This document shows positions 1 through 64,000 of a stretch of 64,000 bases of DNA, piece by piece. The notes under the pieces were generated by a model. It was not told the origin of the DNA. It ran no database searches and saw nothing but the letters and a program-made list of their open reading frames with translations. Every line of letters begins with the position of its first letter. Position 1 is the first letter of the stretch. The DNA is taken from the IMG/VR virus record IMGVR_UViG_2671181136_000006, one strand, 5' to 3'. This DNA comes from a virus. Taxonomy: Duplodnaviria > Heunggongvirae > Uroviricota > Caudoviricetes. The position numbers were made by a program, and so were the translations under genes.

Positions 1-150
1 ACTAAGTGAGGCCTATAGTGCTTAACTTACTTTTCAAAATCGTGCCGCCTATGTTCGCAATCATCGAAGCGATCATTGAGTACGTCAACCAGCGCCCATA
101 ATGCTAGTTGTTACCGGCCCCATCCAAATGGGGCCATTTTATTGTATTGA

Positions 151-783
151 CTACATACTTTCTGATCTAATTGAGTTGTTCACTGCTCTGGCAATCTTCT
201 CCCGCAATTGCTGCGCTCCGTGGTACTGAACCGCAATATCCCGCAACTCGTTCACCAGTTCTCTAATCTGGTGATCTTTAAGCTCATTATTTGGGTGATG
301 GGTAACAACTCTGGTTAATTCACCCTTGTCTTTTGCTCTTACGTATGCAGCTCTTGTGCATTCGACCCATGTATTACCGCCTACATTAACTTCGTAGATT
401 AGGCTGGACTTATCTGTCAATTCGGAACAAATACGGGCCGTGGTCTGGCAACTAGAGCATTCGCAGTTATCGCGGAAACCGTGATCTACCGGTCGAGAAA
501 GAGGTTTAACTTTTTCATCCAACTTCATCACAGCATCGTGATAAGCGTTCCAGCCGTCATCTTTACCAAGTTGATAAATCTCTGAAGGCTCCATGTAGTC
601 TATATCGCAACCTTCTTCATCCGATCTATCTGGTCGCTTCCCTGGTAATCGCTCATAAAAACGATTTCTGTCTCGACGTTCGGCTCTCAGAGCTAACGCA
701 AGAAGTTGCTCAAGCGAGGTATTTGCACCAGCAATAATTTCATTGAGAATATCTTCTGTGAGATCTTTCGCTACCGTGCTCAT
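151..783 (-). CDS. hypothetical protein
   Basis: 210-aa ORF in co-directional operon; no motif recognised. Confidence 0.35.
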   Translation of the reverse strand: MSTVAKDLTEDILNEIIAGANTSLEQLLALALRAERRDRNRFYERLPGKRPDRSDEEGCDIDYMEPSEIYQLGKDDGWNAYHDAVMKLDEKVKPLSRPVDHGFRDNCECSSCQTTARICSELTDKSSLIYEVNVGGNTWVECTRAAYVRAKDKGELTRVVTHHPNNELKDHQIRELVNELRDIAVQYHGAQQLREKIARAVNNSIRSESM

Positions 784-1163
784 TTATCTCTCTCAGTATG
801 TTGCGATGGCGTAAATTTGACGACATCAAATATTTTGGATGGCATCAACTTTATCCGCGAGCTTAGTTCGGCTCTTCTCTGTAATGCGGTTAATAATGTT
901 TTCGTTCTGACGCCTTCGTGTATCCTCATCCCTGGCACAAGAACTACATCGCAGGGGAGATGCTCAGGTGACAAATCATTTTGGGCATCGCTAATCAGTC
1001 GTGTAATCTCTCTTTCAAGCCGACCGCCTAGCTCTGTTTTAGTGCAATGTTCTGACCAATCACCAGCCTCAAGCAGCGCGAGAATGCTTAAAATATCGTC
1101 CAATAGATCAGTGGTATTATCGACTTCCTTCTGAAGCTCACCGGCTACTGATTTATGCATCAT
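780..1163 (-). CDS. hypothetical protein
   Basis: 127-aa ORF, 4-bp overlap with neighbours (translational coupling). Confidence 0.35.
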   Translation of the reverse strand: MMHKSVAGELQKEVDNTTDLLDDILSILALLEAGDWSEHCTKTELGGRLEREITRLISDAQNDLSPEHLPCDVVLVPGMRIHEGVRTKTLLTALQRRAELSSRIKLMPSKIFDVVKFTPSQHTERDK

Positions 1164-1798
1164 TCGTCATCCTCATCACAGAATGAAAGTAGTGGGTTAG
1201 TCATTCGCCCTACCTGAGTAGCGTAGCCACGCCGACAGAGATTGCGCAGCACACTGTATATTTCGAACATCTCGGTTCGTTCACCGCCAACATCAAGCTC
1301 AGATGCTATAGCGTGACATTCAGTCGCGAGAGCCGATATTTTCTGAAATAACTCTGCTTTATTCACTGTTCGACTCCTGCGGCGTTCTGGTAGTGGCATC
1401 CAGTGTGTGACATTGCTAATCAGACCATATTCATTAGTTTGAGGATGGTTGCCGTTATCGTCTCCGTATTTAAGACTCTCCATAAAGCCATAATGCCTAT
1501 CACCATTAACGCTCACAAAGCCGTAATAAGCAGGTATAACGCCGATCTCACACATAACCAGTAAAGGAAAACTAGTTCTCCAATTTAGCTCGCCAATTAC
1601 AGGCATTCGCTCACTACAGCTTATCCAACCATCCTTAGATGCGGCTGTATTGGCATAGGCCTTACGGTGCTTCTGTAGCTCTGCTGCAATCGCTCTCACG
1701 ACTTCAACTGGTGCCCTTGCAGCAAACTCAATGTTGGTGATCAGCTCATTAAGATATTTCTCGCTTGGGTAGCATTTCTTATTGTTAACGGTGGTCAT
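1160..1798 (-). CDS. hypothetical phage protein (possible DUF551-like C-terminus)
   Basis: 212 aa; C-terminal THWMPLPE-type motif recalled from DUF551 phage proteins. Confidence 0.35.
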   Translation of the reverse strand: MTTVNNKKCYPSEKYLNELITNIEFAARAPVEVVRAIAAELQKHRKAYANTAASKDGWISCSERMPVIGELNWRTSFPLLVMCEIGVIPAYYGFVSVNGDRHYGFMESLKYGDDNGNHPQTNEYGLISNVTHWMPLPERRRSRTVNKAELFQKISALATECHAIASELDVGGERTEMFEIYSVLRNLCRRGYATQVGRMTNPLLSFCDEDDE

Positions 1799-1983
1799 TA
1801 GGCAGCTCTCTCAACAACAAGCAATTCGTCGTAGTCATAATCAGTTTCGGAACCATCCGTACCGAACAGAGTCACTTTGTCATTTTCCATCCAAAAAGAT
1901 TTAACCGCACATTGTTGACCTTTAGATGTTATGAGCACATCACCAGGGATTACGTCTTCAGCGCGAACCTCTAGTGTTCTCAT
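1798..1983 (-). CDS. small hypothetical protein
   Basis: 61-aa ORF abutting neighbours. Confidence 0.25.
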   Translation of the reverse strand: MRTLEVRAEDVIPGDVLITSKGQQCAVKSFWMENDKVTLFGTDGSETDYDYDELLVVERAA

Positions 1984-2402
1984 CGTGCTGCCCCCTCTTT
2001 GGTGAAAATGCCTGCTGCAATGCTGTTTATGATGCTGTCAGTGCATGGAGTAGAAAGCTGGGCATCTCCAGCAATTTTCATGACCTCAACATCCGCATAT
2101 CGAATACCGAGGTGTATCAGACCGGCTATACCTGACTTAAGTCGAACATTTTCCATAAACAGATCCTTTTCCCGCTGTTTAACGGTCTCCAGCTCAACAC
2201 GCAACTTCTCAATTTCGGCAGCCATGTAGTAACCAACCATAGCGAAAGTGGCGAAAGGGTAGTCCGAATCATCAGGAGATACGGCGGCCATTAGCAGACC
2301 ATCGTGCATGTTCTGGCTTCCATCAGTGATGGATACCGCATAAGAATCGCTGGTTTCCCGTTTATACAATACGACGACCGGGTTCTTGATTTTCTCTCTC
2401 AT
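1980..2402 (-). CDS. hypothetical protein
   Basis: 140-aa ORF. Confidence 0.35.
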   Translation of the reverse strand: MREKIKNPVVVLYKRETSDSYAVSITDGSQNMHDGLLMAAVSPDDSDYPFATFAMVGYYMAAEIEKLRVELETVKQREKDLFMENVRLKSGIAGLIHLGIRYADVEVMKIAGDAQLSTPCTDSIINSIAAGIFTKEGAAR

Positions 2403-2956
2403 TACGATGCCTCTAACTTGTCTAACTCTTTCAGCCCTTCACGTACCGCGTTCACAATGCGTTCCAGATACTGGTATTTCGGGTTTGGTACCGTTGGCCA
2501 GTCGGCATACCACGGATCATCACCAAAGAGATTCAGCAGTTTGTTACCGACGCCGAAACAACAGCAGCTTTCTTTTACGTCATCGGCGTTTTCCGCCTCG
2601 TCCCACATTTCACGAGCCAGTACGGCGTCGATTTCTCTCTCTCTTCGTAACTTTATGATTTCTGACTTCACGAAAAGCAGATTTGCATCGTTGTCATCGT
2701 CGACCGTGCTTCGCAGTTGAGAGTCGAAATAGCCGATTAGATACTCGTTGCTGACCCGCTTAATGAACGTCTGCACATCATCACCGCCCATAGCAAACCA
2801 AGCCGCAGTCCACGCTTTTCCGTAGCAGATGATGGTGATTCTTCCCTTACCAGGTTCGTAGTTTTCAATCATTACTCGAACCGGATCGAGGCGTTCCAGA
2901 TCCGTCAGCACAAAGGAAAGAACATCTATTTTTTCGACCTTCATGCAGCCTCCCAC
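2402..2956 (-). CDS. hypothetical protein
   Basis: 184-aa ORF. Confidence 0.35.
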   Translation of the reverse strand: MGGCMKVEKIDVLSFVLTDLERLDPVRVMIENYEPGKGRITIICYGKAWTAAWFAMGGDDVQTFIKRVSNEYLIGYFDSQLRSTVDDDNDANLLFVKSEIIKLRREREIDAVLAREMWDEAENADDVKESCCCFGVGNKLLNLFGDDPWYADWPTVPNPKYQYLERIVNAVREGLKELDKLEAS

Positions 2957-3582
2957 GCGCTCCAGATCAGCGATTTGTGTTTTTCATAACGTTTGATGTG
3001 TACCGGTTTCAGAAGCGCAATACCTTCAGTGACTTTCGCCATTGCGCTTAATAGCAACGGGTGTTCTATACCTATCCTCTCCATGTACTCGACAACATCA
3101 GCGTTGGCACCAATCTCTTTGCCGTGAAAGAGTACGTCCAGCATCAGTTCTTTCTCTGCGAGGTAGACAGCTGAAAACTCGGGATCGCGACTCACGATAG
3201 AAGAGGTATTGTCGAGCAGGTCAGCCAGCTTGATCATGCGCGTCTGCATGTCGAGATTTTGCTCCAGCTCCCGGACATTGATGATGAAACGCTGTATTCG
3301 ATTGCCGTCTTCTGGCCTTGCAATGTTGGTCAGAGCCTGAACCATTTCAGCTACGCGCTCACCGAAGTGATCACGAACCATCTCTATGGTTACATGGGTG
3401 TCTTCGACCACATCATGCAGAAGCGCCGCGATTTGCATCTCCACGGTTCCGTCATGCAATGCAACAATCTCTCGGACAGCAACCGGGTGGTTGATGTAGT
3501 CTTCGCCGGTATATTTTCTTTTCTGACCAACGCCACCATGAGCGCCAGCGGCGAACATATGAGCTTCGGAAATACTAGACAT
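2941..3582 (-). CDS. HD-domain phosphohydrolase, SpoT/Mesh1-like small alarmone ((p)ppGpp) hydrolase
   Basis: HPVAV...AALLHDVVEDT...IKLADLLDN motifs match the RelA/SpoT HD hydrolase domain; no synthetase domain; SD GGAG upstream of ATG at 3582. Confidence 0.7.
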   Translation of the reverse strand: MSSISEAHMFAAGAHGGVGQKRKYTGEDYINHPVAVREIVALHDGTVEMQIAALLHDVVEDTHVTIEMVRDHFGERVAEMVQALTNIARPEDGNRIQRFIINVRELEQNLDMQTRMIKLADLLDNTSSIVSRDPEFSAVYLAEKELMLDVLFHGKEIGANADVVEYMERIGIEHPLLLSAMAKVTEGIALLKPVHIKRYEKHKSLIWSAWEAA

Positions 3583-3701
3583 TCTTAACTCCGTTGTTTT
3601 CTAGTTGTGGTTATTTTCACAAATAAGAAAAGGTGGAAAACAATTTATTTAAGGCCACAACTTATGGCCTTTATTTATTCATGCCGAAGGATTTGTAGCG
3701 T

Positions 3702-4082
3702 CTAATTGCCGGATAAAATGGGGTGAGGTGCTTGCCAGTAGGCTCCACCGTTCCATGTGAACCCCATGCGAATAAGAGTGTTTATTGCGGCTTTGGTAGC
3801 CTCCGATTCGACACTGGCTTTTCGAAACTCTTGAACCTCTTTCGCCAACTTGTATGTAATTGTGCAGGGGACGATTGCAGCCCAGCCTTTCTCATGACTG
3901 TTAATGACCATCTGGATGTGACCATCCAGAATAGGTTGATTAGGCATGTTATTGAAAATGTCTGCCTGTTTTTGAATGTGAAGAAAAAGCCTTGCCAGCT
4001 CCATTTGCTCACTACGAGACAAGGGATTATCAAGAGGGCTTTTTGCAAAAGCGGCTATACGCTGTGCGTCAATGCCAAACAT
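3702..4082 (-). CDS. hypothetical protein
   Basis: 126-aa ORF. Confidence 0.35.
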   Translation of the reverse strand: MFGIDAQRIAAFAKSPLDNPLSRSEQMELARLFLHIQKQADIFNNMPNQPILDGHIQMVINSHEKGWAAIVPCTITYKLAKEVQEFRKASVESEATKAAINTLIRMGFTWNGGAYWQAPHPILSGN

Positions 4083-4786
4083 CAGCGCACCTCACCATCT
4101 TTATGGCTGGAGTTAACTTCCGCCATTAAATGTCTGACGTAATCGACAAGAGAGCCACCTGGTGGAATCTGGCATTCCTCAACTAACTGGAAGTAGATAT
4201 CCGCTGCATTACGTGTATTGCTACCCGCACATATTCTTTCTTCCCGAAGTGCATGAAGCTCGTTGATCAAACGGTCACACTCTCCGTTACGCTGATCCAC
4301 AACGGCCTCAAGCTCTGCGACGCGTTCACCTGGCGTCTTACCTTCTTTGCGTTGGATGGTAACGACGAAATCGCCAATTGCAGGGACGTTGTAATCCAGC
4401 TCAAGGTAGTTTTTGGCACCGCTGCGGACGAACTCACCCGCGAACATGGTGGCGAACATCGCAGAGGCCACTTCGCCGTTGAAAAGTGACTCCAGATCTA
4501 ACGGAGTCCCGGCAGCAAGAGCTTCTTTTGCTGTATCCATTGCATCCATGAACCGATCAAACTCACTAGCGCGCTTTTCCAGGTCTTTCCATTGCTCGCT
4601 CCAACGTTTGGCAACGAAGTCTATGAATGTTTTCGCGGATTCATCAAAATTCCCCTCAAACTTAACGATGCCTTTATCAATAATGATCTGGCCTACCGCA
4701 TCCTCTGCATAACCTTTCAATGTAAACTTGAAAGGAAAATCAGAATGGCCTGTGACGTTAAAATGCTCTAACTGGAGGTTGTTCAT
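4082..4786 (-). CDS. hypothetical protein
   Basis: 234-aa ORF; palindrome motif 4831-4848 upstream. Confidence 0.4.
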   Translation of the reverse strand: MNNLQLEHFNVTGHSDFPFKFTLKGYAEDAVGQIIIDKGIVKFEGNFDESAKTFIDFVAKRWSEQWKDLEKRASEFDRFMDAMDTAKEALAAGTPLDLESLFNGEVASAMFATMFAGEFVRSGAKNYLELDYNVPAIGDFVVTIQRKEGKTPGERVAELEAVVDQRNGECDRLINELHALREERICAGSNTRNAADIYFQLVEECQIPPGGSLVDYVRHLMAEVNSSHKDGEVR

Positions 4787-4847
4787 GTGTTTTTCTCTTA
4801 TCGTTTAGTAACTACATTCTTACACAAATTAGGTAAGTATTTACCTA

Positions 4848-6533
4848 TCATTTAACGCGTTTGAAAACGTATACGCTGACTGTGATCCCTGTGTCTTCAA
4901 ACTCGTTGGTAAACGACTTCCCTCTGGCATAAACGTAATTATCCATCGTCATCCAGTCCAGTATTGGCGCAGTGCCCGGCAATACTGCTACAAGACGCCC
5001 GCCGACTTTCAGATGCCCAAGCGCAGCCAGAGTGTGCTCTCTATGACGACCAAGCGAGTACGGCGGGTTCATAACGATTTTGTCGAACTGATAACCTGCG
5101 TTGTCCTCAGACCACTTTATGAAGTCGCAGCAAATCGTGTTCGTATACCCTTTTCCACGCAGGATATCAGCGAAGAGAGGTGCGATTTCTATGCAGGTAA
5201 CATCTTCCAGATCGGCGTTAATATAGGCCAGAAGATCCCCACGTCCGGCTTGAGGCTCCAGCAGCTTCTCACCAGGCTTCAATTCAGTGGCTCTGGCAAC
5301 GTACTCAGCAATCAAGCGTGGGGTAGGGTAGAACTGGTGTGATTTTGTATCCGGTATTAATCCGGTAGCCACAATCGTATTTAGCGTATGGACGATGTCA
5401 TACGGGAACTGCCAGTGTTTTTTCTCCTGCACGCCGCCAATGAAGCTCAGTGTGCGCTCAAGCTCTTCCACCTGCGACTTCTGGAGAGCTGAATCAGAGA
5501 AGTACCATACGCCTTTGTCTTTGCTCAATCGCCCGTCACGAAGCGCAGTGCGAACCGGCACGGAGATCGTCTTCTGGATTAACCCGAACTGCTTTGGTGC
5601 CCGTGTTTTTGGCGCGGTGCGACATGGCGCGGGGATTGCAGCAGGCATACTGTAAGCCAGCACCTCATTCAACTTCCAGGCCACGTCAGGATGTATTTCA
5701 AAGTGAACGTTGCCGTTCTTGAACATCTTCACGCGCATCAGATTTCCATCGACGTTCATCCAGTCACCGGTCTGGCAGTCGTTTGCCCGATACGCAGCTG
5801 ATAGCACCTCAGCAGTGCGGTTGATGGTAATAAATTCTTTGTGCGCGAAGAAATGAAGCAAGACACGCAGATCGTCGATGTAGTCCTCTTTGCGATAGTT
5901 CACGCTAACGCTGTCCCGCCAGAAATCAGAAATGCAGTCAGCGATTATCAGCCGCTCGCTGAAACCGTTTGTCTTATTTGTCTTGTGCGCAGGACTCAGC
6001 GCCTTAAACAAGCCATACACGCGCTCAGAGAGATATTTGTGCCTGTCATTCAGCAAATTAAGCATCGTGGGTATGACCGTTTCTGCTTTGAACTCCGGTA
6101 CACCAACGAACTCTTTAACCTTCATCTGGTAGCCGGTTCTGTCAGTTTTGATGACTTCCTGTTTGCCCTCTATAAACTGCTCGCGCCACTCATCTCGACG
6201 GGAAGCTGGCATGATCAGCAAAACGTTAGTCATGTCCGTGACCTTCCTCCAGTACTCGGCCCAAATATTCTGTTTCACCCATTCCAGATCGACTTTATCC
6301 AACCAACCTCGATTTAAACGCGAGCGATCTTCATCTGGTCGATGGTTTAGTCTCAGCAGGCGATTAATCATGTTGTGGCGTTCGTCGCCATAAACGAAGT
6401 CGTGTACCTGATACATGAAGGCGATCTCTTTCTCGCACTCGGCCACGATTTCGTGGATGACATTCATTTCCTGACGATAGTCGATAGCCGTGTTTGAGCT
6501 GGCATCGTCGATGATGGAAAGGGCTGTATTCAT
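4848..6533 (-). CDS. DNA N6-adenine methyltransferase with large uncharacterised N-terminal domain
   Basis: C-terminal third carries EPQAGRGDL (AdoMet-binding-like) and NPPY catalytic motif; about 330 aa N-terminal region without recognised motif. Confidence 0.65.
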   Translation of the reverse strand: MNTALSIIDDASSNTAIDYRQEMNVIHEIVAECEKEIAFMYQVHDFVYGDERHNMINRLLRLNHRPDEDRSRLNRGWLDKVDLEWVKQNIWAEYWRKVTDMTNVLLIMPASRRDEWREQFIEGKQEVIKTDRTGYQMKVKEFVGVPEFKAETVIPTMLNLLNDRHKYLSERVYGLFKALSPAHKTNKTNGFSERLIIADCISDFWRDSVSVNYRKEDYIDDLRVLLHFFAHKEFITINRTAEVLSAAYRANDCQTGDWMNVDGNLMRVKMFKNGNVHFEIHPDVAWKLNEVLAYSMPAAIPAPCRTAPKTRAPKQFGLIQKTISVPVRTALRDGRLSKDKGVWYFSDSALQKSQVEELERTLSFIGGVQEKKHWQFPYDIVHTLNTIVATGLIPDTKSHQFYPTPRLIAEYVARATELKPGEKLLEPQAGRGDLLAYINADLEDVTCIEIAPLFADILRGKGYTNTICCDFIKWSEDNAGYQFDKIVMNPPYSLGRHREHTLAALGHLKVGGRLVAVLPGTAPILDWMTMDNYVYARGKSFTNEFEDTGITVSVYVFKRVK

Positions 6534-6674
6534 AATTACACCATTAAATAATTTGTTTTCTGATTGGTGTAATTATCGCAAACTTGAAAAGGCATAAAAG
6601 CTGCATTCATAGGCGTTACAGCAGATTTAAGGCGTAAAAATGGGGGCTGTCGCCCCCTGTCGAATGGTGCTGTA

Positions 6675-7241
6675 TTAGAGTGCGTATTGCGTTTTGTGCG
6701 GCTGCTTATTCAAGTCATGGCGATGCGTAAGCTCCCGCATCATGTCTTCAAGGCGACTCTTTGTGTCGTCGAGCTGGTCGGCCATTGCACCTAAAAGCTG
6801 GCGAACGGCCATCGGATCGTCGCTGTTTAGTGATGGCATTTTAGAACCTGCTTTAGAAGACATAAGGTTGATTGCAGACATCAACATCGTTAGAGAGGAT
6901 TTAAGCCCGGCAATTTCACGATCTTTGCTGGCAATAATCGTCTCACTTTTGTTACCGTCATCAGTTTCTTGAGTCTCGCTCACCATATCCAAAGTCGCTT
7001 GCAACTTATCAGCTCTCTCTTTTTCAGCAAGGTAATGAACACCGAAATGGTGTGCCAAAGCTACAATCTGAGTTGGCTCTTCAAAGGTGGAATTAAAATT
7101 AAGTATTGTAAACAGTCTCTCAAATATGGAAACGTCTTCTATTCCTCGAAGAATGGCTAACATTTTGACCAGTTCATTAGCATCCATTTCTTCGAATAAG
7201 GCGTTTTGTTCATCAGCTATCGCTTTGCATTTCTTGCACAT
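6675..7241 (-). CDS. hypothetical protein
   Basis: 188-aa ORF with conserved upstream motif at 7261-7279. Confidence 0.4.
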   Translation of the reverse strand: MCKKCKAIADEQNALFEEMDANELVKMLAILRGIEDVSIFERLFTILNFNSTFEEPTQIVALAHHFGVHYLAEKERADKLQATLDMVSETQETDDGNKSETIIASKDREIAGLKSSLTMLMSAINLMSSKAGSKMPSLNSDDPMAVRQLLGAMADQLDDTKSRLEDMMRELTHRHDLNKQPHKTQYAL

Positions 7242-7538
7242 GTGTTTTTCCTAATACTTAAACAAGTTGTTTTCTTATTGGCTTTATTGTGATGTGGCAT
7301 AAAAGGGGAGCAAGCTAAACGTAAAGGTGCAAACTCTCTATTTCGGTCAACGAAACACAAGGGCCATTTGGCCCTTGTCATTAACACTTTGCTTTACGAA
7401 CTAACGGATAAGCGAAGTAGATCGCCAAACCAATGAGGACGCCATCAGAAATGACAGACATCATCTTTCCCGTAAAATCCACCAACACCGCCATCACCAG
7501 AAGAGCAATGACGATCACAAGCCGGAATCTCTCAAGCA

Positions 7539-7964
7539 TTAGAGATAAGCATCCAGTGACAACTGAAGCGCCTGGGCGATCTTTTTCAGTGCCTGCTCTT
7601 CTTGTTCACCAATGCCGTCCTGATCGGCAATATCAAGGCACAGACACAGAACATCGACCGCCTCTGGAGTACCCGCAATATCAGACAGCTCACGAATAGC
7701 CTGTGCATTAGCAGAACGAGGGGACGCTTCGTAACGAGCACGGATATTGGCGCTCATTTGGGCAATTTCACCAGCAAACGGAGAAAACGCAGGCAGAGCT
7801 GCAATTGTCTTCTCAAGAATGGCAATTTCTTTTGCGTCACATGTGCCGTCAGCATAGGAGATCATGTACGCGCCCCACACGGTGGCCTCAACCGCATCAC
7901 GGTTCTCCATTTTTTTGACTTCGATAACAGCTTTACGAGTTTTCTTTTTGAAGAAACCTAACAT
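7539..7964 (-). CDS. hypothetical protein, possible TerB-like domain
   Basis: 141 aa; repeated YADG / DxDG...EE helical pattern reminiscent of TerB; weak. Confidence 0.3.
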   Translation of the reverse strand: MLGFFKKKTRKAVIEVKKMENRDAVEATVWGAYMISYADGTCDAKEIAILEKTIAALPAFSPFAGEIAQMSANIRARYEASPRSANAQAIRELSDIAGTPEAVDVLCLCLDIADQDGIGEQEEQALKKIAQALQLSLDAYL

Positions 7965-8255
7965 GTGCTTTCCTTTTATTATTTGTCAAAACAAGTTGTT
8001 TTCTAATTACATAAATAGCTTACGCAGAGATGGTCAATGCATATGCACTAACAGCCGTCAGAAATAACCAAGTACCGAACCAACTGGAAAAACAAAAATC
8101 CCAACTACACGAGCCAAGGTCATGCCAGCCTGAAACTGGAGATCGCCAGAGCAAACAAGTTTTATAATGTTCGATACCCAACCGGCGGCCATAAGGGCAA
8201 GAATTGCCAGCCAAATTTTTCCAAAGTGATTTGAAAACCAGTTCATACAACCGCC

Positions 8256-8750
8256 TTAGTCACAGCATGATCCTGAGTAACTGGATGAACTTGAGGTATC
8301 GCATCCACCGCCATCCCATCCAGAGTGACAGGACGCTCCACTGGAGTGGTGGTAATTGTCGTCGACGAAGGTGTGGTGATGGATGAATCCGGCATCAAAA
8401 GGCTCTGACCGGCTGGAACGGCTACCGTCGCCAGTGAAACTATAATGAGAACGTAGGCCATTGGTTTCAGCCTCTTTCTTTGAAAATTTTCCATTCGAAC
8501 TGTCCTTGTTGTTTTTCTCCTTCACTAAAGGCCGTGCATTTTTCGCTTCGCGTGAAGAACCAGAGGCAACAATCGCCCCCACGTTCGCAACAACTGACGC
8601 TTGATTATCTAAACGTTCATTCAGCAACCGAACGGTAGTCTCTAGTTCATCAAGGCGTGACATAACCCGACCGCTAAATAATTCGGCCAAAATTTGACGT
8701 AAAGAACGAGGACGTTTAGTTACAGAAGTGAAATAGGTTTGACGTGCCAT
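8256..8750 (-). CDS. hypothetical protein (C-terminal half may be out of frame)
   Basis: 164-aa ORF; overlapping alternative-frame ORF 8243-8494 has signal-peptide-like N-terminus. Confidence 0.3.
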   Translation of the reverse strand: MARQTYFTSVTKRPRSLRQILAELFSGRVMSRLDELETTVRLLNERLDNQASVVANVGAIVASGSSREAKNARPLVKEKNNKDSSNGKFSKKEAETNGLRSHYSFTGDGSRSSRSEPFDAGFIHHHTFVDDNYHHSSGASCHSGWDGGGCDTSSSSSYSGSCCD

Positions 8751-8898
8751 GTGGACTCCATCCAGTGTCAGAAAGAGTTGCGGCTGGCGATTGCCAGCCG
8801 CCTTTCTCGTTCCATCCTGGAACTGTGTCTTACCGACACATTGTCATCCTGACGCCGATAAGATACATGATTTAAAATAATAGGTAAACACTTACTTA

Positions 8899-9489
8899 CT
8901 ATTTATTATAAACAAAACCAATATCTTTCTTGTGAGGCATATCTGCTGCTGAAAAAGCTGCGATCTTCGCGAGTCGATCACATATTTCATTTTCACGATG
9001 CCCGGCGTGACCTTTAACCCACTTCCAGCGAACATTATGTCGACTTGCGGCCTCATCCAGACGCTTCCACAGATCAACATTCTTTACTGGTTTTTTGTCA
9101 GAAGTCATCCATCCATTGCGTTTCCACCATTTCATCCACTGTGTCATGCCGTTTTTCAGATACTGGCTATCAGAGTGCAAAATAACGTTGCATGGATATT
9201 TCAAACGCTCCAGCCCGATAAGTGCCCCCATCATCTCCATGCGGTTATTGGTGGTGCTATGAAAACCATCTGAGAACTCGCGTTCCTCACCACGATACTG
9301 GAGAACGATACCGTAACCGCCCGGGCCACCCGGATTTTTAAGGCAAGAGCCATCACTAAAGATTTTCACGGTTTTAAGCTGGGGATTGAACTCTACGACA
9401 GGCGTTGTGGGATTGGTGCGGGGGGAATTTTTGTTTTTGGCTTTTTTGCGAGTTTTTGCTTGCGATCGGGCTGGTGTCTTCGTCGTCAT
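8899..9489 (-). CDS. rnhA: ribonuclease HI
   Basis: FSDGSC..NPGxGGYG...TNNRMEMMG...DSQY...KGHAGH..NE.CD motifs near-collinear with E. coli RNase HI; start set to ATG 9489 preceded by AGGAG; basic N-terminal extension. Confidence 0.9.
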
Positions 9490-10071
9490 ATAAACTCCTG
9501 AATCAAGCGCCGCGCCGATTTTTCCTCGCGCGTGCGCACACGCGTGCGTGTTAATAATTATTAAAATAAACAAATTACTTCCCAGAACAGGTTTTTATAA
9601 ACCTGAACTGAACGAACGAAGTGAGTGAAGTTCACCTCGAACGAAGTGAGAGGTTGTCTTTTCAGGTAATACTCTCCCAGGGAGGTGAGTATAAAAATCT
9701 CTCACCAACCTGGTCGTTTCATAACCTGAAAAGTTATGGTCTAAGTCTACTGCCAGCTTAGACTTGGGAAGTTATGGATGACAGCACCCCAGAACCGAGA
9801 TCTTCCCACACTTTATGAAGGGGAGTACTGGATTCAACCTCTCGAAACACCCCAGACTCGACAATCATAAAGTGACCCTTGTCTCTGCTCACTTTGGTTC
9901 CCCCTTCCCCGACACCTAAACGGCACCAGTTCTACGCTGGTAGTGAGCTTTTTTAAACCTGACGCCAGTGACGCTTACCCCCACCCATCAGGTCGAGTCT
10001 CCAGTCTACGACTGGAAACTATCAGATCTTAGCACTTACAATTCACTTTATGAATAGTTTGTACTTATCTA

Positions 10072-10326
10072 TCATTGTGATTGATTATTTTCTCTACCAT
10101 GTAGTTGAACATTCAAGGCAAACACCTCATTGATCAACTCACCTAAAAGCTGTTCAACAAGTTCGCGATGCTCGCCAAGATGCAAGCACTTAATTGCCCA
10201 TTCGTACAAGTTGAAAGCCTGCTCACGATCTTTCATCATTTCACGAGCCTGGGCCAGAAAATCGCTCTCTACGAGCGCAACGACATTAGTCGGGTATGAC
10301 ATGTTGGTTTCCTTAAAGTGGTTCAT
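10072..10326 (-). CDS. hypothetical protein
   Basis: 84-aa ORF. Confidence 0.35.
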   Translation of the reverse strand: MNHFKETNMSYPTNVVALVESDFLAQAREMMKDREQAFNLYEWAIKCLHLGEHRELVEQLLGELINEVFALNVQLHGRENNQSQ

Positions 10327-10404
10327 AAAATCGATTTTAAAGCGTCTGGTAAGGGGTTCTAGTGGATTCTGTAGTGATGTTCAGGTCTGGAGTCTCTGAT
10401 ACAA

Positions 10405-10468
10405 AGCTGCCTGCTTCCGTATATTAATAATTAATATGTAGTTATTTATATATACAGAAGCAGGCTAA
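10405..10468. repeat. about 60-bp element: 14-bp inverted arms (CCTGCTTCCGTATA) flanking AT-rich spacer; second copy at 56495-56555
   Basis: direct sequence comparison of the two loci. Confidence 0.7.
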
Positions 10469-10487
10469 TTACAGACGCCAGAACAAA

Positions 10488-11081
10488 CTAAGCAGCCTTC
10501 TTTGATGGTCTTTTTTTCCTGATCACATTCGCAGGATCATACCCTCCCAGACTTTTCATGACGTCCAAAGGGATCTTGCTTATAGAGTGCCCAGCGTCCT
10601 GACAGAATCCTCGAAAAACAACGAGCATACTGCCACCTGGGTTGATGTTTACTTCTACCTGACCCAGATTTACGTCAGGCTCGACAAACGCTACGCGGCC
10701 ACCAGACAGAATAATCGTCTCATTCGCACACTCTGTTGCACGCTCATACCACTTTGTATCTAGGGATTGAGGAATTAGCATCACTGTTGTAACTCCGCGA
10801 GCCTGCTCACGTATAGCCGCATCAATCCAGGGGTAGATTTTGGAGTAGGGTGGATTGAGGAAGGCAATTGTACCTGGCTGTCCCCATTCAGATTTCAAAG
10901 CATCACGCTCAACGCCTATGAAATTAGGCAGCTTTGCATTGTCCTTGTTGCAGGCAACGTCAACATCAAATGTCACTCCAAGATAACGTTGAATGGCAGA
11001 AAACAGCCAGTCAGGTGTTCTCCAGAGGTCACGAAGAGAGTTGTCGCGCTTTCGCTGTTTGATTTTTTCGGCTGCAATCAT
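10488..11081 (-). CDS. dam: Dam-family phage DNA N6-adenine methyltransferase
   Basis: 197 aa; NPPY motif and overall pattern of the small phage Dam MTase family. Confidence 0.7.
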   Translation of the reverse strand: MIAAEKIKQRKRDNSLRDLWRTPDWLFSAIQRYLGVTFDVDVACNKDNAKLPNFIGVERDALKSEWGQPGTIAFLNPPYSKIYPWIDAAIREQARGVTTVMLIPQSLDTKWYERATECANETIILSGGRVAFVEPDVNLGQVEVNINPGGSMLVVFRGFCQDAGHSISKIPLDVMKSLGGYDPANVIRKKRPSKKAA

Positions 11082-11264
11082 CTTCTTTCTCGATAGGTAA
11101 GTATATACCTATTTTTGCATTTGATTTTATGTCTGGCAATCAAATAAAACGCGCCAGAAATGCAAACGAGAAGCTCTCTGGCGCGTTTTTGTGGTGCTGG
11201 GTATGTGATTGGCTTACCCAGTACTATAAAGCTCTCTATGGGCTTTATTTTAAGTAGGGGAACG

Positions 11265-12074
11265 TCATCCAATAGTGTACTCCGCGACAAACTTCTTAAC
11301 GATCGGTGATTCTTCGTTCAATGTTAGATTTCCACCGTCTCTAACGGCAATTCCTGTCGCTGGAAATACAGCCATCATTTGCCCAGCCTGAGTTGACGCA
11401 GTATTAAGCGGATACGGTTTTTCTGGATTGCTCATTAAAGCAATCTTAATACTATTACTTGTAGCCTTCTTTTCTGTGAGAAGGTGTCTCATGGAAATTA
11501 CCGTGTAAACACTAATATCTGGACCTCCGCTAAACCAATTAAGAAGGTTTAATATCTTATCCTTTGCTTTGACAGGCGCGTTATCGTAAGCGTCTAAGAA
11601 AATATCTTTTTCTAAGCCCGCTTTATTGAAAAACGAATCATCTTTATCACTTAAAGTAAAACGAGGACCTCTTGCAGTACGAGCTTTTTTATTTGTATTG
11701 CTATCATTTGACTGTTGAACTTTTAATTCATCATTAACCTCAACACACTCTTCAACCTCAATAAATCCCAATTGTTCTGGCTCGTTTTCGGCAGCTTCAA
11801 CACTTTCAGCGTTAATTACGTTTATAGGCTCATGCGCTAACTCCAACTCATTTAAAGCAGAGCTGAAATCACCTGCTTTTTCTTCATTGAACAGTTCTTC
11901 GGCAACATCATCAGAACTCATGGCTACGCCAGCATCTAGGCCGAGCAGCAGATCGTCAATATCATCAGTATTTTCAACCTGTGCAGCTTTTTTTACTGGT
12001 TCATCAAGTGATTGCAACATGGCTGTCAGCTCGTCCAGATCATCATTTGTCATTACATTTTCAACCGAACTCAT
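11265..12074 (-). CDS. acidic hypothetical protein
   Basis: 269 aa, strongly acidic N-terminal half (D/E-rich). Confidence 0.4.
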   Translation of the reverse strand: MSSVENVMTNDDLDELTAMLQSLDEPVKKAAQVENTDDIDDLLLGLDAGVAMSSDDVAEELFNEEKAGDFSSALNELELAHEPINVINAESVEAAENEPEQLGFIEVEECVEVNDELKVQQSNDSNTNKKARTARGPRFTLSDKDDSFFNKAGLEKDIFLDAYDNAPVKAKDKILNLLNWFSGGPDISVYTVISMRHLLTEKKATSNSIKIALMSNPEKPYPLNTASTQAGQMMAVFPATGIAVRDGGNLTLNEESPIVKKFVAEYTIG

Positions 12075-12190
12075 GTAAGTCTCCTTCTGTTTGGTTACAT
12101 TTGCGTTTCGATGGCTGCATTTTGACTAAACCTATCAGGCGGAAAAGTATTAAATACAGGCAGGAAATGATTGAAAGGCGACTGTTCTTT

Positions 12191-12232
12191 AAAAAAAAGC
12201 CTACTTTAAACTTTTTAAAGTAGGCTTTTGTT
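12191..12232 (-). terminator. rho-independent terminator (minus-strand sense)
   Basis: AGCCTACTTTAAA / TTTAAAGTAGGCT hairpin followed by T-run on minus strand. Confidence 0.55.
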
Positions 12233-12790
12233 TTACACAATTTCAGAGGGTAATTTAAAAAATCCGTACTTATTACGTGCCTTAAAGAAGCATTGCATCA
12301 TTAAGTTTGTGTCATATAAGGCACTATGTGCTTTGGCATGATCGTATATAAAGCCAAGAGAGAAGGCCAACTCTTCAAGGCGGGGACGTTTACCGTCTTC
12401 TGTGGCCCACAATCCCGATAACATAGTATCTATAACAGGAACTTCTGGCAGTCTTACTCCATACCCTGAAAACTCGTGTCGAATAAATGGTATATCAAAT
12501 GCTTCGCCGTTATGAGCAACCCACACACTACATGCCCCCATATAAGCGCCAATTTCGCTGGCATGATTTGACAACAAAGGTTCAGCTGCGAGCTGTTCCA
12601 ATGAAATGCCATGAACGGCTTGAGCTTTCGGATCTATGTTTCTGCGAGGGTTAAAACGCATCTCCAGACTATCAATATGTCTCTGTGTCTCCAGTTCATA
12701 GCGGGTAATTGCGATTTCAATAATTTTATGACCAGCAAGGAAATCCAGTCCCGTAGACTCGATATCGATGCCTGCAACAATCGTTGTCAT
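12233..12790 (-). CDS. DnaQ-like 3'-5' exonuclease (DEDDh family)
   Basis: GIDIESTGL (Exo I), HNGEAFDIPF (Exo II), H...LYD (Exo III) motifs. Confidence 0.75.
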   Translation of the reverse strand: MTTIVAGIDIESTGLDFLAGHKIIEIAITRYELETQRHIDSLEMRFNPRRNIDPKAQAVHGISLEQLAAEPLLSNHASEIGAYMGACSVWVAHNGEAFDIPFIRHEFSGYGVRLPEVPVIDTMLSGLWATEDGKRPRLEELAFSLGFIYDHAKAHSALYDTNLMMQCFFKARNKYGFFKLPSEIV

Positions 12791-12799
12791 CAGAACTCC

Positions 12800-13219
12800 T
12801 TACAACTTCTTAGCGCCCTTAAGTAGTGCGCTACGTACAAATTGAGCCGCTTTTTTCAAAGTTTCTTCACTGGTTTCACAGACAATCGGATCTTTCCACT
12901 TACCTGACACAGTGTTGAGAATATTGATTTGGTTGCTATCCAGACAAACAGAGATATAAAGCACCGTGCCACCAGCCAGCATCAAATGCATAGGAAACAG
13001 AGGCTTTTTACTGCCTTCACTGAACTGAGACATGGCGATGTTAATGGCTTCACCCACTTGTGTACCAACAAGCCCCTGCGCAGTTTCGAATATGGCACGA
13101 ATAGCCAGACGAGCCTCTCGATCGCTCATAAGCGACCGGGAATGTTCGTCCGCTACACGAATCAAAGCCTCTGTTGTTTTCCGATCCAGTTCATCTTCAA
13201 GCAACATTTCACTAAACAT
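12800..13219 (-). CDS. hypothetical protein
   Basis: 139-aa ORF. Confidence 0.35.
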   Translation of the reverse strand: MFSEMLLEDELDRKTTEALIRVADEHSRSLMSDREARLAIRAIFETAQGLVGTQVGEAINIAMSQFSEGSKKPLFPMHLMLAGGTVLYISVCLDSNQINILNTVSGKWKDPIVCETSEETLKKAAQFVRSALLKGAKKL

Positions 13220-13280
13220 TTTTTATCCTTAACCCATTTTGAGAGTTTTATTGTCGCAATGTCGAAGAGGCGAACAATTT

Positions 13281-13925
13281 CTAATGAACGGTCACTCGGC
13301 CACAGAACCGGTTTTCTATCTTTTCTACAGCGTTATCTAGCATTCTCATCACTGATCTGGCTCTTGCTTCAACTGTGCGATACCGGTTGGAAACGACGAA
13401 GGTTTGCAGATCTCCCCTTTGCGGATGCAGGTGAATTTTTGTCAGTTCCCCGCACATCAACGCATCAATACGAGCGACATACAGACGGTCTAATGATGCT
13501 CGTTGTGACCGCAAGTAATCTCGCTCTGAGAGAGCGACCCCCGGGCGTAGGCCAGCAATGGCGTTAAAGTTTGAAATAGCAGTTTTGTGGCAAAACTTTT
13601 CGATATCGAGGGCTAACTCAATACACCGATCTTCATTTGTATGGCCGACCAAATCCAACGTGTAGGCCATAACATCAGCAGGTGTGCGATCGATAACAAA
13701 GCCTTCAGCACCACGCGTAAGTAGCTCTATATGCTTTGCTATTTCCATTTGAATCTGAAGCCGCTCATATAGAGGCATAGAATCACCTACTCGAACACCG
13801 AGGCGGCTCATCAAACTTCCGACACCAGCATCCACGTAAGGGATTCCGTAATGTTTGTCGATATATTTAGCCAGGGTTGTTTTCCCACTGCCCTGAGCAC
13901 CAGTGATCCCAATCCGGTAATCCAT
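13281..13925 (-). CDS. P-loop nucleotide kinase, probable deoxynucleoside monophosphate kinase
   Basis: Walker A GAQGSGKTT near N-terminus; position in nucleotide-metabolism operon. Confidence 0.5.
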   Translation of the reverse strand: MDYRIGITGAQGSGKTTLAKYIDKHYGIPYVDAGVGSLMSRLGVRVGDSMPLYERLQIQMEIAKHIELLTRGAEGFVIDRTPADVMAYTLDLVGHTNEDRCIELALDIEKFCHKTAISNFNAIAGLRPGVALSERDYLRSQRASLDRLYVARIDALMCGELTKIHLHPQRGDLQTFVVSNRYRTVEARARSVMRMLDNAVEKIENRFCGRVTVH

Positions 13926-14401
13926 TACGACCTTCTGTATACGATCTGCGAAAAGCCAGGCTCTTCCTCGCTGGCTCGTTGGGTATAAGCTGTTTCAACA
14001 GGCACAAAGCCTAAATTACGCATCATGCTTGCCGGGAAGAATGCATCGGCGTTTGGCACATCAACGCCGATGTGGGAGAGCCAAATCTCTTCAACATGCG
14101 GCATGAATAGCGAGTAAATTTGTTCCCCGCCAATCACCCACACAGGCTCTGGTAATCGCAACACATCATCCACACCAGCAGGGTAGAATCCATTTGGTAC
14201 AAAGCCATGAGAGCGCGTCAAAACGAGGTTATGACGCTCTGGAAGAGGGCGTTTGAGACTTTCCATCGTTTTACGCCCCATAACGACAGTGGCGTTTTTG
14301 GTGAGTCTCTTAAATAGCTTCAGATCGGTAGAACAACGCCAGGGCAGTTCGTTCGCTATGCCGATCTCATAGTTACGGCCAACAGCAGCTATCATCTTCA
14401 T
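13925..14401 (-). CDS. folA: dihydrofolate reductase
   Basis: MIAAVGRN.EIG..N.LPW....DLK.FK..T....V.MGRKT.ESL..PLP.R.N.VL.R pattern matching DHFR. Confidence 0.85.
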   Translation of the reverse strand: MKMIAAVGRNYEIGIANELPWRCSTDLKLFKRLTKNATVVMGRKTMESLKRPLPERHNLVLTRSHGFVPNGFYPAGVDDVLRLPEPVWVIGGEQIYSLFMPHVEEIWLSHIGVDVPNADAFFPASMMRNLGFVPVETAYTQRASEEEPGFSQIVYRRS

Positions 14402-14811
14402 TTGCTCACCTCATAGATGACCGGTCTATGATGAGAGTCAGCTAAAGCGGCACGGAGTCGAGGATCGTGCACCAGCGCAGCGATAAGCAGATCGCCTTTA
14501 TGCTCCGCTAATGTGCGCTTAATATGCTTCTCATAACTGGTGCTATTCGGTACGAGGTGAAGCCAGTCGTAATCAACACCAAAATCTTTCAGCCATCGTT
14601 TAGTGGGCGCTTCAAGAGTTTCAGAGCGGCTACTGATAAGCACCACTTCAGCCCCTGAGCGAGCAAAACCACGCAACATACGGCTGGTGGGGAAAATGAG
14701 TTCATCACCGGCAATGAATTGGCCTGCATCCGAGTCAGATACAGATTTACGATGGCTGGTATTTGCCAGCACACCTTCAATTTCGCATAAGACATACATA
14801 CCTCTTGCCAT
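14398..14811 (-). CDS. hypothetical protein, possible HAD-like 5'-deoxynucleotidase
   Basis: start moved to ATG at 14811 immediately after thyA stop; IEGVLAN resembles DxDGVLxD of NT5C-type nucleotidases with substitutions; weak. Confidence 0.3.
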   Translation of the reverse strand: MARGMYVLCEIEGVLANTSHRKSVSDSDAGQFIAGDELIFPTSRMLRGFARSGAEVVLISSRSETLEAPTKRWLKDFGVDYDWLHLVPNSTSYEKHIKRTLAEHKGDLLIAALVHDPRLRAALADSHHRPVIYEVSK

Positions 14812-14812
14812 A

Positions 14813-15943
14813 TCACACCGCCACTGGAACCTTGATCCACGGTAGAGGGGCATAGCCAAGAATAAGAATCTCGTCCCATTTGAAATCATCCAGCTCAGAC
14901 CATTCATTAGGGAATATAACGACCGGATCTGAATGCTCTGGAGCCTGTCGTTGCATTAGCTCACACACACCTTCCATGTGGTTGTTGTACAAATGCACGT
15001 CAAAGCCAAAATGCACAAATGCACCGGCCATGTGACCCGTAATCTTCGCGAGAAAATGAGTGAGAATGCCATAGCCAGCAATATTGAATGGCATACCAAC
15101 AAAAGTGTCTACGCTACGCTGTACGAGGCAGGAGTTGAGGATGCGTTTGGGGATTCCAAGTTCATCCAGTTCAGCTTCAGTAACACTGCCGTCCATCTCC
15201 AGATCGTATAGCATCTTGGTGTAGATAGACTCGTAACCGAGGCGACTGTGTTGAAGACCAATGTCAGTTGCCATCGTTAAACGGGTTTCAAAATCCAGTT
15301 CACGACTCCACAAAGAGAAGACAAAGTGGCAAGGTGGCAGTTTCATATCCTCAAGCTCGCCTACGTTCCATGCGTTAAGCATGATGCGACGATCGGTAGG
15401 GTTCGTGCGCAGTGTATCGACAATACGCTGTAGCTGATCGATTTCACGGGACAGCACTACGCGATCTTCACTGATACCCAGGTATCCCTCGACTTTGTAC
15501 CCGCGTTCACGGAAAGTAGCGATCTTGCTCAGATATTCACTATGGCTCACGATGCGGGTATCTTCCCATCGACGCCACTGCTTACCGTAAACCGGCCCCA
15601 AATCGCCATTCTCATCGGCCCATGCATCCCAAATCTTAACGCCGTTATCCTTGAGAAATTGGATGTTGCCCGTGCCTTTCAGATACCACTCAAGTTCGAC
15701 AAGCAGTGGCTTAAGATTTACCGCCTTTCCAGAAATAAGCGGCACAGTCCCACCAGTAAGCATGTAGTAAGAGGGAACGTAACAGGTGCTTAAAGTACCA
15801 GTGCCTGTGCGATCATCAGCCTGCACGCCGCTTTTAAGCACCGTCTCAATAACTTTTGCATACGATGCGTTTGTTACCTGACCGTTCGTATGCTCACGAT
15901 TCAAAAGGAGTGACACAAAAACCTCACAAAGATAAGTAACCAC
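14813..15943 (-). CDS. thyA: thymidylate synthase (ThyA type) with two insertions
   Basis: DRTGTGTLS, GPVYGKQWR, MKLPPCH (catalytic Cys), GMPFNIAGY, HLYNNH motifs; GTG start in track, true start uncertain. Confidence 0.9.
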   Translation of the reverse strand: MVTYLCEVFVSLLLNREHTNGQVTNASYAKVIETVLKSGVQADDRTGTGTLSTCYVPSYYMLTGGTVPLISGKAVNLKPLLVELEWYLKGTGNIQFLKDNGVKIWDAWADENGDLGPVYGKQWRRWEDTRIVSHSEYLSKIATFRERGYKVEGYLGISEDRVVLSREIDQLQRIVDTLRTNPTDRRIMLNAWNVGELEDMKLPPCHFVFSLWSRELDFETRLTMATDIGLQHSRLGYESIYTKMLYDLEMDGSVTEAELDELGIPKRILNSCLVQRSVDTFVGMPFNIAGYGILTHFLAKITGHMAGAFVHFGFDVHLYNNHMEGVCELMQRQAPEHSDPVVIFPNEWSELDDFKWDEILILGYAPLPWIKVPVAV

Positions 15944-15993
15944 TTATTCATTGCGTGAGTTTACATTTATTGAGAGAACAAGACCAGACAGAT

Positions 15994-16025
15994 AAAAAAA
16001 TGGTGGCCATAGGCCACCAAAAACG
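15994..16025 (-). terminator. rho-independent terminator
   Basis: GGTGGCCATAGGCCACC hairpin flanked by A-run/T-run. Confidence 0.55.
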
Positions 16026-16087
16026 AATAGTTGTTTCAGAAATTTAACGCGCCAGCGCAATATACACAGATAGATAACTACCTACAA

Positions 16088-16957
16088 TTATTTTTTGATC
16101 ATTCCGTACATTGCTGAGGCTTTAGCTTGCTCAACAAAGGAGGATAAATCGACATCACTATAGGTTGGAGACTTCAGAATCTTTCCATCGGAAATTCGAA
16201 AACCGATCATCTTATCGGTGCCATCAGCATGGCGAAATCCCAGGTCAGAAGAGTCGTATTTGCAGTTGGCCACAGCATGGCGACGCTCTTCGGCATCTGC
16301 AGGCCATAATTTTGTCATGTTGGACCGATGAATTTCGCCAACCAGCTCGACGACATTGATACCGAGAAAATCAGCCAGTCGATAAGTCATCATGCACGCC
16401 ACATAGATTTTGTTCATTACACGGCGCAGTTCCTGAATCAGCTCAGAATCCTTAACAGTCTTCTTCTCAAGTTTATCTGCCAGCTCTTCGAGCATACATG
16501 ACGCCTCACGAGCTTCCTGAAATGGCATTGCCATATCATCGAAAACAGTGTTACCAGGCACAAAAATTGTCTGCATAAAGCGATCAATGCTCTGTTCCTG
16601 CGTGTAATAAGTCATGCCGGTAGAAATACCACCTTTGATGGCGACCATCGTACCAACACCAACGTATAAAAAGTCGGCCATTGCATCCAGCAGTTGCTCA
16701 ATATCCCCATTCATTGCGGCTGGAATACCTTCCACTACAGCTTCTTCATGAATCAGGCTTGCACGGAGACGAAGCAGCTCTGGTGTCGGCATAACGCGTC
16801 TCGGATGCTGGAAGAGTTCATGAAACTGATCGACCATCTTGTAAATACTTTCAGTGGCTACACCATGGCCTTCATGCAACTCATATGGTTCTGGCTTAAA
16901 TCCAATGAGTCGATCGGTGGCAAGTTTCAGGTGGTCAGTCAGTTTGGTAAAGTTCAT
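16088..16957 (-). CDS. putative MazG-like nucleotide pyrophosphohydrolase (tandem all-alpha NTP-PPase)
   Basis: EE..VE......D.EQLLDAMADFLY and LEELADKLE...ELVGEI...SNMTKL patterns resemble MazG/HisE-type domains; not verified. Confidence 0.4.
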   Translation of the reverse strand: MNFTKLTDHLKLATDRLIGFKPEPYELHEGHGVATESIYKMVDQFHELFQHPRRVMPTPELLRLRASLIHEEAVVEGIPAAMNGDIEQLLDAMADFLYVGVGTMVAIKGGISTGMTYYTQEQSIDRFMQTIFVPGNTVFDDMAMPFQEAREASCMLEELADKLEKKTVKDSELIQELRRVMNKIYVACMMTYRLADFLGINVVELVGEIHRSNMTKLWPADAEERRHAVANCKYDSSDLGFRHADGTDKMIGFRISDGKILKSPTYSDVDLSSFVEQAKASAMYGMIKK

Positions 16958-17034
16958 GCTAGTTTTGCTCCTTCTTAATTCTTGTGATCCATTGTGGCCC
17001 AGCGTTGCCAGGCCACATAATGCTTTGTATCGGT

Positions 17035-18177
17035 TTACAGGTCTGCAAACTGGCTTAGAGAAGCCTTATCCACGGTAGAATCGATCTGACCTACCAGATA
17101 TGTGCTTTGCTCTGCCTCTTGTGGTGCAATTTGCAGTGTGTCGGTTAACAACCACTTGTTCATCCAGACCAGCGGATCAGTGGTAACTTCTGGAAATAAA
17201 GCCTTCAGGCCAAGACGATTCATAGCCAGATTGGTGCGGTATTTTACATAGGTTTTGAGAATATCCGCGTTTAAACCAATCATCGAACCGTCTTTGAAGA
17301 GATAGTCTGCCCAGTTCATTTCTTGTTCGGCGACTGATTTCATGGTGTCGTAAATGACGTTTTCTTCATCAGCAGCAATCTCTTTCCACAATAAACCTTC
17401 GCGACCGGTACGCATGAAGCGGATCATGCGTTCAGTTCCTTCGCAATGCAGAGCTTCATCACGGGCAATAAAGCGCATAATTTTGGTGTTACCCTCAAGC
17501 AACTTCCGTTCACCAAAGGCAAACGTACATGCAAAACTTACGTAGAAACGGATCGCCTCAAGCGCATTAATGGACACCAACGTGCGGAAAAGCTGACGAT
17601 GCAAAGGGTATGGCTCCCAGCCATATTCATTTACGTACAGACGCTCAAATTCCTTCTCACCTAACGACTGGCGCTCGCAGGTCATCCCATAAAGCCTGTC
17701 ATATTCAGCAGAGATACTGATCGCTCGGTTGATGATTTCTTCATCCGTAACAATACCGTCAAAAACAATGCTCGGATCGTCCACCATGCCACGAATAATG
17801 TGGGTGTAGCTGCGGCTATGGATAGTCTCAGAGAAAGACCACGTTTCAACCCACGTTTCCAGTTCAGGAATAGAGATAAGCGGCAGCAGCGTTGCATTTG
17901 GACTACGTCCCTGAACTGAATCGAGTAACGTTTGATAACGGAGATTGCTCAGAAAAATGTGACGTTCGTGGTCCCGCAGCTTCGTGTTGAAGTCGATACG
18001 ATCGCTCGAAATATCAACTTCTTCCGGCCGCCAGAAGAAAGACAATTGACGTTCAATCAACTTTTCAAAATCACGGTATTTTTGCTGATCGTAACGTGCC
18101 ACGTTGACAGATTGTCCGAGGAACATAGGCTCTTTGGTTGCATCATTAGCACCCAAACGGAACGTTGAATATGACAT
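17035..18177 (-). CDS. nrdB: ribonucleotide reductase class Ia beta subunit
   Basis: 380 aa; di-iron ligand pattern ([11 protein letters not shown] in CEG...) typical of NrdB. Confidence 0.95.
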
Positions 18178-18283
18178 GTGTTTTTCCTTTTTCTTTTTTG
18201 GTGCGTTTAAACAAGTTGTTATCTTATGTGTTTAAACAAGGCTTACAAATCAAAGAGAAGGTGGGGATATCCCCCACCATATG

Positions 18284-20599
18284 TCAGATTTTGCAGGCTC
18301 CGTCGCACTCATCTTCTGGCTCGACGGCTACAGCTTGCGCCAGTGGATTCTGCGGTTCGTCGTCATCACGCTTTCCTGCACCATCTCTGGTGTTGTGGTA
18401 GTAAAGCGTTTTAACTCCCATCTTGTAGGCGAGAAGCAAATCTGACAGTAGCGTCATCATTGGGACTTTATCGCCTTCAAAGCGAGAAGGGTCATAGTTG
18501 GTATTGGCTGAAATAGCCTGGTCAAAGAACTTCTGGATGATCGCCACCTTTGTCAGATAGCCGCGGTTGTCCGGCATATCCCACAGGTATTCATACTGTT
18601 CCTTCAGTTTTTCAAACTCAGGCACGACCATCTTAACGATGCCGTCCTTAGAAGATTTCACCGACACCGGGCCACGAGGCGGTTCGATGCCGTTGGTGGA
18701 ATTAGTGATCTGGCTGGAAGTCTCGCATGGCATTTGTGCCGTCAGTGTGGAGTTGCGAAGGCCGTATTTTGCAATACGTTCACGCAGTTCTTCCCACGGC
18801 ATCTTTAACTCAAAGTTGGTTTCGCCACTTTCGTCTAATGAAGAACGGTAATGGTCGATCGGCAACTGACCAATTGCGTACTTGGTCTGCTCAAACCAGT
18901 CACACTCACCTTTTGCTTCAGCAAGTCGGCAGCTGGCATCAAGAAGGTAATACTGGATAGCTTCGAATGTTTCATGCACCAGTTTATTGCCAGCGGTATC
19001 AGAATAACGAACGCCATTCTTTGCCAGGTAATAAGCAAAGTTGGTTACACCAATTCCCAAGCTACGACGAGCTTTGGCAGGCACTTCGGCTGCCTCCATC
19101 GGATAGTCTTGATAATCCAGTAACGAATCCAGTGCAGCAACGGCATAGAACGCCACCTCTTTAAGAGACTCCAGTGAACGGATGGCTCCGAGGTTAAAAG
19201 CGGATAAAGTGCATAGCGCGATCTCACCGTTCGGGTCGTCGGTAAATGCCAGTGGACGGGTGGGTAGGGTGATCTCCATACACAGGTTTGACTGGCGGAC
19301 AGGTGCAAGAGCAGGAATGAAAGCGCCATGCTCATTAATATGATCGACGTTCGCAATATAAATTCGGCCCGTGGACGCTCGTTCCTGCATCAGAGATGAG
19401 AACAGCTCAATGGCAGGTACTGACTTCTTGCGAATTGAATCATCGGCTTCGTATTTATGGTACAGCTTTTCAAACAGCTCCTGGTCTGTGAAGAAGGCTT
19501 CGTACATATCAGGCACATCATGCGGGCTGAACAGAGTGATGTTCTCGCTTCTGACGAGTCGACGGTACATTAGACGGTTACTCATGACGCCGTAATCAAG
19601 ATGGCGAACGCGGTTTTCATCAATACCACGGTTATTTTTCACCACCAGCAGACTTTCAACTTCAAGATGCCAGATCGGGTAAAACGCTGTTGCTGCGCCA
19701 CCACGAACACCACCTTGCGAACAAGATTTAACAGCCGTCTGGAAATGCTTCAGGAATGGAATAACTCCGGTATGGGTGGCTTCACCATTGCGGATCTCGC
19801 TGCCCAGCGCACGGATACGGCCAAAACCAATACCAATTCCAGCACGACGTGAAACGTAGTCGATAATTGCGGCTGAAGCTGCACTAATCCCTTTCAGACT
19901 ATCGCCAGACTCAATCAGCACACAACTGGAGAACTGACGGGTTGGAGTACGGACGCCGGCCATGATTGGTGTGGGCAGAGACAGTTTGAACGTACTTGTA
20001 ACGTCATAGAAACCTTTGACCATCTCCATACGTGTTTTGCCAGCGCAGTCGTCTTCCCAATTCTGGAACAGACACATGCCTACCAGCATATAGATATGTT
20101 GCGGCCCCTCATGAATCTCACCAGTAACACGGTTTTGAACGAGGTATTTGCTTTGCAACTGCACCGTAGCTGCATAGCCAAAAAGATCGTCACGTTTAGG
20201 CTTAATGTAATTGCCGAGTTCTTCGATCTCTTCAAACGAATAATGTGTCAGCAAATCCTTGTCATAAACGCCCTTGTTAACGTTCTTGACAATGTGTTGG
20301 TAGAAGTTCGGATAGTCGTAACGACCGAAGGCATCTTTGCGGATTTTAAAAATGTTCAGGCGGGCAGCCACCTGTGAGTAATTTGGTGCTTCTGGTGAGA
20401 TCAAATCAGCGGCAGATTTAACCAAAGCCTCATGCAACTGGCTGGTGGTCATCCCATCAAAAATGCTGGCCGCAGCTCCCATTGCTACAGCGGATGCGCT
20501 TACACCACGAATGCCTTCTACGCCATACATTACGACGCGGTTGTATTTTTCTTCGGATAACGGCTCTGTTTGGCCGTTACGTTTTACGATGCTTATCAT
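18284..20599 (-). CDS. nrdA: ribonucleotide reductase class Ia alpha subunit
   Basis: 771 aa; N-terminal ATP-cone (VKRNG..E....K), catalytic-site motifs, C-terminal CxxC tail. Confidence 0.95.
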   Translation of the reverse strand: MISIVKRNGQTEPLSEEKYNRVVMYGVEGIRGVSASAVAMGAAASIFDGMTTSQLHEALVKSAADLISPEAPNYSQVAARLNIFKIRKDAFGRYDYPNFYQHIVKNVNKGVYDKDLLTHYSFEEIEELGNYIKPKRDDLFGYAATVQLQSKYLVQNRVTGEIHEGPQHIYMLVGMCLFQNWEDDCAGKTRMEMVKGFYDVTSTFKLSLPTPIMAGVRTPTRQFSSCVLIESGDSLKGISAASAAIIDYVSRRAGIGIGFGRIRALGSEIRNGEATHTGVIPFLKHFQTAVKSCSQGGVRGGAATAFYPIWHLEVESLLVVKNNRGIDENRVRHLDYGVMSNRLMYRRLVRSENITLFSPHDVPDMYEAFFTDQELFEKLYHKYEADDSIRKKSVPAIELFSSLMQERASTGRIYIANVDHINEHGAFIPALAPVRQSNLCMEITLPTRPLAFTDDPNGEIALCTLSAFNLGAIRSLESLKEVAFYAVAALDSLLDYQDYPMEAAEVPAKARRSLGIGVTNFAYYLAKNGVRYSDTAGNKLVHETFEAIQYYLLDASCRLAEAKGECDWFEQTKYAIGQLPIDHYRSSLDESGETNFELKMPWEELRERIAKYGLRNSTLTAQMPCETSSQITNSTNGIEPPRGPVSVKSSKDGIVKMVVPEFEKLKEQYEYLWDMPDNRGYLTKVAIIQKFFDQAISANTNYDPSRFEGDKVPMMTLLSDLLLAYKMGVKTLYYHNTRDGAGKRDDDEPQNPLAQAVAVEPEDECDGACKI

Positions 20600-20672
20600 G
20601 TATCACCAAATAAAGAGGGCCACTAAATATAGTGGCCCATGTTAATAGATAAGTACTTACCTATCAATGAAA

Positions 20673-21242
20673 TCAAATGAGAGACTTAAGAACATCGCGC
20701 ACCTGGCGGAACTGATCTGTTTGCATACCGGTATGGATGGCAGCCACCGCATCAGCCAAATGTTCGTTTTTGTTCACGAGAACATCCTGTCCAGATTGCT
20801 TACGACGCAGCCACGGTGCTTTAGGGTGTTTTTTCGTAGCCCACTGGATAATCTCTTCTTTCGATGTAGTAAGTTTATTGCCGACAAAATGCTTAATTTC
20901 GTTTGGAGTAACCTGGATCAATGGCTTATCCACACACGCAAGTACACCGATACAAATACCGTAAGACGTCTGCGAACGAGAGCTTTGGCTCCCAACCGGT
21001 AGCTCACAAAAAACCATATTTGCCTTATCAATGATTGGCTTCGCAACACGCCATATTTCACTGGCACGACGCAGATCGTCACTGTTCACACGAACGGTCT
21101 TTTTGTTACTCCCCGCCTTAGTCTCAACAAGAGTAAGGCCGTGAATCTCAAGTTCGTCCGTTTCAAGGTCTAAAGTGCCCACAGCAAGCCCAAAGTTGCT
21201 CATAGAGGGATCAACACCAACTACGCTGATTTTTTTACTCAT
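20673..21242 (-). CDS. RuvC-like Holliday-junction resolvase (RNase H fold)
   Basis: VVGVDPSMSNFGLAVG N-terminus and C-terminal ADAVAAIH resemble RuvC; moderate. Confidence 0.5.
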   Translation of the reverse strand: MSKKISVVGVDPSMSNFGLAVGTLDLETDELEIHGLTLVETKAGSNKKTVRVNSDDLRRASEIWRVAKPIIDKANMVFCELPVGSQSSRSQTSYGICIGVLACVDKPLIQVTPNEIKHFVGNKLTTSKEEIIQWATKKHPKAPWLRRKQSGQDVLVNKNEHLADAVAAIHTGMQTDQFRQVRDVLKSLI

Positions 21243-21251
21243 ATAGTCTCC

Positions 21252-21995
21252 TTACCATGTTCCCCATATAGGGTTTTCCAATAATCTCGCCTCCAACGAA
21301 TTGGTTACTATTGCCGTTTGCAACGTTGGTTGGGGAGAGTTTGCAAAGTCTGAATACTCATTTTCCTGCGTGACACGTTTATCTGCGGCATGTTTAACAC
21401 CACTTGCTATGAAATGACGCATGATGCCCAACAGCCTCCGACTGTCTGCACTATCGTTTGCTAAAACATGAGGGAGCTGAAGTTCGATTTCTACCATTTC
21501 TCCATACTTACCAACAAACTGTAGTTTGTCCGCACTGTACTTTTTATCCCTCCTTTGGATAAGGAAACCAGTAAAAGCATCACCTGGCGATGCCAAACTA
21601 TCTACCCGCTTATTGGCAAGTCGAATAAGGTTCGTGAAAGCCATACAGTGATGCGCACCCATTCCCCCAAAGAACCCTTCGCTATTAATGTTAAGATCTT
21701 CATTTTCATGGGATGCAATAAACCCAGGCCCGACGTTGGGAAGATATCCCCCCTCAACAAAAGGATTAATCAGGATCGGCGCAATACATCCAGGTGGTAG
21801 TGATTTCAAACTTTGCATCAATGGCGTCTCGGATATTAGACCAAGCAACGCGGCGAATTGTACTCCGTCAATATTGTTGCTGCCCCACAGAATACGTGGA
21901 GCCGCACCATTGGAAGTATGCCCATTGATCAGTTTTATCGACTGCATCACTGCAAATACCTGCAAAAACTGCGAGCGGCTTAATTTAAACGACAT
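21252..21995 (-). CDS. hypothetical protein
   Basis: 247-aa ORF. Confidence 0.4.
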   Translation of the reverse strand: MSFKLSRSQFLQVFAVMQSIKLINGHTSNGAAPRILWGSNNIDGVQFAALLGLISETPLMQSLKSLPPGCIAPILINPFVEGGYLPNVGPGFIASHENEDLNINSEGFFGGMGAHHCMAFTNLIRLANKRVDSLASPGDAFTGFLIQRRDKKYSADKLQFVGKYGEMVEIELQLPHVLANDSADSRRLLGIMRHFIASGVKHAADKRVTQENEYSDFANSPQPTLQTAIVTNSLEARLLENPIWGTW

Positions 21996-23901
21996 AGCTG
22001 CGCCCCTCTTTAACTTCCAGCGTAATAGTTTCCCGGAACCATGACTTCATCTCTTTATGGGAGATAATCAGCACAGTACCTCGCTCGCGAGCTTTGGACT
22101 CCAGAATCCCCATGAGGCGTTCAAGACCGGCTGTATCGAGTGCATCGTCAATTTCGTCGCCGATAAACAAATCGATGTTTTTACTCGCCCGGTTACTAAC
22201 CAGATCCTGCAATGCCAAAGAACACGCAATGCGAACCTTCCGCTTCTCACCACCAGAGAGGGTCTGGAACGACTTACTTGAACCTTTCTTCTGCACACTA
22301 ATGTTGAATTTGTCGCGATACTCACCTTTTTTAGTGACATCCATCGTCGACCACTCAGCAGTAATATTCCCGTCAGACAACGTATTGAGATACTCGGCAG
22401 TGCGTGTATTCAGGAAAGGCGTAACAGACGTCAAAATATGAGAACGCACCCCGGCAGGAGAGTAGACCTGACGAGCTTTTTCCAATAGCAACGTTTGTTC
22501 CTGAATAGCCTTCAGCTCATCTTTTAAGGACTTGAAGGTAGACTTACTGGATACCAGGTTATCTTCGTGTCTGGCGATAAGAGCAATAAACGGATTAATC
22601 TCTTTTGATATACGATCGACCTCAGTACGAGCACGAGTCACAAGAGACTCAATAGCAACAACCTCCTTCTCACGATGACGCAAAGATGAGAGTTGTTTCG
22701 TAAGCTCTTCAATCCGGGCAATGATAGCCGTTACATCAGGTGTCGTTTTAACAAGGGCAGACTCAATGCTTAACGCTTTCTCAAGATTCGTTTTGTGTTT
22801 AGCCATTGCCTCTGCAAGTGTCTTCGCCTGACCAATTTCCTGACGTGCTTGTTCAATGAAATTCTCCTTCACCGTTGATAGATCTTCTTCGCAGTAGGCT
22901 TTGCCACAAGTAGGGCATGGTGATCCCACTTTAGTACCAACCTCTTCTGCTTTGGTCTTAAAATTACGCGCGCGGTTCATTGCATCAGCCTGACTATTTT
23001 CTGTAGCTTTGATGCTTGCCCGAATATCAGTTATCGCACCACGAACTTTGAGCAACTTGGCGTCATGTTCTTCTTTTGAGGCTAACTTTTTGCGCTCACT
23101 TTCGATTGCCTTCTCGGTATCACGGATCTGTTCGGGAAGAGTGCGGATCTCAAGTTCAACTTCCGTTAACTCAACTTCGGCACTTGCCAGCCCAGCCAGG
23201 GCATCGTCATAACGTTTAGAACGCTCTTGTTCCCATGATTCAGAAGAGGCTTTCGCGGACTCAATTTCTGACTGTGTTGCCTCAATGGTCGAGATTGTCG
23301 ACTCCAATTTGGTTTTAACCACGTCCATGCGTGCGGCAGCTGCGTTAGCTCGTTCACGAGCAATAGCGTAGGCGCGTGTCAGTCTGTCAACGCCAGCGGC
23401 TTCTTCTACGATGGTTTTGAGGTTTTTGTCGGACATTCCAGGTAAATCTGGCATAGCTTCTTGGCTCGCATAGATGGAAGCCATGAAAACCTCTTTAGAT
23501 GCACCGATCAGACGCTCGACGAACTCTTGCGTCAGCGCATCTTTGCCTTTCGTCATATCGCCGTCTTCACCACGAACGATAAGCCGATTTTTGAACTCTT
23601 TGTGTTTACGGTGACGAATGATCGCATATCTTTTGCCTTCATCCTCGATGGTTACTGCAACACGACAGTTCTTTTCATGGTCGGTAGACAACACATCGTC
23701 ACCCTTCACACCATGAGCTGTTTCGCCATAAAGACACCACATCAGGCTATTCATTAGCGTTGACTTTCCAGAGCCATTACTTGATGCGGAACTATCATCA
23801 CTATTAACACCCTGAATGAGCACTAAACCACGCTGATCTAACTCGACCTCCGCGCTGGCGATAGCCATAAAATTCTCAACCTGGAGCTTTAAAAACTTCA
23901 T
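21985..23901 (-). CDS. sbcC: SbcC/Rad50-like ATPase
   Basis: N-terminal NFMAI...LIQGVN..SSNGSGKST Walker A, long coiled-coil, C-terminal LSGGE signature and Walker B/D-loop. Confidence 0.85.
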   Translation of the reverse strand: MKFLKLQVENFMAIASAEVELDQRGLVLIQGVNSDDSSASSNGSGKSTLMNSLMWCLYGETAHGVKGDDVLSTDHEKNCRVAVTIEDEGKRYAIIRHRKHKEFKNRLIVRGEDGDMTKGKDALTQEFVERLIGASKEVFMASIYASQEAMPDLPGMSDKNLKTIVEEAAGVDRLTRAYAIARERANAAAARMDVVKTKLESTISTIEATQSEIESAKASSESWEQERSKRYDDALAGLASAEVELTEVELEIRTLPEQIRDTEKAIESERKKLASKEEHDAKLLKVRGAITDIRASIKATENSQADAMNRARNFKTKAEEVGTKVGSPCPTCGKAYCEEDLSTVKENFIEQARQEIGQAKTLAEAMAKHKTNLEKALSIESALVKTTPDVTAIIARIEELTKQLSSLRHREKEVVAIESLVTRARTEVDRISKEINPFIALIARHEDNLVSSKSTFKSLKDELKAIQEQTLLLEKARQVYSPAGVRSHILTSVTPFLNTRTAEYLNTLSDGNITAEWSTMDVTKKGEYRDKFNISVQKKGSSKSFQTLSGGEKRKVRIACSLALQDLVSNRASKNIDLFIGDEIDDALDTAGLERLMGILESKARERGTVLIISHKEMKSWFRETITLEVKEGRSYVV

Positions 23902-24176
23902 ATAACACCTTTGATACCGTGTGTTAGCTTTTGACCTTCTTTCAATCTGAACTCCGTATGCGCCGGGAAGGATCTGCGCCTCAATACGCCTTTTCTGGTT
24001 AACCTTCCAAGATAAAACGCTACGGGATTTCCTTGTGGCGGGTAGGGCTTGTGAAACATCACCGTCTGGCCTCGTTCAAGTCTTTTCATCGTGATGGCAA
24101 AGTCTCGAAAGCTCCCATAACGACTTTGCCTCACACAGCCTCCGAACTCTCCGCTTCGGTGAGGATTTCCTGACAC
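23898..24176 (-). CDS. small hypothetical protein
   Basis: 92-aa ORF between sbcD and sbcC, overlaps both. Confidence 0.3.
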   Translation of the reverse strand: MSGNPHRSGEFGGCVRQSRYGSFRDFAITMKRLERGQTVMFHKPYPPQGNPVAFYLGRLTRKGVLRRRSFPAHTEFRLKEGQKLTHGIKGVI

Positions 24177-25216
24177 AAAATATCCAACTTGCTCAGATCA
24201 AATCCGCCGTCAGTATCGTGGACAATCTTGCAATAAGCAGATACCGACTCTCCCAGGCTATCGATTTTGCTGGTTTCCGTTGTGCTTGCTGTCCCTTCCA
24301 TCATTGATGACTTACGGATGAAGTTGCACACGACACCTTTTGCACCCATTGTTTTGAGGATGTTCTGGTACTTAATGCCTTCTTCATCGTTCTCAATTAC
24401 GGCGCGGAAACGCACGTAGTTGCCGCGAATTTGGTCATCGGCAACATAATCTTCCAGGTTAATGAATTTAGGCGCACTGGTTTCGTAGTGACTGAAACTG
24501 CCATCCGGGTTTACGATCATGTAACCAGCCAGAGATCCAACATCTCCCCAATTTTGATGGGTCAGCGCACCGACACTGATAACTCCAGGAATGACCTCTT
24601 TGTGGTTGTGGTAATGCCCACTAAGCACGAGACGAAAGCCGATATCCTTTAACTCCTGCGCATCGATACCGACGTCAGGCATTGTTGGAATGGCTTTGTT
24701 AATGGATGTATGGATAACAACGTCATGATTATCACCTTCTACACTCTTACGTAATGCTTTCAGATCGCTGATAAGCTCCGCATGATTGTTACGCCAGCTA
24801 ATCAGGTGGACAGTCACATCACCAATTTTTATTGAGTGTGGGCGTTTGCCACATACGATTACCACGCCGATAGAACTCAGCGATGCTGCTGCGTTGGCGC
24901 TATATACTGAATCGTTGGTTTCAAGATCGTGATTACCGGCCAGCATTACTACTGTCAGATCAAGCTCGTTGATAATCCACTTGTACGTTTCAGTTACGTA
25001 ATGCAAAACAGAAGGGGACACAGTTCCTCGGACGTGAAATGTATCACCGGCAACCAACATGTACTTACAACCGGCCTTCTTCATGGCGATGGCTGCTTCT
25101 TTCGTTGCTTCCAACTGTATTTCAAGTCTGGAGTTAAGCCCCTCTGCGTTCGTCGTGGAGAACGCATCCCATTTGTGGTAGTGGCAGTCAGAAATGACGC
25201 CGTATGGCAAAGTCAT
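24131..25216 (-). CDS. sbcD: SbcD/Mre11-like nuclease (calcineurin-like phosphoesterase)
   Basis: SDCHYH, AGDTFH, GNHD, GHYH metallophosphoesterase motifs. Confidence 0.85.
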   Translation of the reverse strand: MTLPYGVISDCHYHKWDAFSTTNAEGLNSRLEIQLEATKEAAIAMKKAGCKYMLVAGDTFHVRGTVSPSVLHYVTETYKWIINELDLTVVMLAGNHDLETNDSVYSANAAASLSSIGVVIVCGKRPHSIKIGDVTVHLISWRNNHAELISDLKALRKSVEGDNHDVVIHTSINKAIPTMPDVGIDAQELKDIGFRLVLSGHYHNHKEVIPGVISVGALTHQNWGDVGSLAGYMIVNPDGSFSHYETSAPKFINLEDYVADDQIRGNYVRFRAVIENDEEGIKYQNILKTMGAKGVVCNFIRKSSMMEGTASTTETSKIDSLGESVSAYCKIVHDTDGGFDLSKLDILCQEILTEAESSEAV

Positions 25217-25470
25217 GTGTTTTTCCTTTGTGGTTATTTTGATACAAATTTTAAGAGCAATGAGAAGGTAAACAACTATGCATAACGGTATGTTAGGAAT
25301 GAAACGAGCGTCTTAATATACAAAATTTATAAGTAAGTATATACCTATTTATTGTGGCGCAACTTTGCTTGTCTGTATGACTAAAAATAAGACAGGATCA
25401 CTGTAGAACGCTATGAGAGCTATTTTGAGGAGGCGTAGATTCTATCTACGCCAATATACGATCTGGAGGG

Positions 25471-26115
25471 TTACAGCGCGTCAGTGGGCTTTTTACGCGC
25501 TGCGTTTATGCTTATGACGCCAGCTTTTGGACGTGGGTCAACAAGGTTAAGCTCTTCTTCGCTGTGGTATTCGAGGTCGAACTCACGTTTTACATGTCTG
25601 ATGTAGATTGCGGTGAGCAGGCTATCTTTGGTCAGAAAGTGTCCGTAGGATTTGCGGATCACTTCTTCTACCTTCTCGATTTTCTCACCACCCATACAGA
25701 GATGATTAAACCGGCTGTGTTTCCGCAACATTTCGTCTACTGGGCCTGAGTAAACCTTGTCTACTTTCCCAAAACGGATGATTTTCCCTGTGTCTGCGGA
25801 TACGAGGCAAATCAGCTTGTCTGGTGATAAACGATCTCGCCACGTCACACCTGAACGGAGTGTGTTGAAGTAGGGAGCATCCAATCCGATGATCGGTTTA
25901 CGAAATGCGAGTAATGGAACGTACCTGATGCAACTGTTTAAATGAAAATTCACACCAGCCTTATCAAGTTTAATTCTGGTTTCGTAGATCGGGCACTTCG
26001 CCGCTATACCGCAGATGTCACAAAGCAACTTCTGCTTATTCAGGTTGGAATTTGATTCGATAGTGTAGGAGCCGTCTTCAAGACGACGAACCCAGCGCGT
26101 GCGTTTTAGATCCAT
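25471..26115 (-). CDS. hypothetical protein
   Basis: 214-aa ORF. Confidence 0.4.
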   Translation of the reverse strand: MDLKRTRWVRRLEDGSYTIESNSNLNKQKLLCDICGIAAKCPIYETRIKLDKAGVNFHLNSCIRYVPLLAFRKPIIGLDAPYFNTLRSGVTWRDRLSPDKLICLVSADTGKIIRFGKVDKVYSGPVDEMLRKHSRFNHLCMGGEKIEKVEEVIRKSYGHFLTKDSLLTAIYIRHVKREFDLEYHSEEELNLVDPRPKAGVISINAARKKPTDAL

Positions 26116-26199
26116 ATGTCATTTTTCTGTGATTGTTAGCCGAGGCAACGATAACCCACCAGGTGCGCCGAAGGTAGTAAATGCCTGTTTTAATTATTC

Positions 26200-26300
26200 A
26201 CATATCCACAGGATAGATCCTAATAAAGAGATCCATAGATAGATCCTTGTATAGATCAAATAAGATCCCCGATCGCTGTAAGCCGCGCCACGACTGGTCT
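26200..26300. promoter_or_regulatory. origin-like region: DnaA-box-like ATATCCACA plus six GATC sites in about 60 bp
   Basis: ATATCCACA at 26203-26210 (8/9 to TTATCCACA); GATC at 26216, 26230, 26242, 26254, 26264, 26271; directly upstream of iterons. Confidence 0.55.
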
Positions 26301-26315
26301 GAAGCCATGTTCATG

Positions 26316-26416
26316 TATGCTGTCAGCGGTAATTGATAGTCTGTCAGCGGTTCACCGTATGCTGCCAACTGTTTTTGGTATTCTGTCAGCGGCAAATCAA
26401 GTATGCTGTCAGCGGT
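26316..26416 (+). repeat. upstream iteron cluster (about 5 copies of TATGCTGTCAGCGGT and variants)
   Basis: copies at 26316, about 26337, about 26358 (partial), about 26389, 26402. Confidence 0.8.
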
Positions 26417-26436
26417 TGAATGACAAAGGTGTCCAC

Positions 26437-27531
26437 ATGTCCACAAAAAATAAAAAAGGTAAAAATAACAAAGAAGTAGAAGATAATCTCGACAACTTTG
26501 AAGAAGGTTCCCTTGAATTGTACACAGGGGAACTTGTCCCTAATAGCAACAATACAGTCCAACCAATTGCGTTGATGCGGCTGGGATTGTTCGTGCCCAC
26601 GCTCAAGGGGACAAAATACAGCAAGCGTAACAAGCCAAATGAGATCGATGCTTCAAAGGAGCTTGTTCAGCTCGAAGTAGCCCGTTCTGAAGGCTATTCC
26701 GATATCAAGATAACCGGTCCTCGTCTCGACATGGATCATGATTTCAAAACGTGGGTGGGCGTTGTGCGTTCGCTGGCAGAATACGGCGAACCTAACGGTC
26801 GTGTCGAGTTAAGCATCACGAAATTTGCGAAGTTTTGTGGCTATCCATCGTCACAGATCCGCAAAACACTCCGCGACCGGCTTACAAACAGTCTTTTGAA
26901 GATCATGCGTACAACTCTGTCTTTCCAGAGAACGTATGAAGAAAAGAACGTCGACGGCTCTAACAAGATCTCGCTTCTGATGGTGCACCTCATCAATAGC
27001 GTGGACTACAACGAGCAGAAAGATACGGTGGTGTTCTATGCAGAACCGAAGCTGGCCGAACTATATCGCTTTGACCATAAGGTTCTTTTGCAGTTAAAGG
27101 TTATCAATAAGCTACCACGCAAAGAAACAGCACAGGCTCTGTACACCTTCATCGAAAGTCTTCCAACCAAGCCTGCGCCGGTATCGCTTGCTCGATTGCG
27201 TGCGCGACTCAATTTGAGTAGCAGGAATGTCAGCTCGCAGAATCAGACTATACGCAACGGCTTAAAAGCTCTCCAAGATTTGGGCTATCTCGAATACAGC
27301 GAGATTAAGCGTGGGCGGTCGATCTATATCCAGATTCACAGCCGCAATCCAAAACTCAAAGTCGCACCGCCAAAACCTGAAGACATCGAACCCAAAAAAC
27401 TAGATGAGAAAGCTGGGGAAATTGATGCCAAACAGAACATTATCAACAAGATAACCGAACTTTCGCAGAATTTGACGCCTGAAAATATCAAGATGATTGA
27501 GATCCTTTCCAATAGTCTCAAACTGCTTTGA
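26437..27531 (+). CDS. repA: iteron-binding replication initiator (RepA/RepE-like)
   Basis: basic N-terminus, winged-helix-like pattern, flanked on both sides by 15-bp iterons; start set to ATG 26437 because the longer ORF runs through the iterons. Confidence 0.75.
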   Translation: MSTKNKKGKNNKEVEDNLDNFEEGSLELYTGELVPNSNNTVQPIALMRLGLFVPTLKGTKYSKRNKPNEIDASKELVQLEVARSEGYSDIKITGPRLDMDHDFKTWVGVVRSLAEYGEPNGRVELSITKFAKFCGYPSSQIRKTLRDRLTNSLLKIMRTTLSFQRTYEEKNVDGSNKISLLMVHLINSVDYNEQKDTVVFYAEPKLAELYRFDHKVLLQLKVINKLPRKETAQALYTFIESLPTKPAPVSLARLRARLNLSSRNVSSQNQTIRNGLKALQDLGYLEYSEIKRGRSIYIQIHSRNPKLKVAPPKPEDIEPKKLDEKAGEIDAKQNIINKITELSQNLTPENIKMIEILSNSLKLL

Positions 27532-28062
27532 TATGCTGTCAGCGGTGAAATGTATGCTATCAGCGGCTATTTTTCTGAAAAGTATGCTGTGAACGGTTAA
27601 AGATATGCTACCAGCGGTATAGTGAGATGAACGTATGCTGTGAGCGGTAAATCATCTATCACCACTCAATGCTCTGTCATACCTCCCCAGTGGTTACTAA
27701 CCTCGAAGAGTGCATTCCATATAGGTTTGCGCTCACTAACATTCTATTGCTATTGCGCTGATTGCTTGTAGTGAAAGGCATTTATTGCCTGCTACTCCCT
27801 GATAGAACGTATGCTGTCAGCGGTGTGTTATTGAGGAATTTTTGTTTGGATATGCTATCAGCGGTAATTAATGGTATATGTCAGACATTCGTATGCTGCC
27901 AGCGGTAATTTTGTTCTGGTTATACCCATACCGGGACACATTATTCATGCAATTTCTTAAGTATGCTGTCAGCGGTAAAAAATCGAGTAAAGTATGCTGT
28001 GAGCGGTGAGATAGACTCTCGATATGCTATCAGCGGTAGTTGATTGTGTATGCTGTCAGCGG
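27532..28062 (+). repeat. downstream iteron clusters (about 12 copies, two groups)
   Basis: TATGCT(G/A)(T/C)(C/G)A(G/A)CGGT at 27532, 27553, 27583, 27604, 27634, 27810, 27851, 27892, 27962, 27992, 28023, 28048; followed by GACTGCGGAACGTGCCGCAGTC hairpin. Confidence 0.8.
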
Positions 28063-28110
28063 TGACGACTATGAAATATGACTGCGGAACGTGCCGCAGT
28101 CAGTTTGCAT

Positions 28111-28323
28111 TTAGTGTATTTTCTTTAACAGACCCCAAAGTGTTCCGGCTTTTGTAGTCAGTTTTCCTGTTTCTGGATCGTACATACGCCATTCACGCCG
28201 CTGGTGGACGATATACCCATCTTCACGTTCCAGACGCTCAAGAATGCCAGGCTGCTTGAAACCCTTAGCACGCCAGTAGCCGCTTGTTTTCTCGATTTCC
28301 AGACCTGCCAGTGTTAATGCCAT
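28111..28323 (-). CDS. hypothetical protein
   Basis: 70-aa ORF. Confidence 0.3.
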   Translation of the reverse strand: MALTLAGLEIEKTSGYWRAKGFKQPGILERLEREDGYIVHQRREWRMYDPETGKLTTKAGTLWGLLKKIH

Positions 28324-28658
28324 TACCCAACCTCCTTGCAGTCATCGAAAAGGTAGCTTTGCTGAGAAGCGTGAACGCCATAGAAGCCCTTGTATTTGTT
28401 GTATACGAAGTGGTCTTCTCCGACGCCGGTTAATTTGCCATTACGATTTGTGAGATATGGGGATGACAACACTCGATCGTCACGCACAACATAGAACTGG
28501 TCGCCGCTGTCTACGACCATCGCTCCATATGGTGCTTTTATGACGTCGGTAAGAGTGCCATTCTTAACGTCGGCTACAGACATTTCACACTGATAAACAG
28601 TGGTGTCGGCCACAACGATCGAAGAAAGAAACAACAGCGCGAATGGGATGGTCTTCAT
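28323..28658 (-). CDS. secreted hypothetical protein
   Basis: N-terminal signal peptide MKTIPFALLFLSSIVVA. Confidence 0.45.
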   Translation of the reverse strand: MKTIPFALLFLSSIVVADTTVYQCEMSVADVKNGTLTDVIKAPYGAMVVDSGDQFYVVRDDRVLSSPYLTNRNGKLTGVGEDHFVYNKYKGFYGVHASQQSYLFDDCKEVG

Positions 28659-28834
28659 GCTGCCACCTCTTTGATTACATCAAATGCTGAATTAAATACG
28701 AGCACGATAGCCAAAGCGTTTATGACTACGTCGTGCACCGGGGAAAAGACTTTACGAATGACACCAGTGAAAATGCAGTCGATGACAAAAGCTATTGAAA
28801 CGATGAGTAACAAGTATTCAATAAAAATCTTCAT
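28655..28834 (-). CDS. small membrane protein (not in ORF track)
   Basis: 59-codon ORF, two hydrophobic segments, stop overlaps next start (ATGA). Confidence 0.3.
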   Translation of the reverse strand: MKIFIEYLLLIVSIAFVIDCIFTGVIRKVFSPVHDVVINALAIVLVFNSAFDVIKEVAA

Positions 28835-28873
28835 GATAGGTAGATACTAACTTATATAAACTTTACTGTAAAC

Positions 28874-29149
28874 TCACTCAAAAGTGCTGATGCTTAAAAT
28901 ACGCTCAAGATGTTCAGCATCTTCATTACTGATTTGTTGAGTCTCTTCTACGTACCAACAGTTGCCGTTATGCCAACAAACACCATCATCATCAACCATC
29001 ACTGAATCAGCGTCATGACCTGTATATTCAACAAGAGTACGCTGGATCAGCGCGTCAGTTTCTTCATCGTTAAGGCCATCGACTTTGACCATAAAAAGCG
29101 GAAACACGTCATAGACAGTGCTGGTAACGATTCGAACTAAAACTCTCAT
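28874..29149 (-). CDS. hypothetical protein
   Basis: 91-aa ORF. Confidence 0.35.
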   Translation of the reverse strand: MRVLVRIVTSTVYDVFPLFMVKVDGLNDEETDALIQRTLVEYTGHDADSVMVDDDGVCWHNGNCWYVEETQQISNEDAEHLERILSISTFE

Positions 29150-29204
29150 GTGTTTTTCCTTTTGTGGTTAGTGTTTACTTATTTTGTTAGTTATGAATAG
29201 GCGA

Positions 29205-29630
29205 TCAATCTTCTTGGTTAGGGAAAAACTGTTCAATAACTCTGTCAACGGCTGTGTCTATATGGAGTAGATGCCACACAACCATATCTTTGCTTCCCAT
29301 GCCTTGTGTGAATATCACGTCATACTTACGCCATGCGCAGTGGAACCAATATGCTGAGTCATCAATTGGTAAATCCTCTCCCGCCTCTTTGAAGTATTTC
29401 AGCAGCATTGCCTGCTCTGCCGTTGGCGTTGGACCTATTTCCTGAGCGTACATACGGATGAATCGCTGCCAGTCTGTCTCGTCGGGGGTTGGATCTGATG
29501 GGGTCATTTCTGCGATAGCGTTTCGTAGCTGATGCGCCCAATCAGGTTCAGGAAAGCCTTTTGATACTTCATCATCAATAACATCCAGAGCCGCGTTTGC
29601 GGCATCGTAGAGTTTCTTAATTGCTGCCAT
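29205..29630 (-). CDS. hypothetical protein
   Basis: 141-aa ORF. Confidence 0.4.
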   Translation of the reverse strand: MAAIKKLYDAANAALDVIDDEVSKGFPEPDWAHQLRNAIAEMTPSDPTPDETDWQRFIRMYAQEIGPTPTAEQAMLLKYFKEAGEDLPIDDSAYWFHCAWRKYDVIFTQGMGSKDMVVWHLLHIDTAVDRVIEQFFPNQED

Positions 29631-29691
29631 GTTTACTTCTCCTTATAAATAGGAAAATAATCACCTTTGAAAAAATAAAGCAAAGATATAT

Positions 29692-30081
29692 TCACTCCGA
29701 TACAAGACGTTTATATGCTTCGATGTCTCGACGTGCTTCACCGAGTTTTCTTCTTAGGTCCATATTTTCTGATTCAAGTTTTTCAATGTTTTTTTGGTAT
29801 CGGCCACGATGTTCTTCCCAGGCATCCTGATATGCCTTCATATATGTCGTATTAGCCTTTCTTTTTGCCTGACGAACCGCGTGGTGATTTTCTACAAACC
29901 AGTCAGGGTCGTTAAATGCTGCTCTTGCGCATTTATACCAATAATCGGTTGACTCTCTGTTTAACCAATGAATGGTGATAAATGGTAATCGAATAGACAG
30001 AATTTTTCGTTTGGAATCTCGCTCACCAAACATATGCCCTTTTTTTATCTTTAAACCGAACCCAGGTTGAATTAAAAGCAT
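29692..30081 (-). CDS. hypothetical protein
   Basis: 129-aa ORF. Confidence 0.35.
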   Translation of the reverse strand: MLLIQPGFGLKIKKGHMFGERDSKRKILSIRLPFITIHWLNRESTDYWYKCARAAFNDPDWFVENHHAVRQAKRKANTTYMKAYQDAWEEHRGRYQKNIEKLESENMDLRRKLGEARRDIEAYKRLVSE

Positions 30082-30101
30082 TGTCAGTACCTCAGATGCA
30101 T

Positions 30102-30842
30102 TTATGGCAGTAATTCTTTACCGCTTTCCATTTTGGTGATAGAGACAGTAGGATCATCGTTAATGCATGATTCTGTGCCTAATGCTGCTAACCCTTTACG
30201 CATAACCGTGCCCGCAACATACGCCTCAATCTCCGCCTTTCCAGATGAGACAATTTCATCCATTTGTTCCTGCATTAATTCGGTAGCAAAGCACAGATTT
30301 TCAGGAAGGTTAGCTACAGCAGATGCTAGTTTTCTATATAGTTCTTCAAGGTCACGTTTTCCAGCTCTTCCTTTTTTTACAAGTTCACCTAGCTCTGAAA
30401 CTTGCTGATTAAGTCGATCAATCTCACTATTCGTAGCGGCCTTTATTTGATCGTTGAATTTTTGCCGAATACTTTTTTGCTCGGCAATATCATGAACTCT
30501 AATTGAGTCTCCAATGGTTTTATATGAAATAGTGCATGGCACACCTTCGCCCACTCCAAAACTGCTAACCATAGCAGCCCATTGTGCCTGGCTAAGTCTA
30601 ATTTCAACTAAAGGCCGTCTATTGCAACTTCTTTGTGGGCGGGTTCGTTCATTGTCTAAGGACAGTTCCGCCTCGTAAACGCCTATTTCAATATAGTCTC
30701 TATGTTCCAGTTCTGAATCAAATAGGCGAATGCCAGTTGTGCTAACACGGCTTGTTTTCACAAGACCGAACGCTGGATGTGTTTGAATTTTTTCCCCATG
30801 TTTATTAAGGGTCGTTTTTGGTTCTTCAATTTTTCTTTTCAT
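30102..30842 (-). CDS. hypothetical protein
   Basis: 246-aa ORF. Confidence 0.4.
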   Translation of the reverse strand: MKRKIEEPKTTLNKHGEKIQTHPAFGLVKTSRVSTTGIRLFDSELEHRDYIEIGVYEAELSLDNERTRPQRSCNRRPLVEIRLSQAQWAAMVSSFGVGEGVPCTISYKTIGDSIRVHDIAEQKSIRQKFNDQIKAATNSEIDRLNQQVSELGELVKKGRAGKRDLEELYRKLASAVANLPENLCFATELMQEQMDEIVSSGKAEIEAYVAGTVMRKGLAALGTESCINDDPTVSITKMESGKELLP

Positions 30843-30888
30843 CTTATTAACCTCTATGCTTCATGCGTAAAGCTAAATGACAATTTTT

Positions 30889-31713
30889 TTAATATCCGGC
30901 GTATTCGTATTCTTCATTTAGACCGTATTCTTGTGGAGTGATACCAGGACAACATAACTCAAAGGCGAACTTGCGCCATTTGATTTTTTCTTCTGACGAT
31001 TGTTTGTTATTCGCCGGTGCAATGTAGTCATATTCCCATTTGCCGTTGCGAAGTAAAATGAATCCGCAGTTATTGCCGAAGTCTTCGTCTGCATAACGTA
31101 TTACAAACTCAAGGTGCGGGAACTTTCTAGCCATCGCTTGATAAATTGGTTTTGGCATAGACCAGGCTGTTTCAAAGCGAATCACCAACTCACCACCAGT
31201 TGCGGCATGTCTTGCAAGACGTTTTTTATAGATTCGTTTTGCATATGCTCGAACGTGTGTATGGCGGAAATTATGGCCGTACTTAATACGTGTAGGGATA
31301 CGTTTTACGGGCATTTCGATGTTGTAGGCATTCCATTTTGTTCCCCAATTAGCTCGCGACCAGTCAAACCATGAGTAATAGCCATAGCGACGATAATTCT
31401 CAAGCCGCATAAGAGCCTGCTCTTTGATTTTGCGAATTTCCTTGCGTGTCATTCCTGATTCACGCATAGCTAATTCGACCTGTTCTGGAGTCTTTAATTC
31501 ACCGAACATGTGGTCGTAAACTGTTTCGCCCGCCATTGCAGAGGCCATGCGCCTGATATGATTGTTTTCTTCCATTTCTATACTTTTCGGACGTCTGCAA
31601 ATGGTATTAAAGTCAATTAGACCTTTTTTGTTAGTTATGGCACGTATGAAATCTAAGCGTTGTTTATTTGTACCACCTATGACTCGGATTTCGTTTGTAA
31701 TGTGGTTGGGCAT
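30889..31713 (-). CDS. hypothetical protein
   Basis: 274 aa; W/Y-rich central motif WFDWSRANWGTKWNAY, family not recognised. Confidence 0.4.
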   Translation of the reverse strand: MPNHITNEIRVIGGTNKQRLDFIRAITNKKGLIDFNTICRRPKSIEMEENNHIRRMASAMAGETVYDHMFGELKTPEQVELAMRESGMTRKEIRKIKEQALMRLENYRRYGYYSWFDWSRANWGTKWNAYNIEMPVKRIPTRIKYGHNFRHTHVRAYAKRIYKKRLARHAATGGELVIRFETAWSMPKPIYQAMARKFPHLEFVIRYADEDFGNNCGFILLRNGKWEYDYIAPANNKQSSEEKIKWRKFAFELCCPGITPQEYGLNEEYEYAGY

Positions 31714-31764
31714 AATTAACTTAACCTTTTAACAAATTGTTTTCTTGTGTGTGATAATAACGAG

Positions 31765-31792
31765 AATAAAACGGCGTCCAACTGGACGCCTG
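31765..31792 (-). terminator. rho-independent terminator
   Basis: GGCGTCCAACTGGACGCC hairpin plus T-run on minus strand. Confidence 0.5.
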
Positions 31793-31808
31793 ATCTTCTT
31801 AATGAGAG

Positions 31809-32639
31809 TTATTTCACTGTAATGAAAGGAGTGTTAGCCCCTTGAGTCATGTACTGCGGTAACTGGCCATTCCATTTATTGATGGCTTCCAGCTCCATAA
31901 CGTTCGGGTTTTGACGCAGAGCTTCACCGCGCAGACGAATGGCGTCGGCTTCTGCTTGCGCACGAGCACGGATAGCATCAGCTTCACCATTAGCCTGTTC
32001 ACGTAGCATATTTGCCTCAGCTTTACGCTGTTCAACTTCCTGCTGACGTTGCAGAGTACGCTGGTTAGCCGTTACTTTGGCGTTGATAGATTCAATGACG
32101 GTTTTTGGGTAATCAGGCTTTCCAACCCATGACAGGCTCAGTACCTCAATACCAACCGGAGACATCTCTTTCTGAATATCTTTCAGTGCGTTGTCCAGCA
32201 ATTGCGCCTTACCACCGTCGATAAATGAGTCAGTGGTCATACGGCTGGCCAAACGGTTTAGAGAGTCGGCAATTTTCTGACGCAGATCTGATTCGGTGAT
32301 ATCGTCTACGCCTTTGCGATAGGTCTGGAACACCGTCGTTACCTTGTCACGATTAACCAGATACGCAACGCCAATTTTGTGACCAATAGCAGTACCGTCA
32401 CTCATCTGGAATGTGAACGGCTCGTCGTAGGTCTTCATTTGTTTGAAGGTCGGGAATACGTAAAGTTCGGTGTTAAGACCTGTCCATTGGCGACCAACGC
32501 CAACCACTTCACCGATCCCTTTGTCTTCACCTAGTTTGTTTACTTTGATGCCAACGTATCCAGGCTCCACGCGATCACAGCCAGTAAGACCCATTGTGCA
32601 AATAGCCGCCAGAGCAACTGCAAGTAAACCTTTCTTCAT
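31809..32639 (-). CDS. SPFH/band-7 domain lipoprotein
   Basis: lipoprotein signal (LTGC), SPFH-like core, C-terminal coiled-coil with EA-repeat typical of HflK/C-like proteins. Confidence 0.7.
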   Translation of the reverse strand: MKKGLLAVALAAICTMGLTGCDRVEPGYVGIKVNKLGEDKGIGEVVGVGRQWTGLNTELYVFPTFKQMKTYDEPFTFQMSDGTAIGHKIGVAYLVNRDKVTTVFQTYRKGVDDITESDLRQKIADSLNRLASRMTTDSFIDGGKAQLLDNALKDIQKEMSPVGIEVLSLSWVGKPDYPKTVIESINAKVTANQRTLQRQQEVEQRKAEANMLREQANGEADAIRARAQAEADAIRLRGEALRQNPNVMELEAINKWNGQLPQYMTQGANTPFITVK

Positions 32640-32642
32640 TAC

Positions 32643-32843
32643 TTATTTCCCCTTTGCTTTGATTAATGAGTTGATAAACTTACGACCAGCAATAAGACCG
32701 ATTACAGGAGCACCAAAACCAACGATAACTCCAAACATGACGGCTAAATCACTCTTGGTAGAAATCAGCGACGGAACCAGTAAACCGTAGATGAGAGCCA
32801 CTGAAACGCCTGTGGCTACTGCCAATAGATAGATTTTGATCAT
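32643..32843 (-). CDS. small two-TM membrane protein
   Basis: 66 aa, two hydrophobic helices; immediately upstream of SPFH gene. Confidence 0.4.
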   Translation of the reverse strand: MIKIYLLAVATGVSVALIYGLLVPSLISTKSDLAVMFGVIVGFGAPVIGLIAGRKFINSLIKAKGK

Positions 32844-32904
32844 GTGTTTTCCTATGTGGTTGTTATGCGAAAATAATAAGTAAGTACTTATATATTTTCA
32901 AGAG

Positions 32905-32932
32905 ATAAAAAAGGCGTCCTGTGGACGCCTTG
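32905..32932 (-). terminator. rho-independent terminator
   Basis: GGCGTCCTGTGGACGCC hairpin with T-run on minus strand. Confidence 0.5.
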
Positions 32933-32935
32933 TGT

Positions 32936-34009
32936 TTACTCTTCTACTGACTCGGTGGGGTTGTCTTTTGCTCTTCGGTCGTCGATTGCCTGCAAAGCCG
33001 CAATGATTTCAGCCAGTGGCTTCTCCCGATACATCTCGACGATCTGCGATTTGGTGTATTTCTTGTCACCAATTTCAACTCGCCCGCTGGCGTTCTTTGG
33101 CAGGTATCCTTCTTCCAGCATGTACTCGACGAGCGATTCGATAACGTCGAGGCCACGAGTAGGATCGAAGTAGAATTTCCAGGTGCATTTGCCATACGGT
33201 GGTGCAACTTTGTTTTTGATGCATTCTGCGCCTACGTCCTGGCCGATCTTCTCTTTACCATCCTTCATCACCGATGCACCAAGACGGATACGTACAGAAG
33301 CGTAGAACTTCGGTGAATCTCCACCTGGCGACGTAGTAGGGTCGCCAAACATTACACCGATTTTTGTGCGAACCTGATTCAAGAAGATGATGCAGGCGTT
33401 GTATTTGCGTGCCCACAAAGCCAGAGTAGGGAAGTTCGCACTTGTCGCACGAGCCAGTGCCGTATTGTCGTTCATGTTCAGCTGATCTTTGTCTTTGGCA
33501 GTGCCTTCAGCCATCTTTTCGAACTTCTCGGCTTTGGAGTTCGGAACCATAGACGCAAGTGAGTCAGCCACGATACAGATAGGTGCTGATTCAGGAATAA
33601 GCTCTTCATCACGTACCAATTTAAGAATTGTGCCGATCAACTCTACAGAGTCTTCGAAGGTATCAGGCTGCTTGTATACCCACTGACCGTCATCCTCATC
33701 TGCGTTCAGGCCATTGGCTACAGCCAGGCCAACGTCAAAACTGTTTTCATGATCGAGGAATACCGCCAGACCATCTTGTTTTTGAGCGGAGATCATCGCT
33801 GCTGTTGCAAGGAACGTTTTCCCTGCACTTGGAGGACCGAATACTTCGACGATACGACCACATGGGAAGCCGCCATCGTAACGACCAGAAATAGCTTTGT
33901 TTAACGGTGGAAAGCCTGTATCAATCCAATGAGTTACTTTCTGAATTTCGTCGTTGCTACCGATTTTCTTTTTCAGAGCAAGTGCCAGTGCGGATTTTCC
34001 TTTTGCCAT
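32936..34009 (-). CDS. recA: RecA-family recombinase
   Basis: GRIVEVFGPPSAGKT Walker A, NQVRTKIGVMFGDPTTSPGG L2-like region near-identical in pattern to RecA. Confidence 0.85.
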   Translation of the reverse strand: MAKGKSALALALKKKIGSNDEIQKVTHWIDTGFPPLNKAISGRYDGGFPCGRIVEVFGPPSAGKTFLATAAMISAQKQDGLAVFLDHENSFDVGLAVANGLNADEDDGQWVYKQPDTFEDSVELIGTILKLVRDEELIPESAPICIVADSLASMVPNSKAEKFEKMAEGTAKDKDQLNMNDNTALARATSANFPTLALWARKYNACIIFLNQVRTKIGVMFGDPTTSPGGDSPKFYASVRIRLGASVMKDGKEKIGQDVGAECIKNKVAPPYGKCTWKFYFDPTRGLDVIESLVEYMLEEGYLPKNASGRVEIGDKKYTKSQIVEMYREKPLAEIIAALQAIDDRRAKDNPTESVEE

Positions 34010-34011
34010 GA

Positions 34012-34284
34012 TCAGGCTCCTTTTGTTTCGTTGATTCGTTTTAAAGCGGCGGATTCGTCGAATACAATCGCATCGTGGTTAAGGAGTCTGGATACACGAG
34101 CGAGGATTTTTACGACCTGCTCGCTGACTAATCCAAACTCGCGATCTGTCGCTTTCATTCCGGCAGCGCCTAGAATTGACGGCAGTGCGATGACAGCGTA
34201 CTCACCGTGATAAAAGACAATTTCTTTTGCCAGTTGGGCAGGGGTGGTTGTAGCGCCATTGATAATCGATTTAAGCATTAGCAA
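34012..34284 (-). CDS. hypothetical protein
   Basis: 90-aa ORF. Confidence 0.35.
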   Translation of the reverse strand: MLMLKSIINGATTTPAQLAKEIVFYHGEYAVIALPSILGAAGMKATDREFGLVSEQVVKILARVSRLLNHDAIVFDESAALKRINETKGA

Positions 34285-35273
34285 TACCTTTCGAATGGAA
34301 GAACAAACACTTCAAGGTCTTCAAGGAACGAACGGAAATTCAGCTCGTAGCACAGTTGCTCGAATGCTTTCACGTCACGATTGCCTTTGATTGTTTCGAT
34401 TTCGGTAGGCGGAAACTTCGTCTCAATCAGGTTCATTAGCGTGATGTTTCTCTTGAACGCTTCGAGCATTCGACAGCCTGTTTTCTCGTTGAAGGCATTC
34501 TTCGCTAGTTTGTTGAAGGCGGTCTTATGGCGTCCTTTGTCAACCACGATTGAGCCGTCGTTGATACCGCGTACCATCGTTGCGACACTTCCCCATTCAT
34601 GCAGCAGCTCTTTCGCACCGCCAGCACCAATGCCACCAACACCGCTAATGTTGTCCGATTTATCGCCTTGTAATGCTTTTGCTTCCAAAAATGCGCGAGG
34701 AGTAGCGAATCCTGTCAGTTCCGCAAATTGCTCAAAATTAACCTGCTTGTTTTTGGCGTCTTCGCGCAGGCTTACCCAGCTTACGTTTTCGCGAACTAAC
34801 TGAAGCCAGTCGCTATCGCCTGTTAACAGATAGATGTGTTCAACGATTGGCTGCGGTGCAATGCTGGCTACCAGCAGCCCGGCCAGATCATCCGCTTCTG
34901 CATCTTTTGCAATGAGTTGGGTAACTCCAAGCGCGGTCATCATTTTGAGGATGTATGGCTTCTGGATAGCAAAGCCTTCCTTCATCTTTTTCATATCAGG
35001 ATCGTCGTCGCGATTTGCTTTGTAGTCCGGGTAAAAGTCGCGACGCTTGTCACTAAATCCATCCCAAAGAATCATAGGTCGGGCATGGAGGATGGAGGCA
35101 TAACGACGGACGTTCTTAACAAAGCCGAAAGCAGCCTGTACTTCCATTTCGCCGTTGTGCAATTTGTCAGATTGTTGGTGGTAATAACCCAGGCTATTGC
35201 CATCTACGAAGAGATAATTCACCGGTACATTCCTTCCAAAAAGTAAGGCGTCCGTAGACGCCTTACTGGTCAC
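34278..35273 (-). CDS. 5'-3' exonuclease / flap endonuclease (Pol I N-terminal-like)
   Basis: LFVDGNSLGYY N-terminal motif, acidic clusters, H3TH GIGAGGAKEL; 5' end overlaps a hairpin so true start may be downstream. Confidence 0.8.
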   Translation of the reverse strand: MTSKASTDALLFGRNVPVNYLFVDGNSLGYYHQQSDKLHNGEMEVQAAFGFVKNVRRYASILHARPMILWDGFSDKRRDFYPDYKANRDDDPDMKKMKEGFAIQKPYILKMMTALGVTQLIAKDAEADDLAGLLVASIAPQPIVEHIYLLTGDSDWLQLVRENVSWVSLREDAKNKQVNFEQFAELTGFATPRAFLEAKALQGDKSDNISGVGGIGAGGAKELLHEWGSVATMVRGINDGSIVVDKGRHKTAFNKLAKNAFNEKTGCRMLEAFKRNITLMNLIETKFPPTEIETIKGNRDVKAFEQLCYELNFRSFLEDLEVFVLPFERYC

Positions 35274-35282
35274 GTAATGGGA

Positions 35283-36311
35283 TTACAGAGAGTCCAGCTC
35301 TCTCAGTAGGTCATCCAGACCTTCATCTTCCGTCGCAGATGCGGCTGCTACAGATGTCGCTGCGACTGCTTCAGACTCTTTGACTGATACTGCAACGGCA
35401 GCGGGACTTGCTTCTGGTTTAAATTCAGTTTCAACGGCACGGAGGATTTCTTCATCAACCAGACTGGTTGGTTCAGAAGCTGGGGTATGAGCGGTAGCTA
35501 CAGCAGTCGCACCCTCCGTATGACCAGTGACAGAGCCAAATCCAGGTAGTGCCGCAGCCGATGTTTTCGCGGTTGAGGAAATTGCTGGTGCAGATGCTGC
35601 GGCAGTTGGTGCAGCGATGCCAATCAGACGACCCATAGTGCGAACTGTCGACAGAAGACGAGTTTCATCAGCCTGATTTGCGTATGCGATCAGATCATGC
35701 TGGGTATTCCAGAATTTATCTTCGATATCGCCTTTGTAGACTTTACGCTTAGGCGAGACGTCATATTTGGTATCGCGACCAGAGCCAGTACGTTTAATCA
35801 GGAATGCGTAGCCTTCCTCTTTGCTCAGTGGATTGCCGATATCATCAGCGATGTCTTCGGTGATTGCTTTGCAGATATCATCGAATACAGTAGACGGCAG
35901 CTCGATTAACTGGCATTTCTCAGCATCTGCGAAATCCTCACGAGCAGAAAGAATGCCGTTGACCAGGTAGCGAGGAGTGGCACGCATTTGACCGATGCGT
36001 TCTTCCATTGCTTTGTTACCCTTGTGACGAGCGCGACCTTCCATCACCATTTCGCATAGCTGACAAGCGCGACCGTGAGTATGTTGCTCACAAATATAAG
36101 CGTTGGTTGCTTCTTTACCTTCCTCGTTCTGATACTTAACGTAGTGCATACCGAAAGTCTGGAAGAACTTACCGTTTGGGTCGTCTTTATTCGGGAAGAT
36201 GCGGATATAGTTGACGCCGTCTTTTAAGCGAGTCAGATCAACGTTGTTACCACGTTTGGCGGCAATGTCTTCACGAGTTTTGTTAAGCAAATCAAGTAAT
36301 GTCTTAGACAT
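35283..36311 (-). CDS. putative ssDNA-binding protein
   Basis: C-x2-H...C-x2-C zinc-like cluster (CEQHTHGRACQLC), Ala/Ser-rich linker, acidic C-terminal tail EDEGLDDLLRELDSL. Confidence 0.45.
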   Translation of the reverse strand: MSKTLLDLLNKTREDIAAKRGNNVDLTRLKDGVNYIRIFPNKDDPNGKFFQTFGMHYVKYQNEEGKEATNAYICEQHTHGRACQLCEMVMEGRARHKGNKAMEERIGQMRATPRYLVNGILSAREDFADAEKCQLIELPSTVFDDICKAITEDIADDIGNPLSKEEGYAFLIKRTGSGRDTKYDVSPKRKVYKGDIEDKFWNTQHDLIAYANQADETRLLSTVRTMGRLIGIAAPTAAASAPAISSTAKTSAAALPGFGSVTGHTEGATAVATAHTPASEPTSLVDEEILRAVETEFKPEASPAAVAVSVKESEAVAATSVAAASATEDEGLDDLLRELDSL

Positions 36312-36428
36312 GTGTTTCTCCTTGTTGTGATTTGGCCGATGGCGCTATGCGCGTTGGGCTTTCGTTCATTCGTGGCTCTTTCGAGCTGTTAAATGATAGA
36401 TCAGTACTTACTTATTATCTATCAAAAA

Positions 36429-36860
36429 TCAACGGGGAGTAATAAAGCGTTCAGAGCCTAATCGCTCTAATTCAACGATGGCCATCTTTGACGCCTGAAC
36501 GATCATGTCTCGGCGATGCGAAAAGGCGGCGACAGCATGTTTGTATATGTCTGCGATGTGCCGTGCTTCATCCAACTTCTGCCTTTTAGACAGATACTGT
36601 GGGTTTGTTTTAACCTTAGCGTCCAGTACAGATTCGTTGAACTTAATGCCGTTCATACTCAAGTTCTTACGCTCTGTGTCGTATAGCTTTGCTTCAACAG
36701 CTTCAAGGTTAAGTTTTGCCTCTGCGACACTTCTTTCTGCATGAGCGAGTTTTGAGCCATACTCCATTAAAAGGCGGGGTTGTCTGCGCCAGACTTCCTC
36801 CAGATTGTCTCGGTCAAACTCGAGATCAGACATTATTTTCTCGTAAATATCGGTGAACAT
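36429..36860 (-). CDS. hypothetical protein
   Basis: 143-aa ORF. Confidence 0.4.
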   Translation of the reverse strand: MFTDIYEKIMSDLEFDRDNLEEVWRRQPRLLMEYGSKLAHAERSVAEAKLNLEAVEAKLYDTERKNLSMNGIKFNESVLDAKVKTNPQYLSKRQKLDEARHIADIYKHAVAAFSHRRDMIVQASKMAIVELERLGSERFITPR

Positions 36861-36954
36861 GTGCTTTCCTTTTTACTTATCATCTTATATTGATTATATC
36901 ATTGTGATGATAAGGCAAGGAGTTCGAGGATAGGGGATATGAGGGGATAAGAGA

Positions 36955-36982
36955 AAACATGGCCATAGAGGCCATGTTTATT
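36955..36982 (-). terminator. rho-independent terminator
   Basis: CATGGCCATAGAGGCCATG hairpin with T-run on minus strand. Confidence 0.5.
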
Positions 36983-36985
36983 GGA

Positions 36986-39900
36986 TCACGACTTAATAGT
37001 TTCTGCTACGTCGGCTAATATCGCTTCTAGTCGTTCTCCCTCTTCAGGTCTGAAGTAAAGAATGTTGGGGTTAAACCCGTAAAAGACAGTAACGTCAAGG
37101 TCTGGAAGATACTCCTTCCTGCCGACCAAATCGGATGGCTTGTTTTTGTTGTTAAACAATGAAGTTGCCCGGCTGCCACACGTCAGCACATAGGTCGGAC
37201 GCACCAGATTGATCTCTTCACGCATAAAGTCGGTGAACTGGCCGATCTCGTCTTTGGTGTAGTCTTTTTCTTTGTCTTTAACCTTCTTGCAAACACCTGT
37301 GACATAGAGATCGCCCATGCGTAAATCTCCAGCCGTCAATAGCTTGGCCTTAAAGTCGTCGTATCCGTTCTCCATAAAGTAACCGGTTCGAGCATCATTG
37401 CCGTTCGCATTGTCCAGAATGATCATGATTTTCGGCTTAATACCAATGCTGGGGCGGATTAGTTCATCACCTAAGCCCATTTCAGCCGCCATCCGCGTCA
37501 TGAGTACGTTAATCTCAGCCGAACGTTTGGGGTTCATCTCAAACGGACGTGAGGCTTTAACTGCGTCTATGACAAGGTTTCCCATCAATTCAGCCTGGTC
37601 GCGTAGGCGCTCTGGATCAGTTGCTGGCAGACTACCTGGCTCGATGGATGCAAACGCCCCTACTTTTTGCAGCGATTCGCGCACTCGACTATTACAGGCA
37701 CGTTTCTCGACAGCTTCTTCGAATTGCGCCAGTGACTCGAATTTGCCGCCAACTTTTTCTCGCGCTCTCATGATGGCTTGGCAGCCATTCTCAGAACACC
37801 CTTTCACAGCAGAGAAGGGCGCATACAGCACCTGGCTGCCATCTTCAAGCGTGCGGATCTCGATTCGGTTAGATGACACGTTAACGTCTGGTGGCAATAC
37901 GCGAATACCATAGGTCAGCGCATCTTTAACCAGCCCCTGGTGTTTATCTTCGCCAAGAATAGTGAGAGCAGCAGCGAAAAACTCTGCGGGATAATGAGTT
38001 TTCAACCACATAGATTGATAACTGATTAAGGAGTAAGCAACAGAGTGTGATTTGTTGAACTGGTAGGCACCATTCTTTTCGAATGCGGTCCAGATCTCCT
38101 TCGCTTTCATCTCTGATAGCCCTGGATGTGACGCTGTAACGCGTACTGCGTTTATAGGTAGTTTTGCGCCGTACTCAAGTGCCTCTTCGACAGTTTTCAG
38201 TGTTCCGTCTTCGCATTTAAAATGTTCCGCACGGTGAATGCGCTGTGTAGTGCCATCTTCCAGCTCAACGTCTATCCAGCCAGCTTGAGCCTGAACGATG
38301 AACTTCTCACCCATGCTCTTCATTTTCTCCATGTCTTTTTTGCCGATCGCTTTACGAACGCCGTCAGCTTCAGCCATTGTGAAGCCAGCAAGCAATCGAG
38401 TCGCGTTCATCGTCTGTTCCTGATAAAGAATCACGCCATTTGTTTCTGCGGTAAGTTCATCAAGAACGGGGTGTAATGATTCCGGCGTCATAAAGCCTTT
38501 GGCGACAGAAACATAATCATCCAACATGCCTGACTGAATTGGCCCCGGCCGGAAGAGCGCAGTCGTAGCAACAACCGTTTTAAAGCTCATTGGCTCAATT
38601 CCACCACCTAAATCTTTAAGCAGCTTGCGCATTGGGCCTGATTCAAGCTGGAAAACACCTTGAGTGTACCCAGCAGCAAAACCATCCAGCACCTTGCGAT
38701 CTTCAAGAGAAATGGCATCAAGATTGATATCTTCACCTGTGTTCTCTTTTATGTAGCGTTTTGCACTATCGAGCAAATCGAGAGTTGCCAGACCGAGTAC
38801 GTCCAGCTTAATTAGGCCCATAGCCTCGCAGTAACGCTTGTCAAATGCGATACAACGCGCGTCACCACGGCGTTCAACCGGTGTACGTTCTGTCAGAGGA
38901 ACACCTGCTACGATCATCCCTGCCGCATGTCTACCAAAGCCACGCATAAGGCTTTGTAACTTGCAGGCTGCATTGAATGCATCAGGATATTTTGTTGCGT
39001 ATTTGTCGAGACTTGCCAGTTGTTCGCGCAGCTCCTCCAATGGAAGGCTATCATCCTCGACGTTCTTCAGCTCTTTTGATACCGCCATATCTGCGGACTC
39101 CACACCATAAATACGAGCGGTATCACGTAGTGCAGAGGCTGCGCCCAGGTAGGTGAAGTTCGGAATGCCTGCAACGTAATCTTCGCCGTAGCGTTCATTC
39201 AGATACTCGATCACCTCATGGCGACGTGCCTGGCTGAAGTCCAAGTCCGCATCCGGCAAGTCGAGACGCTCAGGGTTGATGAAACGCTCAAACAGAAGAC
39301 CGTGACGGATTGGGTCGACGTTGGTTATGCCTATGCACCACGCCACCAGAGAACCGGCAGAGGAACCACGACCAGGCCCAACGGGAATGCCAGTTTCACG
39401 ACTATGATTCATCAGATCGCGCACCATCAGGAAGTAACCACAGAATCCCAGGCGAGTCAGCGTGTCCATTTCGTACTTTAGCCGCTCAACATAAACCCTG
39501 TTCTCAGAAGCAGGTGGTGTGTATCCAAACTCTTTTGTGGTAAGACGTTTACGCAGCCCTGCAACAGCCAGTTTCATCAGCGTTGCAGGCTCGTCGTCTG
39601 CCATCTTTGGCAGTGCTGGCGGCAATTCATGCCAGCGCCATGTGCAGGCATCGATAATGGTATCCTGCGTTGTTGAGGCCATTGCAGCTGTTACCGGCAC
39701 ATCCATGCGAACGGAGAAGGCTTTAAGCGCCTCAAGGAGATGGCGGCGACCATTGACGGCGTTATCTCGCTGGTGGGGGATACGCAGACGATGCGGCTGG
39801 TCGATTTTGATGTTGTTCGTAACCATGTGCGCAATGTCTTTAATGTCTGCATCGTCGATCGATTCGTAATAAGCGGGATAGAACGCCACTGGCTCTATTT

Positions 39901-40504
39901 TCAATGCGCTGGCGACTTTCATCGCCCGGACGTTAATCTGGTCGTAGAATGGGGTAGGGTGCGGATAAACCACACTATAGAAGTTGTCTTTTCCACCCGC
40001 TGTAATCAGTGTGCTTATGATTTTTGCAAAATCGTTGCGTTGGAACACGCTACCGATGTCGGAAGTAAGCAGGATGATGTTGCCTTTGGCATATGTAGAA
40101 ACCAACTGTTCGAGCGAGAGACGCGGTACAAAGTAGAACTGTTCTCGTGTGTTGGCCGCCGTCATTAGTTCGCAGATGTCGCGATATCCTTTCTCATTTT
40201 TAATTAGAGCGGTAAACGAGTAGTTACGTCCTCGCTCTAATGATTCCATACATCTCATAGATTCTTTAGCAAGTTTAGCCCGGTGCTCGTATGTGGGATC
40301 ATCAACAATGTTTAGTTTCACACCACAAATAACCGCCATGTCGTCACCAGCGGCACGTTGTAGTGGAATAACGCTCGCAATATTCATGCTATCTGCTGAA
40401 ATTACAGCGGTGTAGCCAGCTTCTCTGGCAATCTTCACCGCGTTTTCTGCTTTTAGAGCCGACTCCCCAAGTGAGAAGTCAGTTCGAACCATCAGTGCCT
40501 TCAT
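36986..40504 (-). CDS. dnaE: DNA polymerase III alpha subunit (DnaE family, PHP domain N-terminal)
   Basis: 1172 aa; N-terminal PHP domain pattern, central polymerase core and GxGRGSSAGSLV-type motifs typical of bacterial replicative pol C family. Confidence 0.9.
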   Translation of the reverse strand: MKALMVRTDFSLGESALKAENAVKIAREAGYTAVISADSMNIASVIPLQRAAGDDMAVICGVKLNIVDDPTYEHRAKLAKESMRCMESLERGRNYSFTALIKNEKGYRDICELMTAANTREQFYFVPRLSLEQLVSTYAKGNIILLTSDIGSVFQRNDFAKIISTLITAGGKDNFYSVVYPHPTPFYDQINVRAMKVASALKIEPVAFYPAYYESIDDADIKDIAHMVTNNIKIDQPHRLRIPHQRDNAVNGRRHLLEALKAFSVRMDVPVTAAMASTTQDTIIDACTWRWHELPPALPKMADDEPATLMKLAVAGLRKRLTTKEFGYTPPASENRVYVERLKYEMDTLTRLGFCGYFLMVRDLMNHSRETGIPVGPGRGSSAGSLVAWCIGITNVDPIRHGLLFERFINPERLDLPDADLDFSQARRHEVIEYLNERYGEDYVAGIPNFTYLGAASALRDTARIYGVESADMAVSKELKNVEDDSLPLEELREQLASLDKYATKYPDAFNAACKLQSLMRGFGRHAAGMIVAGVPLTERTPVERRGDARCIAFDKRYCEAMGLIKLDVLGLATLDLLDSAKRYIKENTGEDINLDAISLEDRKVLDGFAAGYTQGVFQLESGPMRKLLKDLGGGIEPMSFKTVVATTALFRPGPIQSGMLDDYVSVAKGFMTPESLHPVLDELTAETNGVILYQEQTMNATRLLAGFTMAEADGVRKAIGKKDMEKMKSMGEKFIVQAQAGWIDVELEDGTTQRIHRAEHFKCEDGTLKTVEEALEYGAKLPINAVRVTASHPGLSEMKAKEIWTAFEKNGAYQFNKSHSVAYSLISYQSMWLKTHYPAEFFAAALTILGEDKHQGLVKDALTYGIRVLPPDVNVSSNRIEIRTLEDGSQVLYAPFSAVKGCSENGCQAIMRAREKVGGKFESLAQFEEAVEKRACNSRVRESLQKVGAFASIEPGSLPATDPERLRDQAELMGNLVIDAVKASRPFEMNPKRSAEINVLMTRMAAEMGLGDELIRPSIGIKPKIMIILDNANGNDARTGYFMENGYDDFKAKLLTAGDLRMGDLYVTGVCKKVKDKEKDYTKDEIGQFTDFMREEINLVRPTYVLTCGSRATSLFNNKNKPSDLVGRKEYLPDLDVTVFYGFNPNILYFRPEEGERLEAILADVAETIKS

Positions 40505-40682
40505 GTGTTTTTACCTTTCTGGTTTTTTTGATTTTGTCATTGGGGAAGCCTACGAACTTCCCATGCATCGAAATCGCAACTTCTTTTGCTGATTGGTGAC
40601 AATCGGGCTTGTCTGGACACACCAGACAAGCCTTACCAGTTTCAGAAGCAGCGATAAGAGAGCCGAAACATCCTTTACGCAC
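40479..40682 (-). CDS. small Cys-rich hypothetical protein
   Basis: 67-aa ORF with CLVCPDKPDC. Confidence 0.25.
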   Translation of the reverse strand: MRKGCFGSLIAASETGKACLVCPDKPDCHQSAKEVAISMHGKFVGFPNDKIKKTRKVKTHEGTDGSN

Positions 40683-40684
40683 GA

Positions 40685-41920
40685 TTAACCAAATATTTTT
40701 TGAACAACTTCACGAGCCGCTTGTGCAGAAGCTGAAGGGAGTTTGTTAATGAAAGAACGCTCAATACCTGTCACAAAGTCGCCTCGCATCATTCCAATCT
40801 TGGCCGACAACAAAAGTTCACGAGGGCCAATTGGCTGACTAATGAGGTGTTCTTCGTATCCATCGCGAACGATACCGGCAAACTTAACCATCTTTTCAGC
40901 GTATTCATCCACGATGCCTGCATTTGTCAGCATGTTGATCTCTGCGTCTTTGCTCATGTATTTCACATTCGAAACGATGCCAAAACGCGAAAAGTTCGCG
41001 GCGTTCTGGATGTTTGTACCCTGGTACAAGCCGGTTTCATCACCAGATCCGTTCGTGTTGCCAGTGCCAATGAAAGCAAACCGTTCATGCGGAGTAATGC
41101 GACGCCATTCTGGAGTTGCCTCTTTGATGACCAACGCTTCACCTTCCAGCACTGGCTGATACACGCCAAGAATTTGTGGAAACGCAAAGTCGTATTCATC
41201 CGCGAGGTAAACCCAGCCATGCTTCATTGCGAGCGCAAGCAAGCCAGGTTCGAAATACGTAGAGCCATCACGCGCCAGAATTTGCCCCGTAACATGTGCC
41301 TCTTCCATTGATGCTGTATGTTGGGCACGGATCAACGGACGATTGAGCAAAGCACATAGCTGTGTAGGCAATGACGATTTGCCTGTTCCTGCATGACCCC
41401 ACAAATAGCCAGGTATGCCAAGTTCAAGCATCATGAAAATATCTTTGATCAGTTCGAAGTCGCCATATACGTAGCCTTTCTTCACTTCGGGAACGAACTC
41501 TGGATACGGCGTATTGACGTTGACGCTAACCATGAGCGGCGTCCCACGTTTTGTTCCGAGTTCTTCCACCGTTACGTTTAGCAGTTCGTGAGCTGCGACC
41601 AGATCTGTCTTGTACTCAACTGTGCCTGTGTAGCCAGGGCTACTGGTCAAGCCAGAAGATTTGGCCATTTCGCTTTTTTGCTCGGCACGTTTAGCTTGAA
41701 TTGCATCAAGTGCCTTTTTCGATAGCGTTGGTTCATCTGGAAACTGCGTTGTGTACATTTTCAGTACGGTGTCAGGATCGGCATCTTTTACTGACTCAGG
41801 AATGCCCTCGCAATTACCATTGGCTACATGGGACTTAAAATAGTGAAATGATTTGCCGCACCACTTGCAAACAAGGTAATCAGAAGGATTTTTTTCATTT
41901 TGCAGTGCAGTAGTCGTCAT
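40685..41920 (-). CDS. CobS-like AAA+ ATPase (MoxR family)
   Basis: Walker A GHAGTGKSS, N-terminal Cys cluster; paired with downstream vWA protein. Confidence 0.65.
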   Translation of the reverse strand: MTTTALQNEKNPSDYLVCKWCGKSFHYFKSHVANGNCEGIPESVKDADPDTVLKMYTTQFPDEPTLSKKALDAIQAKRAEQKSEMAKSSGLTSSPGYTGTVEYKTDLVAAHELLNVTVEELGTKRGTPLMVSVNVNTPYPEFVPEVKKGYVYGDFELIKDIFMMLELGIPGYLWGHAGTGKSSLPTQLCALLNRPLIRAQHTASMEEAHVTGQILARDGSTYFEPGLLALAMKHGWVYLADEYDFAFPQILGVYQPVLEGEALVIKEATPEWRRITPHERFAFIGTGNTNGSGDETGLYQGTNIQNAANFSRFGIVSNVKYMSKDAEINMLTNAGIVDEYAEKMVKFAGIVRDGYEEHLISQPIGPRELLLSAKIGMMRGDFVTGIERSFINKLPSASAQAAREVVQKIFG

Positions 41921-42015
41921 GCGTTTTTCCTTTGTTCTCTAATGAGCGTTCAACTTCTTATATAAATATATCATCATCTATCGTAAGTGGTTACTTATCA
42001 TTAAGGCTGTTTTGT

Positions 42016-44124
42016 TCACTTTAAAATGATACGAGATAGTTCAGTAACTACAGATGAACCAAGACTATCAACGCTCGTTACCAGGGCATGATTTGAGTAA
42101 AATCTCTCCGGTGCGTCAGTCATGATGCCAATTGCCATCAAATCAATATCAGTCTGCGTTTCAATTTGCTTCGCAACTGAACGCAAATGAGCGTCAAAAC
42201 CTCTCCCAACAGCCCACGGCGCGCCATCACTCAGAACAAGCATGATCTTCCTGTCCTCCAAGCGACCGGAAAATAACGATGCAAGGCTGGCTATGCTTTC
42301 ACCATCCACGTTATTAAGAAGTGGGAATGTGTAGCCTACGCACCCCATACGTGAGCGAACTTCGCGAGAATTTACCTTTTCATTCCAATTTTTGATGATA
42401 GGTAGCATTAAAGATTCAAAGCGAGAGAACTCATACTTGACAGCCTTAAGTTCTCCTGCCGCCATATGACTACCAAATGTAGTGAAGCCGGTGATAATGT
42501 TGGGAACATTTATTCGATCAAGGGCATCGGCGATGGTATATGCACTTGCAAGAGCCAATTGTATCGTTATACCACTCATTGAACCTGATAAATCAATCAC
42601 TTGTTGAACACAGGCGTTAACGGCTTTAGATTCTTCTTTTTTACGAAACACGCGAGCATCATTCATTGCTAATCTGTAGATACTAGAACCATGAATGCGC
42701 CCCCGACGCTGGCCCGGTATAAACTGAACTCTGTTTCTGCTTGCTATTGCTCGCTCCAGGTCTTTTGCCAGCGTCGACGAAACACCTGACGAAAGATGCT
42801 TTTCAATATATTTGTCGAAGAGCTGGTTGCCTTCAGGAACGATGCGATAGCGGCTGATTGGATATCCTCCCAAATCAATATCGGAGAATGTTTTAATAAG
42901 CCGTTTGATATGGGCTTCTGCCTGATCAATCGAGCCGATGAAGTCGTATGAGCGATTGTATGGCCTGTATTCGCTTTTCGAGCTTTCTGTTAACTCGCTT
43001 TTAATCGTTTCGGATAGCGCATCTTCTGTCATGCCTCCGACTTCATCTTCCATGCTATCCAACTCCTCTAAAGCCTCTTCCAGACTCATTTTTGACGGAG
43101 TTGGGATATCTGAAGAGCCGTCTTCTGTCGTTTTTCTTTTTTCGTGGTCAGCGGTTAATGATTCTGACGCCGCGTTATCAGAAGCATCAGAATCTGATAC
43201 CTCTTTATCATTTTCTGTATCATCGAATATTGTTTCTGATGATTCAGAATTATCTGAATCATCACTGTCGTTATTATCATGTTTGTGCTTACTGTGTGAT
43301 TCTGATTTGATAGATTTGTGATTATCTAACACTGAGGGTGTCTCATGATCTTCGTTGTCTTCACTGTTTTCTCCAGAGGCATCCGTCTGGTCAGCGTCTG
43401 AAGGATCGGAAGTTTTTCCCGGAGCTGACTCCTTACCTTTGCTTTCACTTTCAGTGTCTTTGAGGATCTTAGCTATGGTCGCAGCCACCTTTACACAATC
43501 CTCGGTGCAAGACATGTTACGCACGGCCACATCGATACCATGTTCTTTTAATAATGAAATTGGTTTCTCAATGACAGGCCAATATTCATCCATGAAATCT
43601 ACGAACGGTGCTTGGCCATCCCAGGCTCTTACAACCGGACAGAGAAAGAAGTTTAGAAAAAGCGCGCGCTGATCTTTGCCACAATAAGCAATAGCCTCTG
43701 AAGCCTTTGGTTTAAAGACTTTTTCGATTATAAGGCGCTGAGTTGCCATCAGATTACGTCTTGTTCCGTTAAAGACCTGACCCATTTTTCGCTCGATGAA
43801 CACGTCTTCTAAGGCATTCCATAGCGACCAGGAAGGAACGCGTCCTTTTTCTCTCATTTTGTTGGACACACGAATATCGGTAAACAAAATGTGAGCAACC
43901 TCATGATCGAGAAATCCGCGCACAGCATTCATCAATGCCGGTGTTGCGTTATCCGGGATTGATGGGATGTTTACGAGAATTGGCTCTCCATCATCGTTAT
44001 AGCGAACATAAGCGTCGTCCCCTCGTTCTGCAACAGGGATGTTTTTACCTGAAAGGAGAGCGACTACTCGTTTTACACTGTCACGGAAGTCCTGAACCTC
44101 TTTGATGGAACGTTTTTTAGACAT
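42016..44124 (-). CDS. CobT-like protein with acidic low-complexity region and C-terminal vWA domain
   Basis: D/E/S-rich stretch (about aa 230-340), vWA MIDAS-like DLSGSMSG. Confidence 0.6.
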   Translation of the reverse strand: MSKKRSIKEVQDFRDSVKRVVALLSGKNIPVAERGDDAYVRYNDDGEPILVNIPSIPDNATPALMNAVRGFLDHEVAHILFTDIRVSNKMREKGRVPSWSLWNALEDVFIERKMGQVFNGTRRNLMATQRLIIEKVFKPKASEAIAYCGKDQRALFLNFFLCPVVRAWDGQAPFVDFMDEYWPVIEKPISLLKEHGIDVAVRNMSCTEDCVKVAATIAKILKDTESESKGKESAPGKTSDPSDADQTDASGENSEDNEDHETPSVLDNHKSIKSESHSKHKHDNNDSDDSDNSESSETIFDDTENDKEVSDSDASDNAASESLTADHEKRKTTEDGSSDIPTPSKMSLEEALEELDSMEDEVGGMTEDALSETIKSELTESSKSEYRPYNRSYDFIGSIDQAEAHIKRLIKTFSDIDLGGYPISRYRIVPEGNQLFDKYIEKHLSSGVSSTLAKDLERAIASRNRVQFIPGQRRGRIHGSSIYRLAMNDARVFRKKEESKAVNACVQQVIDLSGSMSGITIQLALASAYTIADALDRINVPNIITGFTTFGSHMAAGELKAVKYEFSRFESLMLPIIKNWNEKVNSREVRSRMGCVGYTFPLLNNVDGESIASLASLFSGRLEDRKIMLVLSDGAPWAVGRGFDAHLRSVAKQIETQTDIDLMAIGIMTDAPERFYSNHALVTSVDSLGSSVVTELSRIILK

Positions 44125-44222
44125 GGCTAATCCTTTGTTATGAAAACAAATTATTTACTAGTGTGTTTAATGTAGCACTGCGCGAACAGGGAACTAAGCC
44201 ATTCGCGCAGGGAGAAGAGGGG

Positions 44223-44435
44223 TTAACAGATTCTGACGGCTAAAGACCCGGAGCCGGTATTGAGAAGCGTGAAGCGTTTGTTGTTAAATTCGAATATAAA
44301 GCCAGTTGTGTCATTCACACCAACCTGAATCTGCTCATTCGGTAGATCGGTGAGGATGTCAGCTACACACTCATCAGCTAATTTCTGTACGTGTCCGATC
44401 TCAAGAGCGATTAGGCTGGAAATAGTGGTGTTCAT
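44223..44435 (-). CDS. hypothetical protein
   Basis: 70-aa ORF. Confidence 0.3.
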   Translation of the reverse strand: MNTTISSLIALEIGHVQKLADECVADILTDLPNEQIQVGVNDTTGFIFEFNNKRFTLLNTGSGSLAVRIC

Positions 44436-44612
44436 TCAATCAATCCATTCTAACTTATACTATGGTAAGGAATACTACTAAAATTTATATCAATACTGAA
44501 TACATTCATATCATATACAAGTTAATTTTCTTACCTGTTTTGGGCTAATTTTTCTCCGTGCAATGGCCTTTAACCGGTCTTTTAAGTGCCTATCGAAAAA
44601 AATGATAATAGC

Positions 44613-44657
44613 TTTACAACCCTAACCTTTGATGTAATATCGGTAAGCACTTACCAG
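44613..44657 (+). promoter_or_regulatory. sigma70-like promoter (TTTACA-16-TAATAT) with palindromic operator CGGTAAGCACTTACCAG just downstream
   Basis: -35 at 44613-44618, -10 at 44635-44640, palindrome 44641-44657 belongs to the dispersed GGTAAG..CTTACC family. Confidence 0.55.
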
Positions 44658-44686
44658 TGAGAATTGAACGCGCAAAGGTTGTAACA

Positions 44687-45073
44687 ATGTCTGACAACAA
44701 GATTGAATTTATAGAAAGTCGCTATGCTGCTTTTATCGCAGGGCTGATTGAATCCTCACCTATGAGTCAGGCCCAAATAGCCAGACTTATTGGTTATAAA
44801 AATGCCAACAACCTTTCTTTAATTAAAAGTGGCAAAATTCCTTTGCCTATCGATAAGGTTCGTCCGTTGGCGCTGGCGCTGGGTATTGAGCCAAGTCGTC
44901 TTATGATGATGGTGCTGGAAGAACGCCAACCTGAACTCGCAGCATTTTTATACAAAGAAGGCACCGCTCCTCTTAACGAGGACGAAAAACAGGTTCTTGC
45001 TGCATATAACGAGCGATTCGGTAAAGAGAAAGGCGCATCACAAAAGGTTGTTGAGGCTATAAAGTCTCTATGA
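44687..45073 (+). CDS. HTH DNA-binding protein (XRE-like), candidate repressor
   Basis: SQAQIARLIGYKNANNLSLIKSG helix-turn-helix pattern; start set to MSDNK (ORF track starts 44657). Confidence 0.5.
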   Translation: MSDNKIEFIESRYAAFIAGLIESSPMSQAQIARLIGYKNANNLSLIKSGKIPLPIDKVRPLALALGIEPSRLMMMVLEERQPELAAFLYKEGTAPLNEDEKQVLAAYNERFGKEKGASQKVVEAIKSL

Positions 45074-46171
45074 AAAATTTACACGAATAAGCTCTGTTGA
45101 TAGACGATCTCCCTTGAATTTGTGGTCAATTTCGTCTAAATCCGGTTGCTCTACGATTGATGCGATGTACGTCGAGAAACTTTCTAAGGCGTCTCGCATC
45201 TCGTCCATATAATCGTGCCGGTCGTAGACTCGATCTATCCCCTCAAGACTGTGGTTCATGATTTTGCGTGATACCTCCTGGCTTATGCCTAATGCTGGGA
45301 AGTAACTACGCGCAGTACGGCGCAAGTCTCGGGGTGTAAATGGCTCAAGCTCCATCAGTTCTGGTCGTTCCAGAATACGACGTAATGCCTGGGCTATTGC
45401 CACTTTAGACATAGGAAGGTCTTTCCCGATTTTTTTATTCGAAGGCACGAGCCACTGGCTGCCTTTACCGTATTCGAACAACTCTTCAATACATGTGCGC
45501 ATTAATGTGCTTAAAGGCAGCGAATGCTCACGGGCAGATTTGTTCCTCTTGCCTTGATTCCAAACCCCACGCTTAAGATTGAACTCACTTTTTTTAGCCC
45601 GCAGTACTTCGTCAGGTCGTCTTGCGGATACAAGACACAGCCTGGCCGCCCATTTTGTACCAGCGCACACATTGAAGTAGTCCCATATATTCCAGAACAC
45701 CCATACCTCTGCGTCGGTCAGCTTCCGCTCGCGAGGTGTGGGCTTTGCGCCACCGGCAACTTTGTTTAGTGACATATCGTTTAACGGTGACACGTCTATC
45801 ATCCCCTGGAAGGCGCACCAGCTAAGGAACTGCTTCATCAGAGAGAAAACGCGGCGGCCCATAACAATTTTGCCATCCAGTATTAGTGGGTTGACCAGTT
45901 GGTTCACCATGAACCTATTAATGTCACTTACTTTTACATCGGCAATGTGCGGCAAAACATGTATCAAAATACAATGAACAGCGATCTCTGGCCGACGTCT
46001 GGTTATCAGCAGAGATAAGCGAGTGAATAACATGAATGCGTCCGAGAATCTCATGTCATTGCTGACCTGGGAGATCATAACGGCCTGCATTTGAGATGCT
46101 CTTTCGAGATACTCAATCGCCTCTTTTGAGGTGTTCTCCGCAGCGCGTGCTCTGTCAAAGCTATTTTTCAT
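45068..46171 (-). CDS. tyrosine site-specific recombinase (integrase/resolvase family)
   Basis: C-terminal catalytic pattern R...H..R...Y (RDLRRTARS; HSLEGIDRVYDRHDY). Confidence 0.8.
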   Translation of the reverse strand: MKNSFDRARAAENTSKEAIEYLERASQMQAVMISQVSNDMRFSDAFMLFTRLSLLITRRRPEIAVHCILIHVLPHIADVKVSDINRFMVNQLVNPLILDGKIVMGRRVFSLMKQFLSWCAFQGMIDVSPLNDMSLNKVAGGAKPTPRERKLTDAEVWVFWNIWDYFNVCAGTKWAARLCLVSARRPDEVLRAKKSEFNLKRGVWNQGKRNKSAREHSLPLSTLMRTCIEELFEYGKGSQWLVPSNKKIGKDLPMSKVAIAQALRRILERPELMELEPFTPRDLRRTARSYFPALGISQEVSRKIMNHSLEGIDRVYDRHDYMDEMRDALESFSTYIASIVEQPDLDEIDHKFKGDRLSTELIRVNFS

Positions 46172-46269
46172 ATGACAATCACCGAGTTACGCCGATTCAC
46201 TGTATAAGTAAACAGTATATTAGGCATAGATTCTTATAGGATCAAGAGTAAAAGTAACTCATTTTCACT

Positions 46270-46302
46270 AATGATTCCATACATAGTAGGTATGGAATCA
46301 TT
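46270..46302. other. candidate recombination site: perfect 13-bp inverted repeats AATGATTCCATAC / GTATGGAATCATT around 7-bp spacer ATAGTAG
   Basis: read directly; about 100 bp upstream of recombinase start; arm repeated at 48885 and 49895. Confidence 0.5.
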
Positions 46303-46438
46303 GAGGATGCGTTTTTTGAAATCTACCCTTCGTTCTAGGAGGTAATATTGAAAATCAAAATAATACATAACAATGCATATAAACGTTTGGTAGGGTACAA
46401 TAAGACAACTTATACTAATAAAGAGGGATTCGAGACAG

Positions 46439-46993
46439 ATGCACTTGCATAAGTTGGTTACACCTGGTTTGGCTTCATTGCCGGGTGATCTGTCATATTT
46501 AGATATAGACTTTGTTTTCTCTGGCAATGAAGCTCGTAAGGCTAGATACCGTTTAGTCTTTTGCCCTCCTTCTTTAGATCCTGTTGCCGCAGAAACTATG
46601 CATAATATGTTAGGTGCTGATGTTTATGGGTTGTGTGTATCTGTCGTTAGTTTTGTGGACATGATTCAACTTGACAGGCAGCAAGAACAGCTCCAGAATG
46701 TCGCTCTTGGAGCGGAAGAGCCAATTAACGTATTTGCCAAACCCGAAGGGTCTTTTAATCTTACTTTAGGTGAACTTCAATACCTTTACGGTACTTTAGT
46801 TGACTTAATGCTCAAAGTTGCCGACAATGAAGGCATACAGATTTTATTCTTTGCGGCAGAACGCGAAGAACTGATGGCCACATACAAGAGATATGTGAAG
46901 AGATTTACACAAGAGCGTGGCCTAACTTATTTAAATGACGGAGCTTCCTATGCGATACGAACACAACACTACCCAAAACAAAGGGAAGATTGA
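46439..46993 (+). CDS. hypothetical protein
   Basis: 184-aa ORF after AT-rich region. Confidence 0.4.
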   Translation: MHLHKLVTPGLASLPGDLSYLDIDFVFSGNEARKARYRLVFCPPSLDPVAAETMHNMLGADVYGLCVSVVSFVDMIQLDRQQEQLQNVALGAEEPINVFAKPEGSFNLTLGELQYLYGTLVDLMLKVADNEGIQILFFAAEREELMATYKRYVKRFTQERGLTYLNDGASYAIRTQHYPKQRED

Positions 46994-47113
46994 TTTTAAA
47001 ACTATCCATGCTAGCAAAGTCGAAATGATCAAACGATTCATGACTGCTAAAGCTGAAGCTGAACGCAAGGGTGAAGTGGTCTTTAAGCCACTGTAGTGGT
47101 TAGCTAGAAGTTA

Positions 47114-47140
47114 TGAAAAAGGCCCATATGGGCCTTTTTT
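47114..47140. terminator. bidirectional rho-independent terminator
   Basis: AAAAAGGCCCATATGGGCCTTTTTT between convergent genes. Confidence 0.7.
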
Positions 47141-47177
47141 GTTATATGTACTATATGTACAAAGATGTGGCTTTTAC

Positions 47178-47423
47178 TTATAAGAAACTTACGAAAGATG
47201 CCATCTCTGTGTATCCGCCAATCGGCTGGCCATCGATCAGCACCTGGGGGATAGTCTCTACCGGTTTACCAACAATTTCACTAAGTTTTTCCTTGTCGAT
47301 ACCGGCAGTGGTGATGTCGATGTACTCATAATCACCGTAGCCATGTCCCTTTAGTTGCTTCGCCAGCTCGACTGCACGTTTGCAGTATGAGCAGTTATCT
47401 CGTCCGTAGATAGTGATCGTCAT
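47178..47423 (-). CDS. glutaredoxin
   Basis: 81 aa; CSYC active site, KPVETIPQVLIDGQPIGGYTE matches Grx fold motifs. Confidence 0.85.
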   Translation of the reverse strand: MTITIYGRDNCSYCKRAVELAKQLKGHGYGDYEYIDITTAGIDKEKLSEIVGKPVETIPQVLIDGQPIGGYTEMASFVSFL

Positions 47424-47770
47424 TGCTTTGCCTCATGCCACTTTTGCTTCAGGAGATAGCCTTCCAGGGGCCAGATTTGATCGATAGCATCTTTTCGAGC
47501 GTACTCGCGACCAACATCAAAGTTGAAGATTTCTGGTCTTACGCACGCAGATTTTCCCGTTACGGTATATCCATTTTTGAGAACCATAACGCAGAACGTT
47601 AAGAGTTTTAACGACTCATGACCTTTGTCGATATCTGTTTTTGAATTGTAAACAGAGATGAAGTTATCCCCGTGGCTGGCATCATATGCAGTGAAATAAT
47701 GTTCACTTTGAATGAGTTGTTCAATGTGTTCAGGGGTGACTTTTAGTGGTGTGTTCTCTTTGCTGGTCAT
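47420..47770 (-). CDS. hypothetical protein
   Basis: 116-aa ORF. Confidence 0.4.
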   Translation of the reverse strand: MTSKENTPLKVTPEHIEQLIQSEHYFTAYDASHGDNFISVYNSKTDIDKGHESLKLLTFCVMVLKNGYTVTGKSACVRPEIFNFDVGREYARKDAIDQIWPLEGYLLKQKWHEAKQ

Positions 47771-47811
47771 TATTTCTTCCTACAAAGTTCGTAGACTTGA
47801 CTCTTTCAGTT

Positions 47812-47845
47812 GCAAAAAAGGGGCCGAAGCCCCTTTGAATTTTGC
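47812..47845 (-). terminator. rho-independent terminator downstream of tRNA cluster
   Basis: GGGGCTTCGGCCCC hairpin followed by TTTTTTT on minus strand. Confidence 0.7.
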
Positions 47846-47992
47846 GCTGAAAAAAAAGTGTTGCTAGGATGTTAGCAAGCTATGGTTAAGAACGTCTGCC
47901 GTAATTGTCTATCACAGCGTTGAGCGGTCTGGTTTATGTTAGCGGAGTCTTAATCTGGGTGATTAAAAGGCCAAACCGCTCAACGCTGTGTC

Positions 47993-48079
47993 TGGCGGAG
48001 AGTAATGGAATCGAACCATCATCGCTTGCGCAATGGGACGGTTTTCAAGACCGCTTGAGCACCATGCTCCCTACTCTCC
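47993..48079 (-). tRNA. tRNA-Ser (anticodon TGA), class II with long variable arm
   Basis: manual fold: 7-bp acceptor GGAGAGT/ACTCTCC, anticodon loop CTTGAAA, T-loop TTCGATT, encoded CCA. Confidence 0.75.
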
Positions 48080-48443
48080 GGCCGTTGTGGTGGCCGGTAC
48101 TGAATCTCCGGCATACGGTGCAGCCAATTAGGACTACGGACGATCACCGCTCGCGAAAGGGAAGATTTGCGGCCGCATTTCCCTAACATCCAAGAAAGCT
48201 ATCGCATCAGTCTGCGAATCCACCACAACGGTAAGATCACTACCTTTCGACCAGTCATTGTGCACATGAACGACGATTAACCGTAATGATCTTATCGTTG
48301 TGTTGTGAAGCCAGATGCTTATCTTCTGGTTGCCTCAAAGAGCTGCACTTCCTCACAACGGTAAGAGCACTGGTCTGACTCTATCGATTTACGGGCTTGT
48401 GGGTCAGTATCGCCGATTCGCCCAATGCACTTACCTGTTGTGT

Positions 48444-48519
48444 TGGTGCCGGTTAACGGACTCGAACCGCTGACATCCTGCTTACAAGGCAGACGCTCTA
48501 CCAACTGAGCTAAACCGGC
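48444..48519 (-). tRNA. tRNA-Thr (anticodon TGT)
   Basis: acceptor GCCGGTT/AACCGGC, D-loop AGCTCAGTTGGTAGAGC, anticodon loop CTTGTAA, T-loop GGTTCGAGTCC, CCA. Confidence 0.85.
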
Positions 48520-48523
48520 AATT

Positions 48524-48610
48524 TGGTGGGGAGTGATGGAGTCGAACCACCCGAGTCGCCATGACAGTAGATTTACAGTCTACCCCGCTGCCCCTACGGA
48601 CTAACTCCCC
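48524..48610 (-). tRNA. tRNA-Tyr (anticodon GTA), long variable arm
   Basis: acceptor GGGGAGT/ACTCCCC, anticodon stem GTAGA/TCTAC loop CTGTAAA, T-loop GGTTCGACTCC, CCA. Confidence 0.8.
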
Positions 48611-48615
48611 TAAAT

Positions 48616-48690
48616 TGGCGATGGTGGGTGGATTCGAACCACCGACCAGTTGGTTAACAGCCAACTGCTCTACCGCTGAGCTACACCATC
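48616..48690 (-). tRNA. tRNA-Asn (anticodon GTT)
   Basis: acceptor GATGGTG/CACCATC, anticodon stem GTTGG/CCAAC loop CTGTTAA, T-loop GGTTCGAATCC, CCA. Confidence 0.85.
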
Positions 48691-49468
48691 AATTCAGCAC
48701 TGCCAGTATTTATTACTCAACAGTGCCAATCGCGACGGTTTAGTTTCTGCCAGGAAACGCACCGCTACTTGCACTTTTCGTTAGTGCCAGACGCTTTCGA
48801 CTTCGCTCAATAGTAGAAGGCAAAATCTTTAAGTAGATGATGTTTCTGAGGACAGCACCTACTTTGTAATTTATACAATGTGATGTATGGAATCATTTGT
48901 TGTGAAAACAGGCACCAATGGCAACAGTGGTTAAACCTACACAACAATCCTGTCTTCACAACGTTGAGGCCACTACTCCGATTGAATGTTTGCCCAACAT
49001 GTTACATATCAACGCTCGCCGGTATCTCTGTGAATAGAACCTTAGAATTGATAAAAATGTAATGGCCTCAACGTTATGTGCTGGCTAACCATACCAGCCG
49101 GGCTACGTCGCCGCTTTTTAACCCAGTATAAACGACATAATTGAACAAAATGACGTAACAGGATGGGCGGTCAGTGGCTAAGAATCCGGGAGTCATATGG
49201 AGTTGAAAATATACCAACCGCCCATTCTGTTACTTCATCGGAGGGAACATGAATGTTCCCTCCTGCGTTCTGCAATCACACTCGCTCAGTGTGTCCCATT
49301 TCGGTAACGAGGCTGGAAACTGACCTCGCTGGTGTTTGGCTTATTAGGCTACTGCCAGATAGACTTCTTCGTTTGCACTTGTATTTAAGTTCAAACAGTC
49401 GCGTCTCAACGAAAACAAAGTCATCTTATACACAAAAGATAAGTAAGTAAATACTTATCAATATGTTT

Positions 49469-49759
49469 TTATTCGGTTGTGACTTTTTTGATCAAGGCCA
49501 CTCTACGACTAGGTGTTCTTGTAATGGTGGCAGTGAATCGTTTCGCTTGGATAGTAATGGTTTCGTTCTCCTTAAGTTGCCCGTAGCGAGTTTCCACCAG
49601 GGTGCCAAGACGCCACAGACCATCATCGATACGTTTATGACTAGCAAATTTAATCAGCAACAGTTTTACGACTAACTGACCTACGTAAAAGGCGAATGCG
49701 ACTCCGGCCGCTAAGAAATAGGTGGCCAACCACCATTCCCAAGAAGTTAAATTGCTCAT
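49469..49759 (-). CDS. membrane protein, hypothetical
   Basis: 96 aa, N-terminal hydrophobic helix. Confidence 0.35.
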   Translation of the reverse strand: MSNLTSWEWWLATYFLAAGVAFAFYVGQLVVKLLLIKFASHKRIDDGLWRLGTLVETRYGQLKENETITIQAKRFTATITRTPSRRVALIKKVTTE

Positions 49760-49904
49760 TTTTTCACCTTTGTTTCATGAACTACCCGATACACACGCTT
49801 TCCGATGCACAGTGTTTTGGTTTTAAGTTCCTGCTTAATTAAATCACGACAGATGCCGAAGCCGATAAGGAAGCCACCCATAAAAGCTAATGAGATGTAT
49901 GGAA

Positions 49905-50120
49905 TCATTTTAACGCTCCTGATTCTACTAATTGCTGTAGCAATACTTTCCCTTTATCAGTTAACTGGTAGTTGGCCGAACACCACGTTTCAGAAACGTT
50001 TGCAACCAACCCTAAACGCTCTAACTTAGCTCGCGTTTTAGGCTTCCAGTACTCAGGGAACTCCGGCCACTTACTGATTTCATGAAGCGTTTCCTTCTCC
50101 CGTTTACTTAATACGATCAT
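49905..50120 (-). CDS. hypothetical protein
   Basis: 71-aa ORF; competing plus-strand ORF 49805-50029. Confidence 0.3.
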   Translation of the reverse strand: MIVLSKREKETLHEISKWPEFPEYWKPKTRAKLERLGLVANVSETWCSANYQLTDKGKVLLQQLVESGALK

Positions 50121-50279
50121 CCTTAATCTCCTTCAGGGTGTTGGTTATTTCTACAATGCGATAAATACGACCGCGTCTTTCTATAACACCGCTTTTAATG
50201 TAGTCATTGATGCAACTGGACATCACCACAATACCTATGAAAAAACCAACTGCTAAAAATGCAATCATCCAGCCGAGCA

Positions 50280-51602
50280 TCATTCTTTATCTCCGATTCG
50301 ATCTTCTGTATCGCGTAAGCAACGCGGCCATTTCAGTCGTGGGTGGCGTAAGCTGCCGTCCGGTGTTTTCTCGTGACAATGAACCTCGACAATACGACCA
50401 CGGTACTTCTCTTTGTTGTTCCAGATCTCATCCAGATATTTATGCTTAATGCCGCTCGCACGAACGATGACGCCGTTTTCAAGACGAATAACAATTTTTC
50501 CAAGTGTGTTGGCAAAACCAGAGTCCGGGTCGCCCGGCTCAAAGTCGATAATTTCACCATCTTCTGAATCTTCGTCTTTTAACTTCCACCAGCTGCGGGT
50601 ACGTTTAAACTCGTAAACAGAGTTCGGATCTTTGCCCATCTCCCCTTCTTCGTTATCGTCCAGGCGTTTCATGAAGCGTTCGATGAAGTCTTCGTGGCTA
50701 TGGATGATATAGAACGGATGCAGGTGAATGTCTTGTGTGTAGCCTTCACTGCGATCGTTTTTGAACAACGCCACCAGCATAGCCAGGCGCTCTTTCAGCT
50801 TCATACCTGTCTTTGCATACTCTTTGGATTTAGCCTGTGCTCGCCATTCCGGTAGGAAGAAGTCGAAAACATGATAAATAGCGCCAATTGCCTGCACGTT
50901 CTTTTTGCGCAATGCAGATACGGACTGGTTAAATGAACCGGCAGTTCCTTCACCATCGAAGAAGATGTGTTTGTGGCCTGAAAGTTTGCCTAATTCGAGC
51001 ATTGCTGGCTTTAGGTGATCGAGAGACGTGATTGGATTACCAGTACGAGAAAGGAAGTTAACCTCTTCCTCGTCAACAATAACCTCGCAAATTACTCGCA
51101 AACCATCGAGCTTAAGACTGCCAATCATCGGCCATTTTGCTTTAGGATTTGGCTTGAAGGGGTATTTGTCGCCTTTTTCTTTATACGGTGACGCCAGCTG
51201 CACCTCGAATTTCGGAATGGGATTTTCAAAAACCTTGTTGCATAGGCTAATCCCAACACCTGCTTTCGGGTCTTTTAAGAGGAAACGACGGAACACGTCC
51301 TGCCCATCGGCGCACATTGACGCCACGATAGACTCAACAGCTGCTATTGCTGCGTTCCCCGTTAGCTCGCGAGAGGCCAGCTTATTCAGTACATCAATGG
51401 CTTTTTCGTCACTTGGGATGGACTCACTAAGCGGCTCTGCCACTTTGTATTTCTTTACCCCAAAACGGATGAAAGGGTTGAGCATCAATGAAACCATGCT
51501 TTGCTCGAAGTCATCCATGTTGGCCAATGCCTCTTTTTTTGCATTGGTTCCCATAGCTTTCATTTCGTCCAGCTTATGCTTAAGTGCGATCAACTTTTTC
51601 AT
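50280..51602 (-). CDS. ATP-dependent DNA ligase
   Basis: adenylation motif I KLDG (SLKLDGLRV), followed by nucleotidyltransferase and OB-like region. Confidence 0.8.
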   Translation of the reverse strand: MKKLIALKHKLDEMKAMGTNAKKEALANMDDFEQSMVSLMLNPFIRFGVKKYKVAEPLSESIPSDEKAIDVLNKLASRELTGNAAIAAVESIVASMCADGQDVFRRFLLKDPKAGVGISLCNKVFENPIPKFEVQLASPYKEKGDKYPFKPNPKAKWPMIGSLKLDGLRVICEVIVDEEEVNFLSRTGNPITSLDHLKPAMLELGKLSGHKHIFFDGEGTAGSFNQSVSALRKKNVQAIGAIYHVFDFFLPEWRAQAKSKEYAKTGMKLKERLAMLVALFKNDRSEGYTQDIHLHPFYIIHSHEDFIERFMKRLDDNEEGEMGKDPNSVYEFKRTRSWWKLKDEDSEDGEIIDFEPGDPDSGFANTLGKIVIRLENGVIVRASGIKHKYLDEIWNNKEKYRGRIVEVHCHEKTPDGSLRHPRLKWPRCLRDTEDRIGDKE

Positions 51603-52081
51603 TGTTGTTTTACCTCCATATGTTGATCGATTTGCTCATGTGTTTCTTTTGTTGTTTCTTCAAGCAACGCCGCATACACGTCAGTGATCGCTGTTTGTGA
51701 TGTGGTGCTCTTCTTAACCATGCTATTAATCGTTACACTGTCACGTTTTCGTTTTAAAGTTCTGGCTTGTTTATTCCGTTCTTCAACCTCCTTAATGAGC
51801 GCGGTCATATCTTCGAAATACAGAGATTCTCCTTTACGAATCTCTTCAACCATCATTTTTAACGCCTTGCATTTGCCTGCTTTGATAGCGGTTGCGCACG
51901 ACTGGAATGAAGTTCGAGGAAGACGGTTTTCTTTGAAGGCAAGAATGGTGTGCTGGCAAACGGAGTAGCTGCAATATGCCGACTCACCGTTTATCTTTAC
52001 TTCCTCACAACGAAGTGAATAACCATTATTTCCTGAAATAGAGGGGATTTTTGACAAATCAGCTTTCACAACTACCGCCAT
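51599..52081 (-). CDS. hypothetical protein
   Basis: 160-aa ORF. Confidence 0.35.
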   Translation of the reverse strand: MAVVVKADLSKIPSISGNNGYSLRCEEVKINGESAYCSYSVCQHTILAFKENRLPRTSFQSCATAIKAGKCKALKMMVEEIRKGESLYFEDMTALIKEVEERNKQARTLKRKRDSVTINSMVKKSTTSQTAITDVYAALLEETTKETHEQIDQHMEVKQQ

Positions 52082-52136
52082 AAATAATCTTGTACTTACC
52101 TATCGTTATTTGCGTAAAAAACGACGCGCGGAGAGA

Positions 52137-52919
52137 TTACCAACTTCCCCAGCTAATCATCTTGCGCTGATCGCTTTCTAAGCGATAGGGGACAAGAAGC
52201 TCTGTGACATGATTGGTGGCGTATGATTTAGCCTCTTGCTCTATCATCGGTAATTCGTTAGCAATCCTGACCATCTTCCCAGCAAACTCCGCCATTACGC
52301 CATCACATGCCTTCCCAGCATCAATAACGATATGCACCAGATCCAACTGGCTTTTGCACATGTCGCAAAGAGACGCATACTCACTCTCTCTGATTACATT
52401 TACGGCATCATTAGCCCCTTTATTAAGCAAGACTTCCAACAGGTTTGTCGGGGTAACGAAATCGGCTTTAAGTGACAATGTTCTCTCACCTTTTATCGAC
52501 CGTAAGTACTCTTCGTAGTTTTGCTTGTCTTCCAGCAAAAATAAGCTATGCATAGTTAGAAGTGATTCTTGAATAGCCTCTTCAATAATACTGTCATTTG
52601 ACGCACAAAAAACGGTATTTGTGTAGATCACTTTGCCATCCATCCATGCCCCAACCTGCACTTTAAGACTGATCGGGTTTTCTTTGCTAATAAAAACAAC
52701 TAATGCAGAACGCCGTGCACAAGAAGGTTCACCCCATACGTGTAACTTAACCTTCAGATAAGGTAGCCCCGGTAGCGGGATCTCGACCAAACGAGTGGCG
52801 ATATGATCCATTGCTGTTTTTACGGCTTTTTCAATGATGTCTAGCCGATTGCTCTCGCTGATTTCTAAACCAGTTTTATCAATGATGTCGCAGGCTAATT
52901 TCTGAATTTCGTCTTTCAT
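52137..52919 (-). CDS. hypothetical protein
   Basis: 260-aa ORF. Confidence 0.4.
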   Translation of the reverse strand: MKDEIQKLACDIIDKTGLEISESNRLDIIEKAVKTAMDHIATRLVEIPLPGLPYLKVKLHVWGEPSCARRSALVVFISKENPISLKVQVGAWMDGKVIYTNTVFCASNDSIIEEAIQESLLTMHSLFLLEDKQNYEEYLRSIKGERTLSLKADFVTPTNLLEVLLNKGANDAVNVIRESEYASLCDMCKSQLDLVHIVIDAGKACDGVMAEFAGKMVRIANELPMIEQEAKSYATNHVTELLVPYRLESDQRKMISWGSW

Positions 52920-52994
52920 ACCAACTCCTAGCTAACAGATGAAAGTATTCTCACAGAAAGATAAGTAATCATCTACTTATTTTAAAGGTGATTG

Positions 52995-54176
52995 TTATGA
53001 TAGAGCCTTAATGCCCAAAACCTTGCTTTGCAACTCCAACTGTTTGGTATACGGTTTTGCCCGATAATAGGCTTTGATGATTTGCTCTGGCGTTGCATCG
53101 CCCGGGTCGAGTCCTTCCTCGCCCAAACACGCCACTTTGACATTAAGACCAATACTGGTCAGTCGCCTGGCTGCGGCCATCGTGTTGCGTATAGCTTGCT
53201 TTTCACTATCCCACATCATGATCACATTACGTAATCCACGCGCCTTGAGCGTCAGGAACGCGCCCAACTGATCTTCTGCATCCTGAGTGGTGTTGCCAGA
53301 TAGATGCATCCCGAACGTTCCTATTGGCTCCACGTAATCACGTAATGTTTCTTCGTCGAAAATAGCTCGTTTGACCCCCATAACATCGAACGCACCCTCA
53401 CAGACAACTACAGTCTGTTTGCCGACTGCATTATGGCCGTTGTAGAGAAATTTACCTGAAGCTGGAAGTTGCATAGGAAAGAGGTAGCGGCGTTCTGCTG
53501 TACCGGTAATGTCTCGTCCCTGAAATGTCTTCATTACCCCATCCAGATCGTAAACCGGTATCAGTATTCGCATATCGAATATCTGTCCTTTAACCTGATC
53601 TGTATACGGATCTACATAGGCGTGCTTGCCTTCGACGCAGTATCGTAGGTCAAAATACTTTGCCATTTCAGGCGATATGTTTCGTTCAACCAGATAGTCT
53701 GGAAGACGGCCATCTATAGGAAGCTCGTAATGACGAGGGAGTGCAACTGGCTCCTCTAACTCGACTGTGCTTGCAAGCACTAGCTCTTCTTTCTTTGGTG
53801 CCCACCCCTGGGAAAGAAGGGCGTTCTGCACATATTCCTCGAACTGTCGTCGTGATTTGCCGCTGTAGTGCTTGAGGAAGACCAGCTTATTGAACTGAAT
53901 CTCTTCGGGATGATCACCAGCGAAGCATTTACCGACGCCACTGGTCAGATTGAAATATACCTTCCAGTTGGAGCTGCCACATACCGGACACTCCTTGATA
54001 TTCACTTCACGACCGCGAGTACTCACGCCTCCACGTCGATAAACGATACCTTCAGTATCCAACCATTGTTCAAAATCTAATTCGGTAATTAGCTCTTTCA
54101 GCTCGCTCACGATAATTCCACTTTTAACAGGCAATATTGTGACCAACCTAAATGTTGATATAACATAAAGGCTCAT
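52995..54176 (-). CDS. DNA primase (zinc-ribbon + Toprim)
   Basis: CPVCGSS...C zinc ribbon, Toprim VVVCEGAFDVMG; start set to internal ATG 54176 which has the conserved upstream motif. Confidence 0.65.
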   Translation of the reverse strand: MSLYVISTFRLVTILPVKSGIIVSELKELITELDFEQWLDTEGIVYRRGGVSTRGREVNIKECPVCGSSNWKVYFNLTSGVGKCFAGDHPEEIQFNKLVFLKHYSGKSRRQFEEYVQNALLSQGWAPKKEELVLASTVELEEPVALPRHYELPIDGRLPDYLVERNISPEMAKYFDLRYCVEGKHAYVDPYTDQVKGQIFDMRILIPVYDLDGVMKTFQGRDITGTAERRYLFPMQLPASGKFLYNGHNAVGKQTVVVCEGAFDVMGVKRAIFDEETLRDYVEPIGTFGMHLSGNTTQDAEDQLGAFLTLKARGLRNVIMMWDSEKQAIRNTMAAARRLTSIGLNVKVACLGEEGLDPGDATPEQIIKAYYRAKPYTKQLELQSKVLGIKALS

Positions 54177-54257
54177 GTGTTTTTCTTTTGTGGTTTGGCA
54201 AAAGAAAAGTTGTTTCACCAATGAATCAAGCGTGGAGGTGTTCTCCACGCTTATTTT

Positions 54258-55598
54258 TTAGGTAACGTCTAAGATTCGCTCAATGAAGCGCATTTGTTCG
54301 AGGTTTTGTTTAACGCGAATGCTGATCCCTCCCTGCTGGTTACGTGAACCAGCAAAGTAGAGACGAGCCTCTCCTTTCGCTTCTTCTTCTTCGGTTTTGT
54401 TGATCGTTATTACCAGGTCAGCAATACGTACTTTTTCGATGTTGTCGGCAGCGTGCATCATTGTGGCAACTTCTGACGCGCCACCTTCACGGTTTGTCTG
54501 CGATGCCGTGATCCCAGCAACGTTATGCTTGTCATAAAGAGCACGTAAATCGGTGTAGATACTACGAATGTTGGCGCGATCATCACGAAGGTCATAACTG
54601 GCACGCATCAAATCTGCGTAGTCGACAACAACCATGTCAGGCACCATGCCATTGGCTTTCATACTGTTAAGCATACGGTCCAGATCTGCCGGTGACATAC
54701 TTCCTGACGGACGCTCAACAACCCACAAACTACCAATCCCCTTCGTGGCTCCCAACTCTGCCAACTTACGATGAACCTCATCGCGCCGTTCCACCAGCTT
54801 GGACATTTCTGTCTCCGACAATCTTGCATCAAAACGGTCGGATAAAATGGTGGTGTGAACCTCCAGCGAGAGATACAGAACATTGTAGCCAGCAAGCGTT
54901 GCGTTTATGGAAAACTCACCCATTGCGGTCGATTTACCGGATTTAGCGAACCCCATGAAGAGCACCATTTCGCGCTTTGCCCAGCCTTTTTGGTACAGCA
55001 ACCTATCGAGAAGAGGGAGTCCAGTTGTAATACTGTTTGGTACATACTCCTCTGAAGCCTCATATTCACGCGCTTTCAATCGCTCACTTGCGGAGGTGTA
55101 GTAGTCATAGATTCCGGTCGCTTCGTTCGATCCAATCTGCTGAACCTTGGCCATGATTGCCATCGCCCCCTGAAAGTCGCCTTTCTCTTTCAGTTCAGCA
55201 GCCTTAATCAGAGCATCATCAAACGCTACACTTTTTGCGAAGGTTGATACCTGGTCAACCATGTACGAGGTATCGGACAATTTTTCTGCAAGAATGCGCT
55301 TAAACGCAGCAACAACATCGGCGAATAGTTCCTCACGGATAGTCTTATCGCGTTTCGCACGCTTAAGCATATCCAGAATTGCAGATGAAGAGGGCGCGCT
55401 CTTGTACATACGGTAATAGCCCGAAACCATATTAACCAATATGGCATTGGCCGCATTGGCAAACTGGCTAGGCACAACCAGATCTCCCGCACGAGTAAGA
55501 AACTCGTGATCACGACAAAAATATGCCGTCAGTCTGTTCTGGAAATCTTCATCAAACTCTTCGGACAGCCCGCGTCCTGTATGGCAAAGTTCGGTCAT
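54258..55598 (-). CDS. DnaB-like replicative helicase
   Basis: Walker A GFAKSGKST, Walker B VVVDYADLM, RecA-like core in C-terminal half. Confidence 0.75.
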   Translation of the reverse strand: MTELCHTGRGLSEEFDEDFQNRLTAYFCRDHEFLTRAGDLVVPSQFANAANAILVNMVSGYYRMYKSAPSSSAILDMLKRAKRDKTIREELFADVVAAFKRILAEKLSDTSYMVDQVSTFAKSVAFDDALIKAAELKEKGDFQGAMAIMAKVQQIGSNEATGIYDYYTSASERLKAREYEASEEYVPNSITTGLPLLDRLLYQKGWAKREMVLFMGFAKSGKSTAMGEFSINATLAGYNVLYLSLEVHTTILSDRFDARLSETEMSKLVERRDEVHRKLAELGATKGIGSLWVVERPSGSMSPADLDRMLNSMKANGMVPDMVVVDYADLMRASYDLRDDRANIRSIYTDLRALYDKHNVAGITASQTNREGGASEVATMMHAADNIEKVRIADLVITINKTEEEEAKGEARLYFAGSRNQQGGISIRVKQNLEQMRFIERILDVT

Positions 55599-55641
55599 GT
55601 GCTTTCCTTTGTTTTTTAAACAAATTGTTTTCTAGTATTAG

Positions 55642-56391
55642 TTAATTAGATAGGGGATCAATAAACCGCCGTGCTTCTTCCAGTTCTTCTGGAAAGTGGG
55701 CGGAAATAAGGCGCTCTGGAACGATTTCCATTAGCCAGATAGCGGAGAAAATTGCGCGTATGCGCTTGCTGCGAGGGATGGTGCGCAAACGCTCCAGAAT
55801 CCACTCAAAATAGCTTTCCTGAATCGGGTTGAACTGCATGTCTCCCATATGCTTAAAGCTAACCAGAGAGTCATCCAGACGGGTTGTTGCGCGTCTGGCT
55901 AATTTCTCTTCAAATATCTCAATCAGTTCTGGCTGCCATAAATGCTGTGGGCGCGGCAGCTTGTCCCACAGCCGTCGTGCAGCTGCGGAAAGAACGGTGG
56001 AGATAAAGTAGTCGTATGAGCAGCAATAGCGGTCAGCAAACTGGCGTGCTTTCCATAGAGACGTTTTATTGGCAGTCGACAACTCCTGATAAGGCAGGCG
56101 TTTTAACCCGGTGGTGAACGGAGCTGTTTCAAAGTGTTCGCGACCGTGCGTCAGCATGATATTTGAGTACTGACGTTTGTATGCCTCCGTAAACAGACAG
56201 GTGGCCATAAGAGGATGCATGTCGCGGTAATCAAACCACTTCGTCTCGAAGAGTTCAGCCTCATCTTTACAGCGCGACAAACCAATGTTTTCAGCGACCC
56301 ACTTGTCCATAACAGCGGTATTCCACTCTGTCATGAAGTCGTACTGGTCGTTGTCGATGGTATCGAAAAAGATTTGGCTCATGTGGCTCAC
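55642..56391 (-). CDS. hypothetical protein
   Basis: 249-aa ORF. Confidence 0.4.
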   Translation of the reverse strand: MSHMSQIFFDTIDNDQYDFMTEWNTAVMDKWVAENIGLSRCKDEAELFETKWFDYRDMHPLMATCLFTEAYKRQYSNIMLTHGREHFETAPFTTGLKRLPYQELSTANKTSLWKARQFADRYCCSYDYFISTVLSAAARRLWDKLPRPQHLWQPELIEIFEEKLARRATTRLDDSLVSFKHMGDMQFNPIQESYFEWILERLRTIPRSKRIRAIFSAIWLMEIVPERLISAHFPEELEEARRFIDPLSN

Positions 56392-56494
56392 CCGGTAGGT
56401 AGTTACTTACTTATCACAATGAGCGGATGATAGCGACTGGTGGCAGTTTTTGGAAGTGAAAACGGAAGGGAGTTGTTCTGGTGGTGTCTTTTAA

Positions 56495-56555
56495 AAGACC
56501 TGCTTCCGTATATATTTAATAAGTTACTTATTATTTATATACAGAAACAGGCTCC
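56495..56555. repeat. second copy of about 60-bp inverted-arm element (see 10405-10468)
   Basis: CCTGCTTCCGTATAT...TATACAGAAACAGG in divergent intergenic region. Confidence 0.7.
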
Positions 56556-56656
56556 TAATGGATACCAAGAACAACATAATTTGACTCCAACCCCAGATGC
56601 TATGTCATTGACAGATTTATCAAGGGAGATCATGTTAGAATCAGTGTTTTAGCCTC

Positions 56657-57730
56657 GTGGATATTGTCACCATGCGCATGAATAGACTTCCAGGATATGG
56701 CCTTCCCGAACTGGCTTTTTGGCCTCAGCCTAAATATGAACGGAATAAATGGTCGATGTTCTGTCTGAAACTCCGTAATGATGGAACCCTTGCTTGGTAT
56801 CGGCGATATGTTGATCGTGGTATGCCAAACCACGCTTTTGATGACGACTACGATAACTATCCTGAAGCAAGAAAAGCGGCATTAGAGCTGAATAAAAACG
56901 TGAGCTTTGACATTGAAAAACTTCCTCTATCTATGTTTCAAAAGAAGTCATTGCGTTTGAAAGTTGACAAAGCACTCAAAGCCAAATCACGTCTCATGGA
57001 TGAAGAGCATATAATGCTCAACGAAGCAATTAAGGCACACGCCAACGATCCGCGAGTGACATTAAATGAGTTAATAATTAACCCAGATTACGAAACTTTG
57101 CGTCAACCCCTTTTTGACGTGCTAAGCGAGATGCCTTACTTACATTTTGTTTTTCTTCCCAAATTCCAAGTTTCACTTCAACTCGTTGCTCCTAACACTT
57201 GGGAATGTTCATATAACAACAAAGCTAAGACAGCGAAGATCTGCTACCAAGAACGCATAGCCAGAGGTTTTGGTTTATCAGGTGCTGCACATTGGGGAAA
57301 AACAAAAGCGACTATTCGCTCAATGCTTCTGCCGCGTGCTAACCGGTTACTGCAACTCGCCAGCGTAAAAAGAATGCTGGATGAAGCTCTCAGGAATGGG
57401 CAAAAGGTACTGGTTGTTGGCAACTTTGTTTTCTGGTTTGAGGACAAAAATCAGGTAGGTTGGAGTGTTAAAGTTGCTAGCGAAAGCGAAACCACCTCAA
57501 GAGGCAATACGCTCTGGAAAGAAGGAACTATCATTTCAAAAAATCACGGTCGAATTGTCGTGCTGCCGTATACAAAAGAAAACGGTAAACATGTAAAAGG
57601 TTATACCAAGAATGCCCCTAACGACGGCAACGCAATTCCGAGACATAAGGATGAGTATGTCGAGTTGCCCTTTGAAATTTTGGATGGTGACTTGATGTTC
57701 AGTCTGTTCGGTGAGCTTAACTACGAATAG
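56657..57730 (+). CDS. hypothetical protein
   Basis: 357-aa ORF. Confidence 0.4.
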   Translation: MDIVTMRMNRLPGYGLPELAFWPQPKYERNKWSMFCLKLRNDGTLAWYRRYVDRGMPNHAFDDDYDNYPEARKAALELNKNVSFDIEKLPLSMFQKKSLRLKVDKALKAKSRLMDEEHIMLNEAIKAHANDPRVTLNELIINPDYETLRQPLFDVLSEMPYLHFVFLPKFQVSLQLVAPNTWECSYNNKAKTAKICYQERIARGFGLSGAAHWGKTKATIRSMLLPRANRLLQLASVKRMLDEALRNGQKVLVVGNFVFWFEDKNQVGWSVKVASESETTSRGNTLWKEGTIISKNHGRIVVLPYTKENGKHVKGYTKNAPNDGNAIPRHKDEYVELPFEILDGDLMFSLFGELNYE

Positions 57731-57790
57731 CTTTCATAGAACGAAATATTTCTAAGGCTGTCCAATGCAGACCAGCCTTAGAGATTTATA

Positions 57791-58150
57791 TCAACCTTTC
57801 TTCATTAACTCGCGTTTAATTTCATCGGTACGCATCGTGACATCGGCAGCGGTGATCGCCTCATTCAATTTCACGATGTCCTCGATTTCCTGCGGTGACT
57901 TCTCTGCCAGATGGAAAATGGCTGCTCGAATCACGTCAGAACGAGTGAACTTCTCGAAGCGAGGGATGAACTTCATCATCTCCAGCAGTTCGAAGTATTC
58001 GTCCTCCAGTGACATTGTGCGGCTTTTAATTTTCTCTTTGCCACGAGTCGGGCGTCCCTGTGGTCTGACTGGTTGGCGCAAAGGAGTTGTGTTCTTAGCC
58101 GGTGCATCAGGCTCTTTGCGCTTTGCTAGGTCACCCATTTTCATGGACAT
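57791..58150 (-). CDS. small basic DNA-binding partition protein (ParG/RHH-like), candidate centromere-binding protein
   Basis: 119 aa, basic disordered N-terminus, directly downstream of and overlapping parA stop. Confidence 0.45.
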   Translation of the reverse strand: MSMKMGDLAKRKEPDAPAKNTTPLRQPVRPQGRPTRGKEKIKSRTMSLEDEYFELLEMMKFIPRFEKFTRSDVIRAAIFHLAEKSPQEIEDIVKLNEAITAADVTMRTDEIKRELMKKG

Positions 58151-58818
58151 TATTCTTCTTCCTCCAGACTCAACAGATAATCTACAAATTCTTCAAACTC
58201 GGCTTCCGCCTTTTTGTCGCGCTCGCTACCGGTCATTTCAAAGATAGAACGACCAGACTCTTCCGCATCATCATAGACGTTGCGGTTATATAGATTGACT
58301 GGCGCAGACTCGATTCCAAACGTCTCAACAATCTCTTTAGCCGCCAGAATGCGAGACACTTGTGATGGCAAAGCCGGGCACTGGTTCATGACCGCGCGGA
58401 CCTTCACTTTATCGTTTACATTGCGAACATTGTCGATAATAGGATCGATGTCACGTAAAGATTTCAAATCACGACGCTTAGGACGCAGCGGGATAATGAT
58501 AACGTCAGCCATCAGCATCGCTTGTCGCTGAATTTCGGAGTCGAAGCCACCAGCATCTACCACTACAAACTCAGCTCTACCCTGAAGCGATTTTAGGTGC
58601 TTAATGATGTCATCCTGAACGTATGCAAAAGGAATCAGCTCAAGGTCTTCGTTCTGTCGACGGTCTTCACACCAGCTCGTTGTCGTGCGCTGAATATCTA
58701 TATCGGTAATATAAACCTTCTTCTTCTTTTTGACTTTCAGGCAAACGGCAATTTGCTGGGCAACGGTGGATTTGCCAGGCCCGCCCTTTGTGCCGCCAAC
58801 CACAAAGATCTTGGTCAT
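58150..58818 (-). CDS. parA: ParA/Soj-family partition ATPase (small type Ib)
   Basis: deviant Walker A GGTKGGPGKST, 222 aa. Confidence 0.85.
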   Translation of the reverse strand: MTKIFVVGGTKGGPGKSTVAQQIAVCLKVKKKKKVYITDIDIQRTTTSWCEDRRQNEDLELIPFAYVQDDIIKHLKSLQGRAEFVVVDAGGFDSEIQRQAMLMADVIIIPLRPKRRDLKSLRDIDPIIDNVRNVNDKVKVRAVMNQCPALPSQVSRILAAKEIVETFGIESAPVNLYNRNVYDDAEESGRSIFEMTGSERDKKAEAEFEEFVDYLLSLEEEE

Positions 58819-59136
58819 TGGAGAGTTCCCTTTGCGTATATAATTATCGTCTGAAACAACTTGTTTTCTTATATGTGATATAGCCTAAATGCCTACGGCT
58901 GCGGTGTAAAGGTTAAATGGTAGGTTGTGATTAACAATTGGCAAACATAGCTTGTATTTGTCTGTTGAAAAAAGTAACAATGACCTCTATATTACAAGTA
59001 CGGTGATATGCCGTACACAATTTGATAATGCACACGTAATGGGCTATAGCCTTTTAAAGTAATTTTTGAGTCGAAAACTCAGTTTGAACAGAGGAGATTG
59101 ATGGCCTTCCTACATCACGGCCATCAGGAGGAATAC

Positions 59137-59406
59137 ATGTCAGCACTAAAAAAGCAGCGCATCGATTTGAGATTAACCGATGACGATAAAAGCATCATCG
59201 AGGAAGCTGCCGCAATGTCTAACCAGAGCATTACTCAGTTTATGGTTAGCAGTGCATCTGAACGTGCCGTGAAAGTTATAGAGCAACACCGTAGACTAGT
59301 TCTGAATGAAGAATCCTGGAATCTGGTTATGGACGCTATAAGCAATCCTCCGGCACCGAACGACAAGCTGAAACGAGCTGCTGATCGTCTGAAAAGCATG
59401 GAGTAG
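59137..59406 (+). CDS. ataR: RHH antitoxin of GNAT-toxin TA pair (AtaR/TacA-like, DUF1778)
   Basis: MSALKKQRIDLRLTDDDKSIIEEAA... closely resembles AtaR as recalled; AGGAGG SD 7 nt upstream of ATG 59137. Confidence 0.85.
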   Translation: MSALKKQRIDLRLTDDDKSIIEEAAAMSNQSITQFMVSSASERAVKVIEQHRRLVLNEESWNLVMDAISNPPAPNDKLKRAADRLKSME

Positions 59407-59413
59407 TTTACTC

Positions 59414-59935
59414 GTGGATAATATAAAGATAGAAATTTTCTCTGGAGAGAAAGATTATGATTTGAATGGTTTTGATTGCGGTGAAGAATCACTAAATGCC
59501 TTTTTAACCAACCACTTAAAAAGGCAGCATGAGGGAAAAATTCTTCGCGCTTATGTGCTTTGCACGAAAGAAGGCAGACCAAAAGTGTTAGGGTATTACA
59601 CTTTGTCAGGTAGCTGCTTTGAAAAGGAGTCCTTACCTTCAAGAAGCCAGCAAAAGAAGGTACCTTATCGGAATGTTCCAAGTGTTACTTTGGGTAGGCT
59701 GGCTTTGGACAAGTCCCTTCAAGGTCAAGGATTTGGCTCAATGCTTGTAACACATGCAATGCGCGTTGTGTACAATGCATCTCTTGCTGTAGGCATTCAT
59801 GGACTTTTCGTTGAGGCGTTAAATGACAAAGCCAAGGCGTTTTATAAAAGTTTAGACTTTATCCAGCTGGTTGGTAACAACGAGCGTTCTTTGTTCTATC
59901 CTACAAAATCTATCGAAAAATTGTTCGAAGAATAA
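59414..59935 (+). CDS. ataT: GNAT acetyltransferase toxin (AtaT/TacT-like)
   Basis: FDCGEE..N.FL..H, LGYYTL.GSCFE, SVTLGRLA.D.SLQGQG, GIHGLFVEALN.KA..FYKSL.F motifs near-collinear with AtaT as recalled; GTG start 8 bp after antitoxin stop. Confidence 0.9.
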   Translation: MDNIKIEIFSGEKDYDLNGFDCGEESLNAFLTNHLKRQHEGKILRAYVLCTKEGRPKVLGYYTLSGSCFEKESLPSRSQQKKVPYRNVPSVTLGRLALDKSLQGQGFGSMLVTHAMRVVYNASLAVGIHGLFVEALNDKAKAFYKSLDFIQLVGNNERSLFYPTKSIEKLFEE

Positions 59936-59966
59936 TGTACTCCCCTCAAGTGAGGGGAACTTCGCA

Positions 59967-60182
59967 TCACCAACCGCAAACTCTCTCTCCCATCGTATTG
60001 TGAAAAAGGATTTGGCGTTCGGTTTCTTCGGTCATCACATCATTATTGCTGATATAGATAGGCCCAGCTCCATCGCAGAACAATACGCTGGCGGTTTGTG
60101 GTTTAATGACGCACCCACTTATCATACAACTCACGATGAACGGCAGAAGCATCTTTCTGACGTATTTTATTGCTCGTCTCAT
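59967..60182 (-). CDS. o-spanin-like outer-membrane lipoprotein (Rz1-like)
   Basis: lipobox ...CMISGC, short Pro-containing periplasmic domain; overlaps 3' end of i-spanin ORF in another frame. Confidence 0.5.
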   Translation of the reverse strand: MRRAIKYVRKMLLPFIVSCMISGCVIKPQTASVLFCDGAGPIYISNNDVMTEETERQILFHNTMGERVCGW

Positions 60183-60354
60183 TCACCACTTCCACTGTGC
60201 TTTGAAGTCGTTTTCTGTCTTCCTGTTTTGCCTTCTCTTCCATTGCTCGTCGCGCCGCATTCCCGCCCATCGTGTAAGCGCCGACAAGAACGAAAAGAAC
60301 GGCAGCCAGCGTAATCAAAGCAACTTTTAGCTTTGTCATCAGGCTGCCTAGCAT
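60103..60354 (-). CDS. i-spanin-like protein (Rz-like)
   Basis: N-terminal TM helix followed by charged coiled-coil region; overlapped by o-spanin candidate. Confidence 0.5.
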   Translation of the reverse strand: MLGSLMTKLKVALITLAAVLFVLVGAYTMGGNAARRAMEEKAKQEDRKRLQSTVEVVNETSNKIRQKDASAVHRELYDKWVRH

Positions 60355-60355
60355 A

Positions 60356-60781
60356 TTAGACCATCCCTTTCTGGTGTTTTCTTACCTGCGACCAGGCAAT
60401 GAATCCTGCCACAACAATAGTGGCAATACCGAAGATGATGCGTACTGTATCCCCGCTAGAGATATGACCTTGTGCTTTATCCATAGCAGCGGAAACCTGC
60501 GGCATAACATCGGCCAGCTGCGCCAGACCAATACCTGCTGTAACAGTTGCGCCTGCGGTTTCTTTAGTTACAGGAACAGCCTTCACGGTTTTCACCGGCT
60601 TAACAACGCCAGCTCGACGCAGACCTTCCTCAATAACTTCTACCGCATACCAGGTGTTCAGCGTTTTTAGCGGGCCTCGGCCATTCTCGTGGCGAATGAT
60701 TGCCTCAACCAAAGGTCGAAGGATGTCGTAATCATGCAGATCGATGATCATGTCTGCGGTTACACCAACGGCTTTAGACAC
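60356..60781 (-). CDS. lysis-cassette protein with C-terminal TM segment, possibly N-terminally truncated by transposon insertion
   Basis: GTG start at 60781 sits 9 bp from the transposon IR; frame stays open 14 codons into the IR before a stop. Confidence 0.3.
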   Translation of the reverse strand: MSKAVGVTADMIIDLHDYDILRPLVEAIIRHENGRGPLKTLNTWYAVEVIEEGLRRAGVVKPVKTVKAVPVTKETAGATVTAGIGLAQLADVMPQVSAAMDKAQGHISSGDTVRIIFGIATIVVAGFIAWSQVRKHQKGMV

Positions 60782-60790
60782 CTCATTAAT

Positions 60791-60828
60791 GGGGGAACCG
60801 CAGAATTCGGAAAAAATCGTACGCTAAG
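60791..60828. repeat. Tn1721-type 38-bp terminal inverted repeat
   Basis: GGGGGAACCGCAGAATTCGGAAAAAATCGTACGCTAAG, near-identical to the Tn1721 IR as recalled. Confidence 0.85.
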
Positions 60829-60979
60829 CTAACGGTGTTCTCGTGACAGCTCTTTGACTAGGCTTTCTAAGGCCATTCTGATAGCCCTGACTTCCTGAAA
60901 AGCCATGGCTAAAATTTGTGCGGCTAAAAGGGATAACCGATGGTAAAGTAAGTTATCCCTGTCGAGATACTGAAAAGCG

Positions 60980-62557
60980 TTATCCTCGTTTTTCCCAAAA
61001 CTGTTTTGCCAGTTCGCTCAGAGCGCTAGTTAACTGAGCGACAGATTTCGCACTTTGCAAATTATTCTGCCCGGTCTGTACATTGGTATCAGCAGCATCG
61101 CGTATATTGATAATACTGCGGTTTATGTCTTCACTTACTGCTCCCTGCTGCTCGACCGCAGTCGCTATTTGCGCGTTCATGTCGGTAATTTCGTTAACGC
61201 GTTGGCCAATTCCATCAAGAGCTGTAGCTGCTTCCTCTGCGTGAGCTACACTCGTGTGCGCTTGCCGACTACTTTGCTCCATGACTGTAACAGCGGATTG
61301 CGCTCGCTCTTGTAGAGCGCTGATCATGCTTTGAATATCCGTTGTCGATTGCTGTGTGCGAGCAGCAAGACTGCGAACCTCATCGGCGACAACAGCAAAA
61401 CCACGCCCCTGCTCACCAGCACGCGCGGCCTCAATTGCTGCGTTGAGTGCCAACAAATTCGTTTGCTCGGCGATCCCTCGTATAACGTCAAGAACTTTTG
61501 ATATCTCGTTACTTTGACCTTCAAGCTCATGAATAACCTGAGTGGCTTGCCTAATTTCACCTTCAAGGGCAGTGATTGACTGGCTTGTGTGGGCTACCAG
61601 ACGCTGGCCAGATGCCGTCTCAGTGTCTGCTCTTCCGGCCGCATCTGCAGCATGCTGTGCATTGCTCGCAACCTCTTGAATGCTTGCCACCATTTGGTTT
61701 ACTGCCGTTGCTATTTGATCTGTCTCTGCCTGCTGCTCAACTGTAAGTACATTGCTTGACTCAATATCCTTTAGTAGGCCTCGGGTGTGTTCGCTAAGCC
61801 GATTTGATGCATCACCTATGCGACCTACTATGGCGCCTGTTTCAGCTTGCATCATTCGTAAAGCAAACTCTATTTGGCCAAACTCATCGGTGCGCCCAGT
61901 GTAGAGGGATTGACTTAATGGGTTATTGGAAATATTCCTGGCTCTTTCAACCAGTCTTCCAAGAGGAGAGAGAATAGCCAAAACACTAACAGAGCTTAAG
62001 CTTCCTGACATTAAAGTGGCTAACAATAAGCTGCTTATTGATGTATCAGTAAGCATGCCGGCAGCCATTGCGCTTGATATAATACTACCCCATATGAGCA
62101 AGAGTATTTTCACGGAAAAGCTAGCAGCCAATTTCGGCCTCGCGGCCTTCCCGCTTCTCAATTGAGCATATAATTTTTCCGCAGCCAAAACCTGCTCAGG
62201 TTCAGGCTTGGTCCTTACAGACTGGTATTCAACAATCGAACCATTCTTAGCTATTGGCGTTACATAAGCACTTACCCAATAGTGGTCGCCATTTTTACAG
62301 CGATTTTTTACTAGCCCCATCCATGAGCGGCCAGATTTTAATGTACTCCACATATGCTCAAATGCAGCAGGCGGCATATCTGGGTGTCTTACGATGTTGT
62401 GAGGCTGGCCTAATAGTTCTTCCTCAGTGAAACCACTGATTTTAATGAAGTCAGGATTAACGTACGTGATATGGCTTTGAGGGGAGGTAGTCGAAAGAAT
62501 ATTGGCATCTTTTGGGAGTTCTAAGTTTCGACCCGTCACTGGTAAATTCTGGCGCAT
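60980..62557 (-). CDS. methyl-accepting chemotaxis-like protein with N-terminal PAS domain (Tn1721 orfI-like passenger)
   Basis: Aer-like PAS N-terminus, TM region, highly conserved MCP signalling motif [37 protein letters not shown]. Confidence 0.85.
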
Positions 62558-62866
62558 AAGAACCTCAAGGGTTGGCTGTTTTATTTTATTGTTTTCGGCA
62601 TTAAGCCCAATTTCTTGAGCGTTACGATAAAGCTAGCATGGAAACGATAGGTGCAAGCAAGTTAAGGGTTGCATCGCGCATGTCAATCTAGGCTATACCC
62701 TAACTTGATGTCAGGCAGGGCCGCGCCGCTTCGTCAGAATAGAGTCTGCTTTCCCATTTTTTGACACATGCCCGCGAAGGTTATAGATTTCAGCCTGACA
62801 GAAATGGGCTTTGAGGCACAACGGAACAGAAAGTGCACTTAAGCCGCCTTCAACCAAGGAGACATC
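62558..62866. promoter_or_regulatory. res site / divergent promoter region
   Basis: between divergent orfI and tnpR; contains TGTCAGGC / GCCTGACAG inverted subsite-like repeats. Confidence 0.5.
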
Positions 62867-63427
62867 GTGCAGGGGCACCGCATCGGCTACGTCCGGGTCA
62901 GCAGCTTTGACCAGAACCCGGAACGCCAGCTGGAACAAACCCAGGTGAGCAAGGTGTTCACCGACAAGGCATCGGGCAAGGACACCCAGCGCCCCCAGCT
63001 CGAAGCGCTGCTGAGCTTCGTCCGCGAAGGCGATACAGTGGTGGTGCACAGCATGGATCGGCTGGCCCGCAACCTCGATGACCTGCGTCGCTTGGTACAG
63101 AAGCTGACTCAGCGCGGCGTGCGCATCGAGTTCCTGAAGGAGGGCCTGGTGTTCACTGGCGAGGACTCGCCGATGGCCAACCTGATGCTGTCGGTGATGG
63201 GGGCCTTCGCTGAGTTCGAGCGCGCCCTGATCCGCGAGCGGCAGCGTGAGGGCATCGCCTTGGCCAAGCAGCGTGGCGCGTACCGGGGCCGCAAGAAAGC
63301 CCTGTCCGATGAGCAGGCTGCTACCCTGCGGCAGCGAGCGACGGCCGGCGAGCCCAAGGCGCAGCTTGCCCGCGAGTTCAACATCAGCCGGGAAACCCTC
63401 TACCAGTACCTCCGCACGGACGACTGA
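62867..63427 (+). CDS. tnpR: serine resolvase TnpR
   Basis: IGYVRVSSFDQNPERQ with catalytic Ser, C-terminal HTH; near-identical to Tn21/Tn1721-subgroup resolvases as recalled; GTG start. Confidence 0.95.
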   Translation: MQGHRIGYVRVSSFDQNPERQLEQTQVSKVFTDKASGKDTQRPQLEALLSFVREGDTVVVHSMDRLARNLDDLRRLVQKLTQRGVRIEFLKEGLVFTGEDSPMANLMLSVMGAFAEFERALIRERQREGIALAKQRGAYRGRKKALSDEQAATLRQRATAGEPKAQLAREFNISRETLYQYLRTDD

Positions 63428-63430
63428 CAC

Positions 63431-64000
63431 ATGCCGCGTCGCTTGATCCTCTCGGCCACGGAGCGGGACACCCTGCTTGCGCTGCCGGAAAGCCAGGATG
63501 ACCTGATCCGCTACTACACCTTCAACGACTCCGACCTGTCGCTGATCCGCCAGCGACGCGGCGACGCCAACCGCCTCGGCTTCGCCGTGCAGCTCTGCCT
63601 GCTGCGCTACCCCGGTTACGCGCTGGGAACCGACAGCGAGCTGCCCGAGCCGGTCATCCTGTGGGTGGCGAAGCAAGTCCAGGCCGAGCCGGCGAGCTGG
63701 GCAAAGTACGGCGAGCGCGACGTGACCCGTCGCGAGCATGCCCAGGAACTGCGCACCTACCTGCAACTGGCCCCGTTCGGCCTGTCCGACTTCCGCGCCC
63801 TGGTGCGCGAGCTAACCGAGCTGGCCCAGCAGACCGACAAAGGCTTGCTGCTGGCCGGTCAGGCCCTGGAGAGCCTACGGCAGAAACGACGCATCCTGCC
63901 GGCGCTGAGCGTGATTGACCGGGCCTGCTCGGAAGCCATTGCGCGAGCCAATCGGCGGGGCTACCGCGCCCTGGTCGAACCACTCACGGACTCGCATCGG
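63431..64000 (+). CDS. tnpA: Tn3-family transposase TnpA, N-terminal part (truncated by window end)
   Basis: [44 protein letters not shown]... matches N-terminus of Tn21-subgroup TnpA as recalled; ATG 4 bp after tnpR stop. Confidence 0.9.

Follow-up and report, generated by a model that had tools for sequence, protein, structure and literature searches.

What function is served by the short palindrome that recurs upstream of genes in this phage-plasmid? The DNA analysed here, a stretch of 64,000 nucleotides that we call the window, belongs to an SSU5-like E. coli phage-plasmid that is 99% identical to Escherichia phage Cyrano and has ~77% genome identity with SSU5 of Salmonella. The initial annotation had proposed that the repeats represent a second regulon, a promoter class or a translational operator. 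We consider it about evenly balanced whether the motif is an operator, with copies that bracket sigma-70 promoters in a dispersed regulon, for an element-encoded transcription factor that binds as a dimer and is most likely a repressor. All promoter positions given below are predictions, and we infer the transcription starts, the protein binding and the direction of regulation from sequence.

A conserved palindrome at the starts of transcription units

The core of the motif is a 13-base palindrome, AAACAA-N-TTGTTT, in which the centre base is free. The window sites fit (A)GAAAACAA-N-TTGTTT(AA), and with conserved flanks the consensus extends to rAAAACAA-N-TTGTTTAaGG. Its symmetry, six symmetric positions around an unconstrained centre, is of the DNA type. 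The motif occurs at 9-10 loci in the window, ~16 in the whole Cyrano genome and ~20 in SSU5; the window sites are all intergenic, with the asymmetric arm oriented with the downstream gene. Seven of the eight sites in the initial annotation are true matches, with plus-strand palindrome centres at 6552, 7266, 7995, 18215, 31736, 55624 and 58860, whereas the site assigned to the primase gene (54201-54220) is a left half-site only. We also found three sites that were absent from that annotation: one at 3585-3602, one paired with it in inverted orientation (3635-3652) and one at 44142-44159.

The motif is far more frequent than expected. Allowing up to one mismatch, AACAAGTTGTT has 13 matches compared with 2.0 expected. 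Allowing up to two mismatches, GAAAACAANTTGTTT has 14 strand matches at 9 loci, all of them intergenic, compared with 0.25 expected under a first-order Markov model trained on the intergenic sequence (14% of the window). Because the expectation derives from intergenic composition, AT-richness, which had been raised as a trivial cause, does not explain the motif. One site repeated at many intergenic positions far above chance is the pattern of a dispersed prophage-repressor regulon. Most sites come after a terminator hairpin and therefore lie at the starts of transcription units. The distance to the start codon is not fixed, as had been thought: the motif centre lies 11-42 nt from the ATG in the window and 9-67 nt in 105 non-redundant contexts (modes 19 and 26-29), and the 3' edge of the motif lies 2-33 nt from the ATG.

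Comparison with orthologous regions, which the annotation had suggested as a check, showed that the motif is positionally conserved in SSU5 and in IMG/VR relatives. It is retained at orthologous SSU5 promoters, and over 100 non-redundant IMG/VR contexts keep it as well, while the flanking sequence diverges. An invariant motif with diverging flanks was seen in the upstream alignments of the helicase, hyp87, DUF4942 (17 non-redundant orthologous regions), parA (12 such regions), nrdB and cobT genes.

Individual sites and their predicted promoters

Unless stated otherwise, the sites are on the minus strand. Upstream of the HD-domain phosphohydrolase gene (ATG at 3582) is a conserved half-site, CTAGAAAACAAC, at 3585..3602, in which the gene's GGAG ribosome-binding site takes the place of the right half; this arrangement is identical in SSU5 and IMG/VR relatives. 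An inverted upstream copy, GGAAAACAATTTATTTAA, is found on the plus strand at 3635..3652, with its centre 51 bp upstream of the site at 3593, and abuts a terminator hairpin at 3651-3671. Between the two copies is an extended -10 element, TGTGAAAAT, with its hexamer at 3613-3618 on the minus strand. A similar element, TGCGATAAT at 6572-6580 (hexamer 6572-6577), accompanies the site of the 561-aa DUF4942 gene, which is annotated as a methyltransferase in SSU5. This site, AGAAAACAAATTATTTAA at 6544..6561 (PWM 30.1), has one core mismatch; in the more distant of its orthologous regions an upstream inverted copy is also present, and in Cyrano-type lineages the site has decayed. Upstream of the CobT-like gene, the site AGTAAATAATTTGTTTTC at 44142..44159 has a degenerate left half, the SSU5 orthologue is a full match, and the extended -10 is TGCTACATT, with its hexamer at 44169-44174.

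Other sites lie beside different predicted promoters. The 188-aa Cys-rich hypothetical gene, of the CYRAN_87 / SSU5_094 family, has a perfect site, AGAAAACAACTTGTTTAA at 7258..7275 (PWM 36.3), whose centre is 25 nt from the ATG; the predicted -10 is CACAAT at 7286-7291, and the site is invariant in 6 non-redundant orthologous upstream regions. Directly after a terminator hairpin, the 274-aa DUF1281_C gene has the predicted promoter TTGGAC-16-TATTAT (-10 at 31754-31759) and the site AGAAAACAATTTGTTAAA at 31728..31745 (PWM 34.5). The site of the DnaB-like helicase gene, AGAAAACAATTTGTTTAA at 55616..55633 (PWM 34.1), abuts the predicted promoter TTGATC-16-AATACT (-10 at 55634-55639), which places the motif centre at ~+4. 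In relatives, the -10 of this promoter varies in sequence (TAGTAT, TAGCAT, TACGAT) and is constant in position, and the motif is invariant. The site shared by parA and an overlapping gene for a 119-aa protein, AGAAAACAAGTTGTTTCA at 58852..58869 (PWM 32.2), follows the predicted promoter TTTACA-17-TAGGCT (-10 at 58882-58887), with the motif centre at ~+16; it is kept in 12 non-redundant relatives and 6 GTDB loci.

A promoter scan of the window found no credible sigma-70 promoter upstream of the TciA, nrdB and primase sites. The TciA/TerB-like gene has the site AGAAAACAACTTGTTTTG at 7987..8004 (PWM 31.9; centre to ATG 31 nt), whose core, AAACAAyTTGTT, is retained in distant relatives with different flanks. 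The nrdB site, AGATAACAACTTGTTTAA at 18207..18224 (PWM 34.4; centre to ATG 38 nt), is preceded by a terminator hairpin. It had been described as duplicated, which is true only in part: the full site is accompanied by an extra half-copy, CCTTGTTTAAAC at 18231-18241, in which only the TTGTTTAAAC half recurs, ~20 bp upstream on the gene strand. This arrangement of full site and half-copy is conserved in SSU5. The weak primase half-site, GGTGAAACAACTTTTCTT at 54201..54218 (PWM <12), also comes after a terminator hairpin; its left half, GA(A/G)AACAA, is conserved and its right half, TTTTCT, is no match.

Predicted promoter architecture and proposed regulation

The IMG/VR contexts show the motif as part of a larger unit, consisting in order of an inverted second copy, an extended -10 (TGnGATAAT), the motif centred near a predicted +14 and the ribosome-binding site. 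In 41 of the 105 non-redundant contexts, a -10-type hexamer (A at position 2, T at position 6) occupies exactly positions -25..-20 relative to the motif centre, compared with a background of about 2 per offset. TG precedes the hexamer in 29 of these 41, and GATAAT accounts for 25. TGn followed by a TAnnnT-type hexamer at a constant position is characteristic of sigma-70 extended -10 promoters, and the three extended elements described above exemplify it in the window. In 14 of the 105 contexts, a second palindrome is found exactly 51 bp upstream, and other offsets are essentially absent; the same pairing occurs in SSU5 at 35608/35659 and 38325/38376. At window sites with a credible promoter other than that of the helicase (+4), the predicted motif centre is at +12 to +16. 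The different offset of the helicase site from its -10 fits an operator rather than an element recognized by polymerase. Thus, the idea of a promoter class holds to the extent that the motif adjoins or lies downstream of sigma-70-type promoters, but the motif does not itself constitute a -35 or -10 element.

Under the operator reading, a putative repressor would bind sites at the starts of ~10 transcription units in the window. In the canonical arrangement, two inverted copies would bracket an extended -10 promoter (TTGnGATAAT, with a poor -35), the upstream copy centred near -38, over the -35 position, and the downstream copy near +14, before the ribosome-binding site. As the centres are 51 bp apart, or ~five helical turns, two bound dimers would lie on the same DNA face, from which they might block or clamp the promoter. 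At many promoters the downstream copy alone is kept, at a predicted +4 to +18. In the plasmid-prophage state, such repression would shut off genes for DNA metabolism and anti-restriction as well as small accessory genes.

One alternative is that the whole unit is a repeated promoter cassette, conserved mainly by spread or modular exchange like the T4-type PeSL promoter-stem-loop repeats, with no dedicated binder. Indeed, a ~75-bp unit (hairpin, inverted copy, promoter, motif and ribosome-binding site) recurs before many small accessory genes, and a three-gene block at 29692-31713 is inserted exactly between one such unit and the gene that this unit precedes in Cyrano. However, the 18-mer is invariant across genera at orthologous positions whereas the rest of the unit diverges, and many sites consist of the palindrome alone beside unrelated promoters (helicase, parA and nrdB). 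These observations argue for selection on the palindrome itself and make the cassette explanation very improbable.

The canonical units carry a conserved GCCTTTT in the spacer, at about -27..-22. They have no recognizable -35 and were missed by a generic -35/-10 scan (5 calls versus 9.8 expected), so their activity could require an activator. In this model, the palindrome, the GCCTTTT box or both would recruit polymerase to 'middle'-type promoters through a phage activator or sigma-appropriation factor that replaces the -35, in the way that MotA/AsiA serves the middle promoters of T4 and Lpa the late promoters of P1. The upstream copy does lie over the -35 position (~-38), the element is rich in T4-like replication and recombination genes, and the genes stay silent in lysogens even where the downstream site has decayed. 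Yet it is the downstream copy (+4 to +18) that is most frequent and best conserved, activators very rarely act from such a position, and the only recognizable upstream copy in the window is at the orf213 promoter. The offset between motif and -10 is not constant between promoters, several sites have adequate -35 hexamers (TTGATC, TTTACA, TTGGAC), and TGnGATAAT extended -10 promoters are normally active without a -35. Pfam scans of part of the proteome found no MotA, AsiA or sigma-like protein. We regard the activator model as unlikely.

Another possibility is that the motif acts at the RNA level, as a translational operator or enhancer in the 5' leader for an RNA-binding protein (FljA-family or RegA-like) or an sRNA. 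With the predicted starts, most copies would be transcribed directly upstream of the Shine-Dalgarno sequence, which the AU-rich right half, TTGTTTAAGGAG, adjoins. The element also encodes a full-length FljA-family protein (PF03614, E = 1e-80), and Salmonella FljA has been reported to block fliC translation (PMC2652032). However, a dyad with a free centre is of no use in single-stranded RNA; the motif hairpin is negligible (0 to -1.8 kcal/mol), with leader z-scores of -0.96 to +1.08. Moreover, the other copy of the pair, at -51, precedes the -10, the predicted helicase start falls inside the motif, and the spacing to the Shine-Dalgarno sequence and ATG is variable (2 to 33 nt). Nothing motif-like was found in the E. 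coli fliC leader (best PWM -0.2; at least 4 of 12 core mismatches to the motif) or in the upstream region of the FljA-like gene. The motif leaders have no Rfam match and no stable GC-rich hairpin, which argues against an intrinsic terminator or a structured RNA family. The translational operator, one of the original proposals, is thus distinctly improbable.

Published RNA-seq of the LF82 lysogen bears on repression by the putative operator. The first genes after the sites are at background (median 9.8; PMC9928086, supplementary S1 table): CYRAN_1 7.1, CYRAN_47 7.8, CYRAN_70 12.9, CYRAN_85 7.0, CYRAN_87 7.1, CYRAN_93 6.3, CYRAN_101 7.5, CYRAN_105 12.8, CYRAN_106 12.2 and CYRAN_110 6.7. Of 13 such genes, 12 show background or near-background levels, the exception being parA, whose operon has a good site yet is expressed (50/89/55; PMC9928086). 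Expression is low despite near-consensus extended -10 elements. At the Cyrano CYRAN_90 and CYRAN_93 promoters, the extended -10 is kept and the downstream site is decayed or replaced; both genes nevertheless remain silent in lysogens (7.8 and 6.3; PMC9928086). Their silence therefore does not need an intact downstream site, and may come from the upstream copy, another silencer or a lack of activation.

Candidate binding proteins and comparison with known systems

Pfam and PHROG scans of ~40 element proteins gave no clear candidate for the binder. An accessory HTH repressor (44687-45073) and the product of the gene at 46439-46993 were rejected as conserved binders, as neither has a homologue in the 100 kb of SSU5 examined, where the motif is present. 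A further candidate is the small conserved 119-aa protein encoded directly downstream of parA (57791-58150), which might bind the palindrome and act in a KorB- or omega-like manner, as both a partition component and a global silencer of lytic or early promoters. The protein contains an RHH-like pattern, KSRTMSxEDE...FTRSDVIRAAI, that is invariant across 48-100% identity. Neither Pfam nor PDB yielded a sequence match to it, it contains no ParB or KorB domain, and sequence and fold searches did not confirm a ribbon-helix-helix fold (AlphaFold monomer pLDDT 64; no Foldseek match). The Cyrano annotation of this product as 'RelE/ParE' was not upheld, as it contains no such domain. The ParB-domain proteins of the element show no lysogen expression (PMC9928086). 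Although we consider it improbable that the ParA-adjacent protein is the binder, it would, if true, couple plasmid segregation to the lysis-lysogeny state through ~20 paired operators.

This candidate is modelled on RK2/IncP KorB (OB) and KorA (OA) and on pSM19035 omega, which likewise use 13-bp palindromes, each with one central base, at about a dozen plasmid promoters. In RK2 and pSM19035, the regulator is the centromere-binding partner of the ParA ATPase. Here too, the palindrome occurs at the par operon promoter, alongside a highly conserved overlapping small gene, as well as at many other promoters, a distribution expected of a KorB/ParB or omega/ParG system. One class of KorB OB sites is located at about -39/-40, much like the upstream copy here at ~-38. 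The ParA partner here differs in lacking a ParB/KorB domain and is a putative binder of the motif.

The operator reading also finds parallels in phages. P1 is a phage-plasmid with more than 15 operators for the C1 repressor dispersed over its genome. Like P1, this element is a plasmid-prophage in which a single short site recurs at numerous separate promoters. In both, the genes under control, putatively so here, serve replication (each has a DnaB-type helicase), DNA methylation and accessory functions, and sigma-70 promoters, predicted ones here, are overlapped by the sites or lie just upstream of them. P1, however, has an asymmetric 17-mer operator, ATTGCTCTAATAAATTT, in place of the 6-1-6 dyad, and its layout lacks the 51-bp pairing that surrounds an extended -10; no homologue of C1 was seen here. 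In the cluster A mycobacteriophage L5, gp71 stoperators silence lytic genes in the lysogen. They resemble the present sites in being 13 bp long, numbering ~20-30 per genome, occupying short intergenic regions and having a consistent orientation to transcription, but they are asymmetric and mainly block elongation inside operons, whereas the sites here are palindromic and at promoters after terminators. T4 middle promoters share the extended -10 and a non-canonical upstream element replacing the -35, before DNA-metabolism genes of T4-like ancestry; by contrast, what is conserved at the present sites is a dyad, found mainly as a copy downstream of the start, and no MotA/AsiA homologue was detected in the part of the proteome scanned.

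Two other repeated features occur in the window. The ribosome-binding-site context RRAWRCACATG, which had been noted as shared by the motif genes, is real: it has 13 matches compared with 0.96 expected, all on the minus strand and 12 of them at start codons. It is not specific to these genes, however, being common to at least 7 motif-less genes (PolIII alpha, SSB, UvsY, SbcD, Ead and others) and absent from 3 motif-bearing genes; judged by sequence, this context is a feature separate from the palindrome. The proposal that the motif defines a second regulon, distinct from a first palindrome set, was borne out: a different 20-bp palindrome, ATAGGTAAGTACTTACCTAT, is found at at least 13 other intergenic sites with zero overlap, and both sets are conserved in SSU5.

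Distribution and conservation of the motif

In an SSU5-like Escherichia coli phage-plasmid, the window covers the half that serves replication, DNA metabolism and maintenance. Its identity is 98–99.8% with Escherichia phage Cyrano (pLF82) and CMS-2020a, and about 77% with Salmonella phage SSU5 and with several Klebsiella phage-plasmids. Elements of this type occur commonly among Escherichia, Klebsiella, Salmonella and Enterobacter, and 737 PLSDB records matched the 52–59.5 kb segment. Antibiotic-resistance genes can reportedly ride on them (PMC9600943). The final 3 kb (60980–63766) has a GC content of 53% versus 46% and contains two large ORFs that the Cyrano map lacks at this position, where it has the holin and the tail-fibre end; this stretch is probably an insertion.

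Nearly all genes of the window lie on the minus strand, so the plus-strand sequence AACAAGTTGTTTTCT becomes AGAAAACAA-N-TTGTT when read in the direction of the genes. The initial annotation had listed eight copies of this palindrome (AAACAA-N-TTGTTT with flanks); seven are true matches, whereas the primase site retains only the conserved left half-site. A position weight matrix built from the seven true sites scored 30–36 bits at centres 6552, 7266, 7995, 18215, 31736, 55624 and 58860, and weaker sites absent from that list were found at 3593, 3644 and 44150. In the window, AACAAGTTGTT occurred 13 times with at most one mismatch (2.0 expected), and GAAAACAANTTGTTT gave 14 strand matches at nine loci with at most two mismatches. 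All 14 were intergenic, in the 14% of the window that lies between genes; a Markov model built on that intergenic sequence predicts 0.25. AT-rich composition alone therefore does not explain the motif, and chance was likewise ruled out as its source by dinucleotide shuffles together with the Markov control.

The spacing to the start codon, which had been described as fixed, proved short but variable (11–42 nt from motif centre to ATG). The shared ribosome-binding context AAAGGAAA(A/G)CACATG is real, with 13 matches versus 0.96 expected, all on the gene strand, but it is not tied to the motif genes: it is also found at PolIII alpha, SSB, UvsY, SbcD, Ead and other motif-less genes and is missing from three motif-bearing ones. 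It is a feature independent of the motif and of the other palindrome class described below. The near-identical initiation context (AACCACA)AAGGAAA(A/G)CAC-ATG (the same 13 matches) is found at 12 minus-strand start codons, with ATGs at 4786, 7241, 7964, 18177, 25216, 29149, 32843, 36311, 36860, 40504, 54176 and 55598. For primase, the minus-strand ATG at 54176 is in frame 22 codons upstream of the start annotated in Cyrano and SSU5 (54110), sits in the conserved AAAAGAAAAACAC-ATG context and is kept in relatives; it is probably the start of the gene.

In SSU5, the motif was found at the orthologous parA, helicase, cobT, nrdB, DUF4942 and hyp87 (Cys-rich protein) genes and at the HD-domain gene orf213 (2941–3582), with a dozen further sites in the accessory-gene region beyond the window and about 20 in total. 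Cyrano has about 16 motif loci, none of them inside its 29-kb structural block, and a tandem motif pair in the terS leader. In that leader (Cyrano 1–135), the two copies lie 25 bp apart, and a GC-rich hairpin plus T-run comes between them and the terS ribosome-binding site, an arrangement that may combine a motif operator with terminator or antiterminator control of the late operon. Scanning IMG/VR for exact matches to AGAAAACAANTTGTTTAA yielded 120 stretches, mostly from 90–112-kb contigs that align to the window. When orthologous upstream regions were aligned on the start codon, the 18-mer was invariant while the adjoining 20–40 nt diverged. This held for helicase, hyp87, DUF4942 (17 non-redundant sequences), parA (12 non-redundant), nrdB, cobT and TciA, and for six GTDB loci. 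At the DUF4942 site, the right half is gone in some E. coli lineages, Cyrano among them.

Architecture of the predicted promoter unit

In 105 non-redundant 160-nt contexts, drawn from the IMG/VR matches, the window and SSU5, the motif proved to be the downstream portion of a longer unit with the consensus CCtTAAACAA-N-TTGTTTTcTGCCTttt-N-TtatTTGcGATAATAAcaacAAyAAGAAAACAA-N-TTGTTTAAgga...ATG. A −10 hexamer, defined by A at position 2, T at position 6 and at least four of six matches to TATAAT, lay exactly at −25 to −20 from the motif centre in 41 of the 105 contexts, against about two at each other offset. TG occupied the extended −10 position in 29 of these 41, and GATAAT accounted for 25. A second palindrome (three or fewer mismatches in 12) lay exactly 51 bp upstream in 14 of the 105 contexts and at essentially no other offset. 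This upstream copy is inverted, and its consensus, aAGGCAgAAAACAA-N-tTGTTTAaGG, matches the downstream one. The symmetric core spans six positions either side of a free central base. With the −10 placed at its usual −12 to −7, the predicted start falls on a conserved A. The motif would then be centred near +14, and the upstream copy near −38, where it covers the −35 position. The canonical unit has no good −35 hexamer. Generic −35/−10 scans missed these cassettes, and the extended −10 was revealed only by the motif-anchored analysis.

Individual window sites follow this template to differing degrees. A full unit precedes orf213 (upstream copy 3635–3652; TGTGAAAAT; downstream half-site fused to the ribosome-binding site). 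DUF4942 and cobT have an extended −10 at the canonical offset (TGCGATAAT and TGCTACATT, respectively), and hyp87 has a −10, CACAAT, likewise at that offset. Ordinary promoters are predicted for orf274, a DUF1281_C gene (TTGGAC-16-TATTAT, motif at +12), and for parA (TTTACA-17-TAGGCT, motif at +16). The predicted helicase promoter, TTGATC-16-AATACT, adjoins the motif, whose centre would be at about +4; in relatives its −10 varies (TAGTAT, TAGCAT, TACGAT), its position is kept and the motif is unchanged. TciA, nrdB and primase had no convincing sigma-70 match. The possibility that the motif itself serves as a −35 with a downstream −10 was rejected: its sole, fortuitous match, TAGAAA-16-AATAAT at TciA, would set the start inside the ribosome-binding site, and no other site fits.

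Most motif sites are preceded by a terminator hairpin and thus head transcription units. The units also mark junctions between gene modules, since a three-gene block missing from Cyrano (29692–31713; orf274, orf246 and orf129) separates, at the exact junction, a motif-bearing promoter from the gene that follows this promoter in Cyrano, CYRAN_58.

Mode of regulation and candidate binding proteins

We predict, with moderate confidence, that the motif is an operator to which a dimeric protein binds on DNA, and not an RNA signal or an element recognised by the polymerase. Four features argue for this reading: the dyad with its free centre, positions overlapping or just past the predicted start, an offset to the promoter that varies, and a phased second copy over the −35. 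An RNA-level or translational element, which the initial annotation had entertained, is a weak alternative; the motif hairpin folded at 0 to −1.8 kcal/mol, predicted leaders were no stabler than shuffled sequences, and an Rfam scan returned three tRNAs only and no match to the motif, ruling out an RNA hairpin or known RNA family.

The operator would act in repression: binding over the −35 or between +4 and +18, where these sites lie, is typical of repressors, and a TGnGATAAT promoter normally needs no help. In RNA-seq of the LF82 lysogen (PMC9928086, supplementary table; background 9.8 normalised reads), the first genes behind motif sites were at or near background: CYRAN_1, 7.1; CYRAN_32, 21; CYRAN_47, 7.8; CYRAN_70, 12.9; CYRAN_85, 7.0; CYRAN_87, 7.1; CYRAN_93, 6.3; CYRAN_101, 7.5; CYRAN_105, 12.8; CYRAN_106, 12.2; CYRAN_110, 6.7; and CYRAN_111, 25.5. 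Three observations are caveats on repression. The parA operon is expressed in the lysogen (50/89/55) although its site is good; CYRAN_90 and CYRAN_93, which keep the extended −10 with a decayed or replaced downstream copy, are equally silent; and the cassettes escape a generic −35/−10 scan. A class of activator-dependent promoters is therefore a serious rival, albeit one that we consider unlikely.

As a predicted repressor operator, the motif set is closest to the dispersed C1 operators of plasmid-prophage P1, the stoperators of mycobacteriophage L5 and the KorB/KorA (RK2) and omega (pSM19035) global regulons. Like them it is dispersed, intergenic and consistently oriented, and its sites probably overlap promoters and have silent targets, but it is set apart by its palindromic 6-1-6 site and its regular cassette of two operators, 51 bp and an extended −10. 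A literature search for the motif sequence and for SSU5-type transcriptional control found no description. The analysis thus defines a predicted operator and a promoter cassette, and names the genes putatively under their control (helicase/primase, nrdB, parA, a DUF4942 methyltransferase-like gene, many small accessory genes and, beyond the window, the terS leader). To the dispersed single-site regulons of plasmid-prophages it adds another, whose two-operator architecture is unusually regular. The 18-mer offers a handle for a regulator search by DNA pull-down, the cassette could be used in reporters of the plasmid-to-lytic switch, and the motif could aid annotation of early transcription units in hundreds of related plasmids. 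Mainly, it is an entry point to lysis–lysogeny control in a clinically common phage-plasmid family.

Several candidate binders were considered. The accessory HTH repressor (44687–45073), the integrase and the 46439–46993 gene were excluded as the conserved binder because SSU5, which has no homologue of any of them in the 100 kb examined, keeps the motif. A full-length FljA-family regulator is conserved (CYRAN_114/SSU5_121; PF03614, E = 1e-80), and was rejected as binder, with nothing motif-like either upstream of its own gene or in the fliC leader of E. coli. Its gene, a 'repressor of phase-1 flagellin', lies beyond the window (Cyrano 100780–101301; SSU5 96897–97343); the SSU5-like phage-plasmids with this protein carry no flagellin gene, and it could affect host motility or regulate the element. 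No host factor (KdgR, FNR, CRP, IHF, PhoP, Fur and others) is known to have sites with the motif's half-site and spacing.

Another candidate is a 119-aa protein encoded on the minus strand at 57791–58150, overlapping the end of parA, in an operon that bears the motif and is expressed in the lysogen. Cyrano annotation calls it a 'RelE/ParE toxin', yet it has no such domain. Its identity to SSU5_034 is 98% across the 96 annotated residues and 93% across the full 120 (tblastn); the SSU5 annotation is an N-terminally truncated version. The family is confined to SSU5-like plasmids, and the pattern KSRTMSxEDE...FTRSDVIRAAI, after a basic tail, is invariant across 48–100% identity. Judged by sequence, we hypothesize that it resembles a ribbon-helix-helix centromere-binding partner of ParA; sequence, profile and fold searches for this fold were uninformative (pLDDT 64, no PDB matches). 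No family member fell below about 48% identity and the motif was invariant throughout; a co-variation test had no power. The densest 160-nt stretch of ACAA/TTGT tetramers in the window lies upstream of parA (8 versus a mean of 1.55); a centromere reading of this cluster was dropped because it is not conserved in SSU5.

A second palindrome set and LexA boxes

A separate palindrome, ATAGGTAAGTACTTACCTAT, occurred 14 times in the window with at most five mismatches, against 0.1 expected. Its sites lie at 4829–4848, 8880–8899, 11093–11112, 20645–20664, 25329–25348, 28836–28855, 32876–32895, 36396–36415, 44639–44658, 49439–49462, 52084–52103 and 56395–56414, upstream of Ead, dam, nrdA, sbcD, SSB, hyp31, hyp35 and the accessory repressor gene, and in Cyrano and SSU5 some copies also lie within the block of structural genes. 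Its transcript could fold into an 8-bp hairpin capped by a GUAC loop, which makes a role in RNA processing or stability no less possible than one as operator or promoter.

The gene at 46439–46993 (plus strand) corresponds to CYRAN_43, which encodes 184 aa with no Pfam match. At about 7000 normalised reads in the LF82 lysogen versus a median of 9.8, it is by far the element's highest, and the locus may hide an abundant RNA. Between this gene and the divergent integrase gene lies the sole LexA-box-like sequence of the window, TACTGTTTACTTATACAGT (46199–46217; 0.03 expected), and a perfect LexA box precedes the S24-peptidase gene CYRAN_98, beyond the window. Both boxes fit the induction of Cyrano that ciprofloxacin reportedly causes.

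Follow-up and report, generated by a model that had tools for sequence, protein, structure and literature searches.

We report that the non-coding gap between rnhA and a 76-aa open reading frame (ORF) in the phage DNA analyzed here (a stretch of 64,000 nucleotides, hereafter the window) very probably holds a real, expressed gene for a structured non-coding RNA (ncRNA). Our best overall explanation, to which we assign a probability of roughly 0.6, is a stand-alone minus-strand gene for a large structured ncRNA that acts in trans during lysogeny. This RNA is outside every described family and is widespread in clinical Enterobacteriaceae, where it goes unannotated. A preceding sequence-only reading of the window had named a structured ncRNA among its candidates for the island, and this candidate is strongly supported from several sides, namely covariation, strand asymmetry, a conserved promoter, an island of conservation and published RNA-seq; the region, far from lacking a transcript and conservation in relatives, has both.

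Locus and gene neighborhood

Sequence identity of the window region is 99.6% to Escherichia phage CMS-2020a, 98% to PhiR41_1 and to Cyrano, and 81-84% to Salmonella phage SSU5 and to Klebsiella phage-plasmids, values that mark the window as an SSU5/pHCM2-type phage-plasmid. Every gene around the island lies on the minus strand, and the order along the direction of transcription is dam methylase, the 76-aa ORF, the non-coding gap and then rnhA (Table 1). The gap proper spans positions 9490-10071, bounded by the rnhA ATG at 9489 and the stop codon of the 76-aa ORF at 10072. The RNA is co-directional with a ~28-kb one-way block of DNA-metabolism genes, and genes for DnaE, a DnaB-like helicase, a ligase and FEN are present on the element itself, with no lytic origin annotated in the records that we examined.

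The 76-aa upstream neighbor is confined to the phage-plasmid group of the window and belongs to no family. AlphaFold models it as three helices (pLDDT 79), and a Foldseek search with the protein returned no PDB match at E < 5; on the strength of the three helices and the missing PDB match, we rejected it as a Rop-like protein.

The sequence-only reading had described the gap as a non-coding island, and we agree with this description, as no ORF in 9490-10071 is conserved. The longest ORFs in the gap reach 44-46 aa and are gone in several lineages, and we found no small ORF of at least 10 aa that holds its frame across clades, nor are the candidates hydrophobic. We rejected the 44-aa ORF as a coding gene, and small toxin peptides along with it, since the frame is not conserved across clades, and a type I toxin mRNA (hok-like) was rejected on the same two grounds of frame and hydrophobicity. 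The direct repeats, palindrome, inverted repeat and C-rich tracts that had drawn attention to the island are all present where they had been placed, and an exact 13-mer repeated inside 500 bp has, by our own estimate, a chance expectation of ~0.002.

Table 1 Features of the island and its flanking genes (window positions; promoter elements and helices are predicted)
Feature	Position	Strand	Remark
rnhA (RNase HI)	8899-9489	-	Downstream neighbor, outside the RNA element; Pfam RNase_H, E = 1e-44
G+C-only hairpin in alternating CG/CA tract	9501-9541	-	Just upstream of the rnhA ribosome-binding site
Small hairpin P11	9581-9591	-	Followed by A/U-rich variable spacer (3′ region 9551-9591)
Conserved core of type-1 structured RNA, ~445 nt	9576-10020	-	~17 helices including a five-way junction
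Tandem hairpins P9 and P10, loops UCAC(N2-3)CGUUC	9604-9653	-	Loop invariant across clades
13-mer direct repeat CGAACGAAGTGAG	9613-9625 and 9638-9650	plus-strand reading	Two exact copies
Palindrome GTGAAGTTCAC	9625-9635		Flanked by the 13-mer copies
Five-way junction domain, P3 closing P4, P5, P6, P7 and P8	9664-9879	-	Covariation
Helix P3	9879-9877 paired with 9666-9664	-	Closes the five-way junction
Repeat AAGTTATGG	9731-9739 and 9769-9777		Two copies
Inverted repeat GTCTAAG/CTTAGAC	~9740-9765		
Chance 44-aa ORF, annotated CYRAN_81 in phage Cyrano	9758-9892	-	= L004 3357-3491; absent from several lineages
P2 domain including G-rich segment GGGGAAGGGGGAA	9888-9947	-	Covariation in 3 of 5 P2 pairs
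C-rich tracts	9899-9913 and 9978-9989		
Helix P1, 13-bp hairpin, G-rich 5′ strand GAUGGGUGGGGG	9957-9993	-	Four compensatory pairs
5′-terminal hairpin	10000-10016	-	Directly past the predicted start; also inverted repeat I23
Extended -10, TGcTAAGAT (TGnTAnnAT)	10026-10034	-	TAnnAT in every lineage
-35 element, TTCATA	10049-10054	-	17 nt upstream of the -10
76-aa ORF (phrog_5343)	10072-10302	-	Upstream neighbor; three-helix protein, constantly adjoining the RNA slot
dam methylase	10488-11081	-	Upstream of the 76-aa ORF

Fold and covariation of the type-1 RNA

RNA structure prediction, one of the checks proposed in the sequence-only reading, was carried out with RNAalifold on 18 representatives and yielded 100 predicted pairs, 31 of them showing compensatory double changes. 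Across 43 representatives taken from plasmids, viral contigs and metagenomes, standard pairs occupy 99.5% of pair cells. Both sides have changed in 33 of the 100 pairs in this larger set (vs. 2-6 pairs when the 3′ partners are slid by 1-3 columns), with most double changes tracing to one deep split between a main clade and a Cronobacter-type clade and therefore reflecting a smaller number of independent events than the cells counted would suggest. Across 500 column shuffles, not one matched the observed values for percent paired, for pairs and cells changed on both sides, or for the covariation score.

The alignment also discriminates between strands. G-U pairs are found in 43 of 43 sequences at four pairs, and in the majority of sequences at six or more; these would be C-A mismatches on the plus strand, so that only the minus strand fits. 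The consensus fold energy is -108.7 kcal/mol for the minus strand vs. -65.8 kcal/mol for the plus strand. The helices vary by compensatory substitution, whereas numerous nucleotides in loops and junctions never change.

Helix by helix, the 5′-terminal hairpin has at least seven unrelated sequences among relatives, each folding at the same position, and one pair of P1 is G-U in all 43 sequences. Within the five-way junction domain, P4 through P8 abut with linkers of just 0-3 nt, and compensatory pairs were counted in P3 (2), P4 (3), P4a (3), P5 (3), P5a (1), P6 (5), P7 (1) and P8 (3); further toward the 3′ end, the P10 stem shows covariation at 3 pairs.

The repeats seen at the DNA level find their places in this predicted fold. 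The GTCTAAG/CTTAGAC inverted repeat corresponds to helix P6 in the minus-strand RNA, the AAGTTATGG copies sit in two separate helices (P5 and P7), the 13-mer repeats are the loops of hairpins P9 and P10 when read on the minus strand, and the C-rich tracts become, in the RNA, the G-rich strands of helix P1 and a candidate pseudoknot. In the divergent clade, the second 13-mer copy has changed and retains just the loop core. We found no further exact copy of the P9/P10 loop motif in the 64-kb window, one-mismatch matches being at chance level, and no second copy of the RNA in the element.

Two long-range pairings are candidate pseudoknots. In one, GGGGG (9904-9900) is complementary to UCCCC (9824-9820), and one of its pairs changes from G-C to A-U in all seven divergent-clade sequences; in the other, the loop AGAGGUUG (9842-9835) is complementary to CAACCUCU (9656-9649), both segments being invariant.

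Promoter and transcript ends

Comparison of the lineages shows a conserved promoter of sigma-70 type immediately upstream of the core, which would be the RNA's own. In other lineages the -35 element reads TTTAAA, TTTACG or TTTACC in identical alignment columns, and the -35, the 17-nt spacer and TAnnAT are conserved in all clades despite varying surrounding bases. The TG one base 5′ of the -10 is present in most lineages and absent from pJN2-26-type Klebsiella sequences, and a promoter scan of SSU5 independently calls the site (TTTAAA-17-TAAAAT with TG). The transcript is predicted to start at A/G 10020/10019, where the adjoining 5′ hairpin would fit a 5′-terminal stabilizing stem.

At the other end, sequence conservation stops at ~9576, with an A/U-rich spacer beyond, and no canonical intrinsic terminator was found for the type-1 RNA. 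The G+C-only hairpin at 9501-9541 is predicted to be stable, is conserved in the main clade, and may serve as a terminator, barrier or stabilizer. In the divergent clade, the P11 hairpin and a U-rich tail score as terminator-like, and a promoter-like site together with a strong terminator lies between the RNA and the next gene.

Conservation and spread

The core at 9576-10020 is 92.6% identical to SSU5, 92.6% identical to pHCM2 and 86.8% identical to pJN2-26, compared with 73-78% for rnhA, 74-78% for the small ORF and 75-76% for dam in the same comparison, and with 54-58% amino-acid identity for a neighboring 269-aa protein between the same lineages. By these measures, the RNA core is the best-conserved part of its region, above the neighboring genes.

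The 581-bp gap is present in 687 of 72,556 PLSDB plasmids, almost all of them non-mobilizable, with hosts in Klebsiella, Escherichia, Enterobacter, Salmonella (including S. Typhi pHCM2), Citrobacter, Cronobacter and Shigella. Among 5,426 complete E. coli genomes, 232 carry it, at 232 plasmid and 2 chromosomal sites, and none of those genomes has an RNA feature annotated at the locus. A scan of a genome collection with the small (76-aa) ORF yielded two Kluyvera loci, both of the main clade. The gene downstream of the RNA is not always rnhA: in K. pneumoniae T877 and Cronobacter sp. JZ38 (L005 and L007) a different gene follows and the RNA is intact, which argues that the RNA is independent of rnhA.

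The divergent Cronobacter-type clade, ~68% identical over the BLAST-alignable part and 58% identical over the whole core, is the source of most informative substitutions, and more than half of the core positions are invariant between it and the main clade. Searches for more distant homologs, including pattern scans of viral contigs and metagenomes and a plasmid search seeded with the divergent clade, recovered members of the main and the divergent clade and nothing beyond them. Three viral contigs (L016, L025 and L053) share a 27-nt hairpin, ACAACCTC-TCACTACGTTC-GAGGTTGT, which we treated as a chance occurrence because it lies inside a 442-aa ORF.

A second RNA type at the same slot

The small ORF has homologs in 728 plasmids, exceeding the number with the type-1 RNA by ~40. 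A sister lineage, represented by 30 Klebsiella plasmids (rep_cluster_2469 or rep_cluster_711), has an unrelated conserved sequence of ~430 nt in the gap, and the synteny is unchanged (dam, small ORF, gap, then rnhA or another gene). This type-2 RNA has a homologous upstream palindrome and promoter (TAAGTA..TACTTA, -35 TTTACT, -10 TATCAT), a covarying 5′ hairpin, a multi-helix fold with compensatory changes and, at its end, a canonical intrinsic terminator whose stem covaries. It has no match in Rfam, and its similarity to type 1 by nhmmer and shared k-mers is at chance level only, on which basis we rejected homology between the two RNAs.

With a different structured RNA in the same synteny behind a homologous promoter, the locus appears to behave as a slot for a stand-alone RNA gene that comes in discrete, strongly conserved types. 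We also note a Providencia relative with an ORF in place of the RNA at this slot.

Expression in lysogens

RNA-seq had been suggested as a further check on the island, and published data show the region to be transcribed in lysogens of E. coli LF82, the strain that carries the phage-plasmid Cyrano (~97% identical to the window at the locus). In these lysogens, the CYRAN_81 region is 12-fold above the prophage background in LB (PMC9928086, Table 1 and S1 Table). The expression values, given as log2(FPKM+5) in S1 Table of PMC9928086, are counts on CYRAN_81, a 135-nt pseudo-CDS that here serves as a proxy for the RNA in one strain and with libraries that are possibly not strand-specific; with two values per condition, they are 6.8/6.9 in LB, 9.3/9.0 in B1, 6.9/6.9 in B6, 9.0/8.2 in MB1 and 10.35/10.3 in MB6, the highest level being reached inside macrophages (PMC9928086). 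Judging from the column names, B stands for bacteria alone and MB for bacteria in macrophages, the numbers giving the time point (1 h or 6 h). Over the same conditions, the upstream ORF CYRAN_80 ranges over 3.1-5.8 and the RNase H gene CYRAN_82 over 2.6-5.0 (PMC9928086).

Converted to linear FPKM, the PMC9928086 values place CYRAN_81 ~12-fold above both neighbors in LB and 25-55-fold above them inside macrophages, with a ~ten-fold rise of the RNA signal inside macrophages. A signal this far above both neighbors means that the RNA is made, or accumulates, independently of them during lysogeny. In the original report, CYRAN_81 was described as a "moron" (PMC9928086).

Comparison with known RNA families

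The covariance-model scan that the sequence-only reading had also proposed did not yield a family. Rfam 15 comprises 4,227 covariance models—among them RNase P, tmRNA, 6S, group I/II introns, GOLLD, ROOL, OLE, HEARO, C4, RNAI, ToxI and riboswitches—and at gathering threshold it matched only three tRNAs in the whole window, with neither a tRNA, a tmRNA nor any other match at the island. Relaxing the threshold to E <= 10 over 9300-10500 produced chance microRNA-type matches only, far under threshold, and neither the divergent-clade copy nor the type-2 RNA gave a family match when scanned at the strict and the relaxed setting. In the literature that we searched on SSU5 or pHCM2 elements, we found no mention of an RNA at this locus.

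Several known classes were considered individually. A riboswitch or rnhA-specific leader was rejected since the T877 and JZ38 loci carry an intact RNA with no rnhA downstream. Type III toxin-antitoxin RNAs of the ToxI kind consist of tandem ~34-36-nt repeats beside a gene for a ToxN/AbiQ-type endoribonuclease; the island has only two 13-nt repeats 25 nt apart and is flanked by genes for RNase HI and the 76-aa protein, and we rejected this class as well.

The c4 RNA of P1/P7, the CI RNA of P4 and the CA RNA of N15 share several features with the window RNA: they are made in lysogens from a constitutive promoter, co-directionally with lytic/early genes, occur as discrete sequence types at one locus, and have duplicate hairpin loops. 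As expected of a c4/CI-type RNA, the window RNA is made in lysogens whose flanking genes remain near background (CYRAN_81, 12-fold above prophage background, LB). However, these RNAs are simple stem-loops of 70-200 nt with complementary target repeats in the same operon, whereas the window RNA is 445 nt long with a five-way junction, has no Rfam C4 match, and has no complementary targets that we could find in the 64-kb window. Antisense matches of 11-14 nt to the RNA showed no excess over shuffled controls in the window, a length range that shorter loop-loop contacts would escape. Lambda 6S RNA (from pR′) and the put RNAs of HK022 are comparable in that each is a short constitutive RNA heading a silent phage operon, but the former is 194 nt and unstructured and the latter are two stem-loops of ~70 nt, whereas the window RNA has a complex conserved fold and is retained when the downstream genes change.

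GOLLD, ROOL and OLE are large ornate bacterial/phage RNAs, of unknown or partly known function, that have been studied by cryo-EM (PMC12286853). The window RNA is like them in exceeding 400 nt, in its many helices and multi-way junctions, in combining strong covariation with invariant junctions, and in being an abundant transcript with no function evident from sequence; like GOLLD and ROOL, it is (pro)phage-borne. It differs from them in having no sequence or structure match, in not lying beside tRNAs, in being expressed in lysogeny, and in its hosts, which are Enterobacteriaceae phage-plasmids rather than Firmicutes/rumen phages. The tRNA adjacency frequent in GOLLD and ROOL is missing here, as the tRNA cluster is 38 kb from the island.

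Proposed role and competing explanations

In the model that we favor, the sigma-70 promoter would drive a minus-strand RNA with a ~445-nt core that begins with the 5′ hairpin and folds into ~17 helices and a compact five-way junction. The folded RNA itself would act in trans while the element persists as a plasmid (lysogeny), and would be neither a DNA site nor an rnhA leader. The two UCAC..CGUUC loops 25 nt apart, together with the AGAGGUUG and GAUCUCGGUUCUGGGG segments, could form recognition surfaces for a protein or RNA partner; we put forward such trans action through partner binding tentatively, at somewhat less than even odds. Since a sister lineage has, downstream of a homologous promoter, an equally large RNA of unrelated sequence at this position, the slot has the look of a determinant of regulation or specificity that differs by type. 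Its role might lie in immunity, exclusion or incompatibility, or in controlling the silent block of early genes; alternatively, it might encode an RNP scaffold.

By analogy, the alternation of RNA types behind one promoter resembles immunity or incompatibility RNAs, and the size and architecture resemble the ornate RNAs ROOL and GOLLD. A bolder and rather unlikely proposal is that of an undescribed class of large ornate RNA performing the type-specific function itself, as a ribozyme, self-assembling particle or RNP core. If true, this would be a core, lysogeny-expressed and macrophage-induced RNA of a clinically widespread phage-plasmid family, with a function such as immunity, exclusion or control of the dormant/lytic switch; we know of no RNA that performs such a function with such an architecture.

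The trans-acting reading must be weighed against one in which the RNA works in cis, as a leader (attenuator, antiterminator or sensor) of the early block from rnhA onward or as the stable processed 5′ part of an operon transcript, with the RNA seen in lysogens being a terminated or processed product in the manner of lambda 6S from pR′ or the P4 leader. The RNA does run in the same direction as the ~28-kb DNA-metabolism block, and its core is followed by an A/U-rich stretch and then the G+C hairpin before the rnhA ribosome-binding site; as the type-1 RNA lacks a canonical terminator, it may be the stable 5′ segment of a longer transcript that runs on into rnhA. The downstream genes also rise alongside the RNA, at ~12-55 times lower levels (PMC9928086 values), but so does the upstream gene, which the RNA promoter cannot reach. 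What makes a leader unlikely, in addition, is that the first downstream gene varies among relatives with the RNA unchanged, that the divergent clade has its promoter-like site and strong terminator ahead of the next gene, that a canonical terminator closes the type-2 RNA found at the slot, and that 445 nt with ~17 helices is far above known leader size. A catalytic or self-assembling ornate RNA, meaning a ribozyme or a homo-oligomeric particle like ROOL, GOLLD or OLE, strikes us as distinctly improbable: no ribozyme or ornate-RNA model in Rfam 15 matches even at E <= 10, and tRNAs are not adjacent, against which stand the size, dense helices and five-way junction of the RNA, the invariance of more than half of its positions between distant clades, the two pseudoknot candidates, and an association with phages that GOLLD and ROOL share (PMC12286853).

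A packaging site and a secondary origin had been among the candidates of the sequence-only reading, and neither has gained support: GC skew shows no inflection at the island, the plasmid initiator gene is ~17 kb away (a RepB-family gene, in a plasmid with a 100% identical copy of the RNA, relatives being typed IncFIB), and the signal of selection, with its G-U pairs, is that of a single-stranded fold of one strand. An origin could still work through the RNA, as a replication primer of the ColE1 RNA II kind or a T4/T7-like R-loop hybrid that the adjacent RNase HI processes. The ColE1 RNA II/RNA I/Rop system indeed pairs an RNA of ~500 nt, with conserved stem-loops and G-rich tracts, with an adjacent gene for a small helical protein, and RNase H is involved in ColE1; the window RNA contains two G-rich tracts, an A/T-rich stretch followed by a G+C tract lies behind it, rnhA is directly downstream in most relatives, and the element around it has its own replication proteins and no annotated lytic origin in the records examined. 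Yet the RNA persists without an adjoining rnhA, the small upstream protein is not Rop-like, and the RNA is high in lysogens in which the surrounding replication genes are silent. A simple consensus scan of the plus strand found no RNA I-like antisense promoter inside 9880-10020, in the 5′ region of the RNA, and the only nearby plus-strand promoter-like site (10013-10042) points away from it. With no antisense promoter in that scan and with the RNA not located at the initiator or origin of the replicon, we regard a ColE1-type RNA II primer, or a primer or origin of any such kind, as very improbable. We give hardly any credence to an element that acts as DNA, whether as a single-stranded fold (an initiation/priming site or single-strand promoter) or as protein-binding repeats for pac or partition. 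Protein-binding DNA typically has palindromes and direct repeats such as those found here 25 bp apart, and folded single-stranded DNA tolerates G-T pairs, so that covariation alone cannot separate it from RNA; however, the 5′ boundary of the conserved fold coincides exactly with a conserved promoter, the RNA-seq signal is well over that of the neighbors, and the second 13-mer copy is altered in the divergent clade down to its loop core. The site is, moreover, internal in the linear phage records of SSU5 and Cyrano, although record ends are weak evidence, and the ssi and pac sites known to us are all smaller or simpler than 445 nt with a multi-way junction.

Significance

Structured RNAs of more than 400 nt that are so far without a function are rare, and to meet one in enterobacteria, the most heavily mined bacteria, is surprising. 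About 4% of complete E. coli genomes contain the carrier plasmids, as do hundreds of Klebsiella, Enterobacter and Salmonella isolates, and the RNA is among the few loci active during phage dormancy, at a place where present annotation has either an empty region or a spurious protein (CYRAN_81). Two unrelated RNAs alternating behind one promoter make for an experimentally tractable locus. In the case of PhiR41_1, the element grows in E. coli K-12, which makes the question directly testable.

A second RNA type in the slot

Another structured RNA (type 2), about 430 nt long, fills the slot flanked by the small ORF and rnhA in 30 Klebsiella plasmids. It is unrelated in sequence to the type-1 RNA of the window, and has a promoter and palindrome homologous to those of the type-1 slot, as well as a canonical terminator. 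An Rfam search with this type-2 RNA returned no match.

Elements flanking the RNA

A perfect 14-bp palindrome, GGTAAGTACTTACC, abuts the -35 element of the RNA promoter in SSU5-type relatives, and is a candidate operator or small-ORF terminator hairpin. The type-2 lineage carries TAAGTAA..TTTACTTA at the same position, and the palindrome is degenerate in the E. coli clade. In the E. coli clade alone, the -10 of the RNA promoter bears a GATC (Dam) site, and a dam gene lies 500 bp upstream. Between dam and the small ORF, we found a long A/T-rich near-perfect palindrome that could act as a terminator or operator, and that accounts for spurious microRNA-type Rfam matches.

Downstream of the RNA, an alternating CG/CA tract and a G+C-only hairpin are kept across the main clade, with the SSU5 copy of the hairpin giving a terminator score on the opposite strand. 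In Cronobacter sp. JZ38, the stretch separating the RNA from the gene after it holds a promoter-like site (TTGACT-17-TAAATT) along with a strong intrinsic terminator, which together may constitute a further small RNA unit. The window RNase HI (8899-9489, minus strand) has a Lys/Arg-rich N-terminal extension of ~40 aa ahead of its catalytic domain (Pfam match over residues 40-178). The rnhA of K. pneumoniae T877 is reduced to its first few codons, marking a recombination junction a short way downstream from the RNA.

Coordinates of features in and around the RNA slot and elsewhere in the element
Feature	Location	Strand	Remark
Palindrome upstream of -35	Window equivalent about 10057-10070		In L002 (SSU5) and relatives L006, L028, L030, L069, L092, L093
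GATC over -10	Window 10025-10028		E. coli clade only
Second GATC (GAAGAUCUCGG)	Window 9796-9802		Invariant internal-loop segment of RNA
A/T-rich palindrome (CTGCTTCCGTATAT...ATATACAGAAGCAG)	Window 10401-10455		Between dam stop codon and small ORF
CG/CA tract (CGCACGCGTGTGCGCACGCGCG) and hairpin	Window 9501-9548		Directly upstream of rnhA ribosome-binding site
Promoter-like site and terminator	L005 (JZ38) 2795-2912	-	Between RNA and next gene
Type-2 RNA	L153:2766-3205; L154:2766-3203; also L155-L159		Klebsiella phage-plasmids, outside window
CYRAN_81	Window 9758-9892; L004 (phage Cyrano) 3357-3491	-	Within RNA
SSU5_090 ("Rnase H", 765 nt)	L002 2415-3179		Called from upstream start
Four tRNA genes (Ser, Thr, Tyr, Asn)	Window 47993-48690; L150, L151

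Annotation artefacts and other gene content

Two gene calls in relatives are annotation artefacts: CYRAN_81, a chance ORF which had been reported as a prophage "moron", and SSU5_090, whose upstream start makes the call run across the G+C tract in the direction of the RNA.

Besides its tRNA genes, the element carries metG and its own dnaE, DnaB-like helicase, ligase, FEN, recA, nrdAB, thyA and dfrA51. Another unannotated gap, of 1.5 kb, is present outside the window in a RefSeq relative (NZ_CP023851.1, record positions 74967-76516).

What the first reader, a model, noticed from the sequence alone, without database searches (positions are those of the whole stretch)
10405..10468. About 60-bp element with 14-bp inverted arms and AT-rich spacer, present twice 46 kb apart
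CCTGCTTCCGTATAT-(AT-rich about 30 bp)-TATACAGAAGCAGG at 10405-10468 is mirrored by a near-identical element at 56495-56555. Both are intergenic. The arms are too far apart and the loop too AT-rich for a canonical terminator. The architecture resembles DNA-unwinding or protein-binding elements such as a secondary (lytic) origin, packaging site or IHF-type architectural site.
Basis: seen in the sequence. Interest (0 to 1): 0.5.

Follow-up and report, generated by a model that had tools for sequence, protein, structure and literature searches.

The report
Conserved nested palindrome of SSU5-type phage-plasmids
The two look-alike inverted repeats are real copies of an undescribed, strongly conserved DNA site about 100 bp long that SSU5-type phage-plasmids carry three times, each ahead of a block of lytic genes; it looks like a protein docking site, but its exact job cannot be settled from sequence.

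Summary
The cores lie at 10410-10464 (E1) and 56499-56551 (E2). Each has 15-nt inverted arms, CCTGCTTCYGTATAT, around a 25- or 23-nt spacer that is about 92% A+T.

The window is an SSU5-like phage-plasmid of E. coli. Complete relatives carry a third copy (E3) about 117 bp upstream of the small-terminase gene, outside this window.

All 96 two-armed copies found in viral contigs sit in one of three syntenic places. Each is 109-121 bp upstream of the first gene of a block:
- E1: a small ORF followed by RNase H.
- E2: a 249-aa gene, then helicase and primase.
- E3: terS and the structural genes.

The arms stay almost invariant where flanks are only 75-87% identical. They are identical in a relative whose neighbouring protein is 64% identical.

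The core lies inside a nested palindrome of about 100 bp with outer GTCTGGG/CCCAGAC boxes.

It is not an intrinsic terminator, sigma-70 promoter, LexA box, IHF site, Rfam RNA or host-wide repeat.

My best reading, at about 0.35, is a shared sequence-specific protein-binding control site for the three lytic blocks. A lytic origin or a packaging-initiation site remain live rivals. No paper in the searchable library contains the arm sequence.

The parts
10410..10464 (.). E1 core: 15-nt arm (10410-10424), 25-nt spacer at 92% A+T (10425-10449), 15-nt inverted arm (10450-10464)
   Evidence: As single-stranded DNA it folds at -15.8 kcal/mol, z = -6.6.
10385..10392 (-). E1 outer box on the gene-downstream side: GTCTGGAG, which is CTCCAGAC on the gene-sense (minus) strand, 17 nt from the arm
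   Evidence: Five of the 10 CCCAGAC heptamers in the 108-kb relative lie within 200 bp of an element.
10472..10484 (+). E1 outer boxes on the gene-upstream side: CAGACGC and CCAGAAC, in inverted orientation to the box at 10385-10392. They pair with it in the extended fold.
10334..10349 (-). E1 distal box plus a putative -10 hexamer. The gene-sense strand reads CCAGACGC-TT-TAAAAT, 61-76 nt past the arm.
   Evidence: only two such motifs in the 108-kb genome, one after E1 and one after E2; TAGAAC-16-TAAAAT scores at the 99.83rd percentile. Inferred promoter, not shown.
56499..56551 (.). E2 core: arm (56499-56513), 23-nt spacer at 91% A+T with a central AATAAGTTACTTATT palindrome (56514-56536), arm (56537-56551)
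   Evidence: Fold energy -14.1 kcal/mol, z = -6.7.
56472..56484 (-). E2 outer box on the gene-downstream side: the gene-sense strand reads CCACCAGAACAAC
56564..56575 (+). E2 outer box on the opposite side (ACCAAGAACAAC), inverted partner of 56472-56484
56427..56455 (-). Putative promoter of the 249-aa gene, helicase and primase block. The gene-sense strand reads TTCCAA-17-TATCAT, with the box CCAGTCGC abutting the -10 hexamer.
   Evidence: (block invariant across relatives). Inferred.
10072..10326 (-). First gene downstream of E1: an 84-aa ORF (phrog_5343, function unknown). RNase H (8899-9573) follows further on.
55642..56391 (-). First gene downstream of E2: a 249-aa all-alpha protein (phrog_2500). 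DnaB-like helicase (54258-55598) and primase (52995-54248) follow.

Best explanation
The two elements are copies of one cis-acting DNA site that belongs to SSU5-type phage-plasmids and occurs three times per genome.

Shown:
- Each copy has two inverted half-sites, (AGAM)CCTGCTTCYGTATAT, held 38-42 bp centre to centre by an AT-rich spacer of nearly fixed length.
- Each copy is nested inside outer inverted GTCTGGG/CCCAGAC boxes, giving a module of about 100 bp.
- Each module sits at the head of a gene block: the small ORF and RNase H, the helicase and primase genes, and terS with the structural genes.

Inferred:
- The arms are recognised base-specifically by a protein that is still unidentified. 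It would bind as an oligomer on one face of the helix across a bendable or meltable AT-rich centre.
- Through the three modules this factor co-ordinates the expression of the three lytic blocks. It would act as an upstream operator or activator site lying roughly 70-130 bp upstream of putative proximal promoters.

I put about 0.85 on 'sequence-specific protein-binding cis element of the phage-plasmid'. I put about 0.35 on 'its job is transcriptional co-ordination'.
For: - Three copies exist in the complete relative Cyrano, each 109-117 bp upstream of a start codon in the gene direction.
- All 96 two-armed copies in IMG/VR fall into those three syntenic contexts, including genomes whose flanks are 75-87% identical.
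- The arms are nearly invariant in 35 distinct elements. Apart from position 9 (C or T in either arm), each arm position varies on one side only.
- In a relative whose adjacent protein is 64% identical, the 14 outer nt of each arm are unchanged while the spacer sequence is replaced. Total length stays at 52-57 nt throughout.
- In the same genomes, a genuine RNA hairpin in front of terS does drift by compensatory changes. The arms do not.
- The outer boxes are real: 5 of the 10 CCCAGAC in 108 kb lie within 200 bp of an element and are placed symmetrically.
- E1 and E2 share a further CCAGWCGC box followed by a -10-like hexamer at +63 and +66. These are the only two such motifs in the genome. 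They coincide with the best sense-strand sigma-70 candidates.
- The left flank of E2 is replaced by at least 8 unrelated sequences in relatives, yet the module always stays attached to the downstream operon.
- The element is restricted to the plasmid: 394 places in 255 of 5426 complete E. coli genomes, none on a chromosome.
- A box, a 13-nt gap, an arm and an AT-rich stretch recur with different sequences at two syntenic places in an Acinetobacter relative.
Against: - No binding protein is identified. The winged-helix gene next to E3 keeps the same recognition helix in lineages with different palindromes.
- The genome already has two much commoner intergenic palindrome families that look like ordinary operator or promoter motifs. 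The element is not tied to either, which weakens a purely transcriptional role.
- The core contains no convincing promoter.
- A site 70-130 bp upstream is far for a sigma-70 regulator, and no sigma-54 promoter is evident by eye.
- E3 and E2 occupy the classical positions of a pac/cos site and a replication origin respectively.
- In one distant Klebsiella lineage the two syntenic palindromes differ from each other. A single shared factor is therefore not universal.
- Position 9 shows T-G far more often than C-A on the sense strand (18 against 5). That pattern would also fit a sense-strand hairpin.
Confidence: 0.35

Rival explanations
1. Lytic replication origin(s). The AT-rich centre would be a DNA-unwinding element, flanked by binding sites for a phage initiator or helicase loader (the arms and the CCCAGAC boxes). 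Using it at three places would parallel the multiple origins of T4 or oriL/oriR of SPP1 (comparison from my own knowledge).
For: - The spacer is 91-92% A+T between GC-richer conserved arms, in a genome of 46% GC.
- Iteron-like CCAGAC boxes lie on both sides and repeat downstream.
- E2 lies directly upstream of the 249-aa gene, DnaB-like helicase and primase operon, and does so even in distant relatives.
- The genome encodes T4-like recombination and replication proteins: UvsW, UvsY, gp32-like SSB, SbcCD-like and RNase H.
- The plasmid (lysogenic) origin with its iterons is elsewhere, at 26.3-28.1 kb, so a separate lytic origin is needed.
Against: - No DnaA boxes.
- Cumulative GC skew is featureless.
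- There is no evident reason for an origin in front of terS and another in front of the E1 block.
Confidence: 0.2
2. Packaging-initiation (pac-type) site. Terminase would bind the symmetric arms and boxes and cut in the AT-rich centre. With headful packaging, several initiation sites per genome would be tolerated.
For: - E3 lies about 117 bp upstream of terS, the classical place for pac/cos.
- The virion-derived SSU5 record is opened inside the E3 spacer, at ...GACTTATTA|AATATATACGG..., 8 nt from the dyad centre. This is not inherited from pHCM2 numbering.
- TerL is of the Terminase_6N/Terminase_3 type, which from my own knowledge is typical of headful packagers.
- Symmetric binding sites flanking a cleavage region resemble the P1 and SPP1 pac sites (my own knowledge).
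Against: - E1 and E2 are far from the packaging genes.
- I know of no phage with three pac sites.
- The core occupies about 28% of the terS upstream intergenic region, so an arbitrary opening there would often hit it. A palindrome is also a likely assembly break.
- Other phage records of the family start elsewhere.
Confidence: 0.15
3. RNA-level hairpin. Transcribed at the 3' end of the upstream genes, the long stem would act as an mRNA processing site, a 3' stabiliser, or a factor-dependent terminator or insulator between operons.
For: - For E1 and E3 the module starts a few nt after the stop codon of the co-directional upstream gene: about 2 nt for E3, and within 10 nt for E1.
- The fold is very stable, with z between -4.5 and -6.7.
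- At arm position 9, T-G (18) is much commoner than C-A (5) on the sense strand. Both C-G and T-A also occur, and there is one double change at position 8.
- Distant lineages have different palindromes at the same places.
Against: - There is no U-tract and the loop is too long for an intrinsic terminator.
- No Rfam family matches.
- The arms are frozen in sequence instead of drifting by compensation, unlike the neighbouring terS leader hairpin.
- Mismatches such as C-A, T-C and G-A are tolerated.
- In this window E2 lies between divergent genes, so it need not be transcribed from upstream.
- Extra direct copies of the box downstream cannot pair.
Confidence: 0.1
4. Dispersed plasmid centromere sites for the ParA and small-partner partition system, as in the linear phage-plasmid N15. 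There, several SopB-binding inverted repeats are scattered near lytic genes (my own knowledge).
For: - There are three copies, 30-47 kb apart, on a low-copy plasmid prophage. Cyrano has about 5.5 copies per cell (PMC9928086).
- E2 lies about 1.2 kb from parA (58150-58818) and its 119-aa partner (57791-58150).
- No obvious tandem-repeat centromere was seen next to parA.
Against: - The positions are conserved relative to downstream operons, which a centromere does not require.
- In the Acinetobacter relative the par genes are more than 10 kb from the analogous modules.
- The parA upstream region carries a different palindrome, AAACAAGTTGTTT.
- Nothing ties the arms to the partner protein.
Confidence: 0.07
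5. A chance repeat, or a mobile or host-wide palindromic repeat of the MITE, REP or ERIC type.
For: The module is short, palindromic, intergenic and multi-copy.
Against: - There are 0 chromosomal copies in 5426 complete E. coli genomes.
- The positions are fixed and syntenic in all 96 copies and across genera.
- The arm count exceeds every shuffle.
Confidence: 0.01

Closest known systems
Dispersed operator networks of plasmid prophages and plasmids (P1 C1 operators; KorB operators of IncP plasmids). Comparison from my own knowledge.
   Same: A few to a dozen copies of one conserved site are scattered over a plasmid-borne genome. Each lies ahead of a separate operon, so one factor co-ordinates distant blocks. 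Some KorB sites act from 80-190 bp upstream.
   Different: P1 operators are 17-bp asymmetric sites that overlap promoters. KorB sites are 13-bp palindromes. Here two 15-19-bp half-sites sit about 40 bp apart around an AT-rich core, inside outer boxes. There are only three copies, and no cognate protein is known.
N15 dispersed sopC-like centromere repeats (my own knowledge)
   Same: A handful of inverted repeats are scattered through a phage-plasmid near lytic genes.
   Different: The N15 sites are short SopB boxes homologous to F sopC. Here there is no similarity to any known centromere, the ParA partner is a small protein with no Pfam match, and position relative to the downstream operons is conserved.
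pac sites of P1 and SPP1 (my own knowledge)
   Same: Symmetric protein-binding repeats flank a central region next to the terminase genes. The SSU5 record is opened in the centre of E3.
   Different: Those phages have one pac site. Here two further copies lie 31 and 78 kb away, and no cleavage data exist.
Phage origins with an AT-rich unwinding region next to initiator sites (lambda ori, SPP1 oriL/oriR, T4 oriF/oriG; my own knowledge)
   Same: An AT-rich core lies between or beside repeated protein-binding sites. One copy sits next to the helicase and primase genes. SPP1 and T4 have more than one origin.
   Different: There is no tandem iteron array, no DnaA box, no identified initiator and no promoter feeding the AT-rich core.
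LexA (SOS) box
   Same: Each arm of the CTGT variant ends in CTGTATAT, which is the SOS-box half-site. Joining two such arms would give a perfect CTGTATATATATACAG.
   Different: The halves are split by 23-27 nt. Of 70 arms, 41 read CCGT, which from my own knowledge destroys the essential CTG. Canonical boxes with normal spacing occur elsewhere in the same genome.

Membership tests
Rho-independent terminator | GC-rich stem, loop of 3-8 nt, followed by a U/T run | tested here: not met
   No terminator-like site is called at either element. The loop is 23-25 nt, the stem top is A+T-only, and no T-run follows on either strand.
Sigma-70 promoter inside the element | -35 and -10 hexamers with a 16-18 nt spacer, oriented towards the downstream gene | tested here: not met
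   The best sense-strand candidate overlapping a core that was scored (E3 in Cyrano) reaches 3.7-3.9 bits, the 98.6th percentile of the genome. Better candidates lie 65-75 bp downstream of E1 and E2.
LexA/SOS box | CTGT-N8-ACAG 16-bp palindrome | tested here: not met
   The half-sites are 23-27 nt apart and 41 of 70 arms carry CCGT. Canonical boxes are found at window 46198 and Cyrano 89275.
IHF architectural site | WATCAANNNNTTR consensus | tested here: not met
   No match in either module, even at one mismatch.
Iteron/DnaA-type replication origin | Tandem direct repeats for a Rep protein, DnaA boxes and an adjacent AT-rich region | tested here: not met
   The true iteron origin is at 26311-28067, with 13 or more copies of GTATGCTGTCAGCGGT. 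The element has inverted arms and no exact DnaA box; the only 1-mismatch hit is the A+T-rich TTATATACA at the E2 spacer/arm junction.
Replication origin in general (unwinding element plus initiator sites) | Replication initiates there; an initiator binds the flanking sites | not testable with these tools
   Only the architecture is compatible. GC skew is uninformative.
pac/cos packaging site | Lies next to the terminase genes | tested here: inconclusive
   This is true of E3 only. E1 and E2 are 78 and 31 kb away in Cyrano.
pac/cos packaging site | Virion DNA ends map to it | tested here: inconclusive
   The SSU5 record is opened inside E3. No read-level data are available, and other records start elsewhere.
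Plasmid centromere (parS/parC) | Bound by the partition adaptor protein and stabilises a plasmid in cis | not testable with these tools
   The dispersed copy number is compatible. Adjacency to par genes is not conserved in the Acinetobacter relative.
Host-wide or mobile palindromic repeat (REP/ERIC/MITE) | Many copies on the chromosome and presence/absence polymorphism of sites | tested here: not met
   All 394 places are on plasmids, with 0 on chromosomes in 5426 E. coli genomes. The contexts are fixed and syntenic.
Known structured RNA (Rfam) | Match to a curated covariance model | tested here: not met
   Only three tRNAs reach the gathering score in the whole window.

The most novel reading that the evidence does not exclude
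The three modules are the phage's DNA-transaction entry points rather than transcription sites. In this reading they are cruciform-prone or easily melted palindromes at which a phage-encoded protein opens, nicks or cuts the circular plasmid after induction. That would start lytic (recombination-dependent or rolling-circle-like) replication and headful packaging from the same multi-copy element. The break of the SSU5 virion record inside E3 would then mark a real end.
Probability: 0.2. Interest if true: 0.7.

Novelty: new variant of a known kind. Interest (0 to 1): 0.45.

Why it matters
SSU5-type phage-plasmids are common in Escherichia, Klebsiella, Salmonella, Enterobacter and Yersinia. They were present in 255 of 5426 complete E. 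coli genomes here, and some carry resistance genes (PMC9600943).

I found almost nothing published on how they switch from plasmid maintenance to lytic growth. A site this strongly conserved and family-specific, present once in front of each of the replication block, the packaging/structural block and a third block, is a concrete experimental handle on that switch.

If it proves to be an operator, it defines a regulon and points to a regulator. If it proves to be an origin or a pac site, it defines how these elements amplify and mobilise DNA, which bears on transduction. The arm sequence is also a compact diagnostic signature for the enterobacterial branch of the family.

Tried and rejected
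- Intrinsic terminator: rejected. No call at either element and no T-run.
- Promoter inside the core, including a T4-late-type TATAAATA: weak. TATAAATA is in the sense orientation in 26 of 36 distinct elements against 6 antisense, but it is absent in some lineages and no gp55-like factor is annotated.
- LexA box: rejected.
- IHF site and DnaA box: absent; no GATC either.
- Rfam: nothing.
- MITE or REP: rejected.
- GC-skew origin signal: none. The skew follows the single coding strand.
- Linking the winged-helix gene upstream of E3 to the arms by co-variation: failed. Its recognition helix is invariant.
- Finding the Raoultella-type variant in the plasmid collection: no useful hit.
- Literature: no paper in the searchable library contains the arm sequence, and none discusses SSU5 termini or packaging. 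The SSU5 genome note is not held.
- The Acinetobacter analogue is weak. Only the box and one arm recur at the second site.

Full report
**What is in the window**

Reading the sequence confirms both elements.
- E1 is CCTGCTTCCGTATAT, a 25-nt spacer, then ATATACAGAAGCAGG, at 10410-10464.
- E2 is CCTGCTTCCGTATAT, a 23-nt spacer, then ATATACAGAAACAGG, at 56499-56551.

The spacers are 92% and 91% A+T in a window of 46% G+C. The 15-mer arm with up to 3 mismatches occurs 6 times against 1.48 expected, and none of 100 shuffles reached 6. The four hits with 2 or fewer mismatches are exactly the four arms.

Both elements are intergenic.
- E1 lies 24 nt downstream of the stop of an N6-adenine methyltransferase gene and 84 nt upstream of an 84-aa ORF, both on the minus strand.
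- E2 lies between the start of a 249-aa ORF on the minus strand, which is followed by DnaB-like helicase and primase, and a 357-aa ORF on the plus strand.

**What the replicon is**

The window is an SSU5-like phage-plasmid of E. coli.
- It is 99.8% identical to 'Escherichia phage CMS-2020a' and to many E. coli plasmids of about 110 kb.
- It is 97.8% identical to phage Cyrano (pLF82).
- It is 75-77% identical to Salmonella phage SSU5 and to Klebsiella relatives.

Cyrano is a plasmid prophage of about 5.5 copies per cell that is induced by ciprofloxacin (PMC9928086). Nearly all genes run on one strand, which is the minus strand of this window.

**A third copy, and fixed positions**

The complete Cyrano genome has exactly three copies with 2 or fewer arm mismatches. 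The third, E3, spans the ends of the record, about 117 bp upstream of the small-terminase gene. It is therefore outside this window.

In the gene direction, the three copies end 109-117 bp before the start codons of CYRAN_80 (E1), CYRAN_31 (E2) and terS (E3).

A scan of IMG/VR with one arm returned 96 two-armed elements. Every one lies in one of these three syntenic contexts, including genomes whose flanks are only 75-87% identical to Cyrano.

A scan of species-representative genomes found the element only in Kluyvera, Buttiauxella, Yersinia pestis (pMT1) and one MAG. All were again in the E2 or E3 context.

In 5426 complete E. coli genomes the element occurs in 255, at 394 places and 1-3 per genome. 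All are on plasmids and none on a chromosome. This rules out chance and rules out a host-wide or mobile repeat.

**Anatomy**

*Arms.* Among 35 distinct elements the arm consensus is CCTGC(T>G,A)TC(C/T)GTATAT. Total length is 52-57 nt. A conserved AGA(A/C) usually precedes each arm.

*Spacer.* In E2 and E3 the spacer usually has a central AATAAGTnACTTATT palindrome. E1 of the E. coli type lacks it.

*Outer boxes.* The core is embedded in a larger dyad. A GTCTGGG-type box lies 13-14 nt left of the left arm, and CCCAGAC or CCAGAAC lies 14-19 nt right of the right arm. Five of the ten CCCAGAC heptamers in the 108-kb genome lie within 200 bp of an element, in mirror orientation. The extended 116-121-nt stretches fold as nested hairpins with z between -4.5 and -6.4.

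*Downstream of E1 and E2.* A further CCAG(A/T)CGC box directly precedes a -10-like hexamer, at +63 and +66 from the arm. These are the only two such motifs in the genome. They coincide with the best sense-strand sigma-70 candidates, TAGAAC-16-TAAAAT and TTCCAA-17-TATCAT, both at the 99.83rd percentile.

*Downstream of E3.* Here there are instead two AAACAAGTTG palindromes and a GC hairpin with a T-run just before the terS ribosome-binding site. That hairpin shows compensatory substitutions among relatives.

**Sequence constraint or structure constraint?**

Several facts point to base-specific recognition of duplex DNA with a spacing requirement of about four helical turns.
- The arms barely change, while neighbouring intergenic DNA and even the coding genes diverge.
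- In a relative whose CYRAN_31 homologue is 64% identical, the 14 outer nt of each arm are unchanged although the spacer is replaced.
- Apart from position 9, variation hits one arm at a time.
- Mismatches such as C-A, T-C and G-A are tolerated.
- The terS leader hairpin in the same genomes drifts by compensation. The arms do not.

The picture is not entirely one-sided.
- At position 9 all four combinations occur: C-G 9, T-A 4, T-G 18 and C-A 5 on the sense strand.
- One double change occurs at position 8.
- A Raoultella lineage has changed GT to CA in both arms of E2.

The sampled elements were also collected by requiring one exact arm, which inflates the apparent conservation of that arm.

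**What it is not**

- No terminator-like site is called at either element, and no T-run follows the stem.
- No convincing sense-strand promoter lies inside the core.
- No Rfam family matches.
- There is no IHF consensus even at one mismatch, no exact DnaA box, and no GATC.
- The arms end in the SOS half-site CTGTATAT, but the halves are 23-27 nt apart and 41 of 70 arms read CCGT. Canonical LexA boxes with normal spacing sit elsewhere, before the integrase gene at window 46198 and before a UmuD-like gene in Cyrano.
- The plasmid origin, with 13 or more iterons around repA, is at 26.3-28.1 kb.

**Context that bears on function**

The genome has two much commoner intergenic palindrome families.
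- AGAAAACAAnTTGTTT occurs at 9 sites in the window, 15-40 nt before start codons, including parA.
- TA(A/G)GTA-N-TAC(C/T)TA also occurs at 9 sites. The related GGTAAGCACTTACC lies in front of the putative repressor gene.

These look like the ordinary operator or promoter motifs. The three-copy element is a different and rarer thing, and it is not tied to either class.

The left flank of E2 is a plasticity zone. At least 8 unrelated sequences occur there in relatives, and homology resumes about 25 nt left of the arm. The module therefore travels with the downstream replication operon.

*Distant relatives.* An Acinetobacter AB_1 plasmid has ACTTGGG, a 13-nt gap, then ATCAYTATATTAAT followed by an AT-rich stretch. 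This occurs both before its helicase operon and before its terS region. A Morganella plasmid has an AGATCCTTAA inverted repeat around a 24-nt AT-rich spacer. One Klebsiella lineage has two different palindromes at the two places. The recurring theme is a palindrome with a spacer of about 25 nt at these operon heads, with a lineage-specific sequence.

**Attempts to find the partner**

- The proteins next to the elements have no Pfam family. PHROGs gives no function for five of them and only a generic 'DNA binding domain' label for TerS.
- The 88-aa winged-helix protein encoded just upstream of E3 keeps an invariant recognition helix even where the palindromes differ, so it does not track the arms.
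- TerL is of the T4/Terminase_6N type.

**The packaging clue**

The SSU5 GenBank record, made from virion DNA, ends ...CCTGCTTCCGTATATATAAATACTAAGTGACTTATTA and begins AATATATACGGAAGCAGG.... It is therefore opened inside E3, 8 nt from the dyad centre.

This is not inherited from pHCM2 numbering, and Cyrano simply copies it. It may mark a real end or pac cut. However, the core fills about 28% of that intergenic region, and a palindrome is a likely assembly break. Other records of the family start elsewhere. I treat it as weak support for packaging.

**Verdict**

With high confidence (about 0.85), this is a conserved, family-specific cis-acting DNA site recognised by a protein. It occurs three times per genome at the heads of three lytic gene blocks.

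The specific role is open. My estimates are:
- a shared transcriptional control site for the three blocks, about 0.35;
- a lytic origin or unwinding element, about 0.2;
- a packaging-initiation site, about 0.15;
- an RNA-level hairpin, about 0.1;
- a dispersed centromere, about 0.07.

No paper in the searchable library contains the arm sequence or discusses SSU5 regulation, origins or termini. The element therefore appears undescribed, within the limits of that library.

Noticed in passing
window 26311-26420 and 27527-28067: Two clusters of at least 13 iterons (GTATGCTGTCAGCGGT) flank the stretch that corresponds to the repA gene of relatives. This is the plasmid (lysogenic) replication origin and is unrelated to the finding.
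   Followed up: no
window 58854, 55618, 44144, 31730, 18209, 7989, 7260, 6546, 3638 (13-nt cores, gene-sense = minus strand): The palindrome AGAAAACAAnTTGTTT recurs 15-40 nt upstream of start codons of nine genes, including parA. Two copies lie between E3 and terS in relatives. It is probably a binding site or promoter element of a global regulator.
   Followed up: partly
window 56396, 52962, 49440, 32877, 25330, 20650, 11094, 8881, 4830; and 44642-44655: A second palindrome family, TA(A/G)GTA-N0-8-TAC(C/T)TA, sits just upstream of the ribosome-binding sites of many lytic genes. The related GGTAAGCACTTACC lies in front of the putative repressor gene (44657-45073, plus strand). These are likely the lysogeny repressor's operators.
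   Followed up: partly
window 46198-46217; L003 about 15276 (Cyrano 89275): Canonical LexA boxes occur here: CACTGTATAAGTAAACAGTA about 25 nt upstream of the integrase gene (45068-46171, minus strand), and TACTGTATGTGTATACAGTA before a UmuD-like S24 peptidase gene. They are possible links to the reported ciprofloxacin induction.
   Followed up: partly
L001 about 85-115 (Cyrano, outside the window): A GC-rich hairpin with a T-run (GAGCGCATGGACGCGCTC TGTGTGTTTT) sits immediately before the terS ribosome-binding site. It is conserved with compensatory changes (GAGCAC/GTGCTC) in relatives. It looks like a leader terminator, which hints at antitermination control of the late operon.
   Followed up: partly
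window 56552-57790: This is a plasticity slot between the par genes and E2. Here it holds a 357-aa ORF (phrog_22329) on the plus strand. Relatives carry at least 8 unrelated sequences in its place, and Cyrano has a different gene (CYRAN_30).
   Followed up: partly
L126 1-20 and L127 1460-1500 (SSU5 JQ965645 record ends): The virion-derived SSU5 record is opened inside the third copy of the element, 8 nt from its dyad centre. The Cyrano record copies this start.
   Followed up: partly
window 55642-56391 (minus strand): The 249-aa protein encoded upstream of the helicase is conserved across the SSU5 supergroup (26-33% identity over part of its length in Aeromonas and Acinetobacter plasmids). Its AlphaFold model is confident but has no significant structural neighbour, so it may be a new fold or an unrecognised helicase-loading factor.
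   Followed up: partly
window 9573-10072: This is a gene-poor stretch of about 500 bp downstream of the E1-associated ORF. The 44-aa ORF annotated there in Cyrano (CYRAN_81) is reported as expressed 12-fold above background in lysogens (PMC9928086). It could be a small RNA or a moron.
   Followed up: no
window 48447-48690 (minus strand): Three tRNA genes form a cluster. They are annotated as Asn, Thr and Ser in Cyrano.
   Followed up: no
window 18173, 25212, 29145, 40500, 41916, 51635, 54172 and others: A near-identical translation-initiation context recurs at many genes. The gene-sense strand reads AAAGGAAAAACACATG (repeat families D4, D7, D13, D14 and D17).
   Followed up: no
L131 35346-35440 and L132/L130 (NZ_CP149832 69640-69765): An Acinetobacter AB_1 phage-plasmid has an analogous module with different sequences: inverted ACTTGGG boxes, a 13-nt gap, an ATCAYTATATTAAT arm and an AT-rich centre. 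It occurs before its helicase operon and before its terS region. Its helicase operon also encodes an Hfq homologue.
   Followed up: partly
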